Part shown: positions 1 to 64,000 of the stretch, in pieces
Numbering within the stretch: position 1 is the first letter of the stretch
How the letters are laid out: each line of letters begins with the position of its first letter
From: a bacterium
Lineage (GTDB): Bacteria > UBA8248
Length of the DNA: 64,000 bases
Assembly: GCA_963692865.2 (NCBI GenBank)
Contig: OY843592.1
Coordinates: 3,584,001-3,648,000 of the forward strand
Reading direction: 5' to 3'
Notes under the pieces: model-generated
Told to the model about the DNA's origin: nothing
Seen by the model: the letters and a program-made list of their open reading frames with translations, nothing else
Databases searched by the model: none
Program-made: the position numbers and the translations under genes

Positions 1-277
1 CACACTTAAGTGCTCGGTAAAGCGTCGGGATGCTCGTCATTCAGCAGCTCTCTTCGGAATAAAGTTTGGAACAGAGTACACATTGCGATTTTTGAGTATT
101 GAGGCAAGCATCCACATTGGGAGGCAATTCAATTGATGATTGCCAGAATCATGACTTAAAACACAGCCAAACATGTTTCACTATCCAAAAACAACAGTAA
201 ACCCCTGTGGGAGCGTCCAGTATGATTCCACATTTTAGCCACATATTGTAGTCAAACTAAGATTCAGCCAGAAGTAT

Positions 278-1105
278 TCATTCACAACCCTCGAACCGCG
301 CGTCGCGCCAGGCGACGGCGGCGCGAAGACCCTCGGTTCGCGCGATTTCGAGGAAGCGGGCCTTGTCCTCCGTTCCCCTGCCCTCGATCATGAGGTCCAG
401 ATCGAGCGCGGCCTCGAGCGCGCGGCCCATCCCCATGATCTCATACGCGCGGTTGAGCGCCAGCTTGGTGGCGCGCAAGAGGCCCTGGTCCACAAGCGTC
501 ATCTTCTCCGCCAGGGAGAGGGCCGTATCGAGCACCTGGGCTTCGGGCACCACCCGGTTCACCAGCCCGATGCGATGGGCCTCAGCCGCCGGAATCCCGT
601 CCTCCCCCGTCAGGATGATCTCCTTCGCCAGCTTGGGGTTGGTGAGCCAGGGCAGGAGCATGACGACGATCCCCGCGCCGAACTTGAGCTCGGGCTCGCC
701 GAACACGGCGTCTTCCGCCGCCACGGTGACGTCACACGCCAGCGCAAGCTCGCATCCCCCGGCCAGGGCATGCCCGCGAACGGCGGCGATAGTGGGTTTG
801 GCGAGATTCCAGAAGCGCATGACGGCGTCGAAATCCTGCCTGAGCGCGCGCCGCCACTCGGCGTAGCCGACCGGCGTGTTCTCCGCCTGTTCTTTCAAGT
901 CGAACCCTGAGGAGAACGACTTGCCCTCCCCCGTGAGGACGGCGACGAATATGGCATCCTCCGCCTCGATGAAATCGCAAGCCTCGTTCAACTCGCGCAG
1001 CATGACGCGGTTCATGGCGTTCAGCCGCTCGGGACGGTTCAGGCTAACGAGCGCGACATGGCTGTGCGCCTCGAACAACAGCGTCTCGAAAGCGGGTGTG
1101 TTCAT
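278..1105 (-). CDS. Enoyl-CoA hydratase/isomerase (crotonase) family protein
   Basis: LNRPERLNA, FSSGFDL, GHALAGGCELALACD and FGEPE crotonase motifs. Confidence 0.9.
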   Translation of the reverse strand: MNTPAFETLLFEAHSHVALVSLNRPERLNAMNRVMLRELNEACDFIEAEDAIFVAVLTGEGKSFSSGFDLKEQAENTPVGYAEWRRALRQDFDAVMRFWNLAKPTIAAVRGHALAGGCELALACDVTVAAEDAVFGEPELKFGAGIVVMLLPWLTNPKLAKEIILTGEDGIPAAEAHRIGLVNRVVPEAQVLDTALSLAEKMTLVDQGLLRATKLALNRAYEIMGMGRALEAALDLDLMIEGRGTEDKARFLEIARTEGLRAAVAWRDARFEGCE

Positions 1106-1926
1106 CAGGTTTTATTCCTCGACAGAAACGCCAGAATCGCCGCAGCGGAGGCTTCCGGGCGTTCGGAGTAGAAATGGTGGCCCGTATTCTCGACGATTAC
1201 GAGCTCCGCCCCCGGAATCCGCCCGGCCATGAGCCTTGAATTCTCCGTAGGCACGAGAACGTCGGCCTCGCCCGAGATGACGAGCGTGGGCAAGTTCAGA
1301 TTCCTCACCTCTTCTGAAACGTCGAACGCCGCCATTCCCTGGTTGCGCCTTTCAATCTCCTCTTTGCTGATGGGAAAGCGGCGCTTGAAGCCGTCGTAGA
1401 AGGCGACTACCTCGGGGCGTTCGTCAATCGTCTCGGGATGGAAGAGCGTCTCCAGGGCCGCCCGGCGTTCCTCTTCCGTGGCGTCGGGCGCGCCGCCACG
1501 CGCGCGCGTCTCGCGAACGCCCGGAACGGGCGCGACCTTGTCGGCTCCTCCGAAGTGAGAACACGCGACGATGAGGCTTTTTAGTCTATGGGGGTGTTTC
1601 ACCGCGAAGGAGAGCGCGATGGTCCCGCCGTAGGAACCGCCCATGAGATGAAACGAGTCGAGACCGAGACCGTCAACCAATCCCAGGAGGTCTTCCGCCA
1701 TGCGCGCAGGCGCGCGGTCGCCGTCGTCATGATGCGCCTTCGTCCTGCCCGTCCCCCGGTTGTCCGGCATGACGAGGCGGTAATCCGCGGCGAGAAGCCC
1801 GCGCAACTTCCCCCAGACCTCCACCGTGGCCGTCAGGCCGCCCACCATCACCAAAGGCTCGCCCGCGCCTTCTTCTTCGTAATAAATTTCGAGCTTTCCG
1901 CGGCTCTCGACTTCCAGCGTCGCCAC
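1105..1926 (-). CDS. Alpha/beta fold hydrolase
   Basis: DNRGTG, nucleophile elbow GGSYGG, GEAD and GHH catalytic motifs; stop overlaps the start of the crotonase gene. Confidence 0.88.
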   Translation of the reverse strand: MATLEVESRGKLEIYYEEEGAGEPLVMVGGLTATVEVWGKLRGLLAADYRLVMPDNRGTGRTKAHHDDGDRAPARMAEDLLGLVDGLGLDSFHLMGGSYGGTIALSFAVKHPHRLKSLIVACSHFGGADKVAPVPGVRETRARGGAPDATEEERRAALETLFHPETIDERPEVVAFYDGFKRRFPISKEEIERRNQGMAAFDVSEEVRNLNLPTLVISGEADVLVPTENSRLMAGRIPGAELVIVENTGHHFYSERPEASAAAILAFLSRNKT

Positions 1927-1950
1927 CAGATACTCCTATCCCGCCCTACG

Positions 1951-2273
1951 GGGGTTGTTGAAAAAGTCCCCCAAGAGGGAATAATGCCCCAAAGAACACC
2001 GCCGAATGCGGGAAGATGGTTTTGCTCCTCGCTTTTGCTCGTCATTCCGGCAATCATTCTCGCCCGATGAGGAAGAGAATGCGGAATCCAGAAATGTCCC
2101 CCGTGGGACATTTCACCTTGCCTTTTAGACTTTGCTCTTCGCCTTCTCCCATCCGGGCAGTGAGAACATGAAATGCCGGATCGCCTTGATCCTCATCGGT
2201 TCTGGATTCCGGCCTTCGCCGGAATGACGGCGGTGGACAATTCCGATCGAGGAGGGACTTTTTCAACAGCCCC
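1951..2273. mobile_element. Non-autonomous TIR mini-element (MITE-like) carrying a CGTC-type REP doublet
   Basis: GGGGTTGTTGAAAAAGTCCC at 1951 and GGGACTTTTTCAACAGCCCC ending at 2273; internal GTCATTCCGGC...GCCGGAATGAC (2041-2228); flanks CTACG/TTACG. Confidence 0.7.
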
Positions 2274-3452
2274 TTACGCGCCCAGCTTCTCGGCCATCCA
2301 GTCCGCCATGTAGCCCACGACGGGGGCAATGTAGTCCATGTGGCAATGCTGGGAGCCGCCGTCGGTCCCCTTGTAGACCCGCAAGGTCTTGTCCTTCGAG
2401 CCCGCCGCCCTGTAGAGCGATTCCGCATCCGCCAGCGGGATTTGCTGATCGTCCTCCCCGTGCACGAGCAGGAAGGGGCACTTCATCCGCTGCACCACGC
2501 CGTCCAGCCGGAAGCCCTCGAGTTTCTCCAGGCCCTCTTCCGCCGTCTTGACGTTGAAGCTCCACGCCAGGTGATTCCCCGGCGAGGGAAGCTGAATCCT
2601 GAACGCCGCATCGATTCGCCTCTTCCATATCGCGTGGTAGTCCCAAATCGCGCCGTGGGCGAGACACGCCTTGAAGCGGCGCTCCATGCCGGCGGTTCTG
2701 GGCGCGTAGTATCCCCCCAGGCTCGACGCCATGATGCCCGCACGCTTCGCGTTCACATCCTTGCGCTTCTCCAGCCAGTCGAGTATTGCCGAGCCCGCCA
2801 CCTCGTAGTCGTGCCTCAGATATATCTTGCGAAAGCGGATGGCCTCGCCCACGCCCGGGCTGTCGACCACCACCACGCTCATGCCGCGCCGGGCGAGTTC
2901 GCGCGCCGAGATGACCATGGGCGATTCCTTGGTGCCGTCGAAACCTGAATACAGCACGACAACAGGGGGTCTCGATTTGCGCGTGTTCTCCGCATGGACG
3001 AAATAGCCGGGCAAGGATTTGCCCCCCTCGAAGGGGATATCGACGATCTCCGCCCTGGGACTGTCGTTTAAGCGGATGTAGCGCTTGAAGCTGTCGATGG
3101 ATTTCCGGTAGACGCCCTGCGAAGCATTGTCCTTCGGGAAGCGGAAGCGATCCGCCATCTGGTGATAGGTGGAAGAGCGGCAGAAATGGCCCGCCGCCGT
3201 CAGGGTCTTGCCGCGCCGCTGCGCCGCCACACCCATCGCGCGAATGCGGTCGCCCATGCGTTTCCACTCCTCGTACCAGAGTTCGTCGTTGCCGACATCT
3301 TTATCGAGATTCCGGCAGACCTCGAAAATCTCCGCCGGGTCGGCACCGCCGCCCGCCACGCGCATCAGGCCCATGGAGGTGATGAACGACCAGCGATAAT
3401 TGTCTGGGAAATAGGTGAACCAGGGAATCTTGCGAACCGCTTTGACGACCAT
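2274..3452 (-). CDS. Alpha/beta hydrolase, 2,6-dihydroxypseudooxynicotine-hydrolase/FrsA-like
   Basis: GFDGTKE, DSPGVGE, SSLGGYYAPR, HGEDD and terminal GSQHC motifs. Confidence 0.8.
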   Translation of the reverse strand: MVVKAVRKIPWFTYFPDNYRWSFITSMGLMRVAGGGADPAEIFEVCRNLDKDVGNDELWYEEWKRMGDRIRAMGVAAQRRGKTLTAAGHFCRSSTYHQMADRFRFPKDNASQGVYRKSIDSFKRYIRLNDSPRAEIVDIPFEGGKSLPGYFVHAENTRKSRPPVVVLYSGFDGTKESPMVISARELARRGMSVVVVDSPGVGEAIRFRKIYLRHDYEVAGSAILDWLEKRKDVNAKRAGIMASSLGGYYAPRTAGMERRFKACLAHGAIWDYHAIWKRRIDAAFRIQLPSPGNHLAWSFNVKTAEEGLEKLEGFRLDGVVQRMKCPFLLVHGEDDQQIPLADAESLYRAAGSKDKTLRVYKGTDGGSQHCHMDYIAPVVGYMADWMAEKLGA

Positions 3453-3681
3453 GCGCGCTCTCCTCGTATGTCGATATGTGGAACCGCTCCCTTTGATGAT
3501 GCGGCCAAGTATACGCGAGATGATCCTCTTCTTGGAATCGGGTTATGATTCGCAGGTCTTTTCCGGCTATGGTCTTTTCAGCGCATCACACTCAGGGAGT
3601 TTATTAGGGTACCGTTCCCGCTTTCCCACAAGCGTAGCGAGCAACCCTTATCAATTATCCATCACTATAGAGGAGTCATAC

Positions 3682-4098
3682 ATGCCATTTTACAGCACCG
3701 AGACCATCGAGAACGTACAGCTCCGCACGGGAAACCCGGGCGAGTACAAGCCCCTGGCCGGGGAGTTCATGAAGGCGGGCGTCGTCACCTACCGAAAGGG
3801 TACGGGCTCCAAGCCCCACTGGCACAACAACGAGGAGCAATACATCTACGTCATCGAGGGCAAGCGCTACATGCGCCTGGGCGATGAGGAGCGCATCATC
3901 GGCCCCGGCGACATCGTCCACATCCCCCGGGGCACGCTCCACGGCGGCAGGACGCTCACCGAAAAGGCGGTGATGTTCGTGGCGAAATCCCCCGCCGAAG
4001 ACCCCGACCTGGGGGCCGACCACCATTACCCGGACGATCTGGCCGACATCATCGCGCACCTCGACGCCAAGGCGGAGGAGCTTTACGGGAAGGTGTAG
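3682..4098 (+). CDS. Cupin domain protein
   Basis: PHWHNNEEQ and PGDIVHIPRGTLH cupin motifs; start moved to ATG 3682 after a GAGGAG RBS. Confidence 0.85.
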   Translation: MPFYSTETIENVQLRTGNPGEYKPLAGEFMKAGVVTYRKGTGSKPHWHNNEEQYIYVIEGKRYMRLGDEERIIGPGDIVHIPRGTLHGGRTLTEKAVMFVAKSPAEDPDLGADHHYPDDLADIIAHLDAKAEELYGKV

Positions 4099-4156
4099 GG
4101 TGGGGTCGCAATAAGAATTACTCCCCCTTGGGGGGTTGTTGAAATACCCTTCTCCG

Positions 4157-4297
4157 CCTCATCCTGAGTAGCGGCGAAACCGCGTATCGAAGGATGCCCG
4201 CTCTCCCCGGCGCGAGGCGTTCGACTCCCCCCGCCCTTCGGCAGGCTCAGGACAGGCCCCTTCGATACGCCGCCTACGGCGGCTACTCAGGGTGAGG
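4157..4297. repeat. Palindromic repeat doublet CCTCATCCTGAG...CTCAGGGTGAGG, preceded by a left TIR copy (about 4132-4147)
   Basis: Inverted arms; similar copies at 51265-51381 and 59231-59343. Confidence 0.8.
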
Positions 4298-4443
4298 AAA
4301 GAAGCGTCGTCGGTTTGCAGGGGCCGTTCGCGAACTGCCCCTGCTATCGCGTTCTGTCCCTGCGACAGCGATTCGCTTGCCGGAGCAAATCATCGGGAGG
4401 CGAACCAACCACCGCGCGATATGGCTTTGATATCGAGCCGCCC

Positions 4444-5568
4444 TCACAGCCGCCGGCGCAGGGCGACGTGCAGGCCGATGTCGGGCGCGGCGTCCCGCGC
4501 GCCGTCGTCTTCGGTGACGGCGATTTCGAGCGTCGTGCGCTCATCCAGTTTCAGCGCGCCGCCGAAACCCAGCATGACGCTCGGGTCCGAGAGCGGAGAC
4601 ACCCCGGATGAGCCGTAAGCCGAGGAATGGACGTCCACCTGCACCGTCAGGGTGAGGCGCGCCAGGGGCCGCCAGGTTACGCCGAAGCGTCCGAAGGCGA
4701 CGAACTCACGGTCGAACCCGGAAAGATTCTTCGGCGCCTGCGCGAGGGTCGCTCCCAGGGTGGCGGCGTAGAGCCAGCGGCGCGAGTCGGCGGACCCCGG
4801 CAGCGCGCCCGATGTCTCCGCCCAGAGCGAGGCCGAAAGACCGCCCGAACCCGTCAGCGAGTCCTCATCGCCGGTCGGCAGCCTCACGGCGGCCCGAACC
4901 GCCAGACCGTCATTCGAAAAAAACCGCCCCGGCGGCGCATAGCCCACGCCGAGGCCGACGTCCCCGAGCGAGAGGACGTTCTCGCGGATATCGGCATGGG
5001 TCCGGGCGCCGTCGCGGTGGAAGAGGATCAACCTGTCGTACGGCGCCTTGTCCCTGTCGTTCTGGGGCAGGCCGAAAAAGTCGTGCCAGTCAACGATGAA
5101 CGAGTCGAAAACGCCCGCGCGATGGGCGACGAGGGGCATTTCGACGAACCACTCCCAGCGGTCCCGGAACCCGCCCCGCAGGGCGAGCGCCAGCCTGTAC
5201 GTCTCGCCGTCGATCAGGACGCGCTCGGAACCGGATTCCTCCCCGACGAAGTAGGAGGCGATATCCGTCGAGAGGAGCAGTTCCTTGGAACCCGGCGCCA
5301 GGAGGCGCGCGCCGAAAGAAGCGGGCGCGGCGTAGATGAGATGAAACGGATGGAGGTTCACCATGCGCAGCGGCTCGGCGACGGCGCCCCACTCCGATTT
5401 TTCCCCGACTCGCTGGGCGGCAGCGACGCCCGATGTGAAGACGCACAAAGCGAGAACGAAAACCAGGCCGGCAAACCGCCCGGAATCGACCCGCCACGGT
5501 GAACGATTGACCTTCGAGCGGCTCGAATCGTCTTTCAAATTGCTTCTCCTTTCGTATGACGCATCCAT
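4444..5568 (-). CDS. Putative outer-membrane protein (DUF3187-like)
   Basis: Signal-like hydrophobic N-region, IDGET, GVFDSFIVDWHDFFGLP, LPTGD and a beta-strand C-terminus. Confidence 0.6.
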   Translation of the reverse strand: MDASYERRSNLKDDSSRSKVNRSPWRVDSGRFAGLVFVLALCVFTSGVAAAQRVGEKSEWGAVAEPLRMVNLHPFHLIYAAPASFGARLLAPGSKELLLSTDIASYFVGEESGSERVLIDGETYRLALALRGGFRDRWEWFVEMPLVAHRAGVFDSFIVDWHDFFGLPQNDRDKAPYDRLILFHRDGARTHADIRENVLSLGDVGLGVGYAPPGRFFSNDGLAVRAAVRLPTGDEDSLTGSGGLSASLWAETSGALPGSADSRRWLYAATLGATLAQAPKNLSGFDREFVAFGRFGVTWRPLARLTLTVQVDVHSSAYGSSGVSPLSDPSVMLGFGGALKLDERTTLEIAVTEDDGARDAAPDIGLHVALRRRL

Positions 5569-5700
5569 TTACAAACCGCGCCTCGACCGGCCCCACACAC
5601 TCCTTCGCCGCAAAATCCGGCCGGCATCATCAAGCGCATCGGCACCGTCCCCCGCAGGGACAGGTCGCGACCCGTCCCTACGAAAAATATCCGCCTCGTA

Positions 5701-6081
5701 TCAGAACGGATCGTCGGGCGGCGGGGCGTCGGGCGCGGCTTCGCCCGCGGCGACTCCCTTGAGGCTCCAGGTGGTGTCCTTGACGTAGATGGCCTCGACC
5801 TCCTCGATCATCTCCGCCGCGTGGACCTCGTTGGCCGGAATGTGGATGACGTCGCCCGGCCCCAGCTCAAACACCTCGCCGCCCATCGTGAACTTCTGCC
5901 TTCCGCGCATGATGTAGATGAACTGCTCGCAGGCGTGGTAGTGGGGCTTCGCCTCCGTGCCCGCCTCCCAGATGCGGTGGCAGAAATACATCCGCTCGCC
6001 CTTGATGCTCTCCCCGTGGCCCGAGGAGAGGCCGGGGTTCTGCCGCACGTCCCTCAAGTCTTCGAACCGGTAAACGGGCAT
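5701..6081 (-). CDS. Cupin domain protein
   Basis: PHYHACEQ and PGDVIHIPANEVH motifs. Confidence 0.85.
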   Translation of the reverse strand: MPVYRFEDLRDVRQNPGLSSGHGESIKGERMYFCHRIWEAGTEAKPHYHACEQFIYIMRGRQKFTMGGEVFELGPGDVIHIPANEVHAAEMIEEVEAIYVKDTTWSLKGVAAGEAAPDAPPPDDPF

Positions 6082-6121
6082 TTCATGCTCCTTGTTATCT
6101 AGTCTTCATCTTTATCAAACG

Positions 6122-6406
6122 CTATTTCTTGGCCTTGCGGCTTGCCTCACGCACATAATCGTATAATTCAATATCATCCGATTCGAGCGCCTCAATTCCT
6201 TTATCCGTAATCTCCCAAATATGTTCTTGAGTTCCCTCTATCTTTCGACTTCGCAAATGTCCTGACTTTTTATAATCGGTGCGTGTGATGAGCGCCTCCA
6301 ATACACGCTCTTTTATTTCACTCCCAGTGAGAGGCCCTCTGCTATCAAGCATGACAAGCACGGCATACATGATCTTGGCATCAGTAACCCTGGTGCTCTT
6401 GGCCAT
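6122..6406 (-). CDS. Small winged-helix protein resembling a shortened Mrr N-terminal domain (possible remnant)
   Basis: AT-rich ORF; RTDYKKSGHLRS...WEITDKG resembles the Mrr_N C-terminal half. Confidence 0.4.
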   Translation of the reverse strand: MAKSTRVTDAKIMYAVLVMLDSRGPLTGSEIKERVLEALITRTDYKKSGHLRSRKIEGTQEHIWEITDKGIEALESDDIELYDYVREASRKAKK

Positions 6407-6438
6407 ACCCCGGACTCTCCTTTCTCACAATGACGCGC

Positions 6439-7329
6439 TCAATCACACCCCCGCACCTTGCGGATAAACGCCGCCACGGCTTGCCCTATTTCATCGGGGC
6501 AGTCCTCCTGCCCGTAGTGGCGGGTAGGTATGGTTATCTCCTCCTGGTTGGGCCACTCCCGGCAGAAGTCCCGCGCGGCCCCCGCCAGCGCGTGGCCGTA
6601 CTCGCAGTTGATGAAGAGTTTGGGCAAGTCCTCGCTCGCGCGCAGAAAATCGCTGTAGCGCTTCACGATCTCGTAGTTGTCGCGAGGCTCGCCCTCGAAG
6701 GGAATCTCGCACGCCCACTGGTGGGTCTGTCTTCTTTTCCGGGGATCCCGGGTAGGCGCGCGGTAGGCCTCTTTTTCCGCCGCGCTCAGATCGCGCACGA
6801 CCCCCCGCTCGAACAGCATGGCCTCGACGAAGAAATTATCCTCCATCACCATCGCGAGACCCCCCTCGCCACGCAGCGTCTTGAACTGCGCGACCCTGTC
6901 CTCGGGCATGTCCGTCCAGAGGCGCGGGCGCACCATGGACTCCATATAGGCCAAGCCGATGGCCTGCTCCGGGAACCGCGCGACGCGGTTGAACCCCAGC
7001 GCCGCGCCCCAGTCGTGGAGCACGAAAAACGCATCTTGCGTCGCCCCCACCCCCTCGAACCAGGCGTCCATGTAGGGGATGTGGTCCCGGTAGCGGCAGC
7101 CGCCGCCCGGAATGTTGTCCGACTCGCCGCTGTTCATGAGATCGGGCGCCAGGCACCTTCCTAACCCTTCCAGGTGGGGGATCACGTTCCGCCAGAGATA
7201 GGAAGTCGCCGGGTTGCCGTGCAGCAAAACGATGGGCGCGCCCTCCCCGACTTCGATATACGCCATCTCAGCGTCGAGCACTTTGACGCGCTTTCTTTGA
7301 TAGGGGTCATCAGGCGAGACGGGACTCAT
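6439..7329 (-). CDS. Haloalkane dehalogenase (subfamily II-like)
   Basis: HGNPATSYLWRN, HDWGAALG nucleophile, YMES acid and HYGQED catalytic His. Confidence 0.88.
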   Translation of the reverse strand: MSPVSPDDPYQRKRVKVLDAEMAYIEVGEGAPIVLLHGNPATSYLWRNVIPHLEGLGRCLAPDLMNSGESDNIPGGGCRYRDHIPYMDAWFEGVGATQDAFFVLHDWGAALGFNRVARFPEQAIGLAYMESMVRPRLWTDMPEDRVAQFKTLRGEGGLAMVMEDNFFVEAMLFERGVVRDLSAAEKEAYRAPTRDPRKRRQTHQWACEIPFEGEPRDNYEIVKRYSDFLRASEDLPKLFINCEYGHALAGAARDFCREWPNQEEITIPTRHYGQEDCPDEIGQAVAAFIRKVRGCD

Positions 7330-7373
7330 GGATGGCTCCAAAAATCAAGAATCACGACCCAAGGGCGCGCATC

Positions 7374-7541
7374 GGGGCCTGTTGAAAAAAACCTGCAATG
7401 AGGCAATAGGATTCCGCCTTGCCGAAGGGCGTGTAGGGGCCGCATACATGCGGCCCATGACGGGCGGCGAAAAAAGCCGGGTCGCATATATGCGACCCCT
7501 ACAAAAATAATTTTTTCCTCTCCGGGTTTTTCAACCATCCC
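7374..7541. mobile_element. TIR mini-element carrying a GTAG-type REP doublet
   Basis: GGGGCCTGTTGAAAAA...TTTTTCAACCATCCC; GTAGGGGCCGCATACATGCGGCCC / GGGTCGCATATATGCGACCCCTAC at 7433-7502. Confidence 0.65.
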
Positions 7542-7566
7542 TTTTAAGGAGGCGGAACGCCTCACC

Positions 7567-7938
7567 TCAGTTGGTCGTACCCTCTTCCTGCCTTGGGTCG
7601 ACGAGTTCCAGCCGCGCGTCTCCCTCCAGCATCCCAACCCGGTAGAGGGTATGCGCCAGAGACTGCGGAGACTTTAATACCTCGACTCGCTTGGAGACAC
7701 TCAAAAGGAGCCTTATTAAATCCACCATCCGGGCGACGGCGGCGCCGTCTACGAGTTCCAACTCCTCCAAGTCGAGGCTCGTGGCGTCGGCGCACAAGCT
7801 CTCGCCTTCCATCGCCTCCAGGACGCGGGCCGCGCCTTCTGAATCGAGATCGCCTGAGAGCGTGAAGCGTTCGCCCGAGACGGATTTTCCGAGTTCATAC
7901 CTGTGATGCGAGAGCAGGGTTTGTTGCCCGGAGTTCAC
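7567..7938 (-). CDS. STAS-like domain protein
   Basis: LSGDLD...LDLEELELVDGAA pattern typical of STAS domains. Confidence 0.55.
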   Translation of the reverse strand: MNSGQQTLLSHHRYELGKSVSGERFTLSGDLDSEGAARVLEAMEGESLCADATSLDLEELELVDGAAVARMVDLIRLLLSVSKRVEVLKSPQSLAHTLYRVGMLEGDARLELVDPRQEEGTTN

Positions 7939-7950
7939 CGTGAATGGGAC

Positions 7951-9039
7951 TTAATGGGAATGGACGCCCGTGAGCGGGAAATCGATGGGCCTGTTCTCTT
8001 TCGCGCTGTGCTCGATCGCCAGCGTCACCTCGAGCACGGTGCGGGCGTGTTCGGGAAGCGCGAGGGAGACGCTCCGGCCCATCGTCACGCGCTCCAGGAA
8101 CAGCCTCGTCTCATCGCGCATCGGCCCCCAGAAATCGCCCACCAGCCAGTCGCCCGCCATCATGGATTCAAGGAACACGACGTCCGAAGTCATGCCCTCC
8201 ACGTAGGGCGAGGGCACGCCCTTGTTCGTCGCCATGACGGCGTTTTTGTGCGAATCGTCTATCGCGATGGCCCCCTCGGTGCCCATGACTTCCAGGTCGA
8301 TGGAGGTGATGTTCGCCGGCCAGTTGTCGGGCAGTATCCACGAGCAGCCGAAGTTCACGGTGCCCCCGTCCTCGAAGGTGAGAATCGCCCACGCCCAGTC
8401 CCCGCAGCCCATCGGATGATGCGGGAACACCTTGCTTCCCCCCTGGGCGTAGACGCGCCTGGGTTTTCGGCCCTCGAAATACCACAGGCAGATGTCCACC
8501 ATGTAGGTGAGCGTGTCGGTGACGGGGCCGGCGTGCGCGGCGCGCTTGTATATCTCCGCCCCGTTGGTGGTGACGTTGTAGAGCGTGGCCCGCGCGGTCT
8601 GGAGATGCCCGAGCCGGCCCCGCTGAATCTGCTCCTTGGCGTTCAGGAAGCGCCGCCTCTGCCGCTGCGTGTAGCCGATGAAGAGCTCGGCGCTCGATTT
8701 CTCATACGCCGCGAGAATCCTGTCCGCATCCTCCAGCGACAGGGATATCGGCTTCTCGCAAAGCACGGGCTTTCCGAGTTCGAGCGCCCGGCAGACGGCG
8801 TCCGCGTGATCGAACTCCGGCGTCGAGACGATCACCGCGTCCACGTCCGGGTGCGCGATTACCGCCTCGTTGTCGCCGGTGTGGAAATCGGCCTGCGTTT
8901 CCTCGGCAATCATTTTCGCGCGCGCGGGGTCCCTGTCCGAAAGCGCGAGAAACTTCACCTCAGGCGACCCCGACGCCAAGTGCGCGCGCAGTCTCCCCAT
9001 GCGTCCCGAACCCACGATTCCCAAACCGATCTGCTTCAT
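7951..9039 (-). CDS. Gfo/Idh/MocA family oxidoreductase
   Basis: GIVGSGRMG, VSTP, HAD and CEKP motifs. Confidence 0.9.
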   Translation of the reverse strand: MKQIGLGIVGSGRMGRLRAHLASGSPEVKFLALSDRDPARAKMIAEETQADFHTGDNEAVIAHPDVDAVIVSTPEFDHADAVCRALELGKPVLCEKPISLSLEDADRILAAYEKSSAELFIGYTQRQRRRFLNAKEQIQRGRLGHLQTARATLYNVTTNGAEIYKRAAHAGPVTDTLTYMVDICLWYFEGRKPRRVYAQGGSKVFPHHPMGCGDWAWAILTFEDGGTVNFGCSWILPDNWPANITSIDLEVMGTEGAIAIDDSHKNAVMATNKGVPSPYVEGMTSDVVFLESMMAGDWLVGDFWGPMRDETRLFLERVTMGRSVSLALPEHARTVLEVTLAIEHSAKENRPIDFPLTGVHSH

Positions 9040-9043
9040 CTCA

Positions 9044-10135
9044 TCATCCCTGAAACGGCAGTTCGATGACCTCGCCGCCCCGGCGGGCGCTCTCTTCCAT
9101 AGCGAGGGTGAGCTCGAGCACGGCGCGGCCCGTCTCCGCGTCGCAAAGCGGCACGTCCTTGCCGGTGGTGACGCGCTCCAGGAAAAGCCTCGTTTCGTCT
9201 CTCATCGGCCCCACGAAATCGCCCACCGCCCAGTCCCCCGGCATGGCGGAACCCAGGAAGGCGACCTCCACCGAGGAATCGGGCGCATAAGGCGAGGGAA
9301 CGCGCTCGTTGCCCACCATCATCACGTCCTTGTGGCCGTCGTCGATGCGGATGGCGCCCTCGCTCCCGAAGATGTCCATGCTGATGGTCGCCACCGTGGC
9401 GGGCCAGTATTCGGGCAACGCCCAGTTGCCGCCCAGGCACGCCGCCGCCCCGTCCTCGAAGGTGACGACCGCCCAGCCGTAATCCCCCATCCCGTCGGGG
9501 TGATCGTGAAACACCTCGCTGCCCGCCTGCGCGTAGACGCGGACCGGCTTTCTGGGCTGGAAGAACCACAGCGCCATGTCCGCCATGTAGGTGATCTCGT
9601 CCGTGAAGGGGTTCGCGTGCGGGGCGCGCAGGTAGACCTGGCGCGCCGTGGGGCGCGTGTTGTAGATGGTCATGCGCGCGGTCATCACCTCGCCCAGGCG
9701 GCCCGCGTCGATGTGCTCCTTGATAGCGAGGAATTTCCGCCTGATCCGCTGCGTGTAGCCGATGTAGAGTTCCGCCCCGCCCCTGGCCTTCGACTCCATG
9801 ATCCTGTCCGCATCGGGCAGCGTGAGCGCGATGGGCTTTTCGACCAGCACGGGCTTTCCGGCCTCTAACGCCATGCAGATGGCCTCGGTGTGCTCGCCCT
9901 CGGGCGTGGAGACGATGAGGGCGTCCACCTGGGGGTGCTCGATGACTTCGCGATTATCCGAAGTATGAAAGGCCGCCTCGTTCTGCTGGGCCACGGCTCG
10001 GGCGCGTTCTGCGTCGATGTCCGATATGGCGAAAAAGTTCACCACCGGCGAGGTCGCCGCCAGATGCGCGCGGAGCGAGCCGATCTTGCCCGCGCCGATC
10101 AGGCCGATGCCGACCTCTTGCTTTTGAATCACCAT
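9044..10135 (-). CDS. Gfo/Idh/MocA family oxidoreductase (tandem paralog)
   Basis: GLIGAGKIG, VSTPEGEH and VEKP motifs; collinear with 7951-9039. Confidence 0.9.
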   Translation of the reverse strand: MVIQKQEVGIGLIGAGKIGSLRAHLAATSPVVNFFAISDIDAERARAVAQQNEAAFHTSDNREVIEHPQVDALIVSTPEGEHTEAICMALEAGKPVLVEKPIALTLPDADRIMESKARGGAELYIGYTQRIRRKFLAIKEHIDAGRLGEVMTARMTIYNTRPTARQVYLRAPHANPFTDEITYMADMALWFFQPRKPVRVYAQAGSEVFHDHPDGMGDYGWAVVTFEDGAAACLGGNWALPEYWPATVATISMDIFGSEGAIRIDDGHKDVMMVGNERVPSPYAPDSSVEVAFLGSAMPGDWAVGDFVGPMRDETRLFLERVTTGKDVPLCDAETGRAVLELTLAMEESARRGGEVIELPFQG

Positions 10136-10211
10136 ATCGGGTTTCTCCCTGAAGTCCGGCGAATCCTACATTCCCGCCTCGCCCTCCGCAAGGCGCGCAG
10201 GGCTGCTTCGA

Positions 10212-10650
10212 GAGGTTGTTGAAAAAACCGGCAAGGGCCTTGCAAGCAGAGGGTTTGTAGGGACAGGCCCCCGTGCCTGTCCCTGTGAAGCGTAGCCACG
10301 GGGGGCAGGGCGGCTATCGGGGGCCGCCCTGCTACGGGGGAACGCGCTTTTGATCGTCATTCCGGCGAAAGCCGGAATCCAAGGACTTTGCATTTTGTTC
10401 TTTAGCCGTCATTCCCGGCGAATGAAAGAGGAGAGGGAATGCCTCGAATTATCCACCTCATCGGCTCTGGATTCCGGCTTTCGCCGGAATGACGGTGAGT
10501 AATTTCGATTTGAACTGGAAGGAATCTCCCGTCAGGACAGGCACGGGGGCCTGTCCCTACGTTAAACCACCCCGAAGGATAGGTTTCACTCCCCCTGCCC
10601 CGGTTGACTCCATTCGCCAAATCACGGAATCAGACTTTTTCAACAACCCC
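10212..10650. mobile_element. TIR mini-element with nested GTAG and CGTC REP doublets
   Basis: GAGGTTGTTGAAAAA...TTTTTCAACAACCCC with TCGA on both flanks; GTAG pair 10257/10560; CGTC pair 10356/10493. Confidence 0.72.
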
Positions 10651-10707
10651 TCGAACGAAGTAGGCGCGATGGAACGTACCCCGCACTCTCGAAAAGCGCC
10701 TCGCCTC

Positions 10708-10959
10708 TCAGATCATCCCGCCGACGAAACCCTGCCTGCGCGTTCTGGCGACCGGCTCGATACGCGCTTTCCGAGAGCGGCATTCCCGGCAGCGCAGGAG
10801 GGGTTCCAGGTCTTCCACGCGCATTCCGCGATGCGCTTTTTCCGTCCCCGGCCGGGCCAGGAGTTCGGCGGGTTCCAGGGCCGTCTCCCGGCCGCAGACC
10901 CCGCATACCGCGATGAAATACCAGTCTCCCCCGGCGTAATCGCCCAGGCAAAGCGCCAT
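10708..10959 (-). CDS. Small putative Zn-finger protein (CxxC...CxxC), 83 aa
   Basis: CGVC and CREC motifs; ATG overlaps the polymerase stop (TAATG). Confidence 0.6.
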   Translation of the reverse strand: MALCLGDYAGGDWYFIAVCGVCGRETALEPAELLARPGTEKAHRGMRVEDLEPLLRCRECRSRKARIEPVARTRRQGFVGGMI

Positions 10960-12197
10960 TACTGGAAATCCTCCAGCCGGGGAACGCGGCCGTACGCAAT
11001 CTTGGCCCCCGCGTAGCCGCCCGGAGGCGCGCACCCGCCGTAGCCGACGACGGTGCGCGCGTAGCGGCCGTTGATCGCATCGACGGCGGCGTTCAGCCTC
11101 GCCAGCCGGCGCCCCTCGTCCGGCTCATCGAGAGGCAGTTTTATCTGCGCTTCATCCGAGGGAGCGAGGCGGTCGAACGAGACGGCGATACGGAACAGCG
11201 CGGCCCGGCTCCGCGCCGCGGCGAGCGCGGCCCAGAGCGCCGAGAGGGCGTCCAGACAAGTCAGATCGTCGTTCGCTCTCGGGACGGGCGCCGAGGACGT
11301 CCAGGAGGGCGCATCGAGACACTCGGCCGACAGGGTGAGCCTCCGGGCGAGAAACCCCTCCCTGCGCAGGCGACGGGCCGCCTTCACCACCAGTTGCCTG
11401 GCCATCGGGCGGGCGGCCCCCGCGCTGCGCTCCCCCGGCGGCAGGACCCGGCCGTGGCCGACCGAGCCGCGCTTCGTCACCGGCGGCTCCACGTCGTAGC
11501 CGCGGAGCGCGTACCAAAAGCGCGCGCCGTTCACACTGCCCCAGATCGAACTCAGCCGCCCGGGTTCACTGTTCCAGATGTCCTCGACCGTCGCCATCCC
11601 GCTCCGCTTCAAGCGCGCGCGCATGCGCCTCCCCACTCCGGGCAATGCCTCCAGCCCGAGGCGGAGCAGAGGACCCGGCAGGTCGCCGGGAAACAGCACC
11701 GTCAGGCCGTCCGGCTTCTCCAGGTCCGAGGCGATCTTGGCGAGCCACCTGTTGGGCGCGCAGCCGATGGAGCAGGTAATGCGCTCCCCGACGGCTGCCC
11801 GCACGCGGCCCTTGATCGTCTCCCCGATCTCTTCGGGGCGGTCCCGGTCCCCCAGGACGGCGGCGAGTTCGTCGATCGAGCAAACGACGTCGACCGGCAG
11901 CACGGAGAGCACCGCCGCCACGGCGCGGTGGTGGATGCGGACGTAGAGATCCGGCCGCTGCGGCGAGAGCGTTATCCGGGGGCACAACCGGAGGGCTTCC
12001 GCGATCGCCGTCCCCGTCTTGACCCCGAACCGCTTGGCCGCGGCGTTCGCGGAGATGACGCAACTGTTGCGCGCCCCCGCGAACGGCACGACGCCGACGG
12101 GGCGGCCGCGCAAGGCGGGGTCCGCCTGCTCCTCGCAGGCCGCGAAAAAGCCGTCGAAATCGATATAGAGCCGCTTCGGTCTGGTTGGTCGGCGCAT
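10959..12197 (-). CDS. Y-family DNA polymerase (DinB/UmuC-like)
   Basis: YIDFDGFFAACE, SIDE, AKIASDLEKPDG and LPGVG motifs with catalytic acids intact. Confidence 0.92.
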   Translation of the reverse strand: MRRPTRPKRLYIDFDGFFAACEEQADPALRGRPVGVVPFAGARNSCVISANAAAKRFGVKTGTAIAEALRLCPRITLSPQRPDLYVRIHHRAVAAVLSVLPVDVVCSIDELAAVLGDRDRPEEIGETIKGRVRAAVGERITCSIGCAPNRWLAKIASDLEKPDGLTVLFPGDLPGPLLRLGLEALPGVGRRMRARLKRSGMATVEDIWNSEPGRLSSIWGSVNGARFWYALRGYDVEPPVTKRGSVGHGRVLPPGERSAGAARPMARQLVVKAARRLRREGFLARRLTLSAECLDAPSWTSSAPVPRANDDLTCLDALSALWAALAAARSRAALFRIAVSFDRLAPSDEAQIKLPLDEPDEGRRLARLNAAVDAINGRYARTVVGYGGCAPPGGYAGAKIAYGRVPRLEDFQ

Positions 12198-12273
12198 GGC
12201 TCACTCAAGTGAATAAAAAACGAAAATACCACGCGACAGGCAATCCATGCAAGGTGAAAGTCGATGCGCGCGG

Positions 12274-12420
12274 GGGGTTGCTGAAAAAGCCTGATTTCTT
12301 GATCCGGCTTATGTTACCTACCGGGGAGGGAGAAGAACCACTCCCCCCTTGAGGGGGGAGTGAAATTCAAAAGCGCGCACGCAACCCAAAATCGATTTCC
12401 GGGACTTTCTCAACAACCAC
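12274..12420. mobile_element. Short (collapsed) TIR mini-element with a single CTCCCCCCTTGAGGGGGGAG palindrome
   Basis: GGGGTTGCTGAAAAAG...CTTTCTCAACAACCAC; both flanking segments are homologous to 22731-23083. Confidence 0.65.
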
Positions 12421-12515
12421 ACGGGAGGCCGCCTCCTCTGGCGAAGCGGGCGATAAAACCTTATAGTGCGTCGCCGAACCGCCGAAAACTCGAGAACACC
12501 ACCGGAGGATTCCCC

Positions 12516-13565
12516 TTGAGCGCGCAAAACTCACTCGCCGCCGTTTTGCATGAACCGGGACGACTCGAACTCGTGGAGCGTCCCGCGCCCGAGCCGGGGC
12601 CGGGCGAGGTGCTCGTCGAAGTCGGCGCCTGCGCGATATGCGGCAGCGATTTCCACCTGATGGACGGCCACGTGCGGCGCGCGAAATATCCCGTCGTGCC
12701 GGGCCATGAGCTCATGGGCGTCGTGAGCGGGCTGGGGCCGGGCGCCGAGGGCGTGGAAGTCGGCGCGCGCGCCTGCATCGAGAACCACGTGCACTGCGGG
12801 GCGTGCCATTTCTGCAAGATGGGCCGGGTGAACCTTTGCAACGACTCACGCTCCATCGGCATGAACGCCGACGGCGGCTACAGCCGCCACGTCGTAGCGC
12901 CCGCGAAGTGCGTGCTGCCCCTGCCGGATGAACTGGACGACGCCACGGCTTCGGTGATGCAGACGCTGGGCACGGGCTACCACGTGGTGATGAACCGCGC
13001 GCGGATGGAAGCCGGCGAGACCGCCGCCGTCATCGGCATGGGGCCGGTGGGACTGTGCGCGCTGGCTTGCGCCAAATACGCGGGATGCCGCGTGGTCGCG
13101 GTCGACGCGGTGGCGGAGAGGCTCGAAGTCGCCCGCGAGATGGGCGCGGATGAGACGATAGACGTGCGCGAACATGATCCCGTCTCCGCCGTGCGGGACC
13201 TGACGGGCGGGCACGGGGCGGACGCCGTGCTCGAAGTCGTGGGAGGCGCTCAGAACAAGACGATGGCCCAGGCCTTCGAGATGGCCCGCAAGGGGGGGCG
13301 CATCGTGGTCGTGGGCGCGTTCTCGGTGGATGCGCCGGTGCCGCTCGAGCATCTTCAGCACCTGGAAAAGGAGATTATCGGCTCGCGCGGACATCCCGAC
13401 ACCTTCGAGGTCTGCATCGACCTCGCTGCCCGAGGCGAGTTGAACGTGAAGCCCATGATCACGCACCGGATACCGCTGTCCATGGTGCACCGGGGCATCG
13501 AGATGATGCGCGAGCGAAAAGACGGGGCCATCAAGGTGGTGCTGATCCCGAAAGAGACAGGCTGA
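12516..13565 (+). CDS. Zn-dependent alcohol dehydrogenase (MDR family)
   Basis: ICGSD, GHE, CxxCxxC...C and GMGPVG motifs; TTG start after GGAGG. Confidence 0.9.
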   Translation: MSAQNSLAAVLHEPGRLELVERPAPEPGPGEVLVEVGACAICGSDFHLMDGHVRRAKYPVVPGHELMGVVSGLGPGAEGVEVGARACIENHVHCGACHFCKMGRVNLCNDSRSIGMNADGGYSRHVVAPAKCVLPLPDELDDATASVMQTLGTGYHVVMNRARMEAGETAAVIGMGPVGLCALACAKYAGCRVVAVDAVAERLEVAREMGADETIDVREHDPVSAVRDLTGGHGADAVLEVVGGAQNKTMAQAFEMARKGGRIVVVGAFSVDAPVPLEHLQHLEKEIIGSRGHPDTFEVCIDLAARGELNVKPMITHRIPLSMVHRGIEMMRERKDGAIKVVLIPKETG

Positions 13566-13578
13566 GCCCGGCGCTCCA

Positions 13579-13894
13579 GGGATTGTTGAAAAAGCCCCTC
13601 AAAAAACAGAGAATGGATTTCTCGATCAGCATAAGCTTATGAATCAGCTCCCTCTTTGAGGGGCATTGGCAACTGATGAAAGGGAAAGAAGCACTCCCCC
13701 CTTGAGGGGGAGTCGACGAGGTAAGGGCGTAAGCCCGCAAGCGAGTCGGTGGGGGGAGCAAAACCAGAAAAGCAAAACACAAAAGCGCCCCCCACCGCAT
13801 CAGCCTTCGCACAAAACGCTCGGCTTCTGCGACTCCCCCTCAAGGGGGGAGTGAAATTTAGCGCGCTCCTTCTGTGGGGTTTTTCAACAGCCCC
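13579..13894. mobile_element. TIR mini-element carrying the CACTCCCCCCTTGAGGGGGAG...CTCCCCCTCAAGGGGGGAGTG repeat
   Basis: GGGATTGTTGAAAAAG...TTTTTCAACAGCCCC; inner repeat at 13692-13853. Confidence 0.7.
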
Positions 13895-13965
13895 CCCCCG
13901 CGCCAGAATCCGAATCACATTTTCCAACAAAACAATCAACAAAACATCGGCGCAGGGAGAAGAGA

Positions 13966-14862
13966 GTGAACACGCAAAGAGAAGAAACCATCGGCTTCAT
14001 CGGCCTGGGCCTCATGGGCCGGGCGTTTTCCAGGAATTTGATCCAAGACGGCTACCGGCTCGTCGGAACGGACCCGGTCGCCGCTGCGCGTGAGGCGTTC
14101 GAGGATATGGGCGGCGCCGCCCTCGCCTCGCCGAAGGAGGTGGCGGAAGCGGCGGATTTCGTATTCATCTCGGTGCCGAACTCCAGGATATCGCTCGAAT
14201 GCGCGCGGGGGGAGGAGGGCTATCTCTCGGCCGATCCGGACAAGAAACCAAAAGCCGTCATCGACACCACCACCGCAGACCCGGACGATACGCGCGAGAT
14301 GGCCCGGCTGTGCAAGGAGCGCGGCTTCGACTTCATGGAGGCGTGCGTGAGCGGCAACAGCGAGAACGTGACGAACCGCTCGGGCCTCTTCCTAGTCGGC
14401 GGGGAGGAGCGCACGCACGGACTCGTGAAGGACATGCTCGGCCGCCTGCTTTCGGATCAGATCCACTGCGGCGGCGCGGGCGACGGCGCGACGATGAAGG
14501 TGCTCATCAACTACCTCACCTGCCTGCAGCGCTGCGCCATCGCCGAGACGCTGCGCATGGGTCTGAGAGCCGGTGTGAAAGGGGAACTCCTGCTCGACGC
14601 CTTCATGAGAAGCGCCGCCGACAGCAGGCAGCTCAGGAACCGCGGCCCCCGGATGGTGAGCGGTGATTTCTCGAACCCCGTGAGCACGCTCGACGTGCTG
14701 ACCAAGGACATCAAGCTCGGCCTCGCCCTGGGCCAGAGCGTGGACGCCAATATGCCTCTCGGCGATCTCTGCCTGCCCTTTTTCACCGAGGGACAGGCGC
14801 TCGGCTTCGGCCACCTCGACAGCGCAGCGGTGTACAAGGTGTTCGAGGCGCGGGAGGGCTAG
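13966..14862 (+). CDS. 3-hydroxyisobutyrate dehydrogenase-like NAD(P)-dependent oxidoreductase
   Basis: GFIGLGLMG, DTTT, VSG, MKVLIN and KDIKL motifs. Confidence 0.88.
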   Translation: MNTQREETIGFIGLGLMGRAFSRNLIQDGYRLVGTDPVAAAREAFEDMGGAALASPKEVAEAADFVFISVPNSRISLECARGEEGYLSADPDKKPKAVIDTTTADPDDTREMARLCKERGFDFMEACVSGNSENVTNRSGLFLVGGEERTHGLVKDMLGRLLSDQIHCGGAGDGATMKVLINYLTCLQRCAIAETLRMGLRAGVKGELLLDAFMRSAADSRQLRNRGPRMVSGDFSNPVSTLDVLTKDIKLGLALGQSVDANMPLGDLCLPFFTEGQALGFGHLDSAAVYKVFEAREG

Positions 14863-15058
14863 CAAGAGACGGTGCGCCGCACCTGCGTCGGTTTCATGAG
14901 GAGGGGCGATTTTGCTCGTCATTCCGGCGACTTGATTGGTGGGAGATATCTCAAGAAAGCGGGTGGCTCGCGAGCTTCCCTTCTTCAGGGAAGCTCGACA
15001 CCCCTGCGGAAAACACGCAAAACCAATACGCTCAACCCGCCAGAACCCTCGAACGCAC

Positions 15059-15529
15059 CTACTCGGGAAGGTCATCGATGGGCCGCATGTCGGCGAGGCG
15101 TTTCGTCAGTTTGAAGGTGACGCTCTGGCCTTCCGCCATCCGCACGAGCCGCCCGGCGTCGCCTTCGGCCACCTCCCCCTTGCGCCAGGCGTCGAACCAG
15201 ATGCCGGCGGGCGATACGCCCAGGCACAACAGATAGTCGTATTCGCGATCCATGCGGATATGGTTGAACTGGAAGTTGCCGCCCCTGTCTTCGGACGCCG
15301 TTTTCAATTCGAAGAGTCGACCTCCGATACTCAGATCGGTCGGCCTGAGGCGAGAGCCGCCTTCAGTCTCGATTCCGTTTCGCTCAAGGTAGCGTCGTAT
15401 GAAATGCTCGCCGATTGCGCCCCGGTTCGTGTTCTCCACGCGCCGGAAACTCTCGAGCGGCGCGTTCGTCCATTTCGACGCCGGAGAATGATCGCGAATG
15501 ACTTCGAGGAGAAGCTCGACCGCGTTCAC
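15059..15529 (-). CDS. Putative PD-(D/E)XK nuclease (restriction-endonuclease-like)
   Basis: GAIGE helix, TD..ELKTA catalytic pattern; GTGA overlap with the upstream methyltransferase. Confidence 0.55.
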   Translation of the reverse strand: MNAVELLLEVIRDHSPASKWTNAPLESFRRVENTNRGAIGEHFIRRYLERNGIETEGGSRLRPTDLSIGGRLFELKTASEDRGGNFQFNHIRMDREYDYLLCLGVSPAGIWFDAWRKGEVAEGDAGRLVRMAEGQSVTFKLTKRLADMRPIDDLPE

Positions 15530-16290
15530 GCCGGCGGTTCCCAGACTCTCCCCCCAATCCCTCGTTTCCAGAAAACCAGGAAATAGGAATGGTTCTTTCG
15601 CGCGTGCACCTGCTTCACGGCGCGGCTCACGCCGGGCCGGTTGTTCCGCATAATGACGAACAAATCCTCCGCGACGAATCCCATCCCTTCATAGCCCTGC
15701 ATAATCTCGACGTGGGTGAATCTCTGGCGGTTCGAGCAGACCTCGTCCTGGCACTTCACGACGAGAACGCCGCGCTCGCGCAAGACCCTGCACGCCTCCC
15801 GTCCGGCGTCGATATACAGAGCGAGCACGGCCTCGTGGTATTTGCTGCCCGTTCGATTGCCCGAGCCGTTGTTGCGGTAGTGGTCCTCGAACGGCGTATG
15901 CGAGCGGTGCGCCGTTCCGCCCGGCGAGTGCATGTATGGTGGGTCGAGCACGACGCAATCGAGCTCCCCGTCCCCGTAGGGCAGGGCGCGGCAATCGACG
16001 CCGTCCTGGATGTCGCTCGCCCGGAGATCGTACCTGCCTTCGGGTACGTTGCGCCAGAACACGCCCTTCCCGTAGGTAACGTCGGCGACGATGCTCCCCG
16101 GCTTCACGTACAAGTCGAGGATGCGCGGGAATACGCGGTCGTTCCCCTCGGCGGACGCGCTCCAGACGAGGTCGTTCGTCGCATCGCCGTTTCGCACGAT
16201 GCGCTTGGGCGGCGGCGATAAGGCGCGCGACGCTGAGCCGGACTGCGCTTCAGGCGCCTTTATCGTCCTTGCCTGGGATTGAGCGTCCAT
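15526..16290 (-). CDS. Putative amino (m6A/m4C) DNA methyltransferase
   Basis: DVTYGKG SAM-binding motif followed by the LDPPY catalytic motif. Confidence 0.75.
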   Translation of the reverse strand: MDAQSQARTIKAPEAQSGSASRALSPPPKRIVRNGDATNDLVWSASAEGNDRVFPRILDLYVKPGSIVADVTYGKGVFWRNVPEGRYDLRASDIQDGVDCRALPYGDGELDCVVLDPPYMHSPGGTAHRSHTPFEDHYRNNGSGNRTGSKYHEAVLALYIDAGREACRVLRERGVLVVKCQDEVCSNRQRFTHVEIMQGYEGMGFVAEDLFVIMRNNRPGVSRAVKQVHARKNHSYFLVFWKRGIGGRVWEPPA

Positions 16291-16546
16291 AGTGTCTTAA
16301 CCGACGAGAACGGGCGGGCGTGAAAAAAGAACGAAACTATCTCCAACCTACCGCATGACCCCGTGATTCGTCAAGAACGCTCCTTTTCACGGGTCGGGCG
16401 TGATCCCGGCCCCGCTGTTCAAGGCGCTTCACATTTCAGTCCGGCGGATCGCCGCAGCAGCGCCTTCGGACGGCGCGTGATGAGCGGCCATGCAAGAGAA
16501 GAATCGACCGCGTGCGCGATGTGATCCTTATCATGCCGTCCCTGTG

Positions 16547-16940
16547 GGGGTTGCTGAAAAAGCACTGATTTCTAAATTTGTCGTATGCAACCGGCCAACG
16601 AGAGAGAAAAATTACTCCCCCCTTGAGGGTTGTTGAAAAAGTCTCAAGAAGCGATTTTGGGTTGCTCGCACACTTTTGAAGTTCACTCCCCCTTTGAGGG
16701 GGAGTCGAAGAGGCCGAGCCCTTGGGCGAAGGCCGATTCGGTGGGGGGACATACCACAGAAAAAGCTCCCCCCACCAGTTCGCTTGCGGGCTTGCGCCCT
16801 TAGCTCACTGACTCCCCCTCAAGGGGGGAGTGAATTGCTCTCTCGCCGGATGACAAAAACTCTCAAGAGGGGAGTCGTTTCATAAGAATATGTTGATTGA
16901 GAAGTCTATTCCCTGTTAGGGGGGCTATTTCAACAACCCC
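16547..16940. mobile_element. Composite TIR mini-element (two left ends, one right end)
   Basis: GGGGTTGCTGAAAAA at 16547, second GGGTTGTTGAAAAA at about 16627, TTTCAACAACCCC at 16940; flanks CTGTG/CTGTA; inner repeat at 16684-16832. Confidence 0.65.
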
Positions 16941-17051
16941 CTGTACGCCTTGCGCGCCCGCTCACGGTCCTGCGGAGCGGGTTATTTGCGGATGTGATAA
17001 GCTGGGTCTCGACATCCGGCCCACGCCGCCGCGCCCTGGAGACGAAAACGC

Positions 17052-18701
17052 TTGCCTGAAATCGAGTATCTCCGGGATCTGGTCATCGTACTCGGGTCGG
17101 CGGTCGTGGTCGCAACGGCGCTGCGCCGCGTGGGCGTTCCGTCGATCGCCGGGTTCATCCTCGCGGGCGCCCTTGTCGGACCCACGGCGCTCAGCCTCGT
17201 GGACGACACCCACCAGGTCGAAGTGCTGGCCGAGATCGGCGTCGCCCTCCTTCTGTTCGGGATCGGCCTCGAACTCTCGCTCGGCCACCTGCGGCGTCTT
17301 TGGAAACCCATCCTGTTGGGCGGCAGCATTCAGGTGACGGCCACTGTCGCGTGCACCGCGGCCCTGGCCGTCTGGTACGGACTCGAAACGGGGCCCGCGG
17401 TATTTCTGGGCTGCGTCGTCGCCGTATCCAGCACCGCCGTCGTTTTGCGGGGCCTGTCCACGCGGGGGGAACTGGATTCGCCGCACGGCCGACTGGCGGT
17501 CGGCATCCTCGTCTTCCAGGACTTGTGCGTGGTTCCCATGCTCCTGGCGGCGCCCATTCTGGCCGGACAACAGAGTTCCACGCGGGAAATCGCAGTCGCG
17601 GCCATCACCGGTCTGGCCATCCTCGCGGGCGTGCTGGTTGCGGCCAGCCGCGTCGTCCCGTATCTGCTCGCGTTCGTGGCCAAGACGAGGGAGAGGGAAC
17701 TCTTCGTCCTGACCGTCTTTCTCGGATGCTTCGGGGTCGCCTGGGGCCTGTCGCTGGCGGGAATCTCGCTCGCGCTCGGGGCATTCCTGGCCGGCCTGAT
17801 CGTCGCCGGAAGCGAGTTTCGCCACCAGGCGATGTCGGATCTGATTCCCGTGCGGGAAGTTTTCGCCAGCGTTTTCTTCGTTTCCGTGGGCATGCTGCTG
17901 GACGTTTCGGACGTGTTCGAGCATTTCGCGCCGATTCTCGGGTTTCTCGGCCTCATCCTCGTCGGCAAATTCGCGATTGTGCTCGCCATGGGGTTGATCC
18001 TGCGAATGCCGCTTCGCGTGGCTATCCTGTCGGCGGCCACATTGTGCCAGATCGGCGAGTTCTCGTTCGTACTGCTGAATGCGGCTTCGGGAAGCGGTCT
18101 GCTTGGGGACGAGCTGTCCCACAATCTCCTGGTGGCGATCATCCTGTCCATGCTCCTCACGCCGATGGTTATCGCATTCGGCCCTCACCTGGCTCTCGGC
18201 GCGGACCGCGTCCCATGGCTGAACCGGATCCTGGGCGCCGAGCCTCCCGGATTCGACGCCCACGAACCGCACAGCGACCACGTCATCGTCGCCGGATACG
18301 GCCGGGCGGGCCGGGACGTATGTCAAGCCGCCCGCGCCGCAGGGTTCTCCTGCATCGCGGTCGACGTGAACGTCGATAACGTCCGCGCGGCAAAAGCGGC
18401 GGGAGACCCGGCCGTCTACGGAGACGTCACGCAGAGGGAAGTGCTGGAGGAGCTCGGTTGCGGGAACGCCCGTCTGGTGGTGGTGACGATAAACGACACG
18501 CGAGCCACGGAACTTGCGGTCCGCACAATTCGCCGGACGGCGCCTGACACTCCCGTCATTGCGCGCGCCCTCTACGATATAGACGAGGATTCACTGAAGG
18601 CGGCCGGCGCCACGAGGGTCATCACGGCGGAAGCCACGACCAGCGCCGTGATCGCCACTGCATGTCTCACGGAACTGGGATCGACAGAGTCGAAAGCTTA
18701 G
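17052..18701 (+). CDS. CPA2 cation:proton antiporter with TrkA-N/RCK domain (KefB/KefC-like)
   Basis: AEIGVALLLFGIGLE, SSTAVV, FQD, QIGEFSF and GYGRAG motifs. Confidence 0.9.
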   Translation: MPEIEYLRDLVIVLGSAVVVATALRRVGVPSIAGFILAGALVGPTALSLVDDTHQVEVLAEIGVALLLFGIGLELSLGHLRRLWKPILLGGSIQVTATVACTAALAVWYGLETGPAVFLGCVVAVSSTAVVLRGLSTRGELDSPHGRLAVGILVFQDLCVVPMLLAAPILAGQQSSTREIAVAAITGLAILAGVLVAASRVVPYLLAFVAKTRERELFVLTVFLGCFGVAWGLSLAGISLALGAFLAGLIVAGSEFRHQAMSDLIPVREVFASVFFVSVGMLLDVSDVFEHFAPILGFLGLILVGKFAIVLAMGLILRMPLRVAILSAATLCQIGEFSFVLLNAASGSGLLGDELSHNLLVAIILSMLLTPMVIAFGPHLALGADRVPWLNRILGAEPPGFDAHEPHSDHVIVAGYGRAGRDVCQAARAAGFSCIAVDVNVDNVRAAKAAGDPAVYGDVTQREVLEELGCGNARLVVVTINDTRATELAVRTIRRTAPDTPVIARALYDIDEDSLKAAGATRVITAEATTSAVIATACLTELGSTESKA

Positions 18702-18727
18702 GCCGGGATACTTCGCCTCACCATGAT

Positions 18728-18907
18728 GAGGTTGTTGAAAAAGCCCCTGAAGAGGGAGGAATTGCCGTCATTCCGGCGAATGCCGGAATCCAGAGCCGAC
18801 GAGGATCATGGCGAGCCAGCCTTTTACGTTCTCACCGATTGGATGGAAAAACAAAGAGCAAAGACAAAAAGACAAAGTCCCTGGATTCCGGCATTCGCCG
18901 GAATGAC
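18728..18907. repeat. Left TIR plus CGTC-type REP doublet (right TIR missing)
   Basis: GAGGTTGTTGAAAAAG; GTCATTCCGGCGAATGCCGGAATCC...GGATTCCGGCATTCGCCGGAATGAC; spacer homologous to the reverse complement of 2041-2228. Confidence 0.75.
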
Positions 18908-18915
18908 GAACAAAA

Positions 18916-18939
18916 CTGGATTACCTCGACTACCACTGA
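18916..18939 (+). pseudogene. 3' remnant of a HigB/RelE-type toxin gene
   Basis: Reads LDYLDYH-stop, the typical HigB C-terminus, 13 nt upstream of higA. Confidence 0.6.
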
Positions 18940-18952
18940 TGGGGGCAAAGCG

Positions 18953-19240
18953 ATGGCGATGAAAAATCCTCCGCATCCTGGCGGAATCGTGAGGCGACAA
19001 TGCCTCGAACCGCTCGGATTGTCCGTGACGAAGGCCGCCGAGGGTCTCGGCGTCGCGCGCCAGACCTTGTCGGAACTGATCAACGAGCGCACGGGGGTCT
19101 CCATCGAGATGGCAATCCGCCTTTCCAAGGCGTTCGGCTCGACGCCGGAGACCTGGCTCGGCCTGCAGATGGCTTACGATCTCTGGCGGGCGCGCGCCCG
19201 CCTCGACGAAATCAAGGTCGAGAAACTCGGGGCGGCCTGA
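18953..19240 (+). CDS. higA: HigA family addiction-module antitoxin (HTH)
   Basis: MKNPPHPG, EMAIRLSKAFGSTPETWLGLQMAYDL. Confidence 0.92.
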   Translation: MAMKNPPHPGGIVRRQCLEPLGLSVTKAAEGLGVARQTLSELINERTGVSIEMAIRLSKAFGSTPETWLGLQMAYDLWRARARLDEIKVEKLGAA

Positions 19241-19288
19241 TGCGACTCGCACCGGCGCGACGAAGACGGGAAAACCGCGCCGGGCGGG

Positions 19289-19756
19289 CTAGGGGCGGAT
19301 CTGCAGGGTGAGGATGGTCTCCACCGGCGCGTCGTAGGTGAGTTCGTTGATGTTGAGCGCCGCGCGCGCGTGCCTGCCCCGCTCCTCGCCGAGCACCTCG
19401 ACGAGGAGGTCGCTCTCCCCGTTCACCACCCAGGGCGCCTCCGTAAAGCCGGGCGCGCTGTTCACGTAGCCTTCGAGGCGCACGGCGCGCACGACGCGGT
19501 CCAGGTCGCCCCCCAGGCACTCCTTCGCCATGGCGAGGTGGTTCAGCCCGCACAGGCGCGCCGAGCGGTAGCCCTCCTCCACGCTGACGCCGCCGCCGAG
19601 CTTCCCCCGAACGGGGATCTCTCCGTTGTACTGGCCGATGGTGCCGGCGAGGAACAGCACCTCGCCCACCGCCACGCCGGGGATGTAGTTCGCCACGGCG
19701 GGCGGGACTTCGGGAAGTTCGATGCCGAGTTCTTCCAGCCTCTTTTCGATGCTCAT
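19289..19756 (-). CDS. RidA/YjgF family protein
   Basis: PPAVANY, GYVNSAPGF, NGESDLL, GRHAR and VE motifs. Confidence 0.88.
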   Translation of the reverse strand: MSIEKRLEELGIELPEVPPAVANYIPGVAVGEVLFLAGTIGQYNGEIPVRGKLGGGVSVEEGYRSARLCGLNHLAMAKECLGGDLDRVVRAVRLEGYVNSAPGFTEAPWVVNGESDLLVEVLGEERGRHARAALNINELTYDAPVETILTLQIRP

Positions 19757-19938
19757 ATTCGCGCTCCATGCCTGATGGGGGAAACGATCCGGGGAGGCGG
19801 GCGCGTCCTTCGCGCGGCGCGCCCGCGCCGGGACGATGGTAGCACAACTCCGCTTCCCCTGCGCCCGGATTTTTCGGGGACGGGCGTCCGCGCGCCGGGG
19901 CGGGAATCGAGCGCCCCCGAATCATGGCGAGACACGCG

Positions 19939-20508
19939 CTAACCGCCCGGCGGGTGGACGGAGCGCCCGGCGGTTCCGCGAGGCGGGCGGGCCTGGGCGA
20001 GGTCTCTCGGCGGGACGAAGTCGGTGAGAACCGCCGCGCCCTCGCGCAGCGAGGACCAGCGCGCCGCGTCGAGCGCGAACGCGGCCAGGGCGGCGGTCGG
20101 GAATTTTTCGTCCATGCGCCGACGCATCGGTTCGGGTCCGCCGCCGCAAATCCCGGCGGCGAGGTCCTCGATCCCCGGGTTGTGGGCGATAAGCAGCACG
20201 CAATCGACGGCGGCTTCGACCCGTTCGAGGCGTCCCAGCAGGGCCGCCGCGTCCGCTCCGTAGAGGCCGCTCTCGATGCGCGCGACGGCGTCGCGGGCCA
20301 GGACGGGCAGCATCAGGGCCAGGGTCTCGCGGGCGCGCCGGGCGGCCGAGCACAGGATGAGGCCGGGCGACGGGCCGCCATGCGCGAGACGCCGGGCGAT
20401 CAGCGGCGCCGCGCGGCGGCCGCGTTCGCTCAGCGGGCGATCGAAATCGGCCAGCCCCGGCTCCGACCAGCTCGACTTGGCGTGCCGCAGCAGGAAAAGG
20501 GTCTTCAT
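19939..20508 (-). CDS. sixA: SixA-like phosphohistidine phosphatase
   Basis: LLRHAKS, DRPL, SAARRARET and HNP motifs. Confidence 0.85.
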   Translation of the reverse strand: MKTLFLLRHAKSSWSEPGLADFDRPLSERGRRAAPLIARRLAHGGPSPGLILCSAARRARETLALMLPVLARDAVARIESGLYGADAAALLGRLERVEAAVDCVLLIAHNPGIEDLAAGICGGGPEPMRRRMDEKFPTAALAAFALDAARWSSLREGAAVLTDFVPPRDLAQARPPRGTAGRSVHPPGG

Positions 20509-20704
20509 GGCGCCGTCCGCCTCACGATGGTTTCACCCGGTGCGGGCCATTGTCCTTCAGCCGGGAAAGGGCGTCAAACGGAGCGCAGTCAACGACGGCG
20601 GCGCTTCTCGTTCCCGTACGGCCGGACAAAAATAATGGCGAAGGTTCGGGAAAACGGCTCTCAAGCGGGGCGAAACGCCTCCCTGCGTTTCATCCGTGGG
20701 GCAT

Positions 20705-21140
20705 GGGGCTGTTGAAAAAGCACCTTTAAGGAGGCAAAGGGGCGAACCCGCATGAACCCCGCCCCCCTCGTCGGAACCAACCCCCTATCCCCCCTTGTCG
20801 GGGTTGTTAAAAAACCTGTCCCTCTCGGATCAACTACGTTTTACCTGTAGGGGCCGCATACCATGCGGCCCGGCCTTTTCGCCTTCCCAATACGGGTCGC
20901 ATGATATGCGACCCCTACAATAGAAACGACAATGAAGGCGGTGGTCAATCCGAGCGAAAAGGGGTTTTTCAACAGCCCCTTGTCAGGGGTCAAACGCGAG
21001 TGAGGAACGAGCGTTTGCATAAGCCATTGATGAGAAACACATCGGCTCGCAAAACCTCCCTCTTCGGTCGGTTTTGACCCCTGTCAAGGGGGGGTAGGGG
21101 GGGTTGCCTTTACCCTGCCAGCGGGGTTTTCAACAACCCC
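20705..21140. mobile_element. Nested TIR mini-elements (outer 20705-21140, inner 20800-20979 with TTGTC duplication)
   Basis: Two left and two right TIRs; TTGTC at 20795-20799 and 20980-20984. Confidence 0.8.
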
Positions 21141-21477
21141 CCATACGGTGGGCTGGCCGCATGACTCGATTTTTTGTTTATCGGGGCGATAATTCACGTA
21201 AACGAGGCATAAAACGGCTGAAAAACCAGGGAATTTTCCAGTCGTTTTTACTCTTGAAAAGGGCGGTTCCCGGACCGTTCGCCATTTTTTTCGTCCTCCC
21301 ACGGAGGCGGCGCGCTTTCACGGCTGCGGGCAAGTCGCCCTGCGAGACGGATGATCCGGCTCCGGATTTGAAATCGACGCCGGGCGTGTTAGGTTGCGCG
21401 TTTTGCGCGCGCGCCGCCGGGACAGCCGGACGGGCGCGCCGCGTTTGACCATTGCCCGAGATGGAGGCCGAATCTTC

Positions 21478-22710
21478 ATGAGCCGCGTTCCCGCCACCGA
21501 TATCCATCCCGGCCGCGGCGCCGTGCTCGCGATTATCGTGGCCGGTTGCCTGATCTCGCTCATCGGATTCGGGATCCGCGGGAGCTTCGGGCTCTATCTC
21601 GAGCCGATGACGGTCGCGAACGGGTGGTCGCGCCAGACCTTCGCGTTCGCGATGGCGGTACAGAACCTGTTGTGGGGAATCGGCGTCCCGGTCGCCGGGG
21701 CCATCGCGGACCGGTACGGAACCGCGTTCGTGATCGTCTTCGGCGCCGTCGTCTTCGCGGCGGGCGTCGCGGGCATGGCGGCGGCGGAGAGCGGAATCGC
21801 GCTCCTGTTGAGCGGCGGCCTCCTCGTCGGCCTCGGGGTCGCGTTCACCTCGTTCTCGCTCGTGCTCGCCGCCATCGCGCGGGTCGTGGGGCCGGAGCGC
21901 CGCTCGCTCGCCCTCGGCTTCGGCACCGCGGCCGGCTCGCTCGGTCAGGTGATCTTCTCACCCCTCACCCAGGCGCTGATATCGGGCTACGGCTGGCACG
22001 ACTCGCTCGTGATTATCTCCCTCGTCACGCTGGTCATGATCCCGCTCGCGTTCACCCTGCGGGGCGCGGGCAAGGCGGTCGGCGAGCCGGACTCGGGCCA
22101 GACGCTCGGGGAAGCCCTCGGCGAGGCGATGAGCCATCGCGGCTACGTGCTCCTCACCGCCGGGTTCTTCGTGTGCGGGTTCCACGTCGCGTTCATGGTC
22201 GTGCACTTCCCCGCCTACGTCACCGATCTCGGCCTCTCGCCGCACGTGGGCGCCTATGCGATCTCGATCGTCGGGCTGCTCAACATCTTCGGCGCGTTCA
22301 TGTCGGGCGCCGTCGGCCAGCGGTTCAGCAAGAAGACGAGCCTTTCCGTCATCTACTCGGCCCGGGGGCTGGTCATCCTCGCGCTCCTGACGGCCCCGGC
22401 GAGCGACCTGACGATCTACCTGTTCGCCGCGGCGATGGGGGTGCTGTGGCTCTCGACGGTCCCGCTGACCACCGGCATCGTCGCGCAGCTCTTCGGGCTG
22501 AAATTCATGGCGACCCTCTCCGGCATCGTGTTCCTGGGCCACCAGATCGGAAGCTTCATCGGCGTGTGGATGGGCGGGGTGATCCACGACCGCACCGGCT
22601 CGTACGACCTGATGTGGTGGGCCGCCGCGCTCCTGGCGGCGTTCGCGGCCGTCCTCCATCTGGCCATCGACGAGAAGCCGGTCCCCCGCCTCGCGATGGA
22701 GGAGGGCTGA
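21478..22710 (+). CDS. MFS transporter
   Basis: About 12 hydrophobic segments; GAIADRYG motif A; GFFVCGFH. Confidence 0.9.
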   Translation: MSRVPATDIHPGRGAVLAIIVAGCLISLIGFGIRGSFGLYLEPMTVANGWSRQTFAFAMAVQNLLWGIGVPVAGAIADRYGTAFVIVFGAVVFAAGVAGMAAAESGIALLLSGGLLVGLGVAFTSFSLVLAAIARVVGPERRSLALGFGTAAGSLGQVIFSPLTQALISGYGWHDSLVIISLVTLVMIPLAFTLRGAGKAVGEPDSGQTLGEALGEAMSHRGYVLLTAGFFVCGFHVAFMVVHFPAYVTDLGLSPHVGAYAISIVGLLNIFGAFMSGAVGQRFSKKTSLSVIYSARGLVILALLTAPASDLTIYLFAAAMGVLWLSTVPLTTGIVAQLFGLKFMATLSGIVFLGHQIGSFIGVWMGGVIHDRTGSYDLMWWAAALLAAFAAVLHLAIDEKPVPRLAMEEG

Positions 22711-22730
22711 ACGCGGCCGGACGGAAACAA

Positions 22731-23083
22731 GGGGTTGTTGAAAAAGCCTGATTTCGCGATTCGGCGCATATTGCCTACCGGGGAGAGAGAAGAATCACTC
22801 CCCCCTTGAGGGGGAGTAGCAGAAGCCGAGCGGTTTGTGCGAAGGCTGATGCGTGGGGGGTCAAACGCGAGTGAGGAACGAGCGTTTGCAAAGCCATCAA
22901 TGAGAAATACATCGGAACGCAATTCCTCGCTCCTCGCTCGGAATTGACCCCCCACCAACTCGCCTGCGGGCTTCGCCCTTGCCTCGTTGTCGGCCTTCCC
23001 GATTAGAGAAGGCCGACCCTCAAAAGGGGGGAGTGAAATTCAAAAGCGTGTGCGCAACTCAAAATTGCTTCCCGGGGCTTTTT
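22731..23083. mobile_element. Expanded TIR mini-element (right TIR truncated)
   Basis: GGGGTTGTTGAAAAAGCCTGATTTC left end; inner repeat at 22796-23035; right segment matches 12360-12410. Confidence 0.65.
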
Positions 23084-23188
23084 AGGGAGTAAAGGGGACT
23101 GGAAAAGCAATCCCCCCTTGTCGTCAGGGGAGGTAGGGGGGGTTGCTTTTCGATGAGGGGATCCTCCCGCATCAATCGGGTTTGGTCT

Positions 23189-23352
23189 GTAGGTCAGACA
23201 TATATGTCTGACATATCATGCGGCCCATCGCCGGAGGGGCGAAAAAGGCCGGGTCGCATGATATGCGACCCCTACGGAACGAGACGTAGGGGCGGACCCG
23301 TGTGTCCGCCCGTCGGTCCGACATAGGACAGGCGCGGAGGCCCGTCCCTGCA
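23189..23352. repeat. Cluster of GTAG-type REP hairpins
   Basis: GTAGGTCAGACATATATGTCTGAC, GGGTCGCATGATATGCGACCCCTAC, GTAGGGGCGGACCCGTGTGTCCGCCC; lies between convergent genes. Confidence 0.75.
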
Positions 23353-23358
23353 ACGCCT

Positions 23359-24147
23359 TTACGCGCCCTTGTTCGCGGGCGGGGTAACGCCGATTTCGCC
23401 GCGCAGGAGGCGGCGGAAGGCCGGGCGGCGCCGCATGTCGTGCGACAGGGTGCTCGCGAGGCGCCGCCACGTCACGGAGACGACGCCCTCCGCGCGCTTG
23501 TGCGCCTTGCGCGCGAGTCTGCGGTCGCGCTCGATCTGGGAGTCGTCCTGATCGTCGTGGGAGACGACGGGCGGGTCGACGTAGAAGACGTTCAGCCCGT
23601 TCTCCCAGAAGCGGGAGAGCGCCTGGTCGATTTCGCGCATCATCCGGGGCGTGTTCTCGATAAAATGGCGCGCCGCCTCGCGCGTGATGACGTAGCCTTC
23701 GCTGCCGTAGTCGTGGTAGCGAACCCGCCCGACGCCGTGCCCCGTCTCCAGGCGCTCGCAGGGAATGAAGGCTCTGGTCGAGCGCCGGTTCAGCTTCACG
23801 ACGTCGAAGGCGAACGGCCTGCGCTCCAGCGCGTCCAGCACCTCGGGAAAGTCCGCCGACAGCCCGGCGTCGTCCTCCAGGACAGCCACGGTTTCGGGAC
23901 CGTTCTCCACGACTTCGCGCATGATCCGGCGATGGCTCATCCAGCAGGCAATCTCCGCATCGGCCTGGGGCCAGAGGCCCAGCCGCCGCCTGGTTTCCCT
24001 GTCGACCATTGAATAGGTCTCCTGCGTGAAGTCCCGTATGTCGGCGGCGGGGTGAAACGCCGCTTCCAGACCGAGAGAGGCGAACTGCTCCTCCATCCGG
24101 CGTCTGCGCTCCTTGGCCCTTTCGAGATTGATGACGAACGTTTTCAT
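23359..24147 (-). CDS. Glycosyltransferase family 25
   Basis: VINLERAKERR, EIACWMSH, VLEDD and YVIT motifs. Confidence 0.88.
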   Translation of the reverse strand: MKTFVINLERAKERRRRMEEQFASLGLEAAFHPAADIRDFTQETYSMVDRETRRRLGLWPQADAEIACWMSHRRIMREVVENGPETVAVLEDDAGLSADFPEVLDALERRPFAFDVVKLNRRSTRAFIPCERLETGHGVGRVRYHDYGSEGYVITREAARHFIENTPRMMREIDQALSRFWENGLNVFYVDPPVVSHDDQDDSQIERDRRLARKAHKRAEGVVSVTWRRLASTLSHDMRRRPAFRRLLRGEIGVTPPANKGA

Positions 24148-24227
24148 GGTCGGGTCCCCTCGTGCTCGTGTCGGCGAATCTTTTCCTTAATCTTCGGGAG
24201 AATACTGACGCAGATCCTCCCGCAAGT

Positions 24228-25424
24228 TCAAAGCACCCGGCGGCGCTGGCGCACCAGGTCGAGTATCAGGCGCTCGTACTGATCAACCGAGGCGTCGAAG
24301 GAGAACTCCCGCGCCCTGACGAGCAGGGTATCCTCGTCCGGCGGTGAGTCGAGAACGCGCTCCATGGCCGCCGCAAGCGCGGAATCGTCCCCCACGGGCA
24401 CAAGCGGCCCGAAACGTCCGTCATCCAGTATCTCCGACGCGCCGGCGCGGCAGTTCGTGCTCACGCACGGGCAGCCGCACGCCATCGCCTCGATGAGGAC
24501 GGTGGGCAGACCTTCATATTTGGAGGAAAGAACGAACAGCGAGGCGCGGCTCATGAAGGCGTAGGGGTTCGAGGCCCAGCCGGGCAGGGACACTTTTTTC
24601 TGGATCCCCAGCTTGCGGATCATCTTCTCCAGCCTCTTCCGCCAGCTTCCTTCCCCCAGAATGATCAAGCGGACGTCGCGATTCCGGGAAACCCGCCGGA
24701 ACGCCTTTAGCAAGGTGGGGAAATCCTTGGCCCGCGCGAGCCTTCCGGCAGCCAGTATGACCGGGGGGCCATCGTCGGACATCCAGGGATGATCGGGAAC
24801 CAAGTGAGCCAGTTCGGCGATTTCTTCCGTGACGACGGGATTGTAGATTCGGGAAATTTCTTCGCGGGGGAAATTAATTTTAAGGGTGATACTGTCCGCG
24901 ACGCCGTCCGATACGGCGACGACCCGATCCGCCGTGGGGAACAGAATAGCGTAGAGTTTCCGGAATCTCCGCTTCGTGTGCATGAGAACGATGTGTACGG
25001 TTGGGATCACCACCGGATTCAGCCTGGTGAAACAAAGCGCCAGCAGCGTCGCCGATTTCGCTCCGGGGAGCGAGGGGAGAATGCAGTCCGGCCGTTCTTC
25101 GTCGATATAGGCGGCCACGGAGCGGGCGTCCTTGAGCAAATCCGTCCGCAGATTTTTCAGTATTCTGGAGCCGAAGCGCCGCGCAAGACGAATGCGGTCA
25201 CGAAAACCATGTATCCGTTTCTGTTCCAACAAAAAGCAGCGCGCCTCGGGGGGAATTTCATCTTTAAGCGTCTCAATTTTTTCGAATAAAAGGATGTCCA
25301 CACGATACCCACGTTCAATAAGCCCGCGCGCCAGCCTAAGTACGATACGCTCCGCTCCGCCACCGCCCAAATGAGGAATGATGATGGTGATTCGCAGGGA
25401 TTTTTCAGGCTCGTTCATTTCCAA
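24228..25424 (-). CDS. Glycosyltransferase family 4
   Basis: GGGAER, AVSDGV, AGRL..KDF and SSKYEGLPTVLIEAMACG motifs. Confidence 0.92.
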   Translation of the reverse strand: MEMNEPEKSLRITIIIPHLGGGGAERIVLRLARGLIERGYRVDILLFEKIETLKDEIPPEARCFLLEQKRIHGFRDRIRLARRFGSRILKNLRTDLLKDARSVAAYIDEERPDCILPSLPGAKSATLLALCFTRLNPVVIPTVHIVLMHTKRRFRKLYAILFPTADRVVAVSDGVADSITLKINFPREEISRIYNPVVTEEIAELAHLVPDHPWMSDDGPPVILAAGRLARAKDFPTLLKAFRRVSRNRDVRLIILGEGSWRKRLEKMIRKLGIQKKVSLPGWASNPYAFMSRASLFVLSSKYEGLPTVLIEAMACGCPCVSTNCRAGASEILDDGRFGPLVPVGDDSALAAAMERVLDSPPDEDTLLVRAREFSFDASVDQYERLILDLVRQRRRVL

Positions 25425-25644
25425 ATACCTTCAAAAGGCCGGCTTTCTGTTTTTCCATGGCCGGTGAGAGTGATTCGGCTTCAAGGATAGTTTCCAGCGC
25501 GTCCTTGAGCATTTCCCGCAGGGAATTTACAGCCGCGTCCATTGAGCGGCCTTCTCCCGTGTAGGGCAATGTCGCATCGCTGACCATGCGAGCGCGAAAA
25601 TCTTTACCTTCGGCTTCCACGTAAATATGATAATCTTCGTCCAT
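25405..25644 (-). CDS. Small hypothetical protein, possibly HicB-like fold
   Basis: RBS GAAAGGGG; GEGRSMDAAVNSLREML resembles the HicB N-domain pattern. Confidence 0.4.
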   Translation of the reverse strand: MDEDYHIYVEAEGKDFRARMVSDATLPYTGEGRSMDAAVNSLREMLKDALETILEAESLSPAMEKQKAGLLKVFGNERA

Positions 25645-25730
25645 AGCGACCCCTTTCAAAGTGTTTAACATATTGTATGGGAACCGTTATAAAAGAACGG
25701 AATTTCTTAGTTTAAGGCCTTTCCTGCCAT

Positions 25731-26474
25731 CTAAGTTGTGACCGCTTCGTGTTTGGTATCTGCCATCACGGTTCCATGCTCTGCACGATAAGCACGCCCG
25801 ATATCCACCACCATAATGAGCCCTGCGCTCTTTTCCAGTCTCAGATAGGCATTCTTGAAGCGTTTGCAATACCGGAACAACTCTTTGTTGTAGGGGCCAT
25901 AATTCATGGAGGCCTGAGATTCGGGATCAAGATCGGGGTTCATCAGTTCTGAATATTGATTAGCGAATTCCCGCTCAACGAAACATGGGCAAAGGGTAAA
26001 CCAAGGGAATCTCATCCTGAATGGGGTATAACGAATTCTCTTGCTTCTCGTTTTGAATTTTTGTCTACGGCTTCTCCAGTGTTTCATGTTGTTCTGGTGG
26101 AACATCGTAACCATTTTGGTCCTGCAATCGAGAAGCTCGAATACTTCTTCAGGGTCAACCTTCGCAATCGCCAGCCAATCATCTTCAAGGTGAAGCGCAA
26201 CTGGAGATGATATTTTCGACCAGAGGTTCTTCACCGCCAGACCGAACCCCGGAATTTCCGGCATGGATAATTCGGCGTCCGGGAAATAGTGCAGAATCAT
26301 ATCTCGACACGTCTCCCCGTCTTTAGTCGTCCCCATGTACGGGTCGATGTTTGCGAATACCTGATGGATTACAAAACCGGGGAAAACGTTTTCCCGAAAA
26401 GACTTGAGCGTGAGTTCAAGAAGTTTTGGTCTGCGACCGGAGATCAAGGTAAGGTCAATTTCTGTGATTTCCAC
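25731..26474 (-). CDS. Putative GT-A fold glycosyltransferase
   Basis: RPKLLELTLKSF and HLEDDW motifs; lies within the glycosyltransferase cluster. Confidence 0.6.
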   Translation of the reverse strand: MEITEIDLTLISGRRPKLLELTLKSFRENVFPGFVIHQVFANIDPYMGTTKDGETCRDMILHYFPDAELSMPEIPGFGLAVKNLWSKISSPVALHLEDDWLAIAKVDPEEVFELLDCRTKMVTMFHQNNMKHWRSRRQKFKTRSKRIRYTPFRMRFPWFTLCPCFVEREFANQYSELMNPDLDPESQASMNYGPYNKELFRYCKRFKNAYLRLEKSAGLIMVVDIGRAYRAEHGTVMADTKHEAVTT

Positions 26475-26557
26475 GTTGCTTCTCCTTTACTCATCAAACC
26501 AGGAAATTCCGTTATTTTTCCCTACCGAGTCTATCCGTCATCTCGTCTCATCTCTTG

Positions 26558-27352
26558 TCATAAATCGCCGCCGTTCCTTGCGCCCCGCACCTTGCGGTAA
26601 AAACATGCGCGCTTGAGAATTTCTTCCCTGCAATGGCTCAGCGCGCGGCTCGGCAGTTTCCAGAAATTCCGTCTCGGCCGGGTACTCTTCGCCTCCTGAA
26701 GGAAAGAATGGCCGCCCGCCTCGTTTCCATCGAACACGACCGGCGTTTCCAGGGAGAAGACGTTCAGCCCGTTTTCCCAGTATGCGTGCAGCGTATGGTC
26801 GGTGCGGTTTACTATTTTCGGGAAGCGCTCCAGAAGACGGCTCGCCCCTTTTTTCGAGACCACGTAACTCTGCGTCCCCCAGTCCGAAAACTTCGTGATG
26901 CCCAGCCGGATGCCCGAATCGACCCTCTTGAGCGGCGCGAAGGGTTTGTCCGTATTGTGCCGGTGCAGAAAAACGAAGTCGAATTCCCAGCCCGAGGCGT
27001 AGAGCCGCGCAAGCGCATCGAGCGCGCCGCCGATTCCGGGCGCGAGCGTTACGTCGTCCTCGAAGACGGCGGCGAGTTCATCCTCTCCCGCCGCGACGCC
27101 TTCGAGCGCCTTCCTGTGGCTCAAGTGGCAGGCGATCATGCCGTCCGAAAGCGGGCGGCGGCCCTCCCTGTCGCGGGATTCCCTGTCCACGAGGGCCCAA
27201 TCCTGCTCGTCCAGGTCGCGCCAGTCCGTGGCGTCTAAAATCTCGAATTCGATACCCAAGGCGCCGAACTGACTGCGCATCGCCTCGCGCCGGGTTTCCG
27301 CACGCGGCAGATTGATGACGATGCACTTCATCGCGCGCGGCGTGTCAACCAC
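26558..27352 (-). CDS. Glycosyltransferase family 25
   Basis: VINLPRAETRR, IACHLSH, FEDD and YVVS motifs; paralog of 23359-24147. Confidence 0.88.
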   Translation of the reverse strand: MVDTPRAMKCIVINLPRAETRREAMRSQFGALGIEFEILDATDWRDLDEQDWALVDRESRDREGRRPLSDGMIACHLSHRKALEGVAAGEDELAAVFEDDVTLAPGIGGALDALARLYASGWEFDFVFLHRHNTDKPFAPLKRVDSGIRLGITKFSDWGTQSYVVSKKGASRLLERFPKIVNRTDHTLHAYWENGLNVFSLETPVVFDGNEAGGHSFLQEAKSTRPRRNFWKLPSRALSHCREEILKRACFYRKVRGARNGGDL

Positions 27353-27540
27353 TGTTTCACTCCCTTGTGTTCTTATTTATTTATCAGAATTATTTGTTGA
27401 ATTCCCAATATTTATACATAATGAATGGCATGTTTTGATCACAGATTTTGGTCGAGCATATTTCGCCTGATAAGACATTATTAAACAAGAAGAAAATGGT
27501 TCTAGTATCCGGGTTGAGTGAGAACAAAATTAAATTCATC

Positions 27541-28461
27541 TCAATCAAGACGATATGGAGAACAAATAACCATTGAGTGATTTTTGTGAAAAATCTTATC
27601 GACCAAGGCTAACTTGAAGTCCTTTTTCCAGAAACCGATTTCTCGTAACTCGTAAATGAATTCATAATGGTTTTTTTTCAAAAACTCGATGGCCGGGTTT
27701 GCCCCATTCGAAATGTTCGAGGCCAATATTTCACATACGACAACCGGCTTGTGTTTATTCAGAAGATTAACGGCTCCTTCCAGACATTCCAATTCATGGT
27801 TTTCCACGTCGATTTTCAGAAAGTCGATGTCTTCGCAAGTGTTCACCATTTCCATGTTATCCAGTAAATCGACATCAAATTCCACGCTATTGAATTCATC
27901 ATTTGAAATGGTTGGACTTTTTGCAATAACCGCTTGACTGGCATCTGTTATAGGTTCGATTGCGCGTACCTTTTGATAGACATTTGAACATCCCAGATTT
28001 ACGGGAAAAACATTGCTTGCTAGTTTCGCATTGATTTTCAGAAGTTGATATGTTCTCGGGTGAGGCTCAATAGCAATTACCTTGTCAAAAAATTGCGCAA
28101 AATATAGCGCGTGGGTTCCGATATTCGCCCCGATATCCAGACATACAGCCTTGCTTTTAAGTTTCGGGAAAACTCTTAATGCCAGAAAGTCTAATTCTTT
28201 AATTTCATACCACCCGTTCATAAGTAGCTGCGCAGAAGAGCGATCTGATGAAAAACAAGCAACCTTGGGATATTTTTTTGCATTTTCCTTAATCGCTTCC
28301 GCTAAGTACTTGTGCGTTATACGCCTTGCCCCGTTAATCGGGTGTAATACCAGACGCAGCAAATTTCTTATGAATTTAGTTGCGCCCTTCACGAGAAGCC
28401 CAAGCATTGTCTTATTCTGGAGCATCTGCTGCTGTTCCATGCTCCATTTCATCTTTTTCAT
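27541..28461 (-). CDS. FkbM family methyltransferase
   Basis: LDIGANIG, IEP and LKIDVENHE motifs; AT-rich; start moved to an ATG after GAGG. Confidence 0.88.
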   Translation of the reverse strand: MKKMKWSMEQQQMLQNKTMLGLLVKGATKFIRNLLRLVLHPINGARRITHKYLAEAIKENAKKYPKVACFSSDRSSAQLLMNGWYEIKELDFLALRVFPKLKSKAVCLDIGANIGTHALYFAQFFDKVIAIEPHPRTYQLLKINAKLASNVFPVNLGCSNVYQKVRAIEPITDASQAVIAKSPTISNDEFNSVEFDVDLLDNMEMVNTCEDIDFLKIDVENHELECLEGAVNLLNKHKPVVVCEILASNISNGANPAIEFLKKNHYEFIYELREIGFWKKDFKLALVDKIFHKNHSMVICSPYRLD

Positions 28462-28679
28462 CGCTTTTCCTCGATAAGCTCCGTTCCAAATCCGCTGGCG
28501 ATAGTAGCATTTCTTCGCTGACGGGGTAACGAGCGGGGGGGGTCTCCATTCGGCGAAAGCGTGGTGAGAGTGATTGGCGGGGGCGGGCATCCGCTTCCGT
28601 TCTGACAGGCGGCGACCACAGGGGGCAGGACAACCCCTCTTCGGGGTTATCCCTGTTACGCGCCTCATTCGGGTGTCGG

Positions 28680-28911
28680 CGTAAGTCAGACATATATGTC
28701 TGACATATCATGCGGCCCTGCCTTTCCTTCACAATACGGGTCGCATGATATGCGACCCGTATTTTCATGCCTCCCACAAATGGGCCGCATGATATGCGGC
28801 CCCTACAAACCCCTCTGCTTTTCTCCTGCGCGGCTTTTTCAACAACCCCGACAAGGGGGGGGGTAGGGGGGGGTTGCCTTTACCCTGTCGGGGGGCTTTT
28901 TCAACGGCCCC
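28680..28911. repeat. REP hairpin cluster with two right-hand TIR copies
   Basis: GTCAGACATATATGTCTGAC and GCATGATATGC hairpins; TTTTTCAACAACCCC (to 28849) and TTTTTCAACGGCCCC (to 28911); 3' part matches 21085-21140. Confidence 0.75.
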
Positions 28912-29104
28912 ACGCCGCAATTCCCCGCACCTACCCGCAATTCCTCTTCTTCCTCAAACCCCGCCCTGCGGTATCGTGCGCGCGGCGCGGGGGAGCGGTT
29001 TCTCCCGCATCGGCGGGAATTGAACCGAAAGGACAGGGGGTATTCTCATGGGATTCAGTGATGCGGCGCGAGTGAAGACGGCGGCTCTCCCCGCCCCGCC
29101 CGGA

Positions 29105-29430
29105 AATCTCCCGTCATCGTTCGGTCGATTCCCGCTTCTTCGGCCGGAACGGACTCCCGCTCCCCGTTCAGGCTCCACCGCCGGAGGGGCGGCGGATTCA
29201 GGGAAACGATTGATAATGAAAATAATGATATTTTGTATAAATTCGTATAAATTCACGGGGTTTTTGGATAAATTCCTGAAAACGGACGGCGCGGGAACAA
29301 AAATTACAATTCTTTTTATTTCAGTATTTTACAACCGGATCATAAACCGAAAATCGAATTTTTTTCAAGAATTTATCGAAATAAAAAGGTTTTTCGCAAC
29401 CCCGCATTTCCCCGCAACCGCCCGCATTTG
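29105..29430. repeat. Dispersed element with AT-rich core, copy 1
   Basis: Homologous to the reverse complement of 63691-64000; 41/43 identical core at 29199-29241. Confidence 0.75.
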
Positions 29431-29586
29431 CGCCCCGGAGCGCGGGCGCCGGCACAGGCCCGGCCGGGACGCCCCGGCGGGGCCTGCGGCCGAAATCCCC
29501 CCGGCGTCCGGCGGAGGCTTTTTCGTTTCCCCCGCAACGTGGTATATTCGGGGCACACCCCCGCCGCACTGGGAGACGCGCCGCGC

Positions 29587-32388
<2,802 letters not shown>

Positions 32389-32409
32389 TTCAAATCCCGA
32401 GGGAGTTCC

Positions 32410-33819
32410 ATGACCATCGAACTCAAACTCCCCGAGCTCGGGGAAAACATCACGTCCGGAAAAGTGATCGCCGTTTTGGTGAACGTGGGAGAAACCATAG
32501 CGGTGGATCAGTCGGTCATCGAAGTGGAAACCGACAAGGCGCTCATCGAAGTCCCCTCGTCGGTCGAGGGGAAGATAACGGAAATCCATCTCAAGCCCGG
32601 CGACGACGCTGAAGTCGGGGGAACCATTCTCGTCATCGAAGAAAGCGGCGCCGGCGCGGAGCCCGTCCTGGACCAGGAGAACTTCGAGGAAATCTCCTCA
32701 GACACCGGCGAGCCAATGGGCCCGGAAGAAACCCAACCCATGCTGATAGGCGGCGAACCCTCCCCGCCCCCGGAGACCGAGGCCGAAGAGCCCGCCGCGC
32801 CGGAGTCCGCGCCCGCCGGATATGCGCTGGAATCCGGGGAGACCTCATCCGAAGCGTCTGCGCCGGAGGCTTCCGGAGCGCCCGCGCCAACGAGCGAAAA
32901 AGAGCCCGCGCCCGCGGCGCCCTCGGTGCGCAGGATAGCCCGTGAGGCGGGCGTCGACATAAGCGACGTGCCGGGCAGCGGGATTGGAGGCAGAATATCC
33001 GCGCAGGACGTCAGGGAATTCGTGGCGGCCCAAGGGGGCGCCGCCTTACCGGATGCGCCCGCTCCCGCGCTGCTGAGCGCGCCCGTTCAACTGCCCGACC
33101 TCGCCCGCTGGGGAGGGGTCAAGCGCGAGCCGATGTCGGGAATCCGGCGCGCGACGTCCGAGAACCTCGCACGCGCGTGGACGAACATCCCCCACGTGAC
33201 CCAGTGCGAAAAGGCCGATATTTCCGAGCTCGACGCCTTGAGGAGAAAATTCGCTCCAAAGGCGGAGGCCGCCGGCGGCAAACTCACCATCACCGCCATT
33301 CTGATAAAAATCATCGCTTCGTCCCTCAAGGTCTTCCCCCAATTCAACGCGAGCGTCGACGCGGCGGCAAACGAGATCGTCTACAAGAACTACGCGCACG
33401 TGGGCGTCGCCGTGGATACCGAAAACGGTTTGCTCGTTCCGGTGATTCGCGATGCGGACAAGAAGAACATCATCGAGCTGTCGGTGGAACTGGGCGAAAT
33501 TTCGGAACGCGCCCGCTCCCGGAAACTCGCCCCGGACGACATGCAGGGCGGATCCATCACCATCACGAATCTCGGCGGCTTCGGCGGCACGTATTTCACC
33601 CCGATAGTGAACTGGCCGGAAGTCGCCATTCTCGGCGTCTCCCGGGCGCGCATGGAGCCGGTTTGGGTGGAGGCCGAGGAGAAATTCGAACCACGCCTGA
33701 TGCTCCCGCTCATGGTTTCCTACGATCACCGCATCATCGACGGAGCGGACGGCGTGAAGTTCCTGAGGTGGGTGGCCGACGCGCTGGAAGAGCCCATGCT
33801 CATGAGCCTCGAGGGTTGA
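32410..33819 (+). CDS. aceF: Dihydrolipoamide acetyltransferase (E2), single lipoyl domain
   Basis: ETDKA lipoyl site, APSVRRIARE, GSGIGGRI and DHRIIDGADG. Confidence 0.93.
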   Translation: MTIELKLPELGENITSGKVIAVLVNVGETIAVDQSVIEVETDKALIEVPSSVEGKITEIHLKPGDDAEVGGTILVIEESGAGAEPVLDQENFEEISSDTGEPMGPEETQPMLIGGEPSPPPETEAEEPAAPESAPAGYALESGETSSEASAPEASGAPAPTSEKEPAPAAPSVRRIAREAGVDISDVPGSGIGGRISAQDVREFVAAQGGAALPDAPAPALLSAPVQLPDLARWGGVKREPMSGIRRATSENLARAWTNIPHVTQCEKADISELDALRRKFAPKAEAAGGKLTITAILIKIIASSLKVFPQFNASVDAAANEIVYKNYAHVGVAVDTENGLLVPVIRDADKKNIIELSVELGEISERARSRKLAPDDMQGGSITITNLGGFGGTYFTPIVNWPEVAILGVSRARMEPVWVEAEEKFEPRLMLPLMVSYDHRIIDGADGVKFLRWVADALEEPMLMSLEG

Positions 33820-33983
33820 AAGAACCTTTTGGAGAAGCATACGGCAACCTGATTGGGCATGACGGGGCATTCCGCCCTCGACAACCTTCCGGAGTGACCC
33901 GCTCCGCCATCGTTCAGTGAAACCTCCGGATCATTTCAGGAGGCCCGCGGTTCTCCGGGACTTATCTTCTGGATATCTTTTCG

Positions 33984-34562
33984 ATGACGAATCTCCTGGG
34001 TGATTGGAACTTTTTGCAGTATTGGTGGTGGAAACCCTACGTCAAGCCTCTCATCGGGCTGGGCTGGTTTGCGGGCGTCATTGCGCTGGGAGCAATTATC
34101 TTCTTCGCCGTCATGGGCAGCGCCAGACTCTCCGAGTACAGAAACGCTCTCTTCCCCCCGAAAGAACCGGAGATCCCCGAGGACGAAGCGGCGCTCGTCG
34201 AATTCATGGAGTCTTTCTTCCCCGAAACGTCGGAAGAGGAAATCATCCTGATGGAGCAAATTCTCGACGACGTGATGAAGGAGGACATCCACCCGCAAAT
34301 GGCGCGAGAAATCCAGGATCGGGGGATACCGGTTCGCCTACTGACGCTTCCGCCTCCCGAAATCGTACGCGCGGTGGGATGCTATCCCGTGGCCGTGTGG
34401 ATTCCCCGTCTGAACGCGATAGAGATATACGCATCGGTCGTCAAGAGCGAGTGCCGGCGGGACCCGAGCCGCTACAGAGAGCTGATAGGCGATTTGCTGC
34501 TGCACGAAATAGGCCACGCCCTGGGCCTGGATGAACCGAAAATCAAGGATTTCGGCGTGTAG
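33984..34562 (+). CDS. Membrane-anchored zincin-like metallopeptidase family protein
   Basis: N-terminal TM helix; IEIY...LLHEIGHALGLDE motif. Confidence 0.7.
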   Translation: MTNLLGDWNFLQYWWWKPYVKPLIGLGWFAGVIALGAIIFFAVMGSARLSEYRNALFPPKEPEIPEDEAALVEFMESFFPETSEEEIILMEQILDDVMKEDIHPQMAREIQDRGIPVRLLTLPPPEIVRAVGCYPVAVWIPRLNAIEIYASVVKSECRRDPSRYRELIGDLLLHEIGHALGLDEPKIKDFGV

Positions 34563-34567
34563 CGGCT

Positions 34568-36088
34568 TTATTCGTGCGCGCCGCGCCCGTTCAGGTCGGC
34601 GGGGTCGGTCACCTCGACGCTTCCCTTGAGCCCGAACAGGCGCTGCATCTTCTTCCTGAAGGACGGCGTAAAGAGTTTTTCGGCGTAAAACCGGCCCGCC
34701 ACCCTTTTGTTCACCTGCGCGAGCGTGGGATATACGTGCACCGTATCCACCACTTCCTTGACGTGCATCTTCTTGCGGACGGCCAGCGCGAACTCGTGCA
34801 ATATCTCCCCCGCCGCAGGCCCGACCAAATCCGCCCCCACGAGCCTGCCCTTCTCGTCACACACGACCTTGCACACACCCTCCGTCTCCCCGTCCAGCAC
34901 GGCGCGATCCACCCGGCTCATCGGAAAGCGCAAGACCTGAAAGCGATTCGCCCCCAAGGCGGCCTCGGCGTCGGCTTCGCTCAAGCCCACGTGCGCCGCT
35001 TCGGGCGTCGTGTAAATCGTCCACGGCACGGCGTCGTAGTTCGTCTTTTTCTTGAGAAACGGGAACGGAATCCCGAAAGGCGCGCTGAAGAGCATGTTCC
35101 TGAGCGCCACGCCCGCCTCGTATTCCGCCATATGGGTGAAGAGATATTGCCCTCGAATATCACCGGCGGCGAAGATGCGCGGATTCGCGGTTTGGAGATA
35201 TTCATCCGTCTCCACGCCTCGCGGGGAGTATTTGACGCCCGCTTTTTCCAGGTACATTCCGCCCACGTTGGGCGACCGGCCGGTCGCGATGAGAAGTTGA
35301 TCGCAGGTCCATTCTCTCTTGCCCGACAGCGTATCAGCTTCGAGAAAAATCTCCTCGCCGCGTTTCTCGACTTTTTGCGTCTTCACGTTGAAATGGAGTT
35401 TGAGACCGGATTTCGCCAAGGAGTCAGCCAGAATATCGGCCATTTCCTTGTCGAGCCTCGGCAGGAGTTTCGGCGCGCTTTGCAGCACTTCCACCTCGGC
35501 GCCGAGTTGTTGAAACGCCTGTGACAATTCCAGGCCGATGGGTCCCGCGCCCAGCACCACCATGCGCCGGGGCAGTTCCTCCAAATCGAAAACGGTCTCG
35601 TTCGTGAGGTAGGGCACGCCGTCGAGGCCGGCGATGGGCGGCACGAAGGGAGAACTCCCCATGGACAGTAAAAACCGCTTGGCCCGCAGGGTTCTGTCTC
35701 CTATCTGAAACGTATCCGGACCGGTAAAGGCCCCGTCGCCGAAAATCACCTCGATGCCCATGCCCTCGAAGCGCTCGGGCGCGTCGTGCTCGCCGATATG
35801 GGCCTGGGCCGCCTTCATACGCTTCATGACGCGAGAGAAATCGACGCGCACGTCGCCCACATCAATCCCGAACTCGGGCATCAATCGCGCCTGCGCCGCC
35901 AGCCTGGCCGAGCGGATCAAGCCTTTCGAGGGCACGCATCCATAATTGAGGCAATCACCGCCGAGCTTCGTCTTCTCGACGAGCGCGGCTTTGGCGCCCA
36001 GTTGCGCCGCGCCGACGGACGCCACCAGTCCGCCGACGCCTCCCCCGATGGACACCAAATCAAACTCAGACTCTTTTAGCATCTTCAT
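34568..36088 (-). CDS. Pyridine nucleotide-disulfide oxidoreductase (MerA/Lpd-like, lacking the MerA C-terminal CC)
   Basis: GGGVGG, GGDCLNYGCVPSK, GAGPIGLE and HVYPT motifs. Confidence 0.88.
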   Translation of the reverse strand: MKMLKESEFDLVSIGGGVGGLVASVGAAQLGAKAALVEKTKLGGDCLNYGCVPSKGLIRSARLAAQARLMPEFGIDVGDVRVDFSRVMKRMKAAQAHIGEHDAPERFEGMGIEVIFGDGAFTGPDTFQIGDRTLRAKRFLLSMGSSPFVPPIAGLDGVPYLTNETVFDLEELPRRMVVLGAGPIGLELSQAFQQLGAEVEVLQSAPKLLPRLDKEMADILADSLAKSGLKLHFNVKTQKVEKRGEEIFLEADTLSGKREWTCDQLLIATGRSPNVGGMYLEKAGVKYSPRGVETDEYLQTANPRIFAAGDIRGQYLFTHMAEYEAGVALRNMLFSAPFGIPFPFLKKKTNYDAVPWTIYTTPEAAHVGLSEADAEAALGANRFQVLRFPMSRVDRAVLDGETEGVCKVVCDEKGRLVGADLVGPAAGEILHEFALAVRKKMHVKEVVDTVHVYPTLAQVNKRVAGRFYAEKLFTPSFRKKMQRLFGLKGSVEVTDPADLNGRGAHE

Positions 36089-36142
36089 ATCCTCTCAAGA
36101 CGACGAAAAGCACTTATCCTGTGACAATGCGGTACAACCCGT

Positions 36143-37681
36143 TCAAGACGCTTCCTCAGCCATTGGTTTGAAACCAAACGCGAAAAACAAAATAGCAATG
36201 AGCAGATAACCGGCGGCTATGCCGGGCGCCGCCCCCCACCCGAAGAAGCTCACGACGCCGCCGGGCGTGATCCGCCAGGCGTGGATAATCCCGAACCAGC
36301 TCAATACCGCGCCGGCCAAAGCCCAGCTTCCCGCCTGTTTCGGCTTCTTATCGAGCAGTTTCGCAACGATGGCCGTCAATATGATGGAAGTGAAAAGAAA
36401 ACCCCGCTCCAGGGTGATCATCCCCACTAGATGAAACCCCGCCTTGGCGAACGCGTCCTGCCCTATTTTCCACAAGCTCGCGCCCGCCGCCCGGAGGGAA
36501 GATTCCACCATCAGCAGGCCCCACGCGGCGATGGCGGGTATCAACCCGATGGCCACAGCTGGCCCGTGATTCTTCGGCACGGCCTGAAACGCCTGTGTGA
36601 GCATCATCACCCCTATCCAGAGCATGAGGGCGAAGAGCGCCTCGCCCGGAATGATTTTCGAAAGCGCCGCTATCGAGCCGGTGAAGCAGAGGATCGTCAT
36701 CACCACCCCGTTCAGGGCGCTGTAGCCCGAGCGCGCGCCGACCTTCTTCCAGGCAGGATGTCCGATATATATCGTCGTGGGAAAACAACTACCCAGACAT
36801 GCCGCGAGAAGCGAACCCGCGCCGTTCACCGCCAGAGAACCGCCCGTTTCGAATTCGTCACCCGCAGCTGCCGCACTTTCCAGGCACATCAGACTGCCCA
36901 CAAGCGTCATCAGGCCCATGGGGATGGAAACCGCGAGGTAATCCCAGGCCAGCGGGCCGAAGAGAGCGTCGGCCAAAGGGACGAGGGCGGAGGACGGGAG
37001 CGCAAGGCCAACAGGCGCAGGAACGCCTTCTGGAAATCCCTTGACGAGGGCGGACAAAACCACCCCCGCCGCCACCGCCACGAGGCCGCCCGGCAAACCG
37101 AAGGGAAACCTGAATCCGCCGAAATAATGGAGCAGGATGATTCCCAGAGGCACCATGGAGAGAAGCGGATTTTCCCAGATTCTGAACGCGAAATCCATGG
37201 AAATGAATGTGAGCGCGATGCCCCCCAGTGCCGAGAGCAGAGCGGCCCTTGGCGCAACCCGTCTGATCCACCCGCCCGCCAGCGAGCCTGCTGTTTCGAT
37301 GACCCCGCTCACAAAACAGGCCGCCAGCCCCGCCTTCCAGGCCGCTTCCGCGCTTCCGGTCTTGAGTTTCACGGGGAGCATCACGAAGAAGATGAATGCG
37401 AAAAGCGTCACCGTGTTGAGGCCGTAGGGCATGGCGGTCACATCGTCGCGGCCCTCGCGCGCGGCCAGGCGCCGCGCCTGCCAGGTGTAGAAAAGGTTGC
37501 CGCCCAGAAGGCTCAGGGCCGCGGCGGGCAATACGCGCCCGAAAATGAGAGACTCAGGAAAACCCAGCAGCCCTTTGAGAAAACTCACGATGAGAAGAAG
37601 ATTGATAAGGTTGTCCATCCACAGGCCGAAAAAGCCGTCGACATCACCCTTCACAAACCATCTGGGCATCGGAGTCCCCAT
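36143..37681 (-). CDS. NCS2-like (xanthine/uracil/vitamin C) permease
   Basis: GDVDGFFGL, VTAMPYG, PRAALL and FPTTIYIGHPAWK motifs; many TM segments. Confidence 0.8.
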   Translation of the reverse strand: MGTPMPRWFVKGDVDGFFGLWMDNLINLLLIVSFLKGLLGFPESLIFGRVLPAAALSLLGGNLFYTWQARRLAAREGRDDVTAMPYGLNTVTLFAFIFFVMLPVKLKTGSAEAAWKAGLAACFVSGVIETAGSLAGGWIRRVAPRAALLSALGGIALTFISMDFAFRIWENPLLSMVPLGIILLHYFGGFRFPFGLPGGLVAVAAGVVLSALVKGFPEGVPAPVGLALPSSALVPLADALFGPLAWDYLAVSIPMGLMTLVGSLMCLESAAAAGDEFETGGSLAVNGAGSLLAACLGSCFPTTIYIGHPAWKKVGARSGYSALNGVVMTILCFTGSIAALSKIIPGEALFALMLWIGVMMLTQAFQAVPKNHGPAVAIGLIPAIAAWGLLMVESSLRAAGASLWKIGQDAFAKAGFHLVGMITLERGFLFTSIILTAIVAKLLDKKPKQAGSWALAGAVLSWFGIIHAWRITPGGVVSFFGWGAAPGIAAGYLLIAILFFAFGFKPMAEEAS

Positions 37682-37841
37682 GTTAAATGTCAATACGTCA
37701 AACCGAGCGCGGCGCAACTCACGGGATAGTAAAACACGCAGGCGTGTTCGCCAAAGCGCGCGAGGCAGTTTTTCTCACCCCTGTCGTTTGATATGATTCG
37801 CTAATCAATTATCACCTTCGTGAACGTCGAGGAGAAAAGCG

Positions 37842-38594
37842 ATGGAAGCTGTCAAAGTCTATACGCGCCACGGCTGATACACCTGCGCCCTTACGAGAGA
37901 GTTTCTCTCGTCCAGCGGCCTCGAAGTCGTCAACCGTGACTGCACGAACGACGCCGAAGCGCAAGCGGAACTGAAAGCACTCGGAATCAAATCCCTGCCC
38001 GTCGCCGTGCGCGGAGAGAACGTGGTAGTGGGCTATGACGTGGACGCGCTCCGCGCTGCCTTCGGCATCGAACAAGAAGGCGCAGGTCCCCTCTCCTCCG
38101 AAAAGATGCTCCACTACTTCGAGATGGTCTTCGACGCCCTGCGCCGCGTGGTTCGCCAGATCCCGCACGAAACGCTCGACTGGGTATCTCCCGGCAGGCC
38201 CCGCACGCTGCGCCAACTCACCTGGCACAGCTTCGAGCGTCCGGACCTCGTGATGCAGGCCCACGCCTCGGGGGAGTACACCGAGGAGATGGTGCGGCGG
38301 TATGAAACGATGGCGAACGACTATGATACGACCGAAGACATCTGCGCCTATGGGGATGAAATCCAAGCCAGACTCACCGATTTCCTGACCGACGGCGGCG
38401 AGGCGCTCGCGAAAAAAGTGTCGAGCTACATGGGGCCGATCACCGTGCATGAACTGATGATCCTCTCCCTGGGACACGCTTTCCAGCATCTGCGGCAAAC
38501 CTACCACTACTTCGGAATGCTGGAGATTACGCCGGAAAATCCACTCCAAGCCGAAGACTACGAGGAAGTGCCCGTGCCCAAGGATCTTTTCTAG
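37842..38594 (+). CDS. Probable selenoprotein: glutaredoxin/NrdH-like UxxC domain fused to a DinB-like domain (250 aa)
   Basis: GAGGAG RBS, ATG 37842, MEAVKVYTRHG-TGA(37875)-YTC in frame with ORF 38007-38594; KSLPV cis-Pro motif; His at LTWH and HAFQH. Confidence 0.8.
37893..37911 (+). promoter_or_regulatory. Candidate bacterial SECIS hairpin
   Basis: ACGAGAGA-GTT-TCTCTCGT perfect 8 bp stem with a G-initial loop starting 24 nt after the UGA. Confidence 0.65.
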
Positions 38595-38625
38595 CCCTAA
38601 CTATCAGCTTTAAGGAGACCGCCTG

Positions 38626-39902
38626 ATGCCCTCGAAAGACACGTTTCCCTTCCGCGCAAACCGCGCACGCATGAAGCGCGAGTTCAACGCCAGGCGAAGA
38701 TAGGCAAATACGGGAAAACGGGCCTCGACCGCGTGGCCTTTACGCCGGTCTACAATGAGGCGCGCGACCTCGCCGAGGGCTGGATGAGGGAGGCGGGCCT
38801 CACAACGCTCGTGGACGCCGTGGGAAATCTCTACGGAAGAAAAGAGGGCCGCGTGCGCGGGCTTCCCGCCGTGATGACCGGCTCTCACCTCGATTCCCAA
38901 AGCCCGGGCGGGCGGTTCGACGGACCCGCAGGCGTTCTCACCGCTCTTGAAGCGGTGCGGCGCATCGGCGAGACGGGACTCGCCCACGACCACCCCATCG
39001 AGGTGGTGGCCTTCGTGGGGGAGGAATCCGCCTGCGGGATGACGGTGTTCGGCAGCAGCGTCGCCACGGGCGTCGTGGGCGTGAAGGATTTGAAGAACAC
39101 GGTGCATCCGCCCACAGGAAAATCCCTGTATGAGGCCATCGAGGCGGTGGGTGGAAACCCCGCGCGCACCCGCTCATGCCGGATTAAAAATGGATCGCTC
39201 AAGGCCTTTCTGGAACTTCACATCGAGCAAGGGCCGGTTCTCGAATCGGCCGAGGTGCCCATCGGCATCGTGGACCGGGTGGTGGGATACGCGAGGGGCG
39301 AGGTCCACTTCACGGGCGTTACGGCGCACTCGGGCGGACAGCCCATGCCCTACCGCAAGGACGCCGGCATCGCAGCGGCGGACTTCATGGTCCGCATGGA
39401 AAATTTCGTGAACCGCGCGCCCGAATCCCAGCGCGTGACAATCACATTCGGGGAGATGGAGGCGCACCCGGGGTGGGTGTCCATCGTGCCCGGAGGCGCG
39501 AGGCTTTCTTTCGATCTCAGAAGCAGGAGCCAGGCGGTGATGGAGCGCACTATCGCGCGCATGGAAAAGACGCTCGCCTCCATTGAGAAGGAGCGGGGCG
39601 TAAAGGGCCATCTCTCCGACGTGAAGAAGCTGGCCGTTTGCCCCGCCTCGGGCAACATTCAAAAAGCGCTCCGGCGCGCTTCACGGGAAACGGGCCATGC
39701 CTCTCTCACTCTTTCGAGCGGCGGAGTGCACGACGCCTGCCGGATGGCGGAGATTTGCCCGATGGGCATGGTGTTCATCCCCTCGGTGGGCGGGCTCTCG
39801 CACACGCCCGAGGAATTCACGCACTTCGACGACATGGTGAAGGGCGCGGAAATCCTCGCCTCCGCCATCGCGCATCTCGCCAACGAGAAAGTGAAGGCGT
39901 AA
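38626..39902 (+). CDS. Zn-dependent N-carbamoyl-amino-acid/allantoate amidohydrolase with an apparent frameshift near 38690
   Basis: GSHLDS, GRFDG, GEE, ELHIEQGP, HDA and SHTPEE motifs; AAGGAG-ATG at 38626 is out of frame by one base. Confidence 0.8.
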
Positions 39903-40157
39903 GACAAAATAGAAACGAGGTTGTCAATCAGAAACGTCCTTTGCTCTTGGGCAAGGCTCACATTTCACATTCACTTTCCAGTGAACGCTTTTCGCCCTGA
40001 AAACCTTTATTTTTATGAAGTTATTGTAAAGCAAGGCGTATTATGATAAATTTCGCTTCCTCAAAATAAGTAGGTGTGAATGTTTTGCCGCAAACTCGTT
40101 TGCGGCGTAGCGTCTCGAAACCGAAACTCTACAGTGGAAATCGAGAGGGAGAAAAAA

Positions 40158-41417
40158 ATGGGCAGGATAATCAGGCACGTGGTTCTCGGGTTTGCGCTGC
40201 TCCTCGCGGTGAGCATCGCCCTCACGCCTTCGGCGCAGGCGGCCAAGGAAGTGAAGATCGGATTCAGCATGGCGCTGACCGGACCGCTCGGCCCCGCAGG
40301 CAAGGCGGCGCTTCTGGCCATGCAGATCTGGCGCGACGACGTGAACGCCAAGGGCGGATTGCTGGGCCGCAAAGTCAAGCTGGTCTATTACGACGATCAG
40401 ACCAAACCCGCCAACGTTCCGGGCATCTACGCCAAGCTTCTCGACGTGGACAAGGTGGACTTCATCGTCTCGGGCTACGGGACAAACCTCATCGTTCCCG
40501 CACTGCCCATCGCGATGGAGCGCGGCATGGTGTTCATGGGCCTCTTCGGCCTCGACGCGAACGCGAAGTTCAAATACAACAACTACTTCCAGATCATGCC
40601 GGCCGGCCCCGACCCGATAGTGGACTGGTCGCGCGGCTTTTTTGAACTCGCCGCGAAGCAGAAGCCCCGGCCCAAGACGATAGCGCTGCTCTCGGCCGAT
40701 GCGGAATTCGCGCGCAACGCCGTGGCCGGCGCGCGCCGGAACGCGAAGAAATACGGCTTCAAGATCGTCTACGACAAGCGCTACCCCTTCCCCGGCACAT
40801 CCGACTTCACGCCGATTCTGCGCGCGGTCAAGGCCACGAACCCCGACCTGTTCTACGTGGGTTCCTATCCGGGCGGTTCGGTCGGCATCGTGAAGGCCGC
40901 ACATGAGATCAAACTGGAACCCAAGCTCTTCGGCGGCGGTATGGTGGGGCTTCAGTACACCGCCATCCAGATGAACCTCGGCAAACTGCTCAACGGCATC
41001 ACGGACTACTGGTTCTGGGCGCCGGAGAAGACCCTGAAGTTTCCCGGCATCGAGGCCTTTCTGGCGAAATACCAGAAAGAAGCGCCCAAGCAGAAACTCG
41101 ACCCGCTGGGCTACTACCTGCCACCGTTCGCCTACGCCTACGTGCAACTACTCGGAAATGCGATCGAGGCCACCAAGAGTTTCGACCAGGCGAAAATCGG
41201 CGCCTACATCCGCAACAACACCCATTCGACCGTGGTCGGAAAGGTGAAGTTCGGCAAGAACGGCGAATGGGCGACTTCCCGGACGTTCCAGGTGCAGCTC
41301 CAGAACATCACCAGCAACAAGATGAGCGAGTTCAGCAAAGCAGGAAAGATGGTGGTGGTGTATCCCGAGGAATTCAAGTCCGGAGAACTGATCTACCCAT
41401 ACGCAAAAGGCAAGTAA
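40158..41417 (+). CDS. Branched-chain amino acid-type ABC transporter substrate-binding protein
   Basis: Signal peptide, KIGFSMALTG, VNAKGGLLGR and YDD motifs. Confidence 0.9.
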   Translation: MGRIIRHVVLGFALLLAVSIALTPSAQAAKEVKIGFSMALTGPLGPAGKAALLAMQIWRDDVNAKGGLLGRKVKLVYYDDQTKPANVPGIYAKLLDVDKVDFIVSGYGTNLIVPALPIAMERGMVFMGLFGLDANAKFKYNNYFQIMPAGPDPIVDWSRGFFELAAKQKPRPKTIALLSADAEFARNAVAGARRNAKKYGFKIVYDKRYPFPGTSDFTPILRAVKATNPDLFYVGSYPGGSVGIVKAAHEIKLEPKLFGGGMVGLQYTAIQMNLGKLLNGITDYWFWAPEKTLKFPGIEAFLAKYQKEAPKQKLDPLGYYLPPFAYAYVQLLGNAIEATKSFDQAKIGAYIRNNTHSTVVGKVKFGKNGEWATSRTFQVQLQNITSNKMSEFSKAGKMVVVYPEEFKSGELIYPYAKGK

Positions 41418-41437
41418 CGAACCGGACATAAAATTGT

Positions 41438-41461
41438 GACCGGGGGGGAAACCCCCCGGTC
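41438..41461 (+). terminator. Intercistronic GAAA-tetraloop hairpin after the binding-protein gene
   Basis: GACCGGGGGG-GAAA-CCCCCCGGTC perfect stem, no U-tract (probably an mRNA stabiliser). Confidence 0.6.
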
Positions 41462-41490
41462 CGCGTCCGGCTCACGGGAGGAGAGCATCC

Positions 41491-42363
41491 ATGCTCAGCT
41501 TCGAATTCATATTGAACGCGCTCATCGCGGGCATCCTGCTGGGAGGCTTCTACGCCGCGATGAGCGCCGGGCTTTCGCTCTCCTTTGGCCTGCTCGACGT
41601 CGTGAACATCGCACATCCGGCCTTCATCATTTTCGGCTCCTATCTGACCTACTACGTAAACGAACACTTCGGGTTCGACCCGATACTCGCGGGCCTCGTC
41701 TTCGCGGTTCCCGCCTATTTCGTGGGCGTCGCGGTCTACAAAATCTATTACAACAGCTTCGAGAAGACGGGAGCGGAATCCCTGCGCGGACTGGTGTTTT
41801 TCTTCGGACTCTTTTTCCTCATCGAGGTCATCCTCATCATTACCTTCGGGGTGGACTACCGCCTCGTCCGCGCATTCTACATCGGCAAGTCCACCTCTAT
41901 CGGCTCGGTGGGAATCGCCTACCGTCTGTTCGTGCCATTCCTCGTGGGGGGGATACTCGCCGCCGTCCTGTACCTGTTTCTCACAAAAACCTTTTTCGGG
42001 CGCGCCATCATGGGCGTGGCGCAGGACAGCCTCGCCGTCCAGCTCATGGGGGTAGACCCGATTCGCATCAAGACGGTCGCCTTCGGCATCGGCATCGCCA
42101 CCGCCGTGATCGCCGGCTCGCTGCTCATCATCATCGGCCCGGTCGAGCCGACCATCGGGCGCGAATACATCGGCCGCGTGTTCGCGGTCACCGTCCTCGG
42201 CGGGCTGGGCAGCATGACAGGCACGCTCGTGGGCGGACTCATCCTGGGCGTCGCCGAGAGCTTCACCTCTTCGTTCTTCGGCCCCTCGTGGGCGCTGGCC
42301 GTCTCGTTCGGCATTCTGCTTATCTGTCTGGCGGTCCGGCCGTCCGGACTGTTCGGGAGATAA
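41491..42363 (+). CDS. livH: ABC transporter permease (LivH-like)
   Basis: GLSLSFGLLDVVNIAH, VLGGLGS and RPSGLFG motifs. Confidence 0.88.
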   Translation: MLSFEFILNALIAGILLGGFYAAMSAGLSLSFGLLDVVNIAHPAFIIFGSYLTYYVNEHFGFDPILAGLVFAVPAYFVGVAVYKIYYNSFEKTGAESLRGLVFFFGLFFLIEVILIITFGVDYRLVRAFYIGKSTSIGSVGIAYRLFVPFLVGGILAAVLYLFLTKTFFGRAIMGVAQDSLAVQLMGVDPIRIKTVAFGIGIATAVIAGSLLIIIGPVEPTIGREYIGRVFAVTVLGGLGSMTGTLVGGLILGVAESFTSSFFGPSWALAVSFGILLICLAVRPSGLFGR

Positions 42364-42367
42364 CTCC

Positions 42368-43327
42368 TTGAGCAAGGAAAGAAAGCTCTTCCTGATCGTG
42401 GCTGCGGTTCTGATCGTCGTATCATTCCTCATTACGACCCAGATGGAGAATCGCTTCTACTACAAGGCGGCATACGTCGTGTTGCAATACGTCGTCTTGG
42501 CCACCGCCTGGAATATCCTGGGCGGCTACACCGGCTACGTGAACTTCGGCACGGCGGGGTTCTTCGCCATGGGCGCCTACACCGCCGTCGCACTCATCAA
42601 GACATGGAAGCCGCCCCTATATTTGCTGCTCATCATGGGCGGCCTCGTCTCGGGCCTTCTGGGACTCGGCATCGGCTACCTCACTTTAAGACTCAAGGGC
42701 GTCTTCTTCTCCATTGCCACGCTGGCACTCGCCGTCGTTCTCCAGATGCTCATTTCGAACTGGAGTTATGTGGGCGGGGGCGCGGGCACGGCCATCCTGA
42801 AGCCCAGGAGCGTACCGCTCTTCTCGAACTACGACGAGTTCCTCTTCTTCGTCATGGCGTCGATCGCGGTGGTCTCCGTGGTCGTCGCCTGGCTCATCGA
42901 AAAATCCTGGATCGGGCGTGGAATGGCCGCCATCCGCGACAACGAGGAGGCGGCCGAGTGCATGGGCGTACCCATCCTCAAGCTCAAGCTGTTCGCCACC
43001 ACGGTGAGCGGCGCGCTGATGGGAATCGCGGGCGCGCCGTTTTCCTATTTCGTCGTCTACATCGAACCCACTTCGGCATTTCACCTGGACTACGCGGTGA
43101 ACAGCCTCGCCATGCCCATGATCGGCGGCACCACCACCTGGCTGGGTCCGCTGGTCGGCGCGGTTCTCGTGGGAACGGCCCAGCAGATAGCCACCGTCAC
43201 CCTCTCGTCCGAGATGAACCTGCTCATCGTGGGCAGCCTGCTCGTGGGGTTCGTGGTGTTCGCGCCCGACGGCCTCGTGGGCCTGTTCGGCAAAATCCGC
43301 GCGCGACTCGCGGGGAGGGAGGCGTGA
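42368..43327 (+). CDS. livM: ABC transporter permease (LivM-like)
   Basis: WNILGGYTGYVNFG, AIRDNEEAA and PDGLVG motifs. Confidence 0.88.
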   Translation: MSKERKLFLIVAAVLIVVSFLITTQMENRFYYKAAYVVLQYVVLATAWNILGGYTGYVNFGTAGFFAMGAYTAVALIKTWKPPLYLLLIMGGLVSGLLGLGIGYLTLRLKGVFFSIATLALAVVLQMLISNWSYVGGGAGTAILKPRSVPLFSNYDEFLFFVMASIAVVSVVVAWLIEKSWIGRGMAAIRDNEEAAECMGVPILKLKLFATTVSGALMGIAGAPFSYFVVYIEPTSAFHLDYAVNSLAMPMIGGTTTWLGPLVGAVLVGTAQQIATVTLSSEMNLLIVGSLLVGFVVFAPDGLVGLFGKIRARLAGREA

Positions 43328-44052
43328 TGAGCGACAACCTCCTCGACGTGCACGGCGTCACGAAGCGCTTCGGCGGATTCAGCGCGCTCACCAGAGTCGA
43401 TTTGCACGTGAAGGAAAACGAGCGCTTCGGCCTCATCGGCCCCAACGGCTCGGGCAAGACGACGATGATCAACTGCATATCGGGCGCTCTCGCGAACGAC
43501 GAGGGCAACATCGTCTTCGCAGGCCACGACATCACCAGGATACCCGCCTACCAGCGAACCCGCCTGGGCATCTCGCGCAGCTTTCAGATTCCCAAGCCGT
43601 TCGTCAGCATGACGGTGCTCGAGAACCTGTGCATCCCGCTCGAATACGCCGCCCACCAGCATTCCCACGGAGCCGATATCCAAGGCGAGGCCATGGAGAT
43701 ACTCGAGATCATGAGCCTCTCGGACAAGGCCGACGTACGCACCGGCGGACTCACCCAGATTGAACTGAGAAAGCTCGAACTCGCGCGCGCCATGGCAGCC
43801 AAGCCGAGGCTTCTCATATCGGACGAAGCCATGGCCGGCCTCTCCAACGCCGAGGTGGACGACATTCTCGAAATCCTCGTGCGCCTGAACGAGGAGGGCC
43901 TCACCGTCATCATGATCGAGCACATCATGCGGGCGGTCATGAGTTTTTCCGAGCGCATCGTCGTCCTCGACGCCGGCGAGAAGATCGCCGAGGGGACACC
44001 CGATGAGGTCGTCAACAACAAGGACGTGGAAAGGGCCTACCTTGGCGCATAG
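43327..44052 (+). CDS. livG: ABC transporter ATP-binding protein (LivG-like)
   Basis: GPNGSGKTT, RSFQ, DE..AGL and IEH motifs; start at MSDNLL. Confidence 0.9.
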   Translation: MSDNLLDVHGVTKRFGGFSALTRVDLHVKENERFGLIGPNGSGKTTMINCISGALANDEGNIVFAGHDITRIPAYQRTRLGISRSFQIPKPFVSMTVLENLCIPLEYAAHQHSHGADIQGEAMEILEIMSLSDKADVRTGGLTQIELRKLELARAMAAKPRLLISDEAMAGLSNAEVDDILEILVRLNEEGLTVIMIEHIMRAVMSFSERIVVLDAGEKIAEGTPDEVVNNKDVERAYLGA

Positions 44053-44773
44053 CATCGTCGTCGACAACGTATCCGCAGGCTACGGAGCCGTGCGCGTGCT
44101 TCACGAGGTCTCCATCAAGGTGAACGACGGGGAGACCGTGGTGCTGCTGGGCACGAACGGAAACGGCAAGAGCACGCTCATCAAGTGCATCATGGGCATC
44201 ATCCGGCCCGATGAGGGCGAGATATACCTGGAAGCCGACGGCGAGCGAATCGATCTGGCAGGTAGGAACCCCGAGGAGATCGTGAACCTGGGCGTCGCGC
44301 TCGTGCCCGAGGGAAGGCGCCTGTTCCCGCGCCTGACGGTGGAGGAGAACCTCCTGCTCGGCGCCTACCGCGAAGAAGCCCGCCGCGGCATCGACCGCAA
44401 CCTCGCCTTCGCCTTCGAGGCGTTCCCGGTTCTCGCCGAGCGCAAGAACCAACTCGCGGGCAGCATGAGCGGGGGCGAGCAGCAGATGCTGGCCGTGGCC
44501 CGCGCGCTCATGTCCGCGCCCAAGGTGCTCCTTGTGGACGAGCCCTCCGTCGGCCTGGCGCCCATTCTCGTGAGCCGGGTGATCGCCAAGATCCGGGAAC
44601 TGAAAGAAGAATACAATCTCACCGTCCTCATGGCCGAGCAGAACTTCAACCAGGCGGTCAAGATCGCCGACAGGGGCTACATCATCGTTCACGGGGAGAT
44701 CGCCTTCGCGGGCGAGAACACCGAAGCCCTCGCCGGCCACGAACTCGTGAAGAAATACTACCTCGGCGCGTGA
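44042..44773 (+). CDS. livF: ABC transporter ATP-binding protein (LivF-like)
   Basis: GTNGNGKST, VPEGRRLF, MSGGEQQM and DEPS motifs. Confidence 0.9.
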   Translation: MAHSIVVDNVSAGYGAVRVLHEVSIKVNDGETVVLLGTNGNGKSTLIKCIMGIIRPDEGEIYLEADGERIDLAGRNPEEIVNLGVALVPEGRRLFPRLTVEENLLLGAYREEARRGIDRNLAFAFEAFPVLAERKNQLAGSMSGGEQQMLAVARALMSAPKVLLVDEPSVGLAPILVSRVIAKIRELKEEYNLTVLMAEQNFNQAVKIADRGYIIVHGEIAFAGENTEALAGHELVKKYYLGA

Positions 44774-44866
44774 GGGGACGAGAAGCGTTTCGCGCACAGG
44801 TCATTCTCTTTTCCGTATCACCACCTCATTCGATAAAATTGTTCCTGCCCCGCTGATACGACGACG

Positions 44867-45298
44867 TCAATACCCCATTTCCCTGGCGGGGACGTCGGAG
44901 GCCACCTGTATGACGATGCCCTCGGTTTCATCGGGGTGCAGGAACAGGATTTCGTATCCTCTTGGCGTGTAGGTGCCAGGACCGAAGCCTTCGAGGAACT
45001 GCACTCCGCCATCGGTGAAATGCTTGCCTGCCGCGCCCGTATCGGGCGTCGAGAGCGCGATGTGCGAGAGGCAGGGCCCTCCGTTTCGCTCGAGCATCTT
45101 TGTATACAGGTTCTCCGGGTCGTAGGGCTGCATGATCTCGATTTCCACGTCGCCCATGCGCAGGAACGTGGCGTGCGCCCAGCCGGTGTCGGCCACCTGC
45201 ACGCGGTTCGGCTCGCAGCCGAGCTTTTCCTGGAACATCTTGGTGGTGCGCTCCATGTCATCCGTGATGAGGCCTACATGATGGATCTTCTTGAACAT
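44867..45298 (-). CDS. VOC family protein (methylmalonyl-CoA epimerase-like)
   Basis: KKIHHVG, IEIMQP, HIAL and FLHP motifs. Confidence 0.8.
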   Translation of the reverse strand: MFKKIHHVGLITDDMERTTKMFQEKLGCEPNRVQVADTGWAHATFLRMGDVEIEIMQPYDPENLYTKMLERNGGPCLSHIALSTPDTGAAGKHFTDGGVQFLEGFGPGTYTPRGYEILFLHPDETEGIVIQVASDVPAREMGY

Positions 45299-45580
45299 CG
45301 AAATACTCCCTGGATAATGAATGATCGCTAAAGCCGTACCGAAGAAAAACGACCCGGCATAAGAGACACACGCGCCCTGGAATGTCAAAAACTCCCCGGC
45401 GTCATACGCTCCGCGCATGAAACCGCTCGAAACGAAAAAGATGAAACTACCCCCCTTCTCACTTGTTGACACATAGATAGCGAGATTCTATGATCCCCGC
45501 ATCGCAACATATTCAAGGGATATTGGCATCAGCGCGTTTAGCGTCTTCATGTCATCTCATCATCACAAGGAGGAGCATTC

Positions 45581-46867
45581 ATGAGTCGTTTGGACAGAAG
45601 AAAATTCCTGAAAAGCGCAGGCCTCATCGGCGGCATCGTGGCCGCGCAGGCAGCGCCTCCCTTCCTGAGAGAGGGACTCGGCGCCCGGCCGATCAAATGG
45701 GGTTCCATCCATCCGACGACGGGCCCCTACTCCACCGAGGCTTTCGACCAGGTGGAAGGCGTCAAGATCGCCATCGAGGACGTCAACAAGGAAGGCGGCG
45801 TGGACGGACGCGAAATCAAGCTGCTCTTCCGCGACGACCAGTTCAAATGGGACCAGACCACCACGCACGCGCTCGACCTGATCGACAACCACAGGGTCGA
45901 CTTCATCGCGGGCTCCATGGTCGGCCCCGAGGAAATCCGCCTCAACGAGTTCTCCCGCAAGCGCAAGATCATCTATGCGAACTATCCCCAGCACATCCTC
46001 GCCACTCCGCAAAACGCGAATAAGATGTCGCCCCTGTTCTTCACGGCGAACACCACTCCATACCAGCTGGCGGCCAGTTCGCTCACCTATATCGCCGAGA
46101 ACAAGATCGGCAAGAAGATTCACTGCGTGTTCGACGACTACATCTGGCCCAAGATGTTCATCCCTGCCTTCAAAAAGCTGACGAAGGACTTCAACCTCAC
46201 CTGGAACGCGAACAGCTCCGTCTCCTGGGTACCCTTCCCGACCTCGATGGACTATTCCGCGACGTTCCCGAGAATCCTGAAAGAAAAGCCCGACGTCGTA
46301 TACGCGCTCAACTGGGGACAGCGCCAGGTCGCCTTCGTCAAGCAGGCGCGCGAAGCCGGTCTCGCCGATAAGGTGAAGATCGTCCTGGGCGCCACCGAGA
46401 TCACCATGCCCGAAGCCGCCGGCGCCGGTTCCTACCACGGATTTAACGCGGCGATGATGTGGCACCCCTCTCTCGCGAGCAAATATCCGGCCGCCAAGAC
46501 GCTGAACGACAAGTTCCTGGCGCGCCGCAAACGCCCGTGCTCGAGCTACGGAATGCTCGCCCACGACCTCACGCGGCTCATCCTGGACACGGCGAGAGAG
46601 ACCAAGCTCTACAAGCGCCGCGACCACTTCAAGCTCGCGAAGGTGCTCGAGGGCAAGAAGTTCCAGTACAGCAAGGGCGTGTGCCAGATTCGCGCCTGCG
46701 ACCACGTCTGCATCTCTGAAGTGTTCGTGATGCGCGGCAAGTCCAAGGCCGAGATGAAGGATAAATTCGATCACATCGAGGTCATCGGCTCCTCGAGCGG
46801 CGAGGGCAACACCGTCTCCTGCGAGGCGAAGGGCCTGAAAGGACCCGCCAGCGATAGGAAGGCCTAG
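45581..46867 (+). CDS. Tat-exported ABC transporter substrate-binding protein (Liv type)
   Basis: DRRKFLK twin-arginine motif; TGPYS, GGVDGR and IRACDH motifs. Confidence 0.88.
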   Translation: MSRLDRRKFLKSAGLIGGIVAAQAAPPFLREGLGARPIKWGSIHPTTGPYSTEAFDQVEGVKIAIEDVNKEGGVDGREIKLLFRDDQFKWDQTTTHALDLIDNHRVDFIAGSMVGPEEIRLNEFSRKRKIIYANYPQHILATPQNANKMSPLFFTANTTPYQLAASSLTYIAENKIGKKIHCVFDDYIWPKMFIPAFKKLTKDFNLTWNANSSVSWVPFPTSMDYSATFPRILKEKPDVVYALNWGQRQVAFVKQAREAGLADKVKIVLGATEITMPEAAGAGSYHGFNAAMMWHPSLASKYPAAKTLNDKFLARRKRPCSSYGMLAHDLTRLILDTARETKLYKRRDHFKLAKVLEGKKFQYSKGVCQIRACDHVCISEVFVMRGKSKAEMKDKFDHIEVIGSSSGEGNTVSCEAKGLKGPASDRKA

Positions 46868-46900
46868 GGATCGACGCTTCGAAGCGTTTCTGAAACGCCT

Positions 46901-46936
46901 GCCCGGGCGGCCGGAAATCCGGTCGCCCGGGTTTTT
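46901..46936 (+). terminator. Hairpin with U-tract after the binding-protein gene
   Basis: GCCCGGGCGGCCGG-AAAT-CCGGTCGCCCGGGT followed by TTTT. Confidence 0.6.
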
Positions 46937-47015
46937 CCTCAAGACGTTTGACAAAGGCCGCGTTTCATCCTAGACATTGCACTCTTGCGACTTCCCCGTT
47001 ATCGAGGAGCGTGTT

Positions 47016-47996
47016 TTGCCAACCGGCGGCGTTGAGTTTTCAGAGTTCGTCCAGCACCTGTTTCTGGGGCTGGTGCAGGGCTCTTTCTGGGTTCTCCTGG
47101 CCTTAGGCCTCTCGATCATTTTCGGACTCATGGGCATCATCAATTTCGGGCACGGCGCCTTCTACATGCTGGGCGCTTACGTGGGCTTCACGGTTTCGGA
47201 CCTCATCTTCTCGCCCTTTCTCGGACCAAACGTGGGCTTCATCGTGGCCCTCGCCTCCGTGCCTGTGGTCATGTTCGCCCTCGGAATGGTCTTTGAGAGA
47301 TACGTCATCAGCAGAATATACAATACGGAGAACGAGCGATTCTCGGGCGTTCTGATCATGTTCGGTATGTCCATCTTCCTGCCGGACTTCGTGCGTTTTC
47401 TCTGGGGCAGGCCGGGAAAACCCTTCAACATTCCGCCGATGTTCCAGTTCTCGCTCTTCAAGACGGGCACGCTCGACATCACGGCCTACAGGAGCTTCAC
47501 CATCATTACCGCGGCGATTCTCGTCGCCCTTCTCTGGGTGCTCATCTACAAGACGAACCTGGGGATGATGATCCGCGCGGGCACGAACAACAACACGATG
47601 GTGAAGGTACTGGGCATCAACGTGTCGCGCATCTGGCGCCTTACTTTCGGCTTGGGGATCGCACTGGCCGGATTCTCCGGCGTCATGATAGCGCCCCTGT
47701 TCGCGGTGGACGCCACGATGGGCGAACTGATTCTGGTGCAGACCTTCATCGTTGTCGTCGTCGGCGGCATGGGGAGCTTCATCGGCCCCGTTATCGGCGG
47801 GCTGATTCTGGGCCAGCTATGGGCGCTCACGCCCCTGGTGGGCAGAACCCAGTACGTGGTTCAAAACTGGACGGGTACTGTGATCGGCCCCGATTTCTGG
47901 GAAAAAGCGTCCGACATACTGCTCTTCATCGTGATGGCGGTAATACTTCTCTTGAGGCCAAGGGGGTTGTTCGGCCAGGAAGGCGCTTTTGACTAA
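47016..47996 (+). CDS. livH: ABC transporter permease (LivH-like)
   Basis: GLSIIFGLMGIINFGHG, VVGGMGS and RPRGLFG motifs. Confidence 0.88.
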   Translation: MPTGGVEFSEFVQHLFLGLVQGSFWVLLALGLSIIFGLMGIINFGHGAFYMLGAYVGFTVSDLIFSPFLGPNVGFIVALASVPVVMFALGMVFERYVISRIYNTENERFSGVLIMFGMSIFLPDFVRFLWGRPGKPFNIPPMFQFSLFKTGTLDITAYRSFTIITAAILVALLWVLIYKTNLGMMIRAGTNNNTMVKVLGINVSRIWRLTFGLGIALAGFSGVMIAPLFAVDATMGELILVQTFIVVVVGGMGSFIGPVIGGLILGQLWALTPLVGRTQYVVQNWTGTVIGPDFWEKASDILLFIVMAVILLLRPRGLFGQEGAFD

Positions 47997-48027
47997 ACAT
48001 CCGTTTCGTCTCGGGAGAGATTTTTAA

Positions 48028-49257
48028 GTGGACTCAACTGCTCCAAAAAACCGATTCACGCCCAAGGATTTCTGGGCCTGGCTCGCGGAAGTTTTCGACA
48101 ACTACGGAATACTGATACTCGCCGGTCTTCTGCTGGTGTACCCGTTCTTCTTCAGCGCCCTCAACGACTCGATCATCTGGCTCGAGGACAACGACTGGGA
48201 GGAAACCGCCGAGATAGTCGCGGAGATTCGCGGTTTCGTGCCGAGCACGCCTCTGATGATTCAGATTCTCATCTACACGCTGTTCGGCATCGCCTTCAAC
48301 ATCCTGCTCGGCAACACCGGAATGCTCAGCCTGGGCCACTGCGCGTTCTTCGGCGTGGGCGGCTACACCGTGGGCATCATGCACGCCTGGATCAAGCCCG
48401 GCACATACGCGCCCGACTGGATGGTCAGCGCCTTCAAGGTGCTGCCCCTCGAAATCTCGCTTATCACCTGCATCATCGTCTCCACTTTCGTCGCCTGGCT
48501 CATCGGCACCATTTGCAGCACGAAGCGCGGCGTGTATTTCGCGATGGTCACCCTCTCCATCAGCATGATCTTCTATTACTCCGCGCAGACGTTCGACGAC
48601 CTCACGGGCGGAACGGACGGACTGGGCGGTCTCGAGAACATGCGGCTGGGCTCCATCGGCCTTCGCGTGGGCATCATGGATGCGAACATCACCTATTATT
48701 TCGTCTTCTTCATAGCCGTCGTTTTCATCGCTCTCATATGGCAGGTGTTGCGCTCGCCGTTCGGCCATGTGCTGAGAGCGGTTCGCGAAAACGAGGATCG
48801 CGCGCGCATCTGCGGCTACAACGTGGCGAAAGTGAGGCTCATGGCATTCACGATGAGCGGGGCCATCTCGGGAGTCGCGGGCGCGCTGGCGATCATCTAC
48901 GGCGAGACAGTGCCTATCGAAAACATCCACTTCATCACTTCGGGACAGATCGTCATCATCACCCTCTTCGGAGGTGCGGGCACCTTCCTGGGGCCAGCGG
49001 TGGGTTCGTTCATCTACTGGTATTTGAGGCAGTTGATGAGCGTGGAGTTCGTAAAATACCTGGACATCTTCCAGTATTGGGAAGCGTGGGTAGGCGGCAT
49101 CTTCGTACTGATCGTGCTCTTCGTGCCCTCGGGCATTCTGGGCACCATCCGCAACATGACGCTCGAATACCGCGAGAAGAAACTGTTGACGAAAAAAGCC
49201 GTGGAGAATTTTCTGGCGAAAAAAGCCGAGGCCGAGACGCCCGCGGACACGGAATAA
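48028..49257 (+). CDS. livM: ABC transporter permease (LivM-like)
   Basis: GNTGMLSLGH, YFAMVTL, TGGTDG and AVRENE motifs. Confidence 0.88.
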   Translation: MDSTAPKNRFTPKDFWAWLAEVFDNYGILILAGLLLVYPFFFSALNDSIIWLEDNDWEETAEIVAEIRGFVPSTPLMIQILIYTLFGIAFNILLGNTGMLSLGHCAFFGVGGYTVGIMHAWIKPGTYAPDWMVSAFKVLPLEISLITCIIVSTFVAWLIGTICSTKRGVYFAMVTLSISMIFYYSAQTFDDLTGGTDGLGGLENMRLGSIGLRVGIMDANITYYFVFFIAVVFIALIWQVLRSPFGHVLRAVRENEDRARICGYNVAKVRLMAFTMSGAISGVAGALAIIYGETVPIENIHFITSGQIVIITLFGGAGTFLGPAVGSFIYWYLRQLMSVEFVKYLDIFQYWEAWVGGIFVLIVLFVPSGILGTIRNMTLEYREKKLLTKKAVENFLAKKAEAETPADTE

Positions 49258-49269
49258 CGGAAAGATAAA

Positions 49270-50004
49270 ATGCCTATCCTGGAAACCAAAAGCCTGAGCA
49301 AGCACTTCGACGCCCTCGTCGCCGTGGACAGCGTGGACTATGCGGTCGATTCCGGCGAGCTGCGCTCCATCATCGGACCCAACGGCGCGGGTAAAACGAC
49401 TTTCTTCAACATGATTGCGGGCGACCTGCTCCCCACGTCGGGACAGGTCATCTTCGACGGCGAGGACGTATCGGAAGTACCCGCCCATGAGCGCTCCCAT
49501 CTGGGCATCGGCCGCACCTACCAGATCACCAATATCTTCCCGAAACTGAGCGTGCTGGAGAACATCCGCATCGCCGCGCAATCGCGCAAGATGACGTTCA
49601 ACCTCTGGTCGACCGTTCCCAGCCACAAGGAATTGCTTGAAAAGGCGGACCAGATAATCGAGCGCATCAATTTGACGGAAAAGCGCGACGAACTCGCCGG
49701 AACGCTCGCGCATGGCGAGCAGCGCTATCTCGAAATCGGGATCGCGCTCGCCACCGATCCGAAGCTGCTTCTACTGGATGAGCCGACAGCGGGCATGAGC
49801 CCCGAGGAGACGATCCAGACGGGCGAGTTCATCAAGGGCCTGGCCGACCCGCTCACCATCGTGCTCGTGGAGCACGACATGGAGGTGGTACTGGGCATTT
49901 CGGACAAAATCACCGTGCTGCACAACGGCGCCTTTCTCGCCGAGGGCACGGTGGAGGAAGTTCGCGCGAACGCCGAGGTTCAGCGCGTATACCTGAGGGA
50001 ATAA
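49270..50004 (+). CDS. livG: ABC transporter ATP-binding protein (LivG-like)
   Basis: GPNGAGKTT, DEPTAGM and VEHDM motifs. Confidence 0.92.
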   Translation: MPILETKSLSKHFDALVAVDSVDYAVDSGELRSIIGPNGAGKTTFFNMIAGDLLPTSGQVIFDGEDVSEVPAHERSHLGIGRTYQITNIFPKLSVLENIRIAAQSRKMTFNLWSTVPSHKELLEKADQIIERINLTEKRDELAGTLAHGEQRYLEIGIALATDPKLLLLDEPTAGMSPEETIQTGEFIKGLADPLTIVLVEHDMEVVLGISDKITVLHNGAFLAEGTVEEVRANAEVQRVYLRE

Positions 50005-50708
50005 TGCTCGAAGTCGATTCCATCAACACGTTTTACGGTTTGAGCCACGTGCTTCACGACCTGAGCCTCAAGGTGGGCGAAGGCGAGGCCGTGGCCTTCC
50101 TCGGCAGGAACGGGGCGGGCAAATCCACCACCATGAAGACGGTTATGGGTCTGCTGACGCCCAGCACCGGCAAAATCACCATGGAGGGAGCCGACATCAC
50201 CGAAGCGGAGGCGCACACCGTCTCGCTCGCGGGGATTTCATGGATCCCGGAAGATCGCCAGGTGTTCACCAACCTAACCGTGTATGAAAACCTTAAAATC
50301 AGCCGCATCCCCATTGACGGCGCGAAGGACCTGGACGCGCACCTCGACTGGATTTTCTCCCTCTTCCCGCGTCTCAAGGAACGCATCAACAACAAGGGGA
50401 ACCAGTTGAGCGGCGGCGAGCAGCAGATGCTCACCATGGCGCGGGGACTCGGCACGGAGCCCAAACTCATCATGGTGGACGAGCCCACCGAGGGCCTGAT
50501 GCCCGCCTACGTCGAAACCATCGAAAACGTGCTGGTGGAGATCCAGAAAAAAGGCATCGCCATCCTGCTCGTGGAGCAGAACTTCCGCATGGCGCTCAGC
50601 ATCACCAAGCGCGCCTACCTCATCGAAAAAGGCGTCATCCAGTGGGAAGGCGCTTCCGCCGACCTGCTCGAAGACCAGGAAACCCGCATGCGGTATCTGG
50701 GCGTCTAA
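50004..50708 (+). CDS. livF: ABC transporter ATP-binding protein (LivF-like)
   Basis: GRNGAGKST, LSGGEQQM, DEPTEG and VEQN motifs. Confidence 0.92.
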   Translation: MLEVDSINTFYGLSHVLHDLSLKVGEGEAVAFLGRNGAGKSTTMKTVMGLLTPSTGKITMEGADITEAEAHTVSLAGISWIPEDRQVFTNLTVYENLKISRIPIDGAKDLDAHLDWIFSLFPRLKERINNKGNQLSGGEQQMLTMARGLGTEPKLIMVDEPTEGLMPAYVETIENVLVEIQKKGIAILLVEQNFRMALSITKRAYLIEKGVIQWEGASADLLEDQETRMRYLGV

Positions 50709-50769
50709 GCGATTCACATAGAAACCCCGCAGAATTTCCCGGCTTAACGCAGACCAGGGAGGAGACGAT

Positions 50770-51195
50770 ATGGATCAGCGTCTCAGCATCGTCACCCTGG
50801 GCGTGGACGATCTTGCGCGTTCGCGCGCGTTCTACGAGGCGCTCGGCTGGCGTGTTGCGAGTGAAGAGAACGCCGGTTCCATCGTCTGCTTCAGCCTCAA
50901 CGGAATCGGTTTCGCGCTTTATCCGCGCGACAAACTCATCGAGGATATCGGGCCAGAGGTCGGAAGCGGAGAAGCGACCGGCGCGGTCACCCTGGCCTAC
51001 AACGTCCGCACGCGCGAGGAAGTCGCCAAAGTGCTTGATGAAGCCGAACGCGCAGGCGGCACCATCATCAAGCCGGCGCAGGAACTTTTCTGGGGCGGCC
51101 ATTCGGGGTATTTCCAGGATCCCGACGGGCATTATTGGGAAGTCGCCTGGAACCCCTTCTCACCACTCGATGATAAGGGAAACTTCGCCTGGTAG
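50770..51195 (+). CDS. VOC family protein
   Basis: TLGVDDL, TLAYNV and WGGHSGYFQDPDGHYWEVA motifs. Confidence 0.9.
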   Translation: MDQRLSIVTLGVDDLARSRAFYEALGWRVASEENAGSIVCFSLNGIGFALYPRDKLIEDIGPEVGSGEATGAVTLAYNVRTREEVAKVLDEAERAGGTIIKPAQELFWGGHSGYFQDPDGHYWEVAWNPFSPLDDKGNFAW

Positions 51196-51244
51196 CCGTT
51201 GGTGGGTCACTACTTCCTCGTCAGTCGGTGCAATCGCGCTCTCC

Positions 51245-51435
51245 AGGGCTGTTGCCCCCCTCCGCCTCATCCTGAGTAGCGGCGAAGCCGCGTATCGAAG
51301 GATGTGCTCTCGCCCCGGCGCGAGGCATTCGACTCCCCTCGCCCTTCGATACGCCGCCTTCGGCGGCTACTCAGGGTGAGGAAAGAGGCGTTGGCGGTTT
51401 GTGGGAATCGCAGACGGGGCTTTTTCAACAACCCC
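51245..51435. mobile_element. TIR mini-element (left end truncated) carrying the CCTCATCCTGAG doublet
   Basis: AGGGCTGTTG...TTTTTCAACAACCCC; inner doublet at 51265-51381. Confidence 0.6.
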
Positions 51436-51455
51436 TCCCCAATCGCGATTGACCC

Positions 51456-52796
51456 TCACCGCTCATCGACGAGGCGGCGGGCCTTCACGTCGCGCATCGG
51501 GTCGTGGATGACGCCCGGGGCTACGAACTCGAGAACGGGCCGTATCATCACCGCGCCCCGCACCCGCTCCGGCAGGGAGGCGCGCAGCCGCTCGCGCTCC
51601 GCATCCTCGGCTTCCAGGCGGATGACCATCTCGTCCATCGAATCCGCATCCTCGGCCGCGGACTTGCGGATCCTGACCTGAAACTCACGGATCGCGCGTT
51701 CTTTCGAGAGGAGGTCGAAGACGATATCGGGGTTCATGAGCATCCCGCGCACCTTGAGCAGGTCGCCCGTCCTGCGCGGAAGACGCACGATGCGCTCGCC
51801 CAGCCGCCCGCAGTGCGGGCACGGCTCCCATCTGAGCGCGATGATATCCCCAATAAGATAGCGAAGAAACACCGTGCCCCTGCGGTGTAAGTGCGTGAGG
51901 GCTATCGCCCCCTCCTCTCCTTCCGGCACGGGCGCGCCCGTCTCGGGGTCGACGACTTCAAGCAGGTAGAGTTCGGGCACGACGTTGTGCGGCATCGCAT
52001 CGTTCGCACACTGCACGAGGCCGCCCTGCATTTCCGTCGCCGCGTAGCGCACGCGCACTTGGGGGTCATCCGCCCCGAACCAGCGCAGATGATCCATATA
52101 CTCCTCGCGCAGTGCGCCGCTCACCGCCTCCCCCGTGGTGAGCACCATGCGCGCGCGGTCGAGCTTGACGCCGCGCTCGCGCGCCCTCCTCAGAAAGCGG
52201 CGGGCGAAACTCGGCACTCCCCAGATGATGGTGGCTCCCGATTCGGCCACCACATCGACCGCCTCATCGAGCGAGCGCCGTACGGGGTATTCGGGATGCG
52301 GACTGCCCGTGAGCGCGCTCACCACGGGAAGACCCATGATTTCCGCGGAGCGCACGCAGCAGAGAAACCCGCCCAGCGGCATGGGCGAGAGCGGGTAGAG
52401 ATTGGCGATGACGTCGCCTGCCCCCAGACCCTCCGCCTCGTTGCAGACCCGCGCCTGGAGCATGATGTGGTACTGGTCGTGCGTGGTGTTGAAAAATGGC
52501 GAGGGCCGCCCGCTCGTGGTGCCCGTGGTGTAGGCCACGTTCCACATGGTGCGCTCCTCGAAGGGAAGCTCGGGCAGCCAGGCGGGGTCGAGACTGAAAT
52601 CCTCGGGCGCCGCCATGAAGTCTTCTTTTTTCGTGAGGGGAATCTTCTGGAGGTCGTCCAACTCCTTGACCGCCTCGGGAATCAGGTTCGCCTCGGCGAA
52701 ACGGCGCTTGTAGAAAGGGTGCGCCCGTCCGCACAGGGCGACCATTCTCTGCAGGCGTTTTCTCCTCAACTCAAGCAATGCGTCCTGCTCGTTCAT
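51456..52796 (-). CDS. Phenylacetate-CoA ligase family (PaaK-like) adenylate-forming enzyme
   Basis: IPLTKK, TTGTTSGRP P-loop, GEA, YAATE, RYLIGD and KVRG motifs. Confidence 0.85.
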   Translation of the reverse strand: MNEQDALLELRRKRLQRMVALCGRAHPFYKRRFAEANLIPEAVKELDDLQKIPLTKKEDFMAAPEDFSLDPAWLPELPFEERTMWNVAYTTGTTSGRPSPFFNTTHDQYHIMLQARVCNEAEGLGAGDVIANLYPLSPMPLGGFLCCVRSAEIMGLPVVSALTGSPHPEYPVRRSLDEAVDVVAESGATIIWGVPSFARRFLRRARERGVKLDRARMVLTTGEAVSGALREEYMDHLRWFGADDPQVRVRYAATEMQGGLVQCANDAMPHNVVPELYLLEVVDPETGAPVPEGEEGAIALTHLHRRGTVFLRYLIGDIIALRWEPCPHCGRLGERIVRLPRRTGDLLKVRGMLMNPDIVFDLLSKERAIREFQVRIRKSAAEDADSMDEMVIRLEAEDAERERLRASLPERVRGAVMIRPVLEFVAPGVIHDPMRDVKARRLVDER

Positions 52797-52818
52797 CAGG
52801 TATCGTTCCTTCTCTCAC

Positions 52819-53220
52819 CTAAAAAATTCCGGCCTTTCGCTGCAGCCAGCGCACGTATTGCACGATAAGGGCCACATCCTCGGGCTTCACGCCCGGCACG
52901 GGCGCCATGTCGCCGAACTTCCAGTGGTGGCTCTTCACCCCACGCGCGACGGCCATGAAGAAAGCGCCGTCCCCGTGGTGGGAGGGTTCGTAAATCTTGT
53001 GCACCAGCGGCGGGCCTATTCGGGTACCCTTGGCTTCCGGTCCGTGGCAGCGCATGCAGTTGCGCGCGAACAGCTTTTTCCCTTGGTTGATTTGCGCCAT
53101 ATCCTCCGTTACGGGGACGCGCGTCTGCCGCCCCGGCGGCTCGGGCCTTTTCGTCAACATCAAGAGGGCGGCGAACCCGACAACCAGGAAAAGCCCCGCC
53201 GCCAACGCCCTGTTCATCAT
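52819..53220 (-). CDS. Small monoheme cytochrome c
   Basis: N-terminal TM anchor, CMRCH, GPPL and distal Met (GDMAP). Confidence 0.88.
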   Translation of the reverse strand: MMNRALAAGLFLVVGFAALLMLTKRPEPPGRQTRVPVTEDMAQINQGKKLFARNCMRCHGPEAKGTRIGPPLVHKIYEPSHHGDGAFFMAVARGVKSHHWKFGDMAPVPGVKPEDVALIVQYVRWLQRKAGIF

Positions 53221-53316
53221 TCAAATCCTTTCCAAGTGCGCAACGTATCGGCAGAGCGTCTCACCGCTTCCGCATCAACCGTGTGGAGGCTTGCGCCTAA
53301 GTCGAGCCGAGACAGC

Positions 53317-54726
53317 TTAAGTGGATTCGCGCGCCGATTTCAAACCCCGAACGCCCGCGAAGCCCTGGAGTTCCCCGCTCCTCGCCCACAGGGAAAACCA
53401 CGCGAGCAGGAGCGCGCCGCTCAGTATCTGGCCGCCGCTCACCGCCCACCAGACGCCGCCCGCGCCCACCGCGAACCAGAAAGAAAGGAGCCAGGCGGCG
53501 GGAATCTGAACGCCCCAGCGGACGACGCCCTCCACCAGCATGGGCGGTTTCGAGCGTGAGACTCCCTGGAACGCGCCCGCTATCACCCGGCGGACGGATT
53601 CCATCAGCAAACCCGCGCAAAGGATTCTGAGCGCCATGACGCCCGTGGCGTTCCCCTCCATGCCGAAAAACGAGACGACCTCCCGCGCCCAGACGAAAAG
53701 CGCGACGCTCACCGCCGTCATCAGTAGGCAGAGGGCGGCGACGGCGAGCCACACCGTGCGCGTGATGCGCTCGGGCTTCTCCGCCCCCAGGTTCTGGCCC
53801 ACCAGCGTGCGCACCGAGGCTTGCAGGCCGAAACTGGGCATCCGTGCGATCATCGTCACGCGGTTGCCGATGCTCCATGCCGCGAGGGCGCTCGCACCAA
53901 AGGGCGAGAGCATCCGCACCATGAGCAGCAGCGCGCTGCGCTCGAGCAGGTTCTGCGCCATGGCGGGCCATGCGAGGCGCGCCACGCGGGCGGTCTCGCC
54001 CCTTCTCGGGCGCAGGTCGGCCCATCTCAACTCGAGCCTCGACTTTCCCTTCACGATGAAGGCCAGCATGGTCAGAAAACCGCCCAGCCTCCCCACGCCG
54101 ATGCCGAAGAAGCTGCCCGCAAGGCCCAGGGCGGGAACCGGGCCCCAGCCGAACATGAGCAGGGGGATGAAAATGAGCGTCAAGACGGTGGAGGTGACCA
54201 CGCCCGCGATGGTGATGCCCGGCTCGCCGGTTCCCCGCAAAATCTGGCCGACGACGAACATGGCCTCCGCGGCGAGCAGCACGGCGAAGCCCGCGCGGAT
54301 GTAGACGACGCCCAAGGCGGCCAGCGCCGGGTCGCGCGTCATCAGGCCCATCAGGAGGGGAGCGAACCAAAGGCCCAGAAACGTGGCGACGAGGCTGAAT
54401 GCGCCGACCAGGAAGATGGTCTGCCCCGCCATGATCGAGGCGCCTTCGGCGTCGTTCGCTCCCACGCGCTGGGCCACGAGCGCCTGCCCTGCGATTCTCA
54501 AGCCGAACGGCGCCGAGCGGATGAACAGCAAGGTGATGAAGCCCAAGGACGCCGCCGCCAGGAACTCGGGGCCCATGCTTCCCAACCAGTAGATCTCGAA
54601 GATGCCGTCCAGATTGCGCAGGATGCGCTCGCCGCAAATCGGCACCGAGAGGCGGGTGATGGCCCAGCCGACCGAGCCTCTCGTGTAATCGTATCCGCGC
54701 GTGCTTTTGGAGGGATTCAGAAGCAC
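53317..54726 (-). CDS. MATE family efflux transporter
   Basis: TRGSV..LSVP, AQRVGA, LRGTG and VGQNLGA motifs; start approximate. Confidence 0.85.
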   Translation of the reverse strand: MLLNPSKSTRGYDYTRGSVGWAITRLSVPICGERILRNLDGIFEIYWLGSMGPEFLAAASLGFITLLFIRSAPFGLRIAGQALVAQRVGANDAEGASIMAGQTIFLVGAFSLVATFLGLWFAPLLMGLMTRDPALAALGVVYIRAGFAVLLAAEAMFVVGQILRGTGEPGITIAGVVTSTVLTLIFIPLLMFGWGPVPALGLAGSFFGIGVGRLGGFLTMLAFIVKGKSRLELRWADLRPRRGETARVARLAWPAMAQNLLERSALLLMVRMLSPFGASALAAWSIGNRVTMIARMPSFGLQASVRTLVGQNLGAEKPERITRTVWLAVAALCLLMTAVSVALFVWAREVVSFFGMEGNATGVMALRILCAGLLMESVRRVIAGAFQGVSRSKPPMLVEGVVRWGVQIPAAWLLSFWFAVGAGGVWWAVSGGQILSGALLLAWFSLWARSGELQGFAGVRGLKSAREST

Positions 54727-54810
54727 ACCTCGACTTAGGTGGAGATACCGGAAAACAACCCGGCCATGATACGCTAGAGCACCCGATTCGTTAAGGGAGA
54801 AGGAGACCCG

Positions 54811-56079
54811 ATGCCGCACCCCGATTTCGAGCGCTGCGCTCGCCACATTACCGCCGACGCCGTGCTTGAGTTGCTGAGCGGCATGGTGGACATTGCAAGC
54901 CCTACGGGCGGAGAGACCGCAATGGCGCGCTATCTGGTGGAGCGCATGGCGCGCGCGGGGCTGGAGACCCGGCTGCAGGAAGTCGATCCCGGAAGGCCGA
55001 ACGCGGTCGGCGTACGCGAGGGATCGGGCGACGGCGTCAACCTGCTCCTCACGGGCCACATGGACACCTCCTACGACGGGAACGAGGACTACCTGAGCGG
55101 CGAAGGCTTCAAGCCCAGGGCCGTCCACCGGGACGGCTGGTTGTGGGGTCTCGGCGCCAACAACATGAAGAGCGGCCTTGCGGGCGCGCTGGCGGCCGTC
55201 GAGGCCATCTGCAGCGAAAACGTCGTGCTTCGCGGCGACCTCTCCCTCGCGGGCGTGGTGGGCGAGATAGAAAAAGCGCCCGTGGATGAATTCAAGGGTC
55301 AATCCTTCTCGGGCTACGGGACGGGCACGCGGCATCTCATCCTGCACGGTGAGACGGCGGATTGCGCCATCCTCGCCGAGCCGACGGGGCTCAAGGTCTC
55401 GAACGCGAACATGGGCGTCGTGTGGGCGAAGATCACCGCGAGCGGCACGATAAGCCACAGCGTCTTCTCGAATCGACCGGGGGTCGTGAACGCCGTGCGC
55501 GCCATCCACAAGATTCAAAGCGCCGTCGAGGCATGGATTCCCGATTACGAGGCGAGGCACGCCTGCATGGGCGAGCGCCCCAACGTAACGATAGCCGCCG
55601 TCCGGGGCGGGTGGCCCTGGCGGTTATCCCGAAACCCCGCCGAGGCGAGTCTTTATCTGGACATCCGCACCGTGCCGGGGCAAAGCACCGAAGACATCAA
55701 GCGCGAACTGCGCGCCGTACTGGATGGCGTCTCGGACGAAGCCGGGCGGACGTCGCTAACGTTCTACGTGAACGACCCGCCCACCCTGCTCGACCCGGAC
55801 GCGCCCCTCGTCCAGGCCGCGCTCCGGGCGCACGAAGAAGTGACGGGCGAGGCGACTGCGCCCGTCATCAGGCGGCCCGCAGCCGATTCCACGCATTTCA
55901 ACCGCTACGGCATCCCGTGCGTCTGCTACGGTCCCGGCGGGCGCATGCACCCTGAAGCTGAGAAGCAAGGCTTGATGCACGCCGTGGGCGAGCATGTGCT
56001 CGTAAACGACGTGGCGACGGCGGCCAGGGTCTATCTCGCCGCCGCGCTCTCGATCTGCAGCGAGCGCGCTCTTTCATAA
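54811..56079 (+). CDS. M20 family metallo-hydrolase (ArgE/DapE-like)
   Basis: SPTGGE, GHMDT, GLGANNMKSG, AEPT and GEHV motifs. Confidence 0.85.
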   Translation: MPHPDFERCARHITADAVLELLSGMVDIASPTGGETAMARYLVERMARAGLETRLQEVDPGRPNAVGVREGSGDGVNLLLTGHMDTSYDGNEDYLSGEGFKPRAVHRDGWLWGLGANNMKSGLAGALAAVEAICSENVVLRGDLSLAGVVGEIEKAPVDEFKGQSFSGYGTGTRHLILHGETADCAILAEPTGLKVSNANMGVVWAKITASGTISHSVFSNRPGVVNAVRAIHKIQSAVEAWIPDYEARHACMGERPNVTIAAVRGGWPWRLSRNPAEASLYLDIRTVPGQSTEDIKRELRAVLDGVSDEAGRTSLTFYVNDPPTLLDPDAPLVQAALRAHEEVTGEATAPVIRRPAADSTHFNRYGIPCVCYGPGGRMHPEAEKQGLMHAVGEHVLVNDVATAARVYLAAALSICSERALS

Positions 56080-56164
56080 TGCGCGGCAATGTCAGGAATT
56101 GCAGAGGTTTGAGGAGGTGGACGCTTCCACCTCACGTTCAGAATAGACGGATAAGGAAACCCGT

Positions 56165-57340
56165 ATGGATTTCGAGCTGAGTGAAGAACAGAAAAGCCTG
56201 CAACTCCTCGCCCGAAAGTTCGCGATGGAGGAGATGCTGCCCGTCGTGGCCGAACTCGAAAAGCGGCCAGACGGAGAGGACAAGTTCGCCTACGACCTGG
56301 TGAAGCGAGGCGCCGCGCTCGGCTTCCACTCCCTGGGCGTGCCCGAAGCGCACGGGGGCGACGGGGCGAGCGTCCTCACGCAGTGCGTCGTCGTGGAGGA
56401 GCTCTCCGTCGGCTCGCCGTCGGTCTCAAAAGTGTACAGCCATAACTGGAAGGCGATAGCGGGCCTCATCGCCGTGGCGACGCCCGAACAACTCGCGCGC
56501 GTGATCCCCGCCTATCTCGAAGACCCGCTCTATTGCATCGGCATCGCCATCACGGAGCCGGGCGCGGGCAGCGACAACGCGCTCCCCTTCGATGCGGACC
56601 CGGCTGCAGGCCCCGCGCTGAGCGCGGTGCGCGAAGGGGATTCCTATGTCCTGAACGGCATGAAGCAGTTCATCGCCATGGGCGCGCAGGCGAAATACGT
56701 CACCGCTTTCGCCCGGACGGACAGGAGCGTCCCGTGGACGAAAGGCACGACGGGGTTCATGATCTTCCCGCCGCACGAGGGCTTCGAGGCCGGGAGGCTG
56801 CACGACAAGGTGGGACTCAGGTGCTATCCCCAGCACGACCTCATCTTCCGCGACGTGCGCGTGCCCGTGGAGGACCGTCTGGGCGAGGAGGACAGGTTCC
56901 AGGAGGGCAGAAGGAGCGTCACCAACGTGGGCACCGTGGAGGCGACGGCCACCTCGCTGGGCATCGCGCGGCGCGCCTACGATCTGGCGCTCTCCTACGC
57001 GCGCGAGCGCGTGCAGGGCGGAAAACCCATCATCGAGCACGACCTGATCGGCGCGCTCCTGCTCGAGATGTTCACCCGCCTCGAGGCCGCGAGAACGCTG
57101 CTCTGGCGCGCCGCCTGGGGCATCGATGAGGGAGTTCACGATCAGAAACTCGCGAGGGCGACCAAGGTGCTCGCCGTCGAGACGCTGAACTACATGGCGA
57201 CCAAGGCGGTGGAAGTCTGGGGCGGGATGGGCGTGATGAAGGACGCGCCGGTCGAGAAAGTCTACCGCGATGCGATTCAGCTATACCACATGGGCAACAC
57301 GAACCAGGTGAACGTCCTGAAAGCCCTGCCCCACCTGTGA
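56165..57340 (+). CDS. Acyl-CoA dehydrogenase family protein (atypical active site)
   Basis: AITEPGAGSD, LNGMKQFI, KVGLR, RVQGGKPI and GGMG motifs. Confidence 0.88.
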   Translation: MDFELSEEQKSLQLLARKFAMEEMLPVVAELEKRPDGEDKFAYDLVKRGAALGFHSLGVPEAHGGDGASVLTQCVVVEELSVGSPSVSKVYSHNWKAIAGLIAVATPEQLARVIPAYLEDPLYCIGIAITEPGAGSDNALPFDADPAAGPALSAVREGDSYVLNGMKQFIAMGAQAKYVTAFARTDRSVPWTKGTTGFMIFPPHEGFEAGRLHDKVGLRCYPQHDLIFRDVRVPVEDRLGEEDRFQEGRRSVTNVGTVEATATSLGIARRAYDLALSYARERVQGGKPIIEHDLIGALLLEMFTRLEAARTLLWRAAWGIDEGVHDQKLARATKVLAVETLNYMATKAVEVWGGMGVMKDAPVEKVYRDAIQLYHMGNTNQVNVLKALPHL

Positions 57341-57471
57341 GTTTATGCCGACATCGAACCGCCTCTTGTCTTTCGCGCGGTTTTTGCGGATTCTACCTGT
57401 AGGAGAAGTGCTCATTTGATGAGCGCTTCGCGGAAAACCGCCCTATATTGAAATTTGTGGGGGACGCATAC

Positions 57472-57742
57472 AGGGTTGTTGAGAAAGACTCGGGAAACGA
57501 TTTGGGGTTGCCCGCACGCTTTTGATGTTCACTCCCCCCTTGAGGGGGTCGGGCTTCCCTGGGGGAAAGCCCGACAGAGGCCGAGTCCTTTGGATGAAGG
57601 CCGATGTGGTGGGGAGAGGTTTGCTCTGTGGCATGTCCCCCCACCGATTCGGTTTCGGGTTTACACCCTCACCTCATCGACTCCCCCTCAAGGGGGGAGT
57701 GAAATCCCGCACGCTTCTTCTTTAGAGTAATTCAACAACTCC
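57472..57742. mobile_element. TIR mini-element inserted in a REP hairpin loop
   Basis: AGGGTTGTTGAGAAA...TTCAACAACTCC between REP halves GGGACGCATAC and ATGCATGCGTCCC; inner repeat at 57530-57701. Confidence 0.7.
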
Positions 57743-57895
57743 ATGCATGCGTCCCACGCCACAGAACCGAAATGGCGCTCGTTTGATCTACGCCGCCGGC
57801 ATGGACAGACTCGTAGGGACGCATATATGCGTGGGGCGGTCCCGAAGAGGAACCGCCGCCTACAGGTGAACCAGAAAGCATGAAGGAGGTTCGAC

Positions 57896-58288
57896 ATGAT
57901 AGAAAAAACCGAAGCGCAGTGGCGCGAACAACTCACGCCCGAGCAATACCACGTAACGAGGGAGGCGGGAACCGAGCGCGCCTTCAGTGGGAAATACTGG
58001 GACTGCCACGATGACGGCGTCTATGCGTGCGTGTGCTGCGGGACGGAGCTTTTCGAGGCCGAGACCAAGTTCGACTCGGGCACGGGCTGGCCGAGCTTCT
58101 ACCAGCCGCTCAAGCCCGAGAACGTGGGCGAGAAGGAGGACAACTCCTTCTGGATGCGCCGCGTGGAGGTGGTGTGTTCGAACTGCGACGCGCACCTGGG
58201 CCACGTGTTCCCCGACGGCCCTGCGCCCACCGGCCTGCGGTACTGCATGAACTCGGCATCGCTGGACTTGAAGCCCAAGTCCTCCTAA
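57896..58288 (+). CDS. msrB: Peptide-methionine (R)-S-oxide reductase
   Basis: [27 protein letters not shown] and RYCMNS motifs. Confidence 0.97.
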
Positions 58289-58320
58289 AAACAAGACACG
58301 GTCGAGGACGCACACATTAA

Positions 58321-58358
58321 AGGACGCTTCTCACACGAGCGGCGGGAAGCGTCTTTTT
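58321..58358 (+). terminator. Probable rho-independent terminator after msrB
   Basis: GACGCTTC...GAAGCGTC stem followed by TTTTT. Confidence 0.5.
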
Positions 58359-58383
58359 CACGGAATGACGGGAGAATAATTTC

Positions 58384-58827
58384 ATGACGATTCAACGCTT
58401 TCATAACGTATCGCTTACGGTCAAGGACGCGGACGCATCCTCAAAATGGTACGCCGAGAACTTCGGATTCGAGGTGGAATCGGATTCCGAGCGCACGCCG
58501 GATTTCTCGGAGCAGGTGACGGGCGTTCCGGGCGCGCACCTTCGCGTGGTGCACATGGGCGGCCACGGGCTGCACCTCGAACTCATGGAGTACAAGGGCG
58601 CGGCCGGCGATGCGGTGGACACCTCACCCAACAACGCGGGCTGCCTGCAGATCGGCTTCGTGGTGGATGACGCCGAAGCCCTTTATGAAAAGCTCCAGTC
58701 ACAGGGAACCGCCATGTGCTCCCCTGCCCCCGCCACGGTGCCGAGCGGCCCCATCCAGGGCTCCAAGATATTCTTCTGCAAGGACCCCGACGGCGTGGTG
58801 CTGAAGTTTCTTTCTATCAAGAAGTAG
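58384..58827 (+). CDS. VOC family protein
   Basis: SLTVKD...WY..FG, LELMEY, GFVVDD and DPDG motifs. Confidence 0.85.
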   Translation: MTIQRFHNVSLTVKDADASSKWYAENFGFEVESDSERTPDFSEQVTGVPGAHLRVVHMGGHGLHLELMEYKGAAGDAVDTSPNNAGCLQIGFVVDDAEALYEKLQSQGTAMCSPAPATVPSGPIQGSKIFFCKDPDGVVLKFLSIKK

Positions 58828-58854
58828 GGATTGGTGGATTGCAGGAGGTGCATC

Positions 58855-59471
58855 GTAGGGGCGGACCTAAGTGTCCGCCCTGTTTGCTTACGCTCTTGCC
58901 GTCCCTGCAAGGGCAAATCTATACGGCCGGCTCGCGAGCCGCCCCTACCAATCCCCTTTCCTCAATCGTTGGAAAAATTAACTCCCCCTTTGAGGGGGTT
59001 CACCGTCATTCCGGTGTGCGCCGGAATGACGAACAAACCGCACCACCTCGTGTAGTGACAGCCCCTCCTCGGGGCTGTCCCACAGGTCGCGACCCCGGAC
59101 AGGCGCTAGGGCCTGTCCGCTACGGTCGCCATCCGAGGGGGGATGCATAGGGGTCGCCGTCGGGATTGACCCACCCGCGCGGCATCGGGCCTCGCAAAAT
59201 ACTTGACGCCCTCATCCCGGTGCCCTGAACCCTCATCCTGAGTAGGCGCGTAAGCGCCGTATCGAAGGATGAGAAGGCATCTCTCCGGCGGGCGCGAATT
59301 TCGCCCTTCGATACGCCGCCTCCGGCGACTACTCAGGGTGAGGCGAAGCGGCGGGCTGCGCAGGACGAGGAGGGGGATTGCGCCGCATCGGACTTTTTCA
59401 ACAGTCCCTTGAGGGGGGAGTGATTTTTATTAACGCGACTATTTCTGGATTCCGGCGTGCGCCGGAATGAC
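58855..59471. repeat. Mosaic of GTAG REPs, CGTC REPs, the CCTCATCCTGAG doublet and a right TIR
   Basis: GTAGGGGCGGAC..GTCCGCCC (58855), GTCATTCCGG (59005), doublet 59231-59343, TTTTTCAACAGTCCC (to 59408). Confidence 0.75.
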
Positions 59472-59526
59472 GGCAACCTAAAAACAGCGGGGGCGGATTT
59501 CGAGGCAGGACTCGTTCTTCCGAAAT

Positions 59527-60033
59527 TCAACTCCTTCCATTTCCCCTCCATCCAAACCACAGACTCAACAACAGCAGAACGAACGCCGCGAGGCTCGCAA
59601 GGGTGCGGACGTGGTTCCAGATCGTCCATTCGGAGATATAGGAGACCATCACCCCCGCGTTCTCGGGCCTGATGGGGTCTAAGGCCGCGATTTCTGCGTT
59701 CAGCGGCACGTTGAAGACGCTGGTCACTCCGAAGGCACCGACCAGGTAGATGACGGCGGCGGAAAGCGCTAACCAGCACGCGGGAGCGTCTCTGCGAACC
59801 AGCGCGTGAAGCGCTACGCCGATGCAAAGTATCAATGCGCCGAAAAAACCGAGCGCGAAGACGGCGTTTCTCACGGCCAGATTGATCGCCTGCATGGCGG
59901 CCAGGGCGGCGAGCGGTTCCATCGCAGCAAGGCCGGGCATCACCACGAACGAGAACGCGAAGAAAAACCCGGCCATCACGCCGACCCAGACGGCGCAGGC
60001 CAGACGCAGCCAGGAGCCAAAGGACATCGCCAT
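59527..60033 (-). CDS. DUF1772/anthrone oxygenase-like membrane protein
   Basis: GFFFAFS.VVMPGL, AMQAIN, NVPLN and WNHVRT motifs. Confidence 0.85.
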   Translation of the reverse strand: MAMSFGSWLRLACAVWVGVMAGFFFAFSFVVMPGLAAMEPLAALAAMQAINLAVRNAVFALGFFGALILCIGVALHALVRRDAPACWLALSAAVIYLVGAFGVTSVFNVPLNAEIAALDPIRPENAGVMVSYISEWTIWNHVRTLASLAAFVLLLLSLWFGWRGNGRS

Positions 60034-60465
60034 TACACATCCCCAAAGGCGGTTTTCGGGCCGCGAGCGCTCATCAGCCGCCCCGCCCATATCCATTTTT
60101 GGCGCATTGCGTAGGGATAAGCAAGAACCGCCTCCGCACCGGGTTGATTCGCATGTGAATGGTCTCCACGTATAAGGGAGTGGTTTGGTAAAACATTCTT
60201 CTCCCCGGTCGGCAAGCCTTCACACTTATCTGCTCAAATCCATGAGGGCGGCTCGCGAGCCGCCCCTACAAAAGCAAAACCGCAAAACTCCTCTCCTCGG
60301 CAGGCATTGACATTGGAATGACGACCATCTCGAACAGGCGACAAGCGACCTTCCACCCCCCCTTGCGGTCGCAACCAGCGTGAGGCCAAAATGTGCTCGC
60401 CTGCTCTCAGGAGCACAACAGGCGGTTCACGAATCACATTTCGAGAGACGAAAAAGGGAGACGCC

Positions 60466-61461
60466 ATGAACAAGCCTTCCATCGCGATAGTGACGACCGG
60501 CGGGACGATCTCGTCCAAATACGACACGCGGGGCGGGGAGAACGTACCCGCGGCGAGCGCGGAGGAGTTGATTGCCTCCGTTCCCGAACTCGCCAGTACG
60601 GCCCAGGCGCGCGTGGTGGAGCACTCGAACGTCACCAGCGACTTGATGGAGACGGCCACGGCATTCGGCCTCCGCGACCGCCTGCGCGGGATTCTGGCGG
60701 ACGAGGAAACGGCGGGGGCGGTGATCACCCACGGGACGGCCACGATGGAGGAGACGGCCTATCTCCTGGATTTGACCCTGGGAAGCGAGAAGCCCGTCGT
60801 GATCACGGGCGCGATGCGGAATTCCGTCGCCCGCGACGCGGACGGCCCGAGGAACATCTTCTACGCCGCGAAGATCGCAGCCTCACCCGAGGCGCGGGGC
60901 CGGGGCGTGATGGTCGCGCTGGACGGGGAGATATTCGCCGCGCGCGACGTCATCAAGGTGCACAGCCAGCGGCCCCACGCCTTCGCGTCCAGAGACGGCG
61001 GGCCCATCGGCGTCGTTTCCGATGCGGGCGTCTTCTTTCACTACCGCCCGGAGCGGCGGCTTCACTTCGAGGTCGACGGCGTGAAGGATAACGTGCAGTT
61101 CCTCACCGTAACCCAGGGGGTGAACGACCTGCTCGTGCGCGCGTGCATCCGCGAGGGGGTGGACGGGGTCGTGGTGGAGGGCGTCGGCGCGGGCAACGTG
61201 AACCTCCCCTTTTACCATGCCCTGTGCGACGCTCTCGAAGCGGGAATCCCCGTGGTGATCGGGGTGCGCATCTTCGCCGGCGCGCCGCACCGCGCCAAGG
61301 CCCACGCAGGCTCGTTCCTGAGCCTCATAGAGCGCGGGGCGATATCCGCGGGCTATCTGAGCGGCATCAAGGCCCGCACCCTGCTCATGGTGGCGCTGGC
61401 GCATACCGAAGACCGGGAGGAGCTGCACGATATCTTCGAGCGCGTCGGCGGACGGGCGTAA
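60466..61461 (+). CDS. L-asparaginase family protein
   Basis: TGGTI, HGTATMEETAY, VITGAMR, DGPRN and GAGN motifs. Confidence 0.88.
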   Translation: MNKPSIAIVTTGGTISSKYDTRGGENVPAASAEELIASVPELASTAQARVVEHSNVTSDLMETATAFGLRDRLRGILADEETAGAVITHGTATMEETAYLLDLTLGSEKPVVITGAMRNSVARDADGPRNIFYAAKIAASPEARGRGVMVALDGEIFAARDVIKVHSQRPHAFASRDGGPIGVVSDAGVFFHYRPERRLHFEVDGVKDNVQFLTVTQGVNDLLVRACIREGVDGVVVEGVGAGNVNLPFYHALCDALEAGIPVVIGVRIFAGAPHRAKAHAGSFLSLIERGAISAGYLSGIKARTLLMVALAHTEDREELHDIFERVGGRA

Positions 61462-61490
61462 AAAAATATGGCCGAAAAGGGGCCGCGCGC

Positions 61491-61946
61491 CTAGGAGACG
61501 CTCATCTTGCGCCCGCTCTCGTACCACTCGGGACCGGGCTGTTCAGGGGGGTCGTCGTAGCGTTTGATTTCGAGTTCCACGTTGTCGGGATCGTAGAAAT
61601 AGGTGGCGTAGCCCACGCCGTAGGCGCCGAGGTTCTTCTCCTCGCCGCGGTGAGGCTCCCGGCCGCTCGCGCGCAGCCGCTCGATCACCTTGCCGTATTC
61701 GGCGCCGTCCATGCAAAACGCGAGGTGGTCCATCCCGCCCTTGACCTCAATGTCGTCGGACACGAAATCATCGGCGTGAAACAGCACGAGGATGTCCTCC
61801 CCAACGCGGAAGACGACCTGGTCGATCTCGCCATTGTGGATGAGCCTGCGGCCGACGGGCTTGAAGCCCATCACGTCGCGGTAGAACGCGATGGATTTTT
61901 CGAGATTCGTGACGCGCAGGGCGACGTGTTCGATCATTCGCTTCAT
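61491..61946 (-). CDS. VOC family protein
   Basis: IEHVALRV, FYRDVMG, DHLAF and YFYDPDNVELE motifs. Confidence 0.88.
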   Translation of the reverse strand: MKRMIEHVALRVTNLEKSIAFYRDVMGFKPVGRRLIHNGEIDQVVFRVGEDILVLFHADDFVSDDIEVKGGMDHLAFCMDGAEYGKVIERLRASGREPHRGEEKNLGAYGVGYATYFYDPDNVELEIKRYDDPPEQPGPEWYESGRKMSVS

Positions 61947-61976
61947 GACGGCCTCCTTTATGCCGGAGGGGAGGGA

Positions 61977-62498
61977 TTAGTCGTCGTAGGCCTTCACCGT
62001 GGGAACCGTGATGGGGGCTTCGGGCTCGGTCCGGCCCTCGGCCACGGCGCGAATCGCCGCGATGATCTGGCGGTATCCCGTGCAGCGGCAGAGGTTCCCG
62101 GTAAGCCAGTGCTGAATCTCGGCTTCCGAGGGGTCGGGATTCTCCTCGAGCAGCTTCTTGGCCGAGACGATCATCCCCGGCGTGCAGTAGCCGCACTGCG
62201 TGGCGCCGTAGGAGGCGAAAGCGGCCTGCAGGGGATGCAGGTCTTCGAGGCCGCCCAGGCCTTCTATGGTCTCGACGTTCGACCCGTCGGCGCGCACCGC
62301 GAGAACGAGGCAGGAACTGATGAGTTCGCCGTCCATGATGATCGAACACGAGCCGCACGCGCCCTGGTCGCAGGCGCGCTTGGTGCCCATCATCCCCAGG
62401 TCTTCGCGGATGAGGTCCACCAGATAGCGGTTCACGGGAACCATGGCTTCGACGGGTTCGCCGTTGAGAACGAAAGATATCATCCTTTTTTCAGACAT
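61977..62498 (-). CDS. (2Fe-2S)-binding protein, CoxS/CutS small-subunit type
   Basis: GTKRACDQGACGSC, QCGYCTPG and NLCRCTGY motifs. Confidence 0.92.
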   Translation of the reverse strand: MSEKRMISFVLNGEPVEAMVPVNRYLVDLIREDLGMMGTKRACDQGACGSCSIIMDGELISSCLVLAVRADGSNVETIEGLGGLEDLHPLQAAFASYGATQCGYCTPGMIVSAKKLLEENPDPSEAEIQHWLTGNLCRCTGYRQIIAAIRAVAEGRTEPEAPITVPTVKAYDD

Positions 62499-62583
62499 AT
62501 CGATCCCCCACTCATTGCGGCCATGCGCTGTTTCGATGTGGCCCCACTATACCACGATTCACTCTTACGTGCACAAGAAAGCC

Positions 62584-63597
62584 TCAAACCTTCCTGAGCG
62601 CGGGCATCAACTCGTCCGAGATCATCCGCATGCTGTGGAGCGCCGTGGAAAGCGGCATTCCCGCCCAGTGCGTGCGGATGACGAGGTGGTTCATCCCCAC
62701 CTCCTCCCAGTAGGGGCGGAGCTGCTCGTAGCACTCCTCGGGCGAGCCGAGGACGAAGCGGTCCTTGAGCAAATCGTCGAATTCCTGGTCGAAGCTCTCG
62801 TCCTCGGGCATGGCGTCGTCCTGGCCCCACTTGGCGTAATCCTGGTATTTGCCGAACAGGTAAGGCCCCGCCATCTCGAGGGCGGTCTTCCTGTCATGGC
62901 TGCAGAAGACCTCCTTGATGCAGGGGAATTCCGCCGGGAACGGCTTGCCGCACCTGTCCAGTTCCGCGCGGTAGAGCGCCATCTGCCGCCTGATGGTCGC
63001 CGTGGTCGAATGGGGGTTGATGAACCAGTTGTCGCCGATGCGCGCGGCGCGCTCGATGGCCTTGTCGTTATTGGCCGCCACCCATATCGGCGGGTGGGGC
63101 TTCTGCACGGGGCGGATGTTCATGCGCACGCCGTCGAGCTTGCAGACATCGTCCTCCCAGGTCACCTCCTCCTCCGTCCAGAGGCGCTTCACGAGTTCGA
63201 GGCACGCCTCGAAGCGGCGCACGCGCTGCCCCTTCGGCACGCGGAAGGCGTCGAACTCCGCCTCGCGGTAGCCGAGGCCGATGCCGAACACGAAGTTCCC
63301 CCGGCAGAGGACGTCCATCGTCGCCACCGTCTCGGCGACGTAGACCGGGTTGTGCAGGTTGATGAGCAGGATGCCGAGCCCGAGCGTCATCTCGCCCGCC
63401 TCGGCCTGCAGGCGCGCCAGGAAGGGCACGATCTGGAGCTGCTTGTTGTCGCCCTCGTTCAGGTAGTGCTGCCCGGTGAAGAGCGAGTCCCAGCCCTTGT
63501 CGCGCGCGAGGCGCGCCATGGCATACTGATCGTCCAGGGCGCTGACCATGTCGGTTCCGAGGCGCTGCTGGTTGGTGATGAAGAGTCCCACTTTCAT
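62584..63597 (-). CDS. LLM class flavin-dependent oxidoreductase
   Basis: NPVYVAE, GIGLGYR..EF, PVQKPHPPIW and RAARIGD motifs. Confidence 0.9.
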   Translation of the reverse strand: MKVGLFITNQQRLGTDMVSALDDQYAMARLARDKGWDSLFTGQHYLNEGDNKQLQIVPFLARLQAEAGEMTLGLGILLINLHNPVYVAETVATMDVLCRGNFVFGIGLGYREAEFDAFRVPKGQRVRRFEACLELVKRLWTEEEVTWEDDVCKLDGVRMNIRPVQKPHPPIWVAANNDKAIERAARIGDNWFINPHSTTATIRRQMALYRAELDRCGKPFPAEFPCIKEVFCSHDRKTALEMAGPYLFGKYQDYAKWGQDDAMPEDESFDQEFDDLLKDRFVLGSPEECYEQLRPYWEEVGMNHLVIRTHWAGMPLSTALHSMRMISDELMPALRKV

Positions 63598-63690
63598 GTC
63601 GCGTTCCCCATGCTTGAGGCGGATGGTTGGGGGCCACCATACCCCAAGGCGCGCGACGCCGCCATGCTTACGGCGGAGATGCGGCGGGAG

Positions 63691-64000
63691 GAAATGCGGG
63701 CTGTTGCGGGGAAATGCGGGGGAGCCAAAAAACTTTTTTTACCGCCGTATCTGAGTGCGGGACGCTGAGATTTATATGATAACCCGTTTGATTACAACAA
63801 CTTGCCGGGGACTTGCTTTGCAGAAACTTATCGAAAAACCCCGTGAATTTATCCAATTTTATACAAAATATCATTATCTTCATTATCAGTCGTTTCCCTG
63901 AACCTGCCGGCGCCGCCCCTCCGGCGGTGAAACCCGGGGGAGGAGCGAGAATCAATCCCAACAGAAGAAGCAGGAATTGGCCGACCGACGATGGGAGATT
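63691..64000. repeat. Dispersed element with AT-rich core, copy 2 (inverted; runs off the window end)
   Basis: Reverse complement aligns with 29105-29430. Confidence 0.75.

Follow-up and report, generated by a model that had tools for sequence, protein, structure and literature searches.

Nested elements with IS1182-type ends and hairpin insertion sites in the intergenic DNA of a bacterium

Introduction

How did one short sequence come to border many intergenic loci of a bacterial genome, when the DNA between its copies differs from locus to locus? The original prediction for the window (the whole 64-kb stretch of DNA analysed here) was that these loci are MITEs with DDE-type ends that are mobilised in trans, and that they both carry hairpins and insert into them. 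We evaluated this prediction in the window and in related MAGs, and consider it quite probable that the loci form a superfamily of IS1182-type MITEs, mobilised in trans, that often insert into hairpins which their sibling MITEs carry. The window would then hold a known type of mobile bacterial DNA in an exceptionally rich and nested form.

Results

About 14 intergenic loci had been predicted to share their ends. With at most one mismatch allowed, GGGGYTGYTGAAAAA occurred 22 times on the two strands of the window, relative to 0.01 occurrences expected (the mean of 100 dinucleotide shuffles, none of which reached 22). Ends matching GGGGTTGTTGAAAAA with up to two mismatches numbered 25, and 24 of these were wholly intergenic, in a window of which only 19% is intergenic DNA. 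Ends were present at 1951, 4132, 7375, 10212, 12274, 13579, 16547, 18728, 20705, 20800, 22731, 28835-28849, 28897-28911, 57472 and 59394-59408, as predicted; the end proposed at 51245 was correct only in part, since the right end of that element was complete (51421-51435) but its left end was truncated (GGGCTGTTG at 51246). Inward-facing pairs accounted for 17 of the 25 ends, at seven loci with a spacing of 147-439 bp, and four of the eight unpaired ends (22731, 51421, 57472, 59394) had a visibly truncated or degenerate partner. When related MAG loci were added to the window, 448 kb of DNA contained 226 ends, which formed 78 nearest inward pairs with a spacing of 63-462 bp. The terminal inverted repeat (TIR) common to the elements was 18-19 bp long (GGGGYTGTTGAAAAAGYCC), as the information content of the aligned ends was high through position 19 and about zero beyond it, positions 16-19 having lain outside the search pattern. 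The ends were much better conserved than the interiors. The following elements were delimited in the window.

1951..2273, strand., 323-bp TIR element; both ends perfect, interior a GTCATTCCGGC (CGTC-type) REP doublet, flanks CTACG and TTACG (4/5 alike); stop codon of ORF 2274-3452 directly adjoins the right end
4132..4330 (end coordinate approximate), strand., CCTCATCCTGAG-type element with a left TIR only, no right TIR being seen; left end adjoins half of a CTCCCCC hairpin (flank ACTCCCCCTTGG / GGGGTTGTTGAAATA), interior 90-93% identical to 51255-51401
7375..7541, strand., 167-bp TIR element with a GTAG REP doublet
10212..10650, strand., 439-bp TIR element; CGTC-type doublet flanked by GTAG REPs, TCGA (4 bp) common to both flanks
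12274..12420, strand., 147-bp TIR element with a single central CACTCCCCCCTTGAGGGGGGAGTG hairpin
13579..13894, strand., 316-bp TIR element with two CTCCCCC hairpins; 72% identical to 16626-16940 over 280 bp
16547..16940, strand., 394-bp composite; left ends at 16547 (outer) and 16626 (inner), shared right end at 16926-16940, outer flanks CTGTG and CTGTA (4/5 alike)
18728..18915 (end coordinate approximate), strand., CGTC-type doublet element with a left TIR only, no right TIR being seen
20705..21140, strand., 436-bp outer TIR element of the CCCCCTACCCCCCC-TTGACA-GGGG family
20800..20979, strand., 180-bp TIR element with a GTAG REP doublet, nested in the left-arm hairpin loop of 20705..21140
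22731..23085, strand., long CTCCCCC-hairpin element; left TIR perfect, right TIR truncated after CTTTTT, 88% identical to 12274-12357
28680..28911, strand., right parts of two elements, both left parts missing
51246..51435, strand., 190-bp CCTCATCCTGAG-type element; left TIR truncated to GGGCTGTTG, right TIR perfect, near full-length relatives at three related MAG loci (71-92% identity)
57472..57742, strand., 271-bp CTCCCCC-hairpin element with degenerate TIRs; relatives 77-83% identical
58996..59408, strand., composite in a CTCCCCC hairpin; left TIR reduced to GGGGGTT, right TIR at 59394-59408

The interiors differed, and we found five palindrome families among them where at least four unrelated ones had been predicted: GTAG REP doublets, GTCATTCCGGC doublets, CCTCATCCTGAG inverted repeats, CTCCCCCC-TTGA-GGGGGGAG hairpins and the CCCCCTACCCCCCC-TTGACA-GGGG family. 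No Rfam family matched the window. The combination of TIRs with a REP doublet recurred in a related MAG, at the unlinked locus JAJDYR010000031 7389-7579, where 135 of 197 aligned columns were identical to 7375..7541, and the same subterminal stretch and end (…TCGCTCGGATTGACCACCGCC) preceded both the CGTC doublet at 2259 and the GTAG doublet at 20965. A self-seeding loop, in which elements spread the hairpins that serve as their targets, had also been proposed. The carriage of hairpins by elements lends it support, as 13 of the 22 C4-N(3-7)-G4 hairpins of the window lay inside elements that cover 4,070 bp (6.4%) of it, whereas we infer the loop itself, in which carriage of its own target would feed back on an element's spread.

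The prediction that junctions fall in hairpin loops agreed with the sequences directly outside the ends. In the window and related MAG loci, CCCC plus 3-7 nt was found there at 64 of 224 ends, compared with 2.8% of random positions and 9.9% of positions that start with GGGG, and the commonest loops were TTGAG (14) and TTGTC (10). In the window only, this was true of 6 of 25 ends, compared with 4.3% of intergenic positions (binomial p=5.6e-4). The nesting could be followed at single loci. The two arms of 20705..21140 were inverted copies of each other, the right arm being uninterrupted (21051-21112) and the left arm holding 20800..20979 between two exact copies of TTGTC, beyond which the flanks continued like the uninterrupted sister arm. 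Similarly, the inner left end at 16626 lay inside a CTCCCCCC hairpin loop, with ACTCCCCCCTTG directly before it; 57472..57742 had one half of a GTAG-type REP stem on either side (flanks GGGGGACGCATAC and ATGCATGCGTCCC); and at 58996..59408 the right TIR was followed by TTGAGGGGGGAGTGA, and the outer flanks, AAAAATTAACTCCCCCTTTGA and TTGAGGGGGGAGTGATTTTTATT, were the two halves of one hairpin. At 28680..28911, position 28849 marked the end of a GTAG-REP element within the second element's CCCC-GACAA-GGGG hairpin, and the second element ended at 28911. The architecture of this locus was the same as that of 20800-21140.

Target-site duplications (TSDs) accompanied the ends more often than expected. 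Exact 5-bp TSDs flanked 12 of 121 candidate inward pairs, a list that contains many false pairings, whereas 1000 re-pairings averaged 1.9 such cases and never gave more than 7; 4-bp duplications in two pairs and 6-bp duplications in two more brought the total to 16 of 121. Some good pairs in the window (13579/13894, 7375/7541, 12274/12420) had no TSD or one matching at only four of five positions, and some flanks copied each other in inverted and not in direct orientation (TTATC/GATAA, CATAC/GTATG, TTGAG/CTCAA), which simple loop duplication does not predict. Related empty sites, in which both flanks stood side by side on uninterrupted copies elsewhere, were found for 5 of 117 pairs tested (16 rows in all), with a flank overlap of 5 bp, or 6 or 8 bp where G-runs blurred the register. 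Alignments of orthologous intergenic regions yielded no base-resolved empty sites. Three intergenic regions were free of elements in the window but carried them in approximately 90%-identical relatives:

44776-44867, element-free in the window, compared with L019 6001-6459 (TSD CTGAA)
56078-56147, element-free in the window, element in an approximately 90%-identical relative
60144-60444, element-free in the window, element in an approximately 90%-identical relative

The best within-genome paralogue pair among the sampled copies was 86.7% identical and most were 65-85% identical. These copies are old, and no signs of current activity were seen among them.

As predicted, the window lacked a transposase: none was recognised among 57 ORFs in a Pfam scan, and tblastn with the cognate transposase also gave no match. 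Nor was a transposase found in 132 kb sampled from the two closest relatives, JAJEJD01 and JAJDYR01. A genome scan showed dense occurrence of the same ends in MAGs titled Nitrospinota or Nitrospinaceae, and in related genomes we identified three autonomous elements of 1.45-1.53 kb (L042, L052 and L008), all bounded by GGGGCTGTTGAAAAAG...CAACA(A/G)CCCC and each encoding an IS1182-family DDE transposase, the family that had been guessed from the ends. The L052 element (6001-7530) encoded a transposase of 485 aa with the Pfam domains DUF772, DDE_Tnp_1_6 and DDE_Tnp_1, which scored 356.6 bits against the NCBIfam IS1182 family (cutoff 270 bits); the L008 transposase scored 308.5 bits, and the L042 element (approximately 1527 bp, in a MAG titled Nitrospinota) had a 76% identical transposase. 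The full-length L052 element was inserted in the loop of a CTCCCCC...GGGGGAG hairpin (GACTCCCCC-TCAA-GGGGGG), of which we found seven intact copies, two of them in the window: both flanks of the insertion mapped to 13839-13844, within 13579..13894, and they also mapped to the intact hairpin at 22805-22810, within 22731..23085. The L042 element stood at a non-hairpin site. In other phyla, MITEs with these ends had an exact 5-bp TSD in 5 of 19 assessable pairs and were not in C-run hairpins; a preference for hairpins is therefore no general property of elements with such ends.

Beyond the 18-19 bp TIR, the MITEs and the ends of the sampled insertion sequences had no significant similarity (z <= 1.8; the observed score was equalled or exceeded by 67-915 of 1000 shuffles), so that the MITEs cannot be called deletion derivatives of these copies.

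No RAYT gene was recognised in the window either, in line with the original prediction (tblastn with E. coli RayT, no significant match, best E=4.8). A RAYT-like gene was present in a related MAG (L039 2466-3095), flanked by GTAG REPs of the window type. The GTAG REPs thus have their own likely mobiliser and probably belong to a separate RAYT system, and not every hairpin was therefore spread by the DDE element.

Discussion

The proposal of a DDE MITE mobilised in trans was supported on the three points where it could have failed: the ends were paired, the junctions were enriched in hairpin loops and duplications, and both related empty sites and transposases with the same ends existed in the lineage. 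In the mechanism that we propose, an IS1182-family DDE transposase encoded elsewhere would mobilise the non-autonomous elements in trans, which for this genome we infer from the transposase copies found in related MAGs. It would bind the 18-19 bp ends and make a 5-bp staggered cut that yields a 5-bp duplication. This transposase may prefer hairpin or palindromic targets, and a large share of this lineage's insertions sit in the loop of a short C-run/G-run hairpin (CCCC-N5-GGGG), the loop becoming the duplication. As the element opens with GGGG and closes with CCCC, each insertion would leave CCCC-N5-GGGG at both junctions, and because most such hairpins in the window lie inside sibling MITEs, the elements would nest and assemble into mosaic 'repeat nests' between genes. 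The GTAG REP doublets (REPINs) and CGTC-type doublets would be passenger modules; the GTAG doublets, whose own mobiliser is most likely a RAYT tyrosine transposase, would be carried along once they lie between two ends.

Hairpin junctions could also arise by survivorship, if IS1182-type MITEs without hairpin targeting inserted anywhere and the harmless insertions in selfish repeats persisted. Selection has evidently filtered these insertions strongly, as 24 of 25 ends are intergenic; the MITEs that carry these ends in other phyla have their 5-bp TSDs at ordinary sites with no C-run hairpin, and the L042 element stands outside a hairpin. However, an approximately 6-fold excess of hairpin junctions remained within intergenic DNA (24% vs 4.3%), and insertions were in the loop itself, with the loop as TSD (TTGAG 14, TTGTC 10), rather than across the bodies of host repeats; the autonomous L052 element was in the same loop, and one studied IS1182-family member targets hairpins. 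We regard survivorship as rather unlikely on this evidence. That the 15-19-mer is instead a host functional site under selection (for a nucleoid or regulatory protein, or as part of a terminator) would fit its strictly intergenic position, the end that abuts a stop codon (2273/2274) and the far better conservation of ends than interiors. It is nonetheless hardly credible for a motif that forms the terminal repeat of transposase-bearing elements, is accompanied by TSDs and empty sites, borders short paired elements in unrelated phyla and has no Rfam match in the window.

The paired ends might, alternatively, be short pre-existing palindromes that RAYT-moved REP doublets chose as landing sites, and not a vehicle, which is how Di Nocera et al. 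interpret similar arrangements. In the portion of PMC3733652 drawn on here, REP dimers lie inside long palindromes, of which one, GGGaaGCTT-GAAAaACC of H. neapolitanus, resembles our ends, and the flanking palindromes are not linked to any IS family, an issue that was not studied in detail there. Duplications and related empty sites flanked the ends and not the REPs, however, many elements (12274-12420, 13579-13894, 51246-51435) had no GTAG or CGTC REP, and full-length IS copies had the same ends. The RAYT-like gene amid GTAG REPs of the window type in L039, the same end and subterminal stretch before two kinds of doublet (2259 and 20965) and a bare 39-bp palindrome of two ends in another phylum (CAWALO010000033) do favour landing sites. 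Such landing can explain the origin of interiors but not the spread of whole units, and we judge it improbable as an account of these loci.

Under the preferred reading of the loci as IS1182-type MITEs, none of the components is new, since MITEs of the IS1182 type, the targeting of hairpins by IS1272 and the use of REPs as IS targets are all known. What is new here is the scale, together with the variety of interiors and the self-nesting. REP-targeting insertion sequences, of which IS1397 is one example, are full-length elements of other families (IS110, IS3) whose target REPs are made by another system, whereas here MITEs make up most of the invaders and themselves carry most of the targets. 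The likeness to ISPpu9, ISPpu10, ISPa11, ISPsy8 and ISRm22, as far as they are described in the part of PMC1525189 used here, lies in abundant extragenic palindromes as landing sites and in the sparing of genes.

The other comparisons likewise draw on portions of the cited papers. MITEPye1 of Paracoccus yeei is an IS1182-type MITE with 18-bp TIRs and 4-bp direct repeats; each chromosome carries 1-3 copies, which are 96-100% alike and share one interior (PMC11578231). Our elements are also non-coding and intergenic, with 18-19 bp IS1182-like TIRs, short direct repeats and proposed mobilisation in trans. They differ in that the 64 kb contain 25 ends, one TIR encloses at least five unrelated interiors, the TSDs are 5 bp long, copies are no more than 65-87% alike, and the elements nest in hairpins. 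IS1272 and TnSha1 of staphylococci, which belong to the IS1182 family, target hairpins or inverted repeats with little primary-sequence specificity (PMC4923244; PMC5678879), and a review cited in PMC4923244 states that some IS1182 members target palindromes. Transposase family and insertion in hairpins are thus shared with IS1272, which reportedly inserts without a TSD and removes part of the hairpin stem (PMC4923244; PMC5678879), whereas here the loop (5 bp) is duplicated and both stem halves are kept. Finally, the GTAG-headed REP doublets resemble the REPINs of REPIN/RAYT systems (PMC3116915; PMC2817692; PMC3733652), from which the TIR elements are set apart by their DDE-type ends and TSDs, and many of them carry no GTAG or CGTC REP.

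Terminal repeats and interiors of the elements

The end repeats described in the original prediction proved to be real: the degenerate 15-mer GGGGYTGYTGAAAAA had 22 matches in the window at ≤1 mismatch, against a mean of 0.01 matches in 100 dinucleotide-preserving shuffles of the window. An end was confirmed at each predicted locus except for that at 51245, where the left end is truncated (GGGCTGTTG at 51246) and its full partner lies at 51421-51435. When ≤2 mismatches to GGGGTTGTTGAAAAA were allowed, 25 ends were found in the window, 24 of them wholly intergenic, while the intergenic share of the window is only 19%. Inward-facing pairs at 7 loci, with a spacing of 147-439 bp, take up 17 of the 25 ends, and a truncated or degenerate partner is visible for 4 of the 8 unpaired ones. 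A profile of the ends, which the copies have in common, showed conservation through position 19 and no information beyond it. None of the 57 window ORFs searched against Pfam was a transposase; chromosomal genes of an ordinary kind were found instead, including those for pyruvate dehydrogenase E1/E2, two Liv-type ABC transporter clusters, DinB and an MFS transporter. The window contained no Rfam family at gathering thresholds and no tRNA or tmRNA detectable by ARAGORN.

Across 78 nearest inward pairs from the window and related genomes, the elements were 63-462 bp long. Like MITEs, they are short and without coding capacity, with interiors made of palindromic repeats, and no Pfam match was obtained among the element ORFs scanned. 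The interior families that had been predicted are present in the window as described, and we add one more.

Interior families of the elements
GTAG-headed REP doublets
GTCATTCCGGC (CGTC-type) doublets
CCTCATCCTGAG long inverted repeats
CTCCCCCC-TTGA-GGGGGGAG hairpins
CCCCCTACCCCCCC-TTGACA-GGGG (the added family)

Whole-element relatives of 70-92% identity were found for the CTCCCCC-hairpin family and the CCTCATCCTGAG family, and the other families are mosaics. The sequence at 7375-7541, consisting of a terminal repeat and a GTAG doublet, has a counterpart at an unlinked position in a related MAG, with identity in 135 of 197 columns, suggesting that this composite moved as one unit.

Occurrence in other genomes

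Scanning genome contigs with GGGGYTGTTGAAAAAGYC returned at least 110 stretches, or 104 segments once overlaps were merged. Among the matches listed, ten genomes had the motif at high density, with 0.25-1.06 copies per kb of the DNA retrieved.

Motif-dense genomes
MAGs titled Nitrospinota or Nitrospinaceae (five): JAPPHK01, VXPH01, JAPOYD01, WTGD01, CAYTSP01
Others (five): OZ244799.1, JAJDYR01, JAJEJD01, OZ242260.1, OZ244713.1

Two of these genomes are close relatives of the window's source and match the window at about 85-92% identity, at 38805-50630 for JAJEJD010000008 (locus L019) and at 54741-61461 for JAJDYR010000031 (loci L070/L071). Outside the dense group, short inward pairs of 39-239 bp occurred in 20 segments of other phyla among the matches listed (by title, and not exhaustively, Bacteroidales, Planctomycetota, Hydrogenedentota, Verrucomicrobiota and Alphaproteobacteria), and no partner end was found in the remaining 34 segments outside this group among those matches. 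In CAWALO010000033, the two ends form a bare 39-bp palindrome.

Insertion footprints

Footprints were evaluated in the window and the ten related genomes (51 segments, 447,826 bp), which hold 226 ends at ≤2 mismatches. Taking all combinations within 40-1800 bp gave 121 candidate inward pairs, many false pairings included, and 12 of these 121 had an exact 5-bp direct repeat directly outside the ends; in 1000 random re-pairings the mean number of exact 5-bp repeats was 1.9 and the maximum 7. Repeats of 4 bp were seen at two further candidate pairs and of 6 bp at two. The elements thus show the fixed-length target-site duplication (TSD) of MITEs, with an exact copy kept by a minority of pairs and many pairs having none; some flanks in the window and related genomes are inverted rather than direct.

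Flanks of window elements
20800-20979: TTGTC on both sides, a clean TSD
16547/16940: CTGTG/CTGTA, alike at 4/5 positions
1951/2273: CTACG/TTACG, alike at 4/5 positions

In other phyla, exact 5-bp duplications were present at 5 of the 19 assessable pairs (ACAGC, ACTGT, GGCGT, ATCTT, GCAGT), two more pairs fit once a single C of the terminal run is counted with the flank, and three match at 4/5 positions. As the same 18-mer ends therefore bound short elements with 5-bp duplications in several phyla, the end sequence is conserved across phyla.

We mapped both 45-nt flanks of 117 pairs onto all sequences and observed, for five elements, uninterrupted copies in which the flanks lie side by side with an overlap of 5 bp (16 such rows; the overlap reads 6 or 8 bp where G-runs blur the register). 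In addition, three intergenic regions contain elements in relatives and none in the window.

Regions with elements in relatives but not in the window
L019 6001-6459: 459-bp composite with CTGAA flanks; 91 bp in the window
JAJDYR031 3459-3848: window 56078-56147
JAJDYR031 7324-7958: window 60144-60444

These regions lack base resolution because the intergenic DNA has diverged, and global alignment of orthologous intergenic regions (the window against JAJDYR031, and JAJDYR037 and JAJDYR044 against OZ244799) gave no base-resolved empty site; their content differed greatly, with different elements at the same site in two cases. The related empty sites and the filled and empty regions together record past mobility, as in MITEs. 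The best within-genome pair of copies was 86.7% identical, and by this measure the copies are old. At JAJDYR010000037.1 393540-393580 (locus L012), two elements stand tail to head, 5 bp apart (…CAACAACCCC TCCTC GGGGTTATTGAAAAA…), an arrangement that insertion right beside an existing end would produce.

An IS1182-family transposase between the same ends

Two inward pairs among all of those found are ~1.45-1.53 kb apart, and these are the elements of loci L052 and L008. When the window and all loci were searched with the L052 protein by tblastn, a further copy, 76% identical to it, was found in locus L042. An IS bounded by the same ends, as had been predicted, thus exists in the lineage, and it belongs to the IS1182 family.

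Full-length IS copies
L052 6001-7530 (OZ244713.1): 1530 bp, one ORF, 485-aa protein; 356.6 bits against the IS1182-family model NF033551 (NCBIfam, cutoff 270)
L008 (OZ242260.1): 430-aa relative; 308.5 bits against NF033551 (cutoff 270)
L042: ~1527 bp, one ORF, on a 2.5-kb contig of a MAG titled Nitrospinota; begins GGGGCTGTTGAAAAAGTCC and ends TTTTTTCAACAGCCCC, with the contig stopping two bases beyond

The family model is matched above its cutoff, a single transposase ORF lies between the terminal repeats, and domain-level Pfam matches of the L052 transposase are to DUF772, DDE_Tnp_1_6 and DDE_Tnp_1. Members of the IS1182 family have terminal repeats of about 16-18 bp and a total length of about 1.3-1.95 kb. 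ISPse1 is given as 1653 bp with IR 16/16 and DR 4 (PMC3281130). Neither the window nor the sampled 132 kb of its two closest relatives yielded an L052-like transposase by tblastn.

An interior derived by deletion from a parent IS is common among MITEs, though not universal. Beyond the terminal repeat, the similarity of the window and related MITEs to the sampled IS copies was not significant in a shuffle test (z ≤ 1.8 in every comparison), which gives no support to descent by deletion from these IS copies, and the elements differ in this respect from MITEs whose interior is a deleted form of the parent. The 147-bp element at 12274-12420 was considered as a possible fusion of IS ends and rejected, as the resemblance was by eye only and z was again ≤ 1.8 beyond the terminal repeat.

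Two further observations were made at the IS copies. In L042, the full-length IS seems to split an ORF in its 5' part (1531-1600, where …MKPGVLTGGGDCPGLKAYT directly precedes the IS). In L052, 167 bp past the right end of the IS (7531-7697), there is another right end, GGGGTTATTCAACAACCCC, with CTCAAGGGGGGAGTGA following once more, and the left end could therefore pair with either of the two. Tandem duplications of one end have been described for IS1272 (PMC5678879).

Insertion in hairpin loops and nesting

The 20 nt outside the ends were nonrandom, with cytosine at 54-70% from -12 to -6 and then a loop-like YTNAN. CCCC plus 3-7 nt stood directly outside 64 of 224 ends, compared with 2.8% of all positions and 9.9% of the positions at which a GGGG run starts, and the bases between CCCC and the end were mostly TTGAG (14) or TTGTC (10). 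In the window only, this pattern lay outside 6 of 25 ends versus 4.3% of intergenic positions (p=5.6e-4). At elements that have kept both flanks, the stem halves lie on either side and the loop is duplicated (tccccccTTGAG, element, TTGAGggggggg). The autonomous IS of L052 is itself inside such a loop (gactccccCTCAA(a), IS, CTCAAgggggg), and intact copies of its site were detected at seven places, including 13839-13844 and 22805-22810 of the window. Same-ended elements in other phyla are not in such hairpins.

Although the elements cover only 4,070 bp (6.4%) of the window, they contain 13 of its 22 C4-N(3-7)-G4 motifs, and several of those outside are junctions made by insertion; most such hairpins in the window belong to the elements themselves. 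Direct nesting was observed at four places.

Nested insertions in the window
20800-20979: in the left-arm loop of 20705-21140
28849: an end in the same loop type, within the element ending at 28911
16626: in a hairpin of the element starting at 16547
58996-59408: a composite between the two halves of one hairpin

GTAG REPs and a RAYT-like gene

GTAG-headed REP doublets are located in the window at 20846-20917, 7434-7510, 23189-23274 and 28681-28805. A tblastn search with E. coli RayT found no RAYT gene in the window, and led to a RAYT-like ORF of 209 aa at 2466-3095 (- strand) of locus L039, in a MAG titled Nitrospinota. This ORF fell short of the cutoff of NCBIfam REP_Tyr_transpos (65.5 bits, 80 required) and passed that of Pfam Y1_Tnp (27.1 bits, 23 required), and GTAG REPs of the window type lie just outside it on both flanks. 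The GTAG REPs probably have their own enzyme, apart from the DDE transposase, and so two mobile systems would interpenetrate. The L039 ORF also holds an in-frame GTAG REP doublet that separates its HUH motif (MPNHIHGIV) from its Tyr motif (YIQNNP), and this doublet may be the reason for the low NCBIfam score.

Interpretation and relation to known systems

With MITE ends, TSDs, empty sites and a cognate IS1182 transposase in the lineage, the interpretation offered in the original prediction was essentially right. In our best reading, an IS1182-family DDE transposase mobilises the elements, which are MITEs, in trans, and the loci form a guild of IS1182-type MITEs with varied cargo that nest in their own hairpins. 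The transposase would make 5-bp staggered cuts, and in this lineage it would often do so in a short GC hairpin or palindrome, at the loop. With GGGG as its start and CCCC as its end, an element inserted into CCCC-N5-GGGG leaves this motif at both junctions. Several observations weigh against this mechanism or qualify it: an exact TSD is confined to a minority of pairs and some flanks are inverted, the copies are old, the elements of other phyla lie outside such hairpins, and the window and the 132 kb of relatives yielded no transposase. Survivorship of harmless insertions could contribute to the pattern.

A self-reinforcing loop between transposon and target, combining a shared-end guild, preferred hairpins carried by the elements themselves and REPINs movable by two enzymes, is a more speculative extension that we regard as rather doubtful. 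In such a loop, one DDE transposase would serve unrelated MITE bodies with nothing but its 19-bp ends in common, and these bodies would carry C-run/G-run hairpins with the loops that it prefers. As CCCC-N5-GGGG would be rebuilt at the junctions, landing sites would multiply with the elements and away from genes, and REPINs caught between two ends might be moved by both RAYT and the DDE transposase, which are unrelated enzymes.

IS1182-type MITEs have been described already (PMC11578231), among them MITEPye1, with 18-bp terminal repeats, 4-bp direct repeats and 1-3 copies. IS1272, of the same family, also inserts into hairpins, but is described as doing so without a TSD and with part of the stem deleted (PMC4923244, PMC5678879). 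IS of other families are known to land in REPs (PMC1525189). Palindromes serve here as landing sites as they do for REP-specific IS of the ISPpu9/ISPpu10/IS1397 type, but the transposase identified here is of the IS1182 family and the system does not belong to that type. Di Nocera et al. noted REP dimers inside longer palindromes, a matter left unpursued in the relevant part of their paper (PMC3733652), and a palindrome given there, GGGaaGCTT-GAAAaACC..., resembles the ends described here. In the searches made of an open-access library, no published account of this element guild or its self-nesting came up.

The system illustrates how, in an uncultured lineage, non-coding elements can become numerous and diverse with the help of one transposase and still spare the genes, their landing sites being hairpins that the elements themselves spread. 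If the loop preference is that of the enzyme, a structure- or palindrome-directed DDE transposase that makes a normal 5-bp duplication, as IS1272 does not, would be among the members of the IS1182 family, and nature would here provide a case of a mobile element creating its own safe landing sites. Owing to the repeat nests, genomes with 90-96% identity in the flanking DNA have dissimilar orthologous intergenic regions, and the end of the IS-bearing L042 contig at the IS end suggests that these nests break assemblies. They accordingly matter for binning and for MAG comparison in this clade.

Other features of the window

Two copies of a ~90-bp GTAG REP doublet in direct orientation (23189-23274 and 28681-28761, 97% and 94% identity) enclose a low-GC stretch at 23189-28805 (GC 0.526 at 24-28 kb, against about 0.61-0.66 in the surrounding window). 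LPS-type glycosyltransferases (GT25, GT4) and an FkbM methyltransferase are encoded there, and the stretch resembles an acquired island that was inserted in, or is bounded by, a repeat nest. At 7951-10135, two neighbouring paralogous GFO/IDH/MocA oxidoreductase genes have a 109-nt stretch in common at 78% identity, and these are an ordinary tandem duplication.

Follow-up and report, generated by a model that had tools for sequence, protein, structure and literature searches.

Results

A 250-codon frame interrupted by a single TGA. The window, as the term is used here, is the whole stretch of 64,000 nucleotides that was analyzed (contig OY843592.1 of assembly GCA_963692865.2, positions 3,584,001 to 3,648,000), and all positions are numbered from its first base. 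On its forward strand, at 37842 to 38594, lies a predicted complete selenoprotein gene of 250 codons plus a TAG, delimited on the basis of its translation, its full-length relatives, and the pattern of substitution. The frame opens with an ATG (37842 to 37844) and closes with the TAG (38592 to 38594), and direct reading and translation gave a product of 250 residues. A Shine-Dalgarno-like GAGGAG sequence (37829 to 37834, forward strand) is situated 7 nt 5′ of the ATG; a GGAGA core occupies the same place upstream of the ATG in the aligned loci of relatives. Codon 12 is an in-frame TGA (37875 to 37877), read here as selenocysteine (U12), which takes position 1 of the motif U-Y-T-C within the sequence VYTRHG-U-YTC. 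Codon 15 is a TGC (37884 to 37886) and specifies Cys15, the second, putatively resolving, position of the UxxC motif. A sequence-only reading of this DNA had drawn attention to a strong ribosome-binding site and ATG, to the TGA at the first position of a CxxC motif, and to a frame that stays open into the downstream open reading frame (ORF); direct reading bears out the first of these points and translation the other two.

Under translation table 11, only the 3′ part of the 250-codon frame is obtained, as a truncated ORF of 195 amino acids (aa) with a GTG start (38007 to 38594, forward strand). Inspection of the sequence before this GTG revealed no purine-rich ribosome-binding site, and in the predicted structure the GTG falls within the thioredoxin fold, at strand residues 54 to 57.

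Conservation of the TGA and of the surrounding frame. Of 51 genomes from the phylum, 40 yielded the gene in a six-frame search, and each of the 39 matches that spanned residues 1 to 250 contained exactly one TGA; three partial matches lacked the N-terminal part, two of them beginning at contig base 2 or 3. A set of 23 related loci was drawn from metagenome-assembled genomes labelled Nitrospinota or Nitrospinaceae; two of these loci end at contig edges before codon 12, and the 21 that reach it all have TGA there. A profile-based scan added 15 loci, down to 51% identity, every one of which carries the TGA, and the distant TGA-bearing loci (51 to 66% identity) include ones labelled Candidatus Tectomicrobia and Candidatus Sulfotelmatobacter. 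Overall, the TGA was invariant across 33 of 33 aligned loci. That relatives should keep this codon had been put forward as a test of the selenoprotein, and both the full-length phylum matches and the aligned loci do so.

The possibility of a misread TGC or TGT at 37875 had also been raised. Logan contigs from three runs, which belong to one study that is possibly the window's own source, match the window exactly over 37700 to 38691, which argues against an assembly error at this site. In a relative at approximately 89% identity from another study, the codon at 37875 to 37877 was unchanged among the 40 rows listed (61 more exist). None of the sequencing runs listed is recorded as RNA.

Comparison with 20 related loci showed where substitutions are tolerated; the counts are pairwise sums over related sequences and therefore overstate the number of independent events. 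Over codons 1 to 11 there were 61 differing sites, 56 of them at third positions, with a ratio of synonymous to nonsynonymous changes of 52:5. Between the TGA and the annotated GTG (codons 13 to 55), the corresponding values were 314 differing sites, 246 third-position sites, and 230:46, and in the 60 nt 5′ of the ATG 57 of 60 columns were variable among the same relatives. Judged from these alignments, the substitutions on either side of the TGA are distributed as in coding sequence.

Cysteine-containing homologues and truncated database entries. A profile constructed from eight full-length translations was searched against 1.84 billion cluster representatives and matched 907 proteins at an E value of ≤1e-3 and 232 at ≤1e-10. 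Among the 52 listed matches that include the N terminus, 50 have Cys at the U column, in a C-[ST]-S-C motif, and Cys15 is unchanged in all 52, as it is in the Sec-form alignments. The remaining two (P0014 and P0073) show W at the U column, where a gene caller translated the TGA as Trp. Fifty further top matches all start inside the glutaredoxin-like domain, past the motif, as truncation at a TGA would produce; they are known as proteins only, and their status as Sec forms is taken from the start position. At the level of loci, Cys was found at the aligned position in 80 of 80 Cys-form loci, so that homologues with Cys in place of the TGA, for which a search had been suggested, proved to be abundant in both data sets. 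These 80 loci are distributed among the Alpha-, Beta-, and Gammaproteobacteria, Nitrospira, and Longimicrobiales; Cys-form carriers include members of the Rhodospirillaceae, Pelagibacteraceae, and Burkholderiales, the last with cultured Paraburkholderia, Caballeronia, and Acidovorax. Species genomes contained no fewer than 572 stretches of the Cys form.

A database search with the window protein returned 45 matches, of which one was full length; the others listed cover 62 to 93% of the query, and most of the 45 are proteins of 190 to 224 aa with the DinB Pfam domain alone. Where the N termini of the clade's public entries could be aligned, two entries reach the active site, both with W at the Sec column, and the others begin downstream of it. 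Truncation by standard gene callers had been predicted from the sequence, and this is what the public record contains. Since the entries begin downstream of the active site, profile searches and metabolic reconstructions see just a "DinB family protein."

A hairpin that accompanies the TGA. A SECIS-like hairpin is located at 37893 to 37911 on the forward strand. Its arms, ACGAGAGA (37893 to 37900) and UCUCUCGU (37904 to 37911), form eight perfect pairs around a GUU loop (37901 to 37903), 19 nt overall; it begins 15 nt past the UGA, with the G of the loop at 24 nt past this codon. A perfect 8-bp hairpin with a G-initial loop at this distance had been described from the sequence, and both reading and folding reproduced it. 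The hairpin alone is weak evidence, and its fold energy is unremarkable: the minimum free energy of 37875 to 37935 was −17.6 kcal/mol, versus −12.85 ± 2.73 kcal/mol for shuffled sequences (z = −1.74), and 9 of 200 shuffles folded as well. A perfect 8-bp hairpin starting 8 to 25 nt downstream was found for 12 of the 837 TGA triplets within the window. The case for an association of TGA and hairpin beyond chance comes from the comparison with relatives and not from the fold energy.

Across 29 distinct Sec-form sequences, the stem pairs were formed in 96.1% of cells, a value that fell to 33 to 72% when the 3′ partners were slid by 1 to 3 columns. One pair changed from G-C to A-U in 5 distinct sequences, in which an Arg-to-Lys change is coupled with a synonymous Leu change; a second changed from C-G to U-A in 1 sequence, and another stem pair changed from A-U to G-U in 6 sequences. 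The number of pairs changed on both sides, two, was attained by 85 of 500 shuffles. Part of the sequence conservation is due to coding, because the hairpin overlaps the conserved peptide [TM]-[RK]-E-F-L-S. At the same 8 positions, the Cys forms, represented by 78 distinct sequences from other phyla with different codon usage, had a mean of 2.9 paired (maximum, 5), compared to 7.69 (minimum, 6) in the Sec forms. Since the Cys forms encode a similar K-E-F-L yet pair poorly, the hairpin goes with the TGA and not with the peptide.

These observations bear on a simpler account of the locus, in which the TGA is a true stop, the product is a DinB-only protein initiated at the GTG at 38007, and the upstream stretch is either a decaying remnant or an 11-residue leader. 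Such a protein is what table 11 delivers and what most public gene calls contain, and TGA is the commonest stop codon in the window. However, a remnant would not keep the ATG, the frame, and a single TGA in every full-length phylum match, and synonymous changes predominate between the TGA and the GTG. Moreover, the GTG has no purine-rich ribosome-binding site before it and would begin translation inside a thioredoxin fold, and the hairpin is confined to TGA forms. We consider termination at codon 12 to be very improbable.

Selenocysteine machinery and the genetic code. Profile searches of the genome identified tRNA-Sec with a score of 76.7 bits at two places, called by ARAGORN as tRNA-SeC with anticodon tca, as well as selB (391.7 bits) with an adjoining selA (567.2 bits). 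The selD match (334.6 bits) itself contains 1 TGA. All four components, selA, selB, selC, and selD, scored above their curated cutoffs, and the machinery on which the sequence-only reading depended is therefore present in full.

Within the window TGA terminates 28 of the 43 long ORFs and is the commonest stop among them, which makes a reassigned code unlikely. The same count weighs against the proposal that this TGA is simply read through as Trp, Cys, or Gly, whether by near-cognate decoding or under a changed code. The W at the U column of P0014 and P0073 would fit such decoding; however, the genome has the full Sec machinery and a second in-frame TGA in its selD match, the column is that of the catalytic Cys of CxxC in the homologues, and the codon is followed by a hairpin peculiar to TGA forms. 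There is, in our estimation, scarcely any likelihood of ordinary readthrough. Based on the comparative sequence data, the segment at 37842 to 38594 is very likely to be one 250-residue selenoprotein gene, in which the UGA at codon 12 would be decoded as Sec by SelB and tRNA-Sec under the guidance of the hairpin; the near-start "stop" codon is all but certain to specify an active-site selenocysteine in a small redox domain.

The glutaredoxin-like head. The N-terminal part of the protein is a glutaredoxin/NrdH-like thioredoxin-fold domain (37851 to 38063, forward strand; approximately residues 4 to 74). Pfam model PF00462 (Glutaredoxin) matched residues 4 to 56 with an E value of 2.8e-8 and 34.3 bits, against a gathering score of 22.9, and a sequence search of the PDB matched 7c10 over residues 3 to 79 (E value, 7.5e-12). 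An AlphaFold model of the 250-residue protein was obtained with a pLDDT of 86.6 and a pTM of 0.78. Foldseek aligned its head with 7c10_B (TMt, 0.89; 39% identity) and also with the NrdH structures 1h75, 4fiw, and 4hs1. In the predicted structure a helix at residues 13 to 24 directly follows U12, which puts the motif where helix 1 begins. P53, a cis-Pro-type residue, is invariant in the Sec clade, and both P53 and C15 are conserved in the Cys forms; distant Sec forms have the motif U-F-S-C or U-F-T-C.

The best NCBIfam matches of the head, TIGR02194 and TIGR02196 (NrdH / YruB), were both below threshold (38.5 bits versus 85.75 and 46.3 versus 88.55), and the NCBIfam search with the window protein found no model that covers the glutaredoxin-DinB fusion. 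The UXX-star glutaredoxin-like selenoproteins (NF041212, NF041114, NF041211, and NF047338) were considered and rejected: the score was 37.9 bits against a cutoff of 66, the others being lower, and their Sec is situated three residues before the C terminus, in contrast to residue 12 of 250 in the window protein.

The DinB body and its histidine triad. The head is followed, after a short linker, by a DinB_2 four-helix-bundle domain (38118 to 38498, forward strand; residues 93 to 219), matched by PF12867 over profile positions 2 to 127 of 128 (E value, 1.3e-6; 29.3 bits versus a gathering score of 24.8). Both Pfam domains are thus above their gathering scores and the predicted fold agrees, so the fusion of a UxxC glutaredoxin-like domain to a DinB-like domain stands as it was first proposed. 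Foldseek related the body to DR0053 (6iz2; TMt, 0.83), YfiT (1rxq; 0.67), and mycothiol S-transferase (8f5v; 0.66) and also to maleylpyruvate isomerase (2nsf), with a probability of 1.00 for 6iz2, 2p1a, 1rxq, and 8f5v; a sequence search of the PDB gave no DinB chain at an E value of ≤1.

Three His residues, the number that DinB/YfiT proteins use to bind metal, are conserved across four alignments. The first is His129 (CAC, 38226 to 38228, forward strand); the other two form the pair His212-x3-His216 (38475 to 38489, forward strand; CAC at 38475 to 38477 and CAT at 38487 to 38489). H129, H212, and H216 are invariant in the Sec clade. Among 30 truncated forms the counterpart of H129 never varies, and among 36 Cys forms it hardly does; H212 and H216 are likewise conserved in Cys and truncated forms, with the H-x3-H spacing present. 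Nine further DinB_2 matches in the genome lack a head of this kind.

Distribution of Sec and Cys forms. A quick maximum-likelihood tree of 90 rows was calculated from the columns common to all forms, with the motif region trimmed out, and was left unrooted. The window falls within a starred clade of 26 rows, all of which are Sec or truncated forms; elsewhere in the tree, truncated forms are mixed with Cys forms. With truncation as a proxy for Sec, a minimum of 4 changes between the Sec and Cys states follows from the starred branches, and the parsimony count is 13. Because the tree is unrooted and truncation stands in for Sec, gain and loss of Sec are indistinguishable in it.

Gene neighborhood. 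A gene for an M20 amidase of the hydantoinase/carbamoylase family lies 31 nt past the selenoprotein stop (38626 to 39902, forward strand) and is frameshifted in this genome; it is probably cotranscribed with the selenoprotein gene. An M20 amidase gene adjoins 21 loci in one Sec-form set of 23, 6 in another of 11, and none of the 80 Cys-form loci. The neighbors in the clade are a class I FAD disulfide-reductase-like gene, a 524-aa membrane protein gene, and the M20 amidase gene, an arrangement that is syntenic among close relatives only and is lost in more distant loci. At the Cys-form loci the commonest neighboring cluster was TctC (18 of 80), the others being LysR, SDR, acyl coenzyme A dehydrogenase, GntR, and PrpD-like; these counts come from crude ORF calling, which brought back the glutaredoxin-DinB family as a cluster at 55 of the 80 loci. 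As a guide to function the gene context was set aside, since neither the Sec-form nor the Cys-form neighborhoods gave a consistent hint.

Discussion

In this study, we have described a locus at which standard annotation loses the active site of an enzyme because a TGA that in all likelihood encodes Sec is taken as a stop. The kind of gene is already familiar, since thioredoxin-fold UxxC selenoproteins that are overlooked by gene callers are well known; the fusion of a glutaredoxin-like domain with a DinB domain is a new architecture among such selenoproteins. A DinB domain occurs in none of the 119 selenoprotein families in Table 1 of a 2026 review (PMC13188914), the text of which makes no mention of PF12867, PF05163, or the terms damage-inducible, mycothiol, bacillithiol, and maleylpyruvate. 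The accessible portion of the deep-Sep paper (PMC12013277) does not mention the fusion, and in the full-text literature we found no description of a selenoprotein- or selenocysteine-DinB protein or of a DinB-glutaredoxin fusion; a prior listing, for example in the BSepDB family table, is possible. According to the BSepDB report (PMC13326102), genomes labelled Nitrospinota, including the source genome of locus L046, are among the bacteria richest in selenoprotein genes.

The conservation of U12, Cys15, and the three His residues, viewed alongside structures of related folds, suggests how such a protein might work. The three His would bind a divalent metal, as in the structures of YfiT and mycothiol S-transferase, and would form a His3 site like that at which YfiT-type transferases activate thiols; the putative metal center could hold or activate an electrophilic or oxidized substrate. 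The U12 selenolate, placed in the UxxC motif where thioredoxin-fold oxidoreductases have their attacking residue, would then react with this substrate, and Cys15 would resolve the adduct to give a selenenylsulfide. The oxidized motif would be rereduced by thioredoxin reductase and not by glutathione, and the tethered redoxin would in this way replace or recycle the low-molecular-weight thiol that is used by stand-alone DinB transferases. NrdH is reduced by thioredoxin reductase. In this genome trxB scored above its cutoff; the best gshB match reached 77.5 of 299 bits, below the cutoff, and two gshA models had no match in the genome, which is rated 97% complete, other gshA types and the fused GshF being outside the scope of that search. 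Thioredoxin reductase is favored over glutathione because the genome has trxB and no canonical glutathione synthesis genes were detected, a combination that fits a tethered redoxin in place of a free thiol cofactor and NrdH-like recycling.

By analogy with these enzymes, Sec-based redox or thiol-transfer chemistry at the DinB three-His site is offered tentatively, as a specific mechanism whose chance of being right as a whole we place well short of even. A still more particular version, that the fusion might be a self-sufficient counterpart of the DinB thiol S-transferases in which the tethered Sec (Cys elsewhere) acts as the nucleophile at a His3-metal center, is doubtful and should be regarded as rather unlikely. 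If it were true, the enzyme would need no glutathione, mycothiol, or bacillithiol and would be recycled directly by thioredoxin reductase. It would then be a glutathione S-transferase (GST)-like arrangement of two domains reached by convergence, and it would connect selenium with the DinB superfamily for the first time; it would also be widespread, with Sec and Cys exchanged repeatedly.

The same Sec gene could also be put to another chemistry, with UxxC as a metal- or metalloid-binding or sensing site, or as a switch that controls the DinB domain by its redox state, and not as a catalytic nucleophile; the motif could, for example, pass a soft metal or a form of selenium or arsenic on to the DinB pocket with its lining of His. 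In favor of such a role, Table 1 of PMC13188914 classes several selenoproteins that have Sec/Cys motifs as metal binding or organometallic; according to the titles of 1rxq, 2p1a, and 8f5v, metal is bound in the DinB fold by three His; and the gene context is uninformative. In contrast, the head is a regular glutaredoxin/NrdH-like redoxin; its motif lies where helix 1 starts and its cis-Pro-type P53 is invariant, a combination that is the hallmark of disulfide exchange. No conserved metal-resistance genes adjoin the gene in the loci compared. A metal(loid) site or switch is in our view improbable. The Sec forms direct attention to residue 12 as the catalytic center.

The glutaredoxin-DinB family is large, as is evident from the numbers of cluster representatives at the more permissive E value and of Cys-form stretches in species genomes, and its function is directly testable because Cys forms occur in cultured strains. 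The interest of the locus lies mainly in the size of this family, its lack of characterization, and the possibility of testing it in cultured Cys-form carriers.

Several known systems share parts of this design. PMC1088965 describes the bacterial SECIS as a stem-loop that directly follows the UGA and has a G in a small loop at its apex; the window hairpin fits this description in shape, with its 8-bp stem and GUU loop.

Table 1 of PMC13188914 gives a free-standing selenoprotein glutaredoxin (Grx; PF00462, UxxC) as verified by experiment. It has in common with the window head the thioredoxin fold, Sec as the first residue of a UxxC motif where helix 1 begins, and a SECIS closely following the UGA; however, those glutaredoxins are free-standing proteins of 73 to 92 residues, whereas the domain described here heads a 250-residue protein with a DinB body. 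The nearest solved chain, 7c10/7c12 ("Dithiol cGrx1"), has C-P-H-C at the motif, in contrast to U-Y-T-C in the window protein. The NrdH / YruB redoxins resemble the head as well, yet it scores far below their curated cutoffs and is not a member of either family; they are free-standing and carry Cys, whereas the window domain is fused and carries Sec. No ribonucleotide reductase context was found around the window gene.

In the order of its parts, a thioredoxin-fold head followed by an all-helical body, the protein is reminiscent of canonical GSTs and of Grx2. Foldseek aligned GST-like chains (GDAP1, SspA, and Grx2 7tbs) over approximately 250 columns with a root mean square deviation of 10 to 16 Å and TM scores of 0.3 to 0.4. 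Membership of the GST family was rejected, since the resemblance is one of layout only and a DinB bundle takes the place of the GST C-terminal domain as the helical body. The closer comparison for the body is with the DinB/YfiT metalloenzymes (1rxq, 8f5v, 8fx9, 2nsf, and 6iz2), with which it shares the four-helix bundle; it also has a conserved His...His-x3-His pattern. Identity to them is just 14 to 18% in the Foldseek alignments. Those enzymes use a free low-molecular-weight thiol, whereas the window protein carries its own predicted Sec redoxin domain.

Further in-frame TGA codons

Besides the glutaredoxin-DinB_2 fusion gene (37842 to 38594, forward strand), a second Sec codon was observed in the genome from which the window derives. 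It lies in selD itself (locus L019, C1:65915-66877), where the in-frame TGA is read within …VKAGG-U-GSKLGPEDL…, and the stretch that follows this codon folds strongly (-26.4 kcal/mol over 60 nt). A second full-length copy of the fusion gene was found in one of the 51 genomes of the phylum that were searched (G047, contig C20, 672-1436; E 4.9e-88); this copy is more divergent and likewise carries one in-frame TGA.

Genes and repeats around the selenoprotein gene

A multi-pass membrane protein of 524 amino acids is encoded divergently from the selenoprotein gene (36143-37717, reverse strand), and the two genes stay neighbours at most of the clade's loci, but not in L038 or L040. Searches of Pfam and NCBIfam with this protein gave no match at E <= 1e-5. 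A class-I FAD disulfide oxidoreductase with a CLNYGC motif (34568-36088, reverse strand) is encoded two genes upstream of the selenoprotein gene, where it adjoins a gene for a 2-oxoacid dehydrogenase E2. Its top NCBIfam match was "FAD-containing oxidoreductase" (493.5 bits), and it fell under the NCBIfam cut-offs for MerA, lipoamide dehydrogenase, and glutathione reductase. This enzyme could reduce disulfides, but nothing links it to the selenoprotein.

Directly 3' of the selenoprotein gene, an M20 (hydantoinase/carbamoylase-family) gene is frameshifted in the window's genome (38626-38735, forward strand): the first frame runs for 25 codons from the ATG at 38626 to a TAG at 38701-38703, and the remainder is an ORF in a different frame that begins at a GTG at 38733. 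Compared with the related loci L025, L038, L040, L043, L176, L179, and L185, where the frame is uninterrupted (MPSKD...EFNAQA.IGKYGKTGL...), one base is missing from the window at about 38690. Contigs from X1-X3, sequencing runs of one study, match the window sequence through 38691 and also in their loose ends; the extra base is present in X5, a run from another study.

Elsewhere in the window, short perfect palindromes are clustered in apparent intergenic stretches (10255-10560, 20845-20910, 23188-23310, 28680-28800, and 59000-59110). Examples include GGGTCGCATGATATGCGACCC, GTCAGACATATATGTCTGAC, GGGACAGGC...GCCTGTCCC, and CATTCCGGC...GCCGGAATG. GTAGGG/CCCTAC frequently borders them, and these clusters look like a REP-like repeat family.
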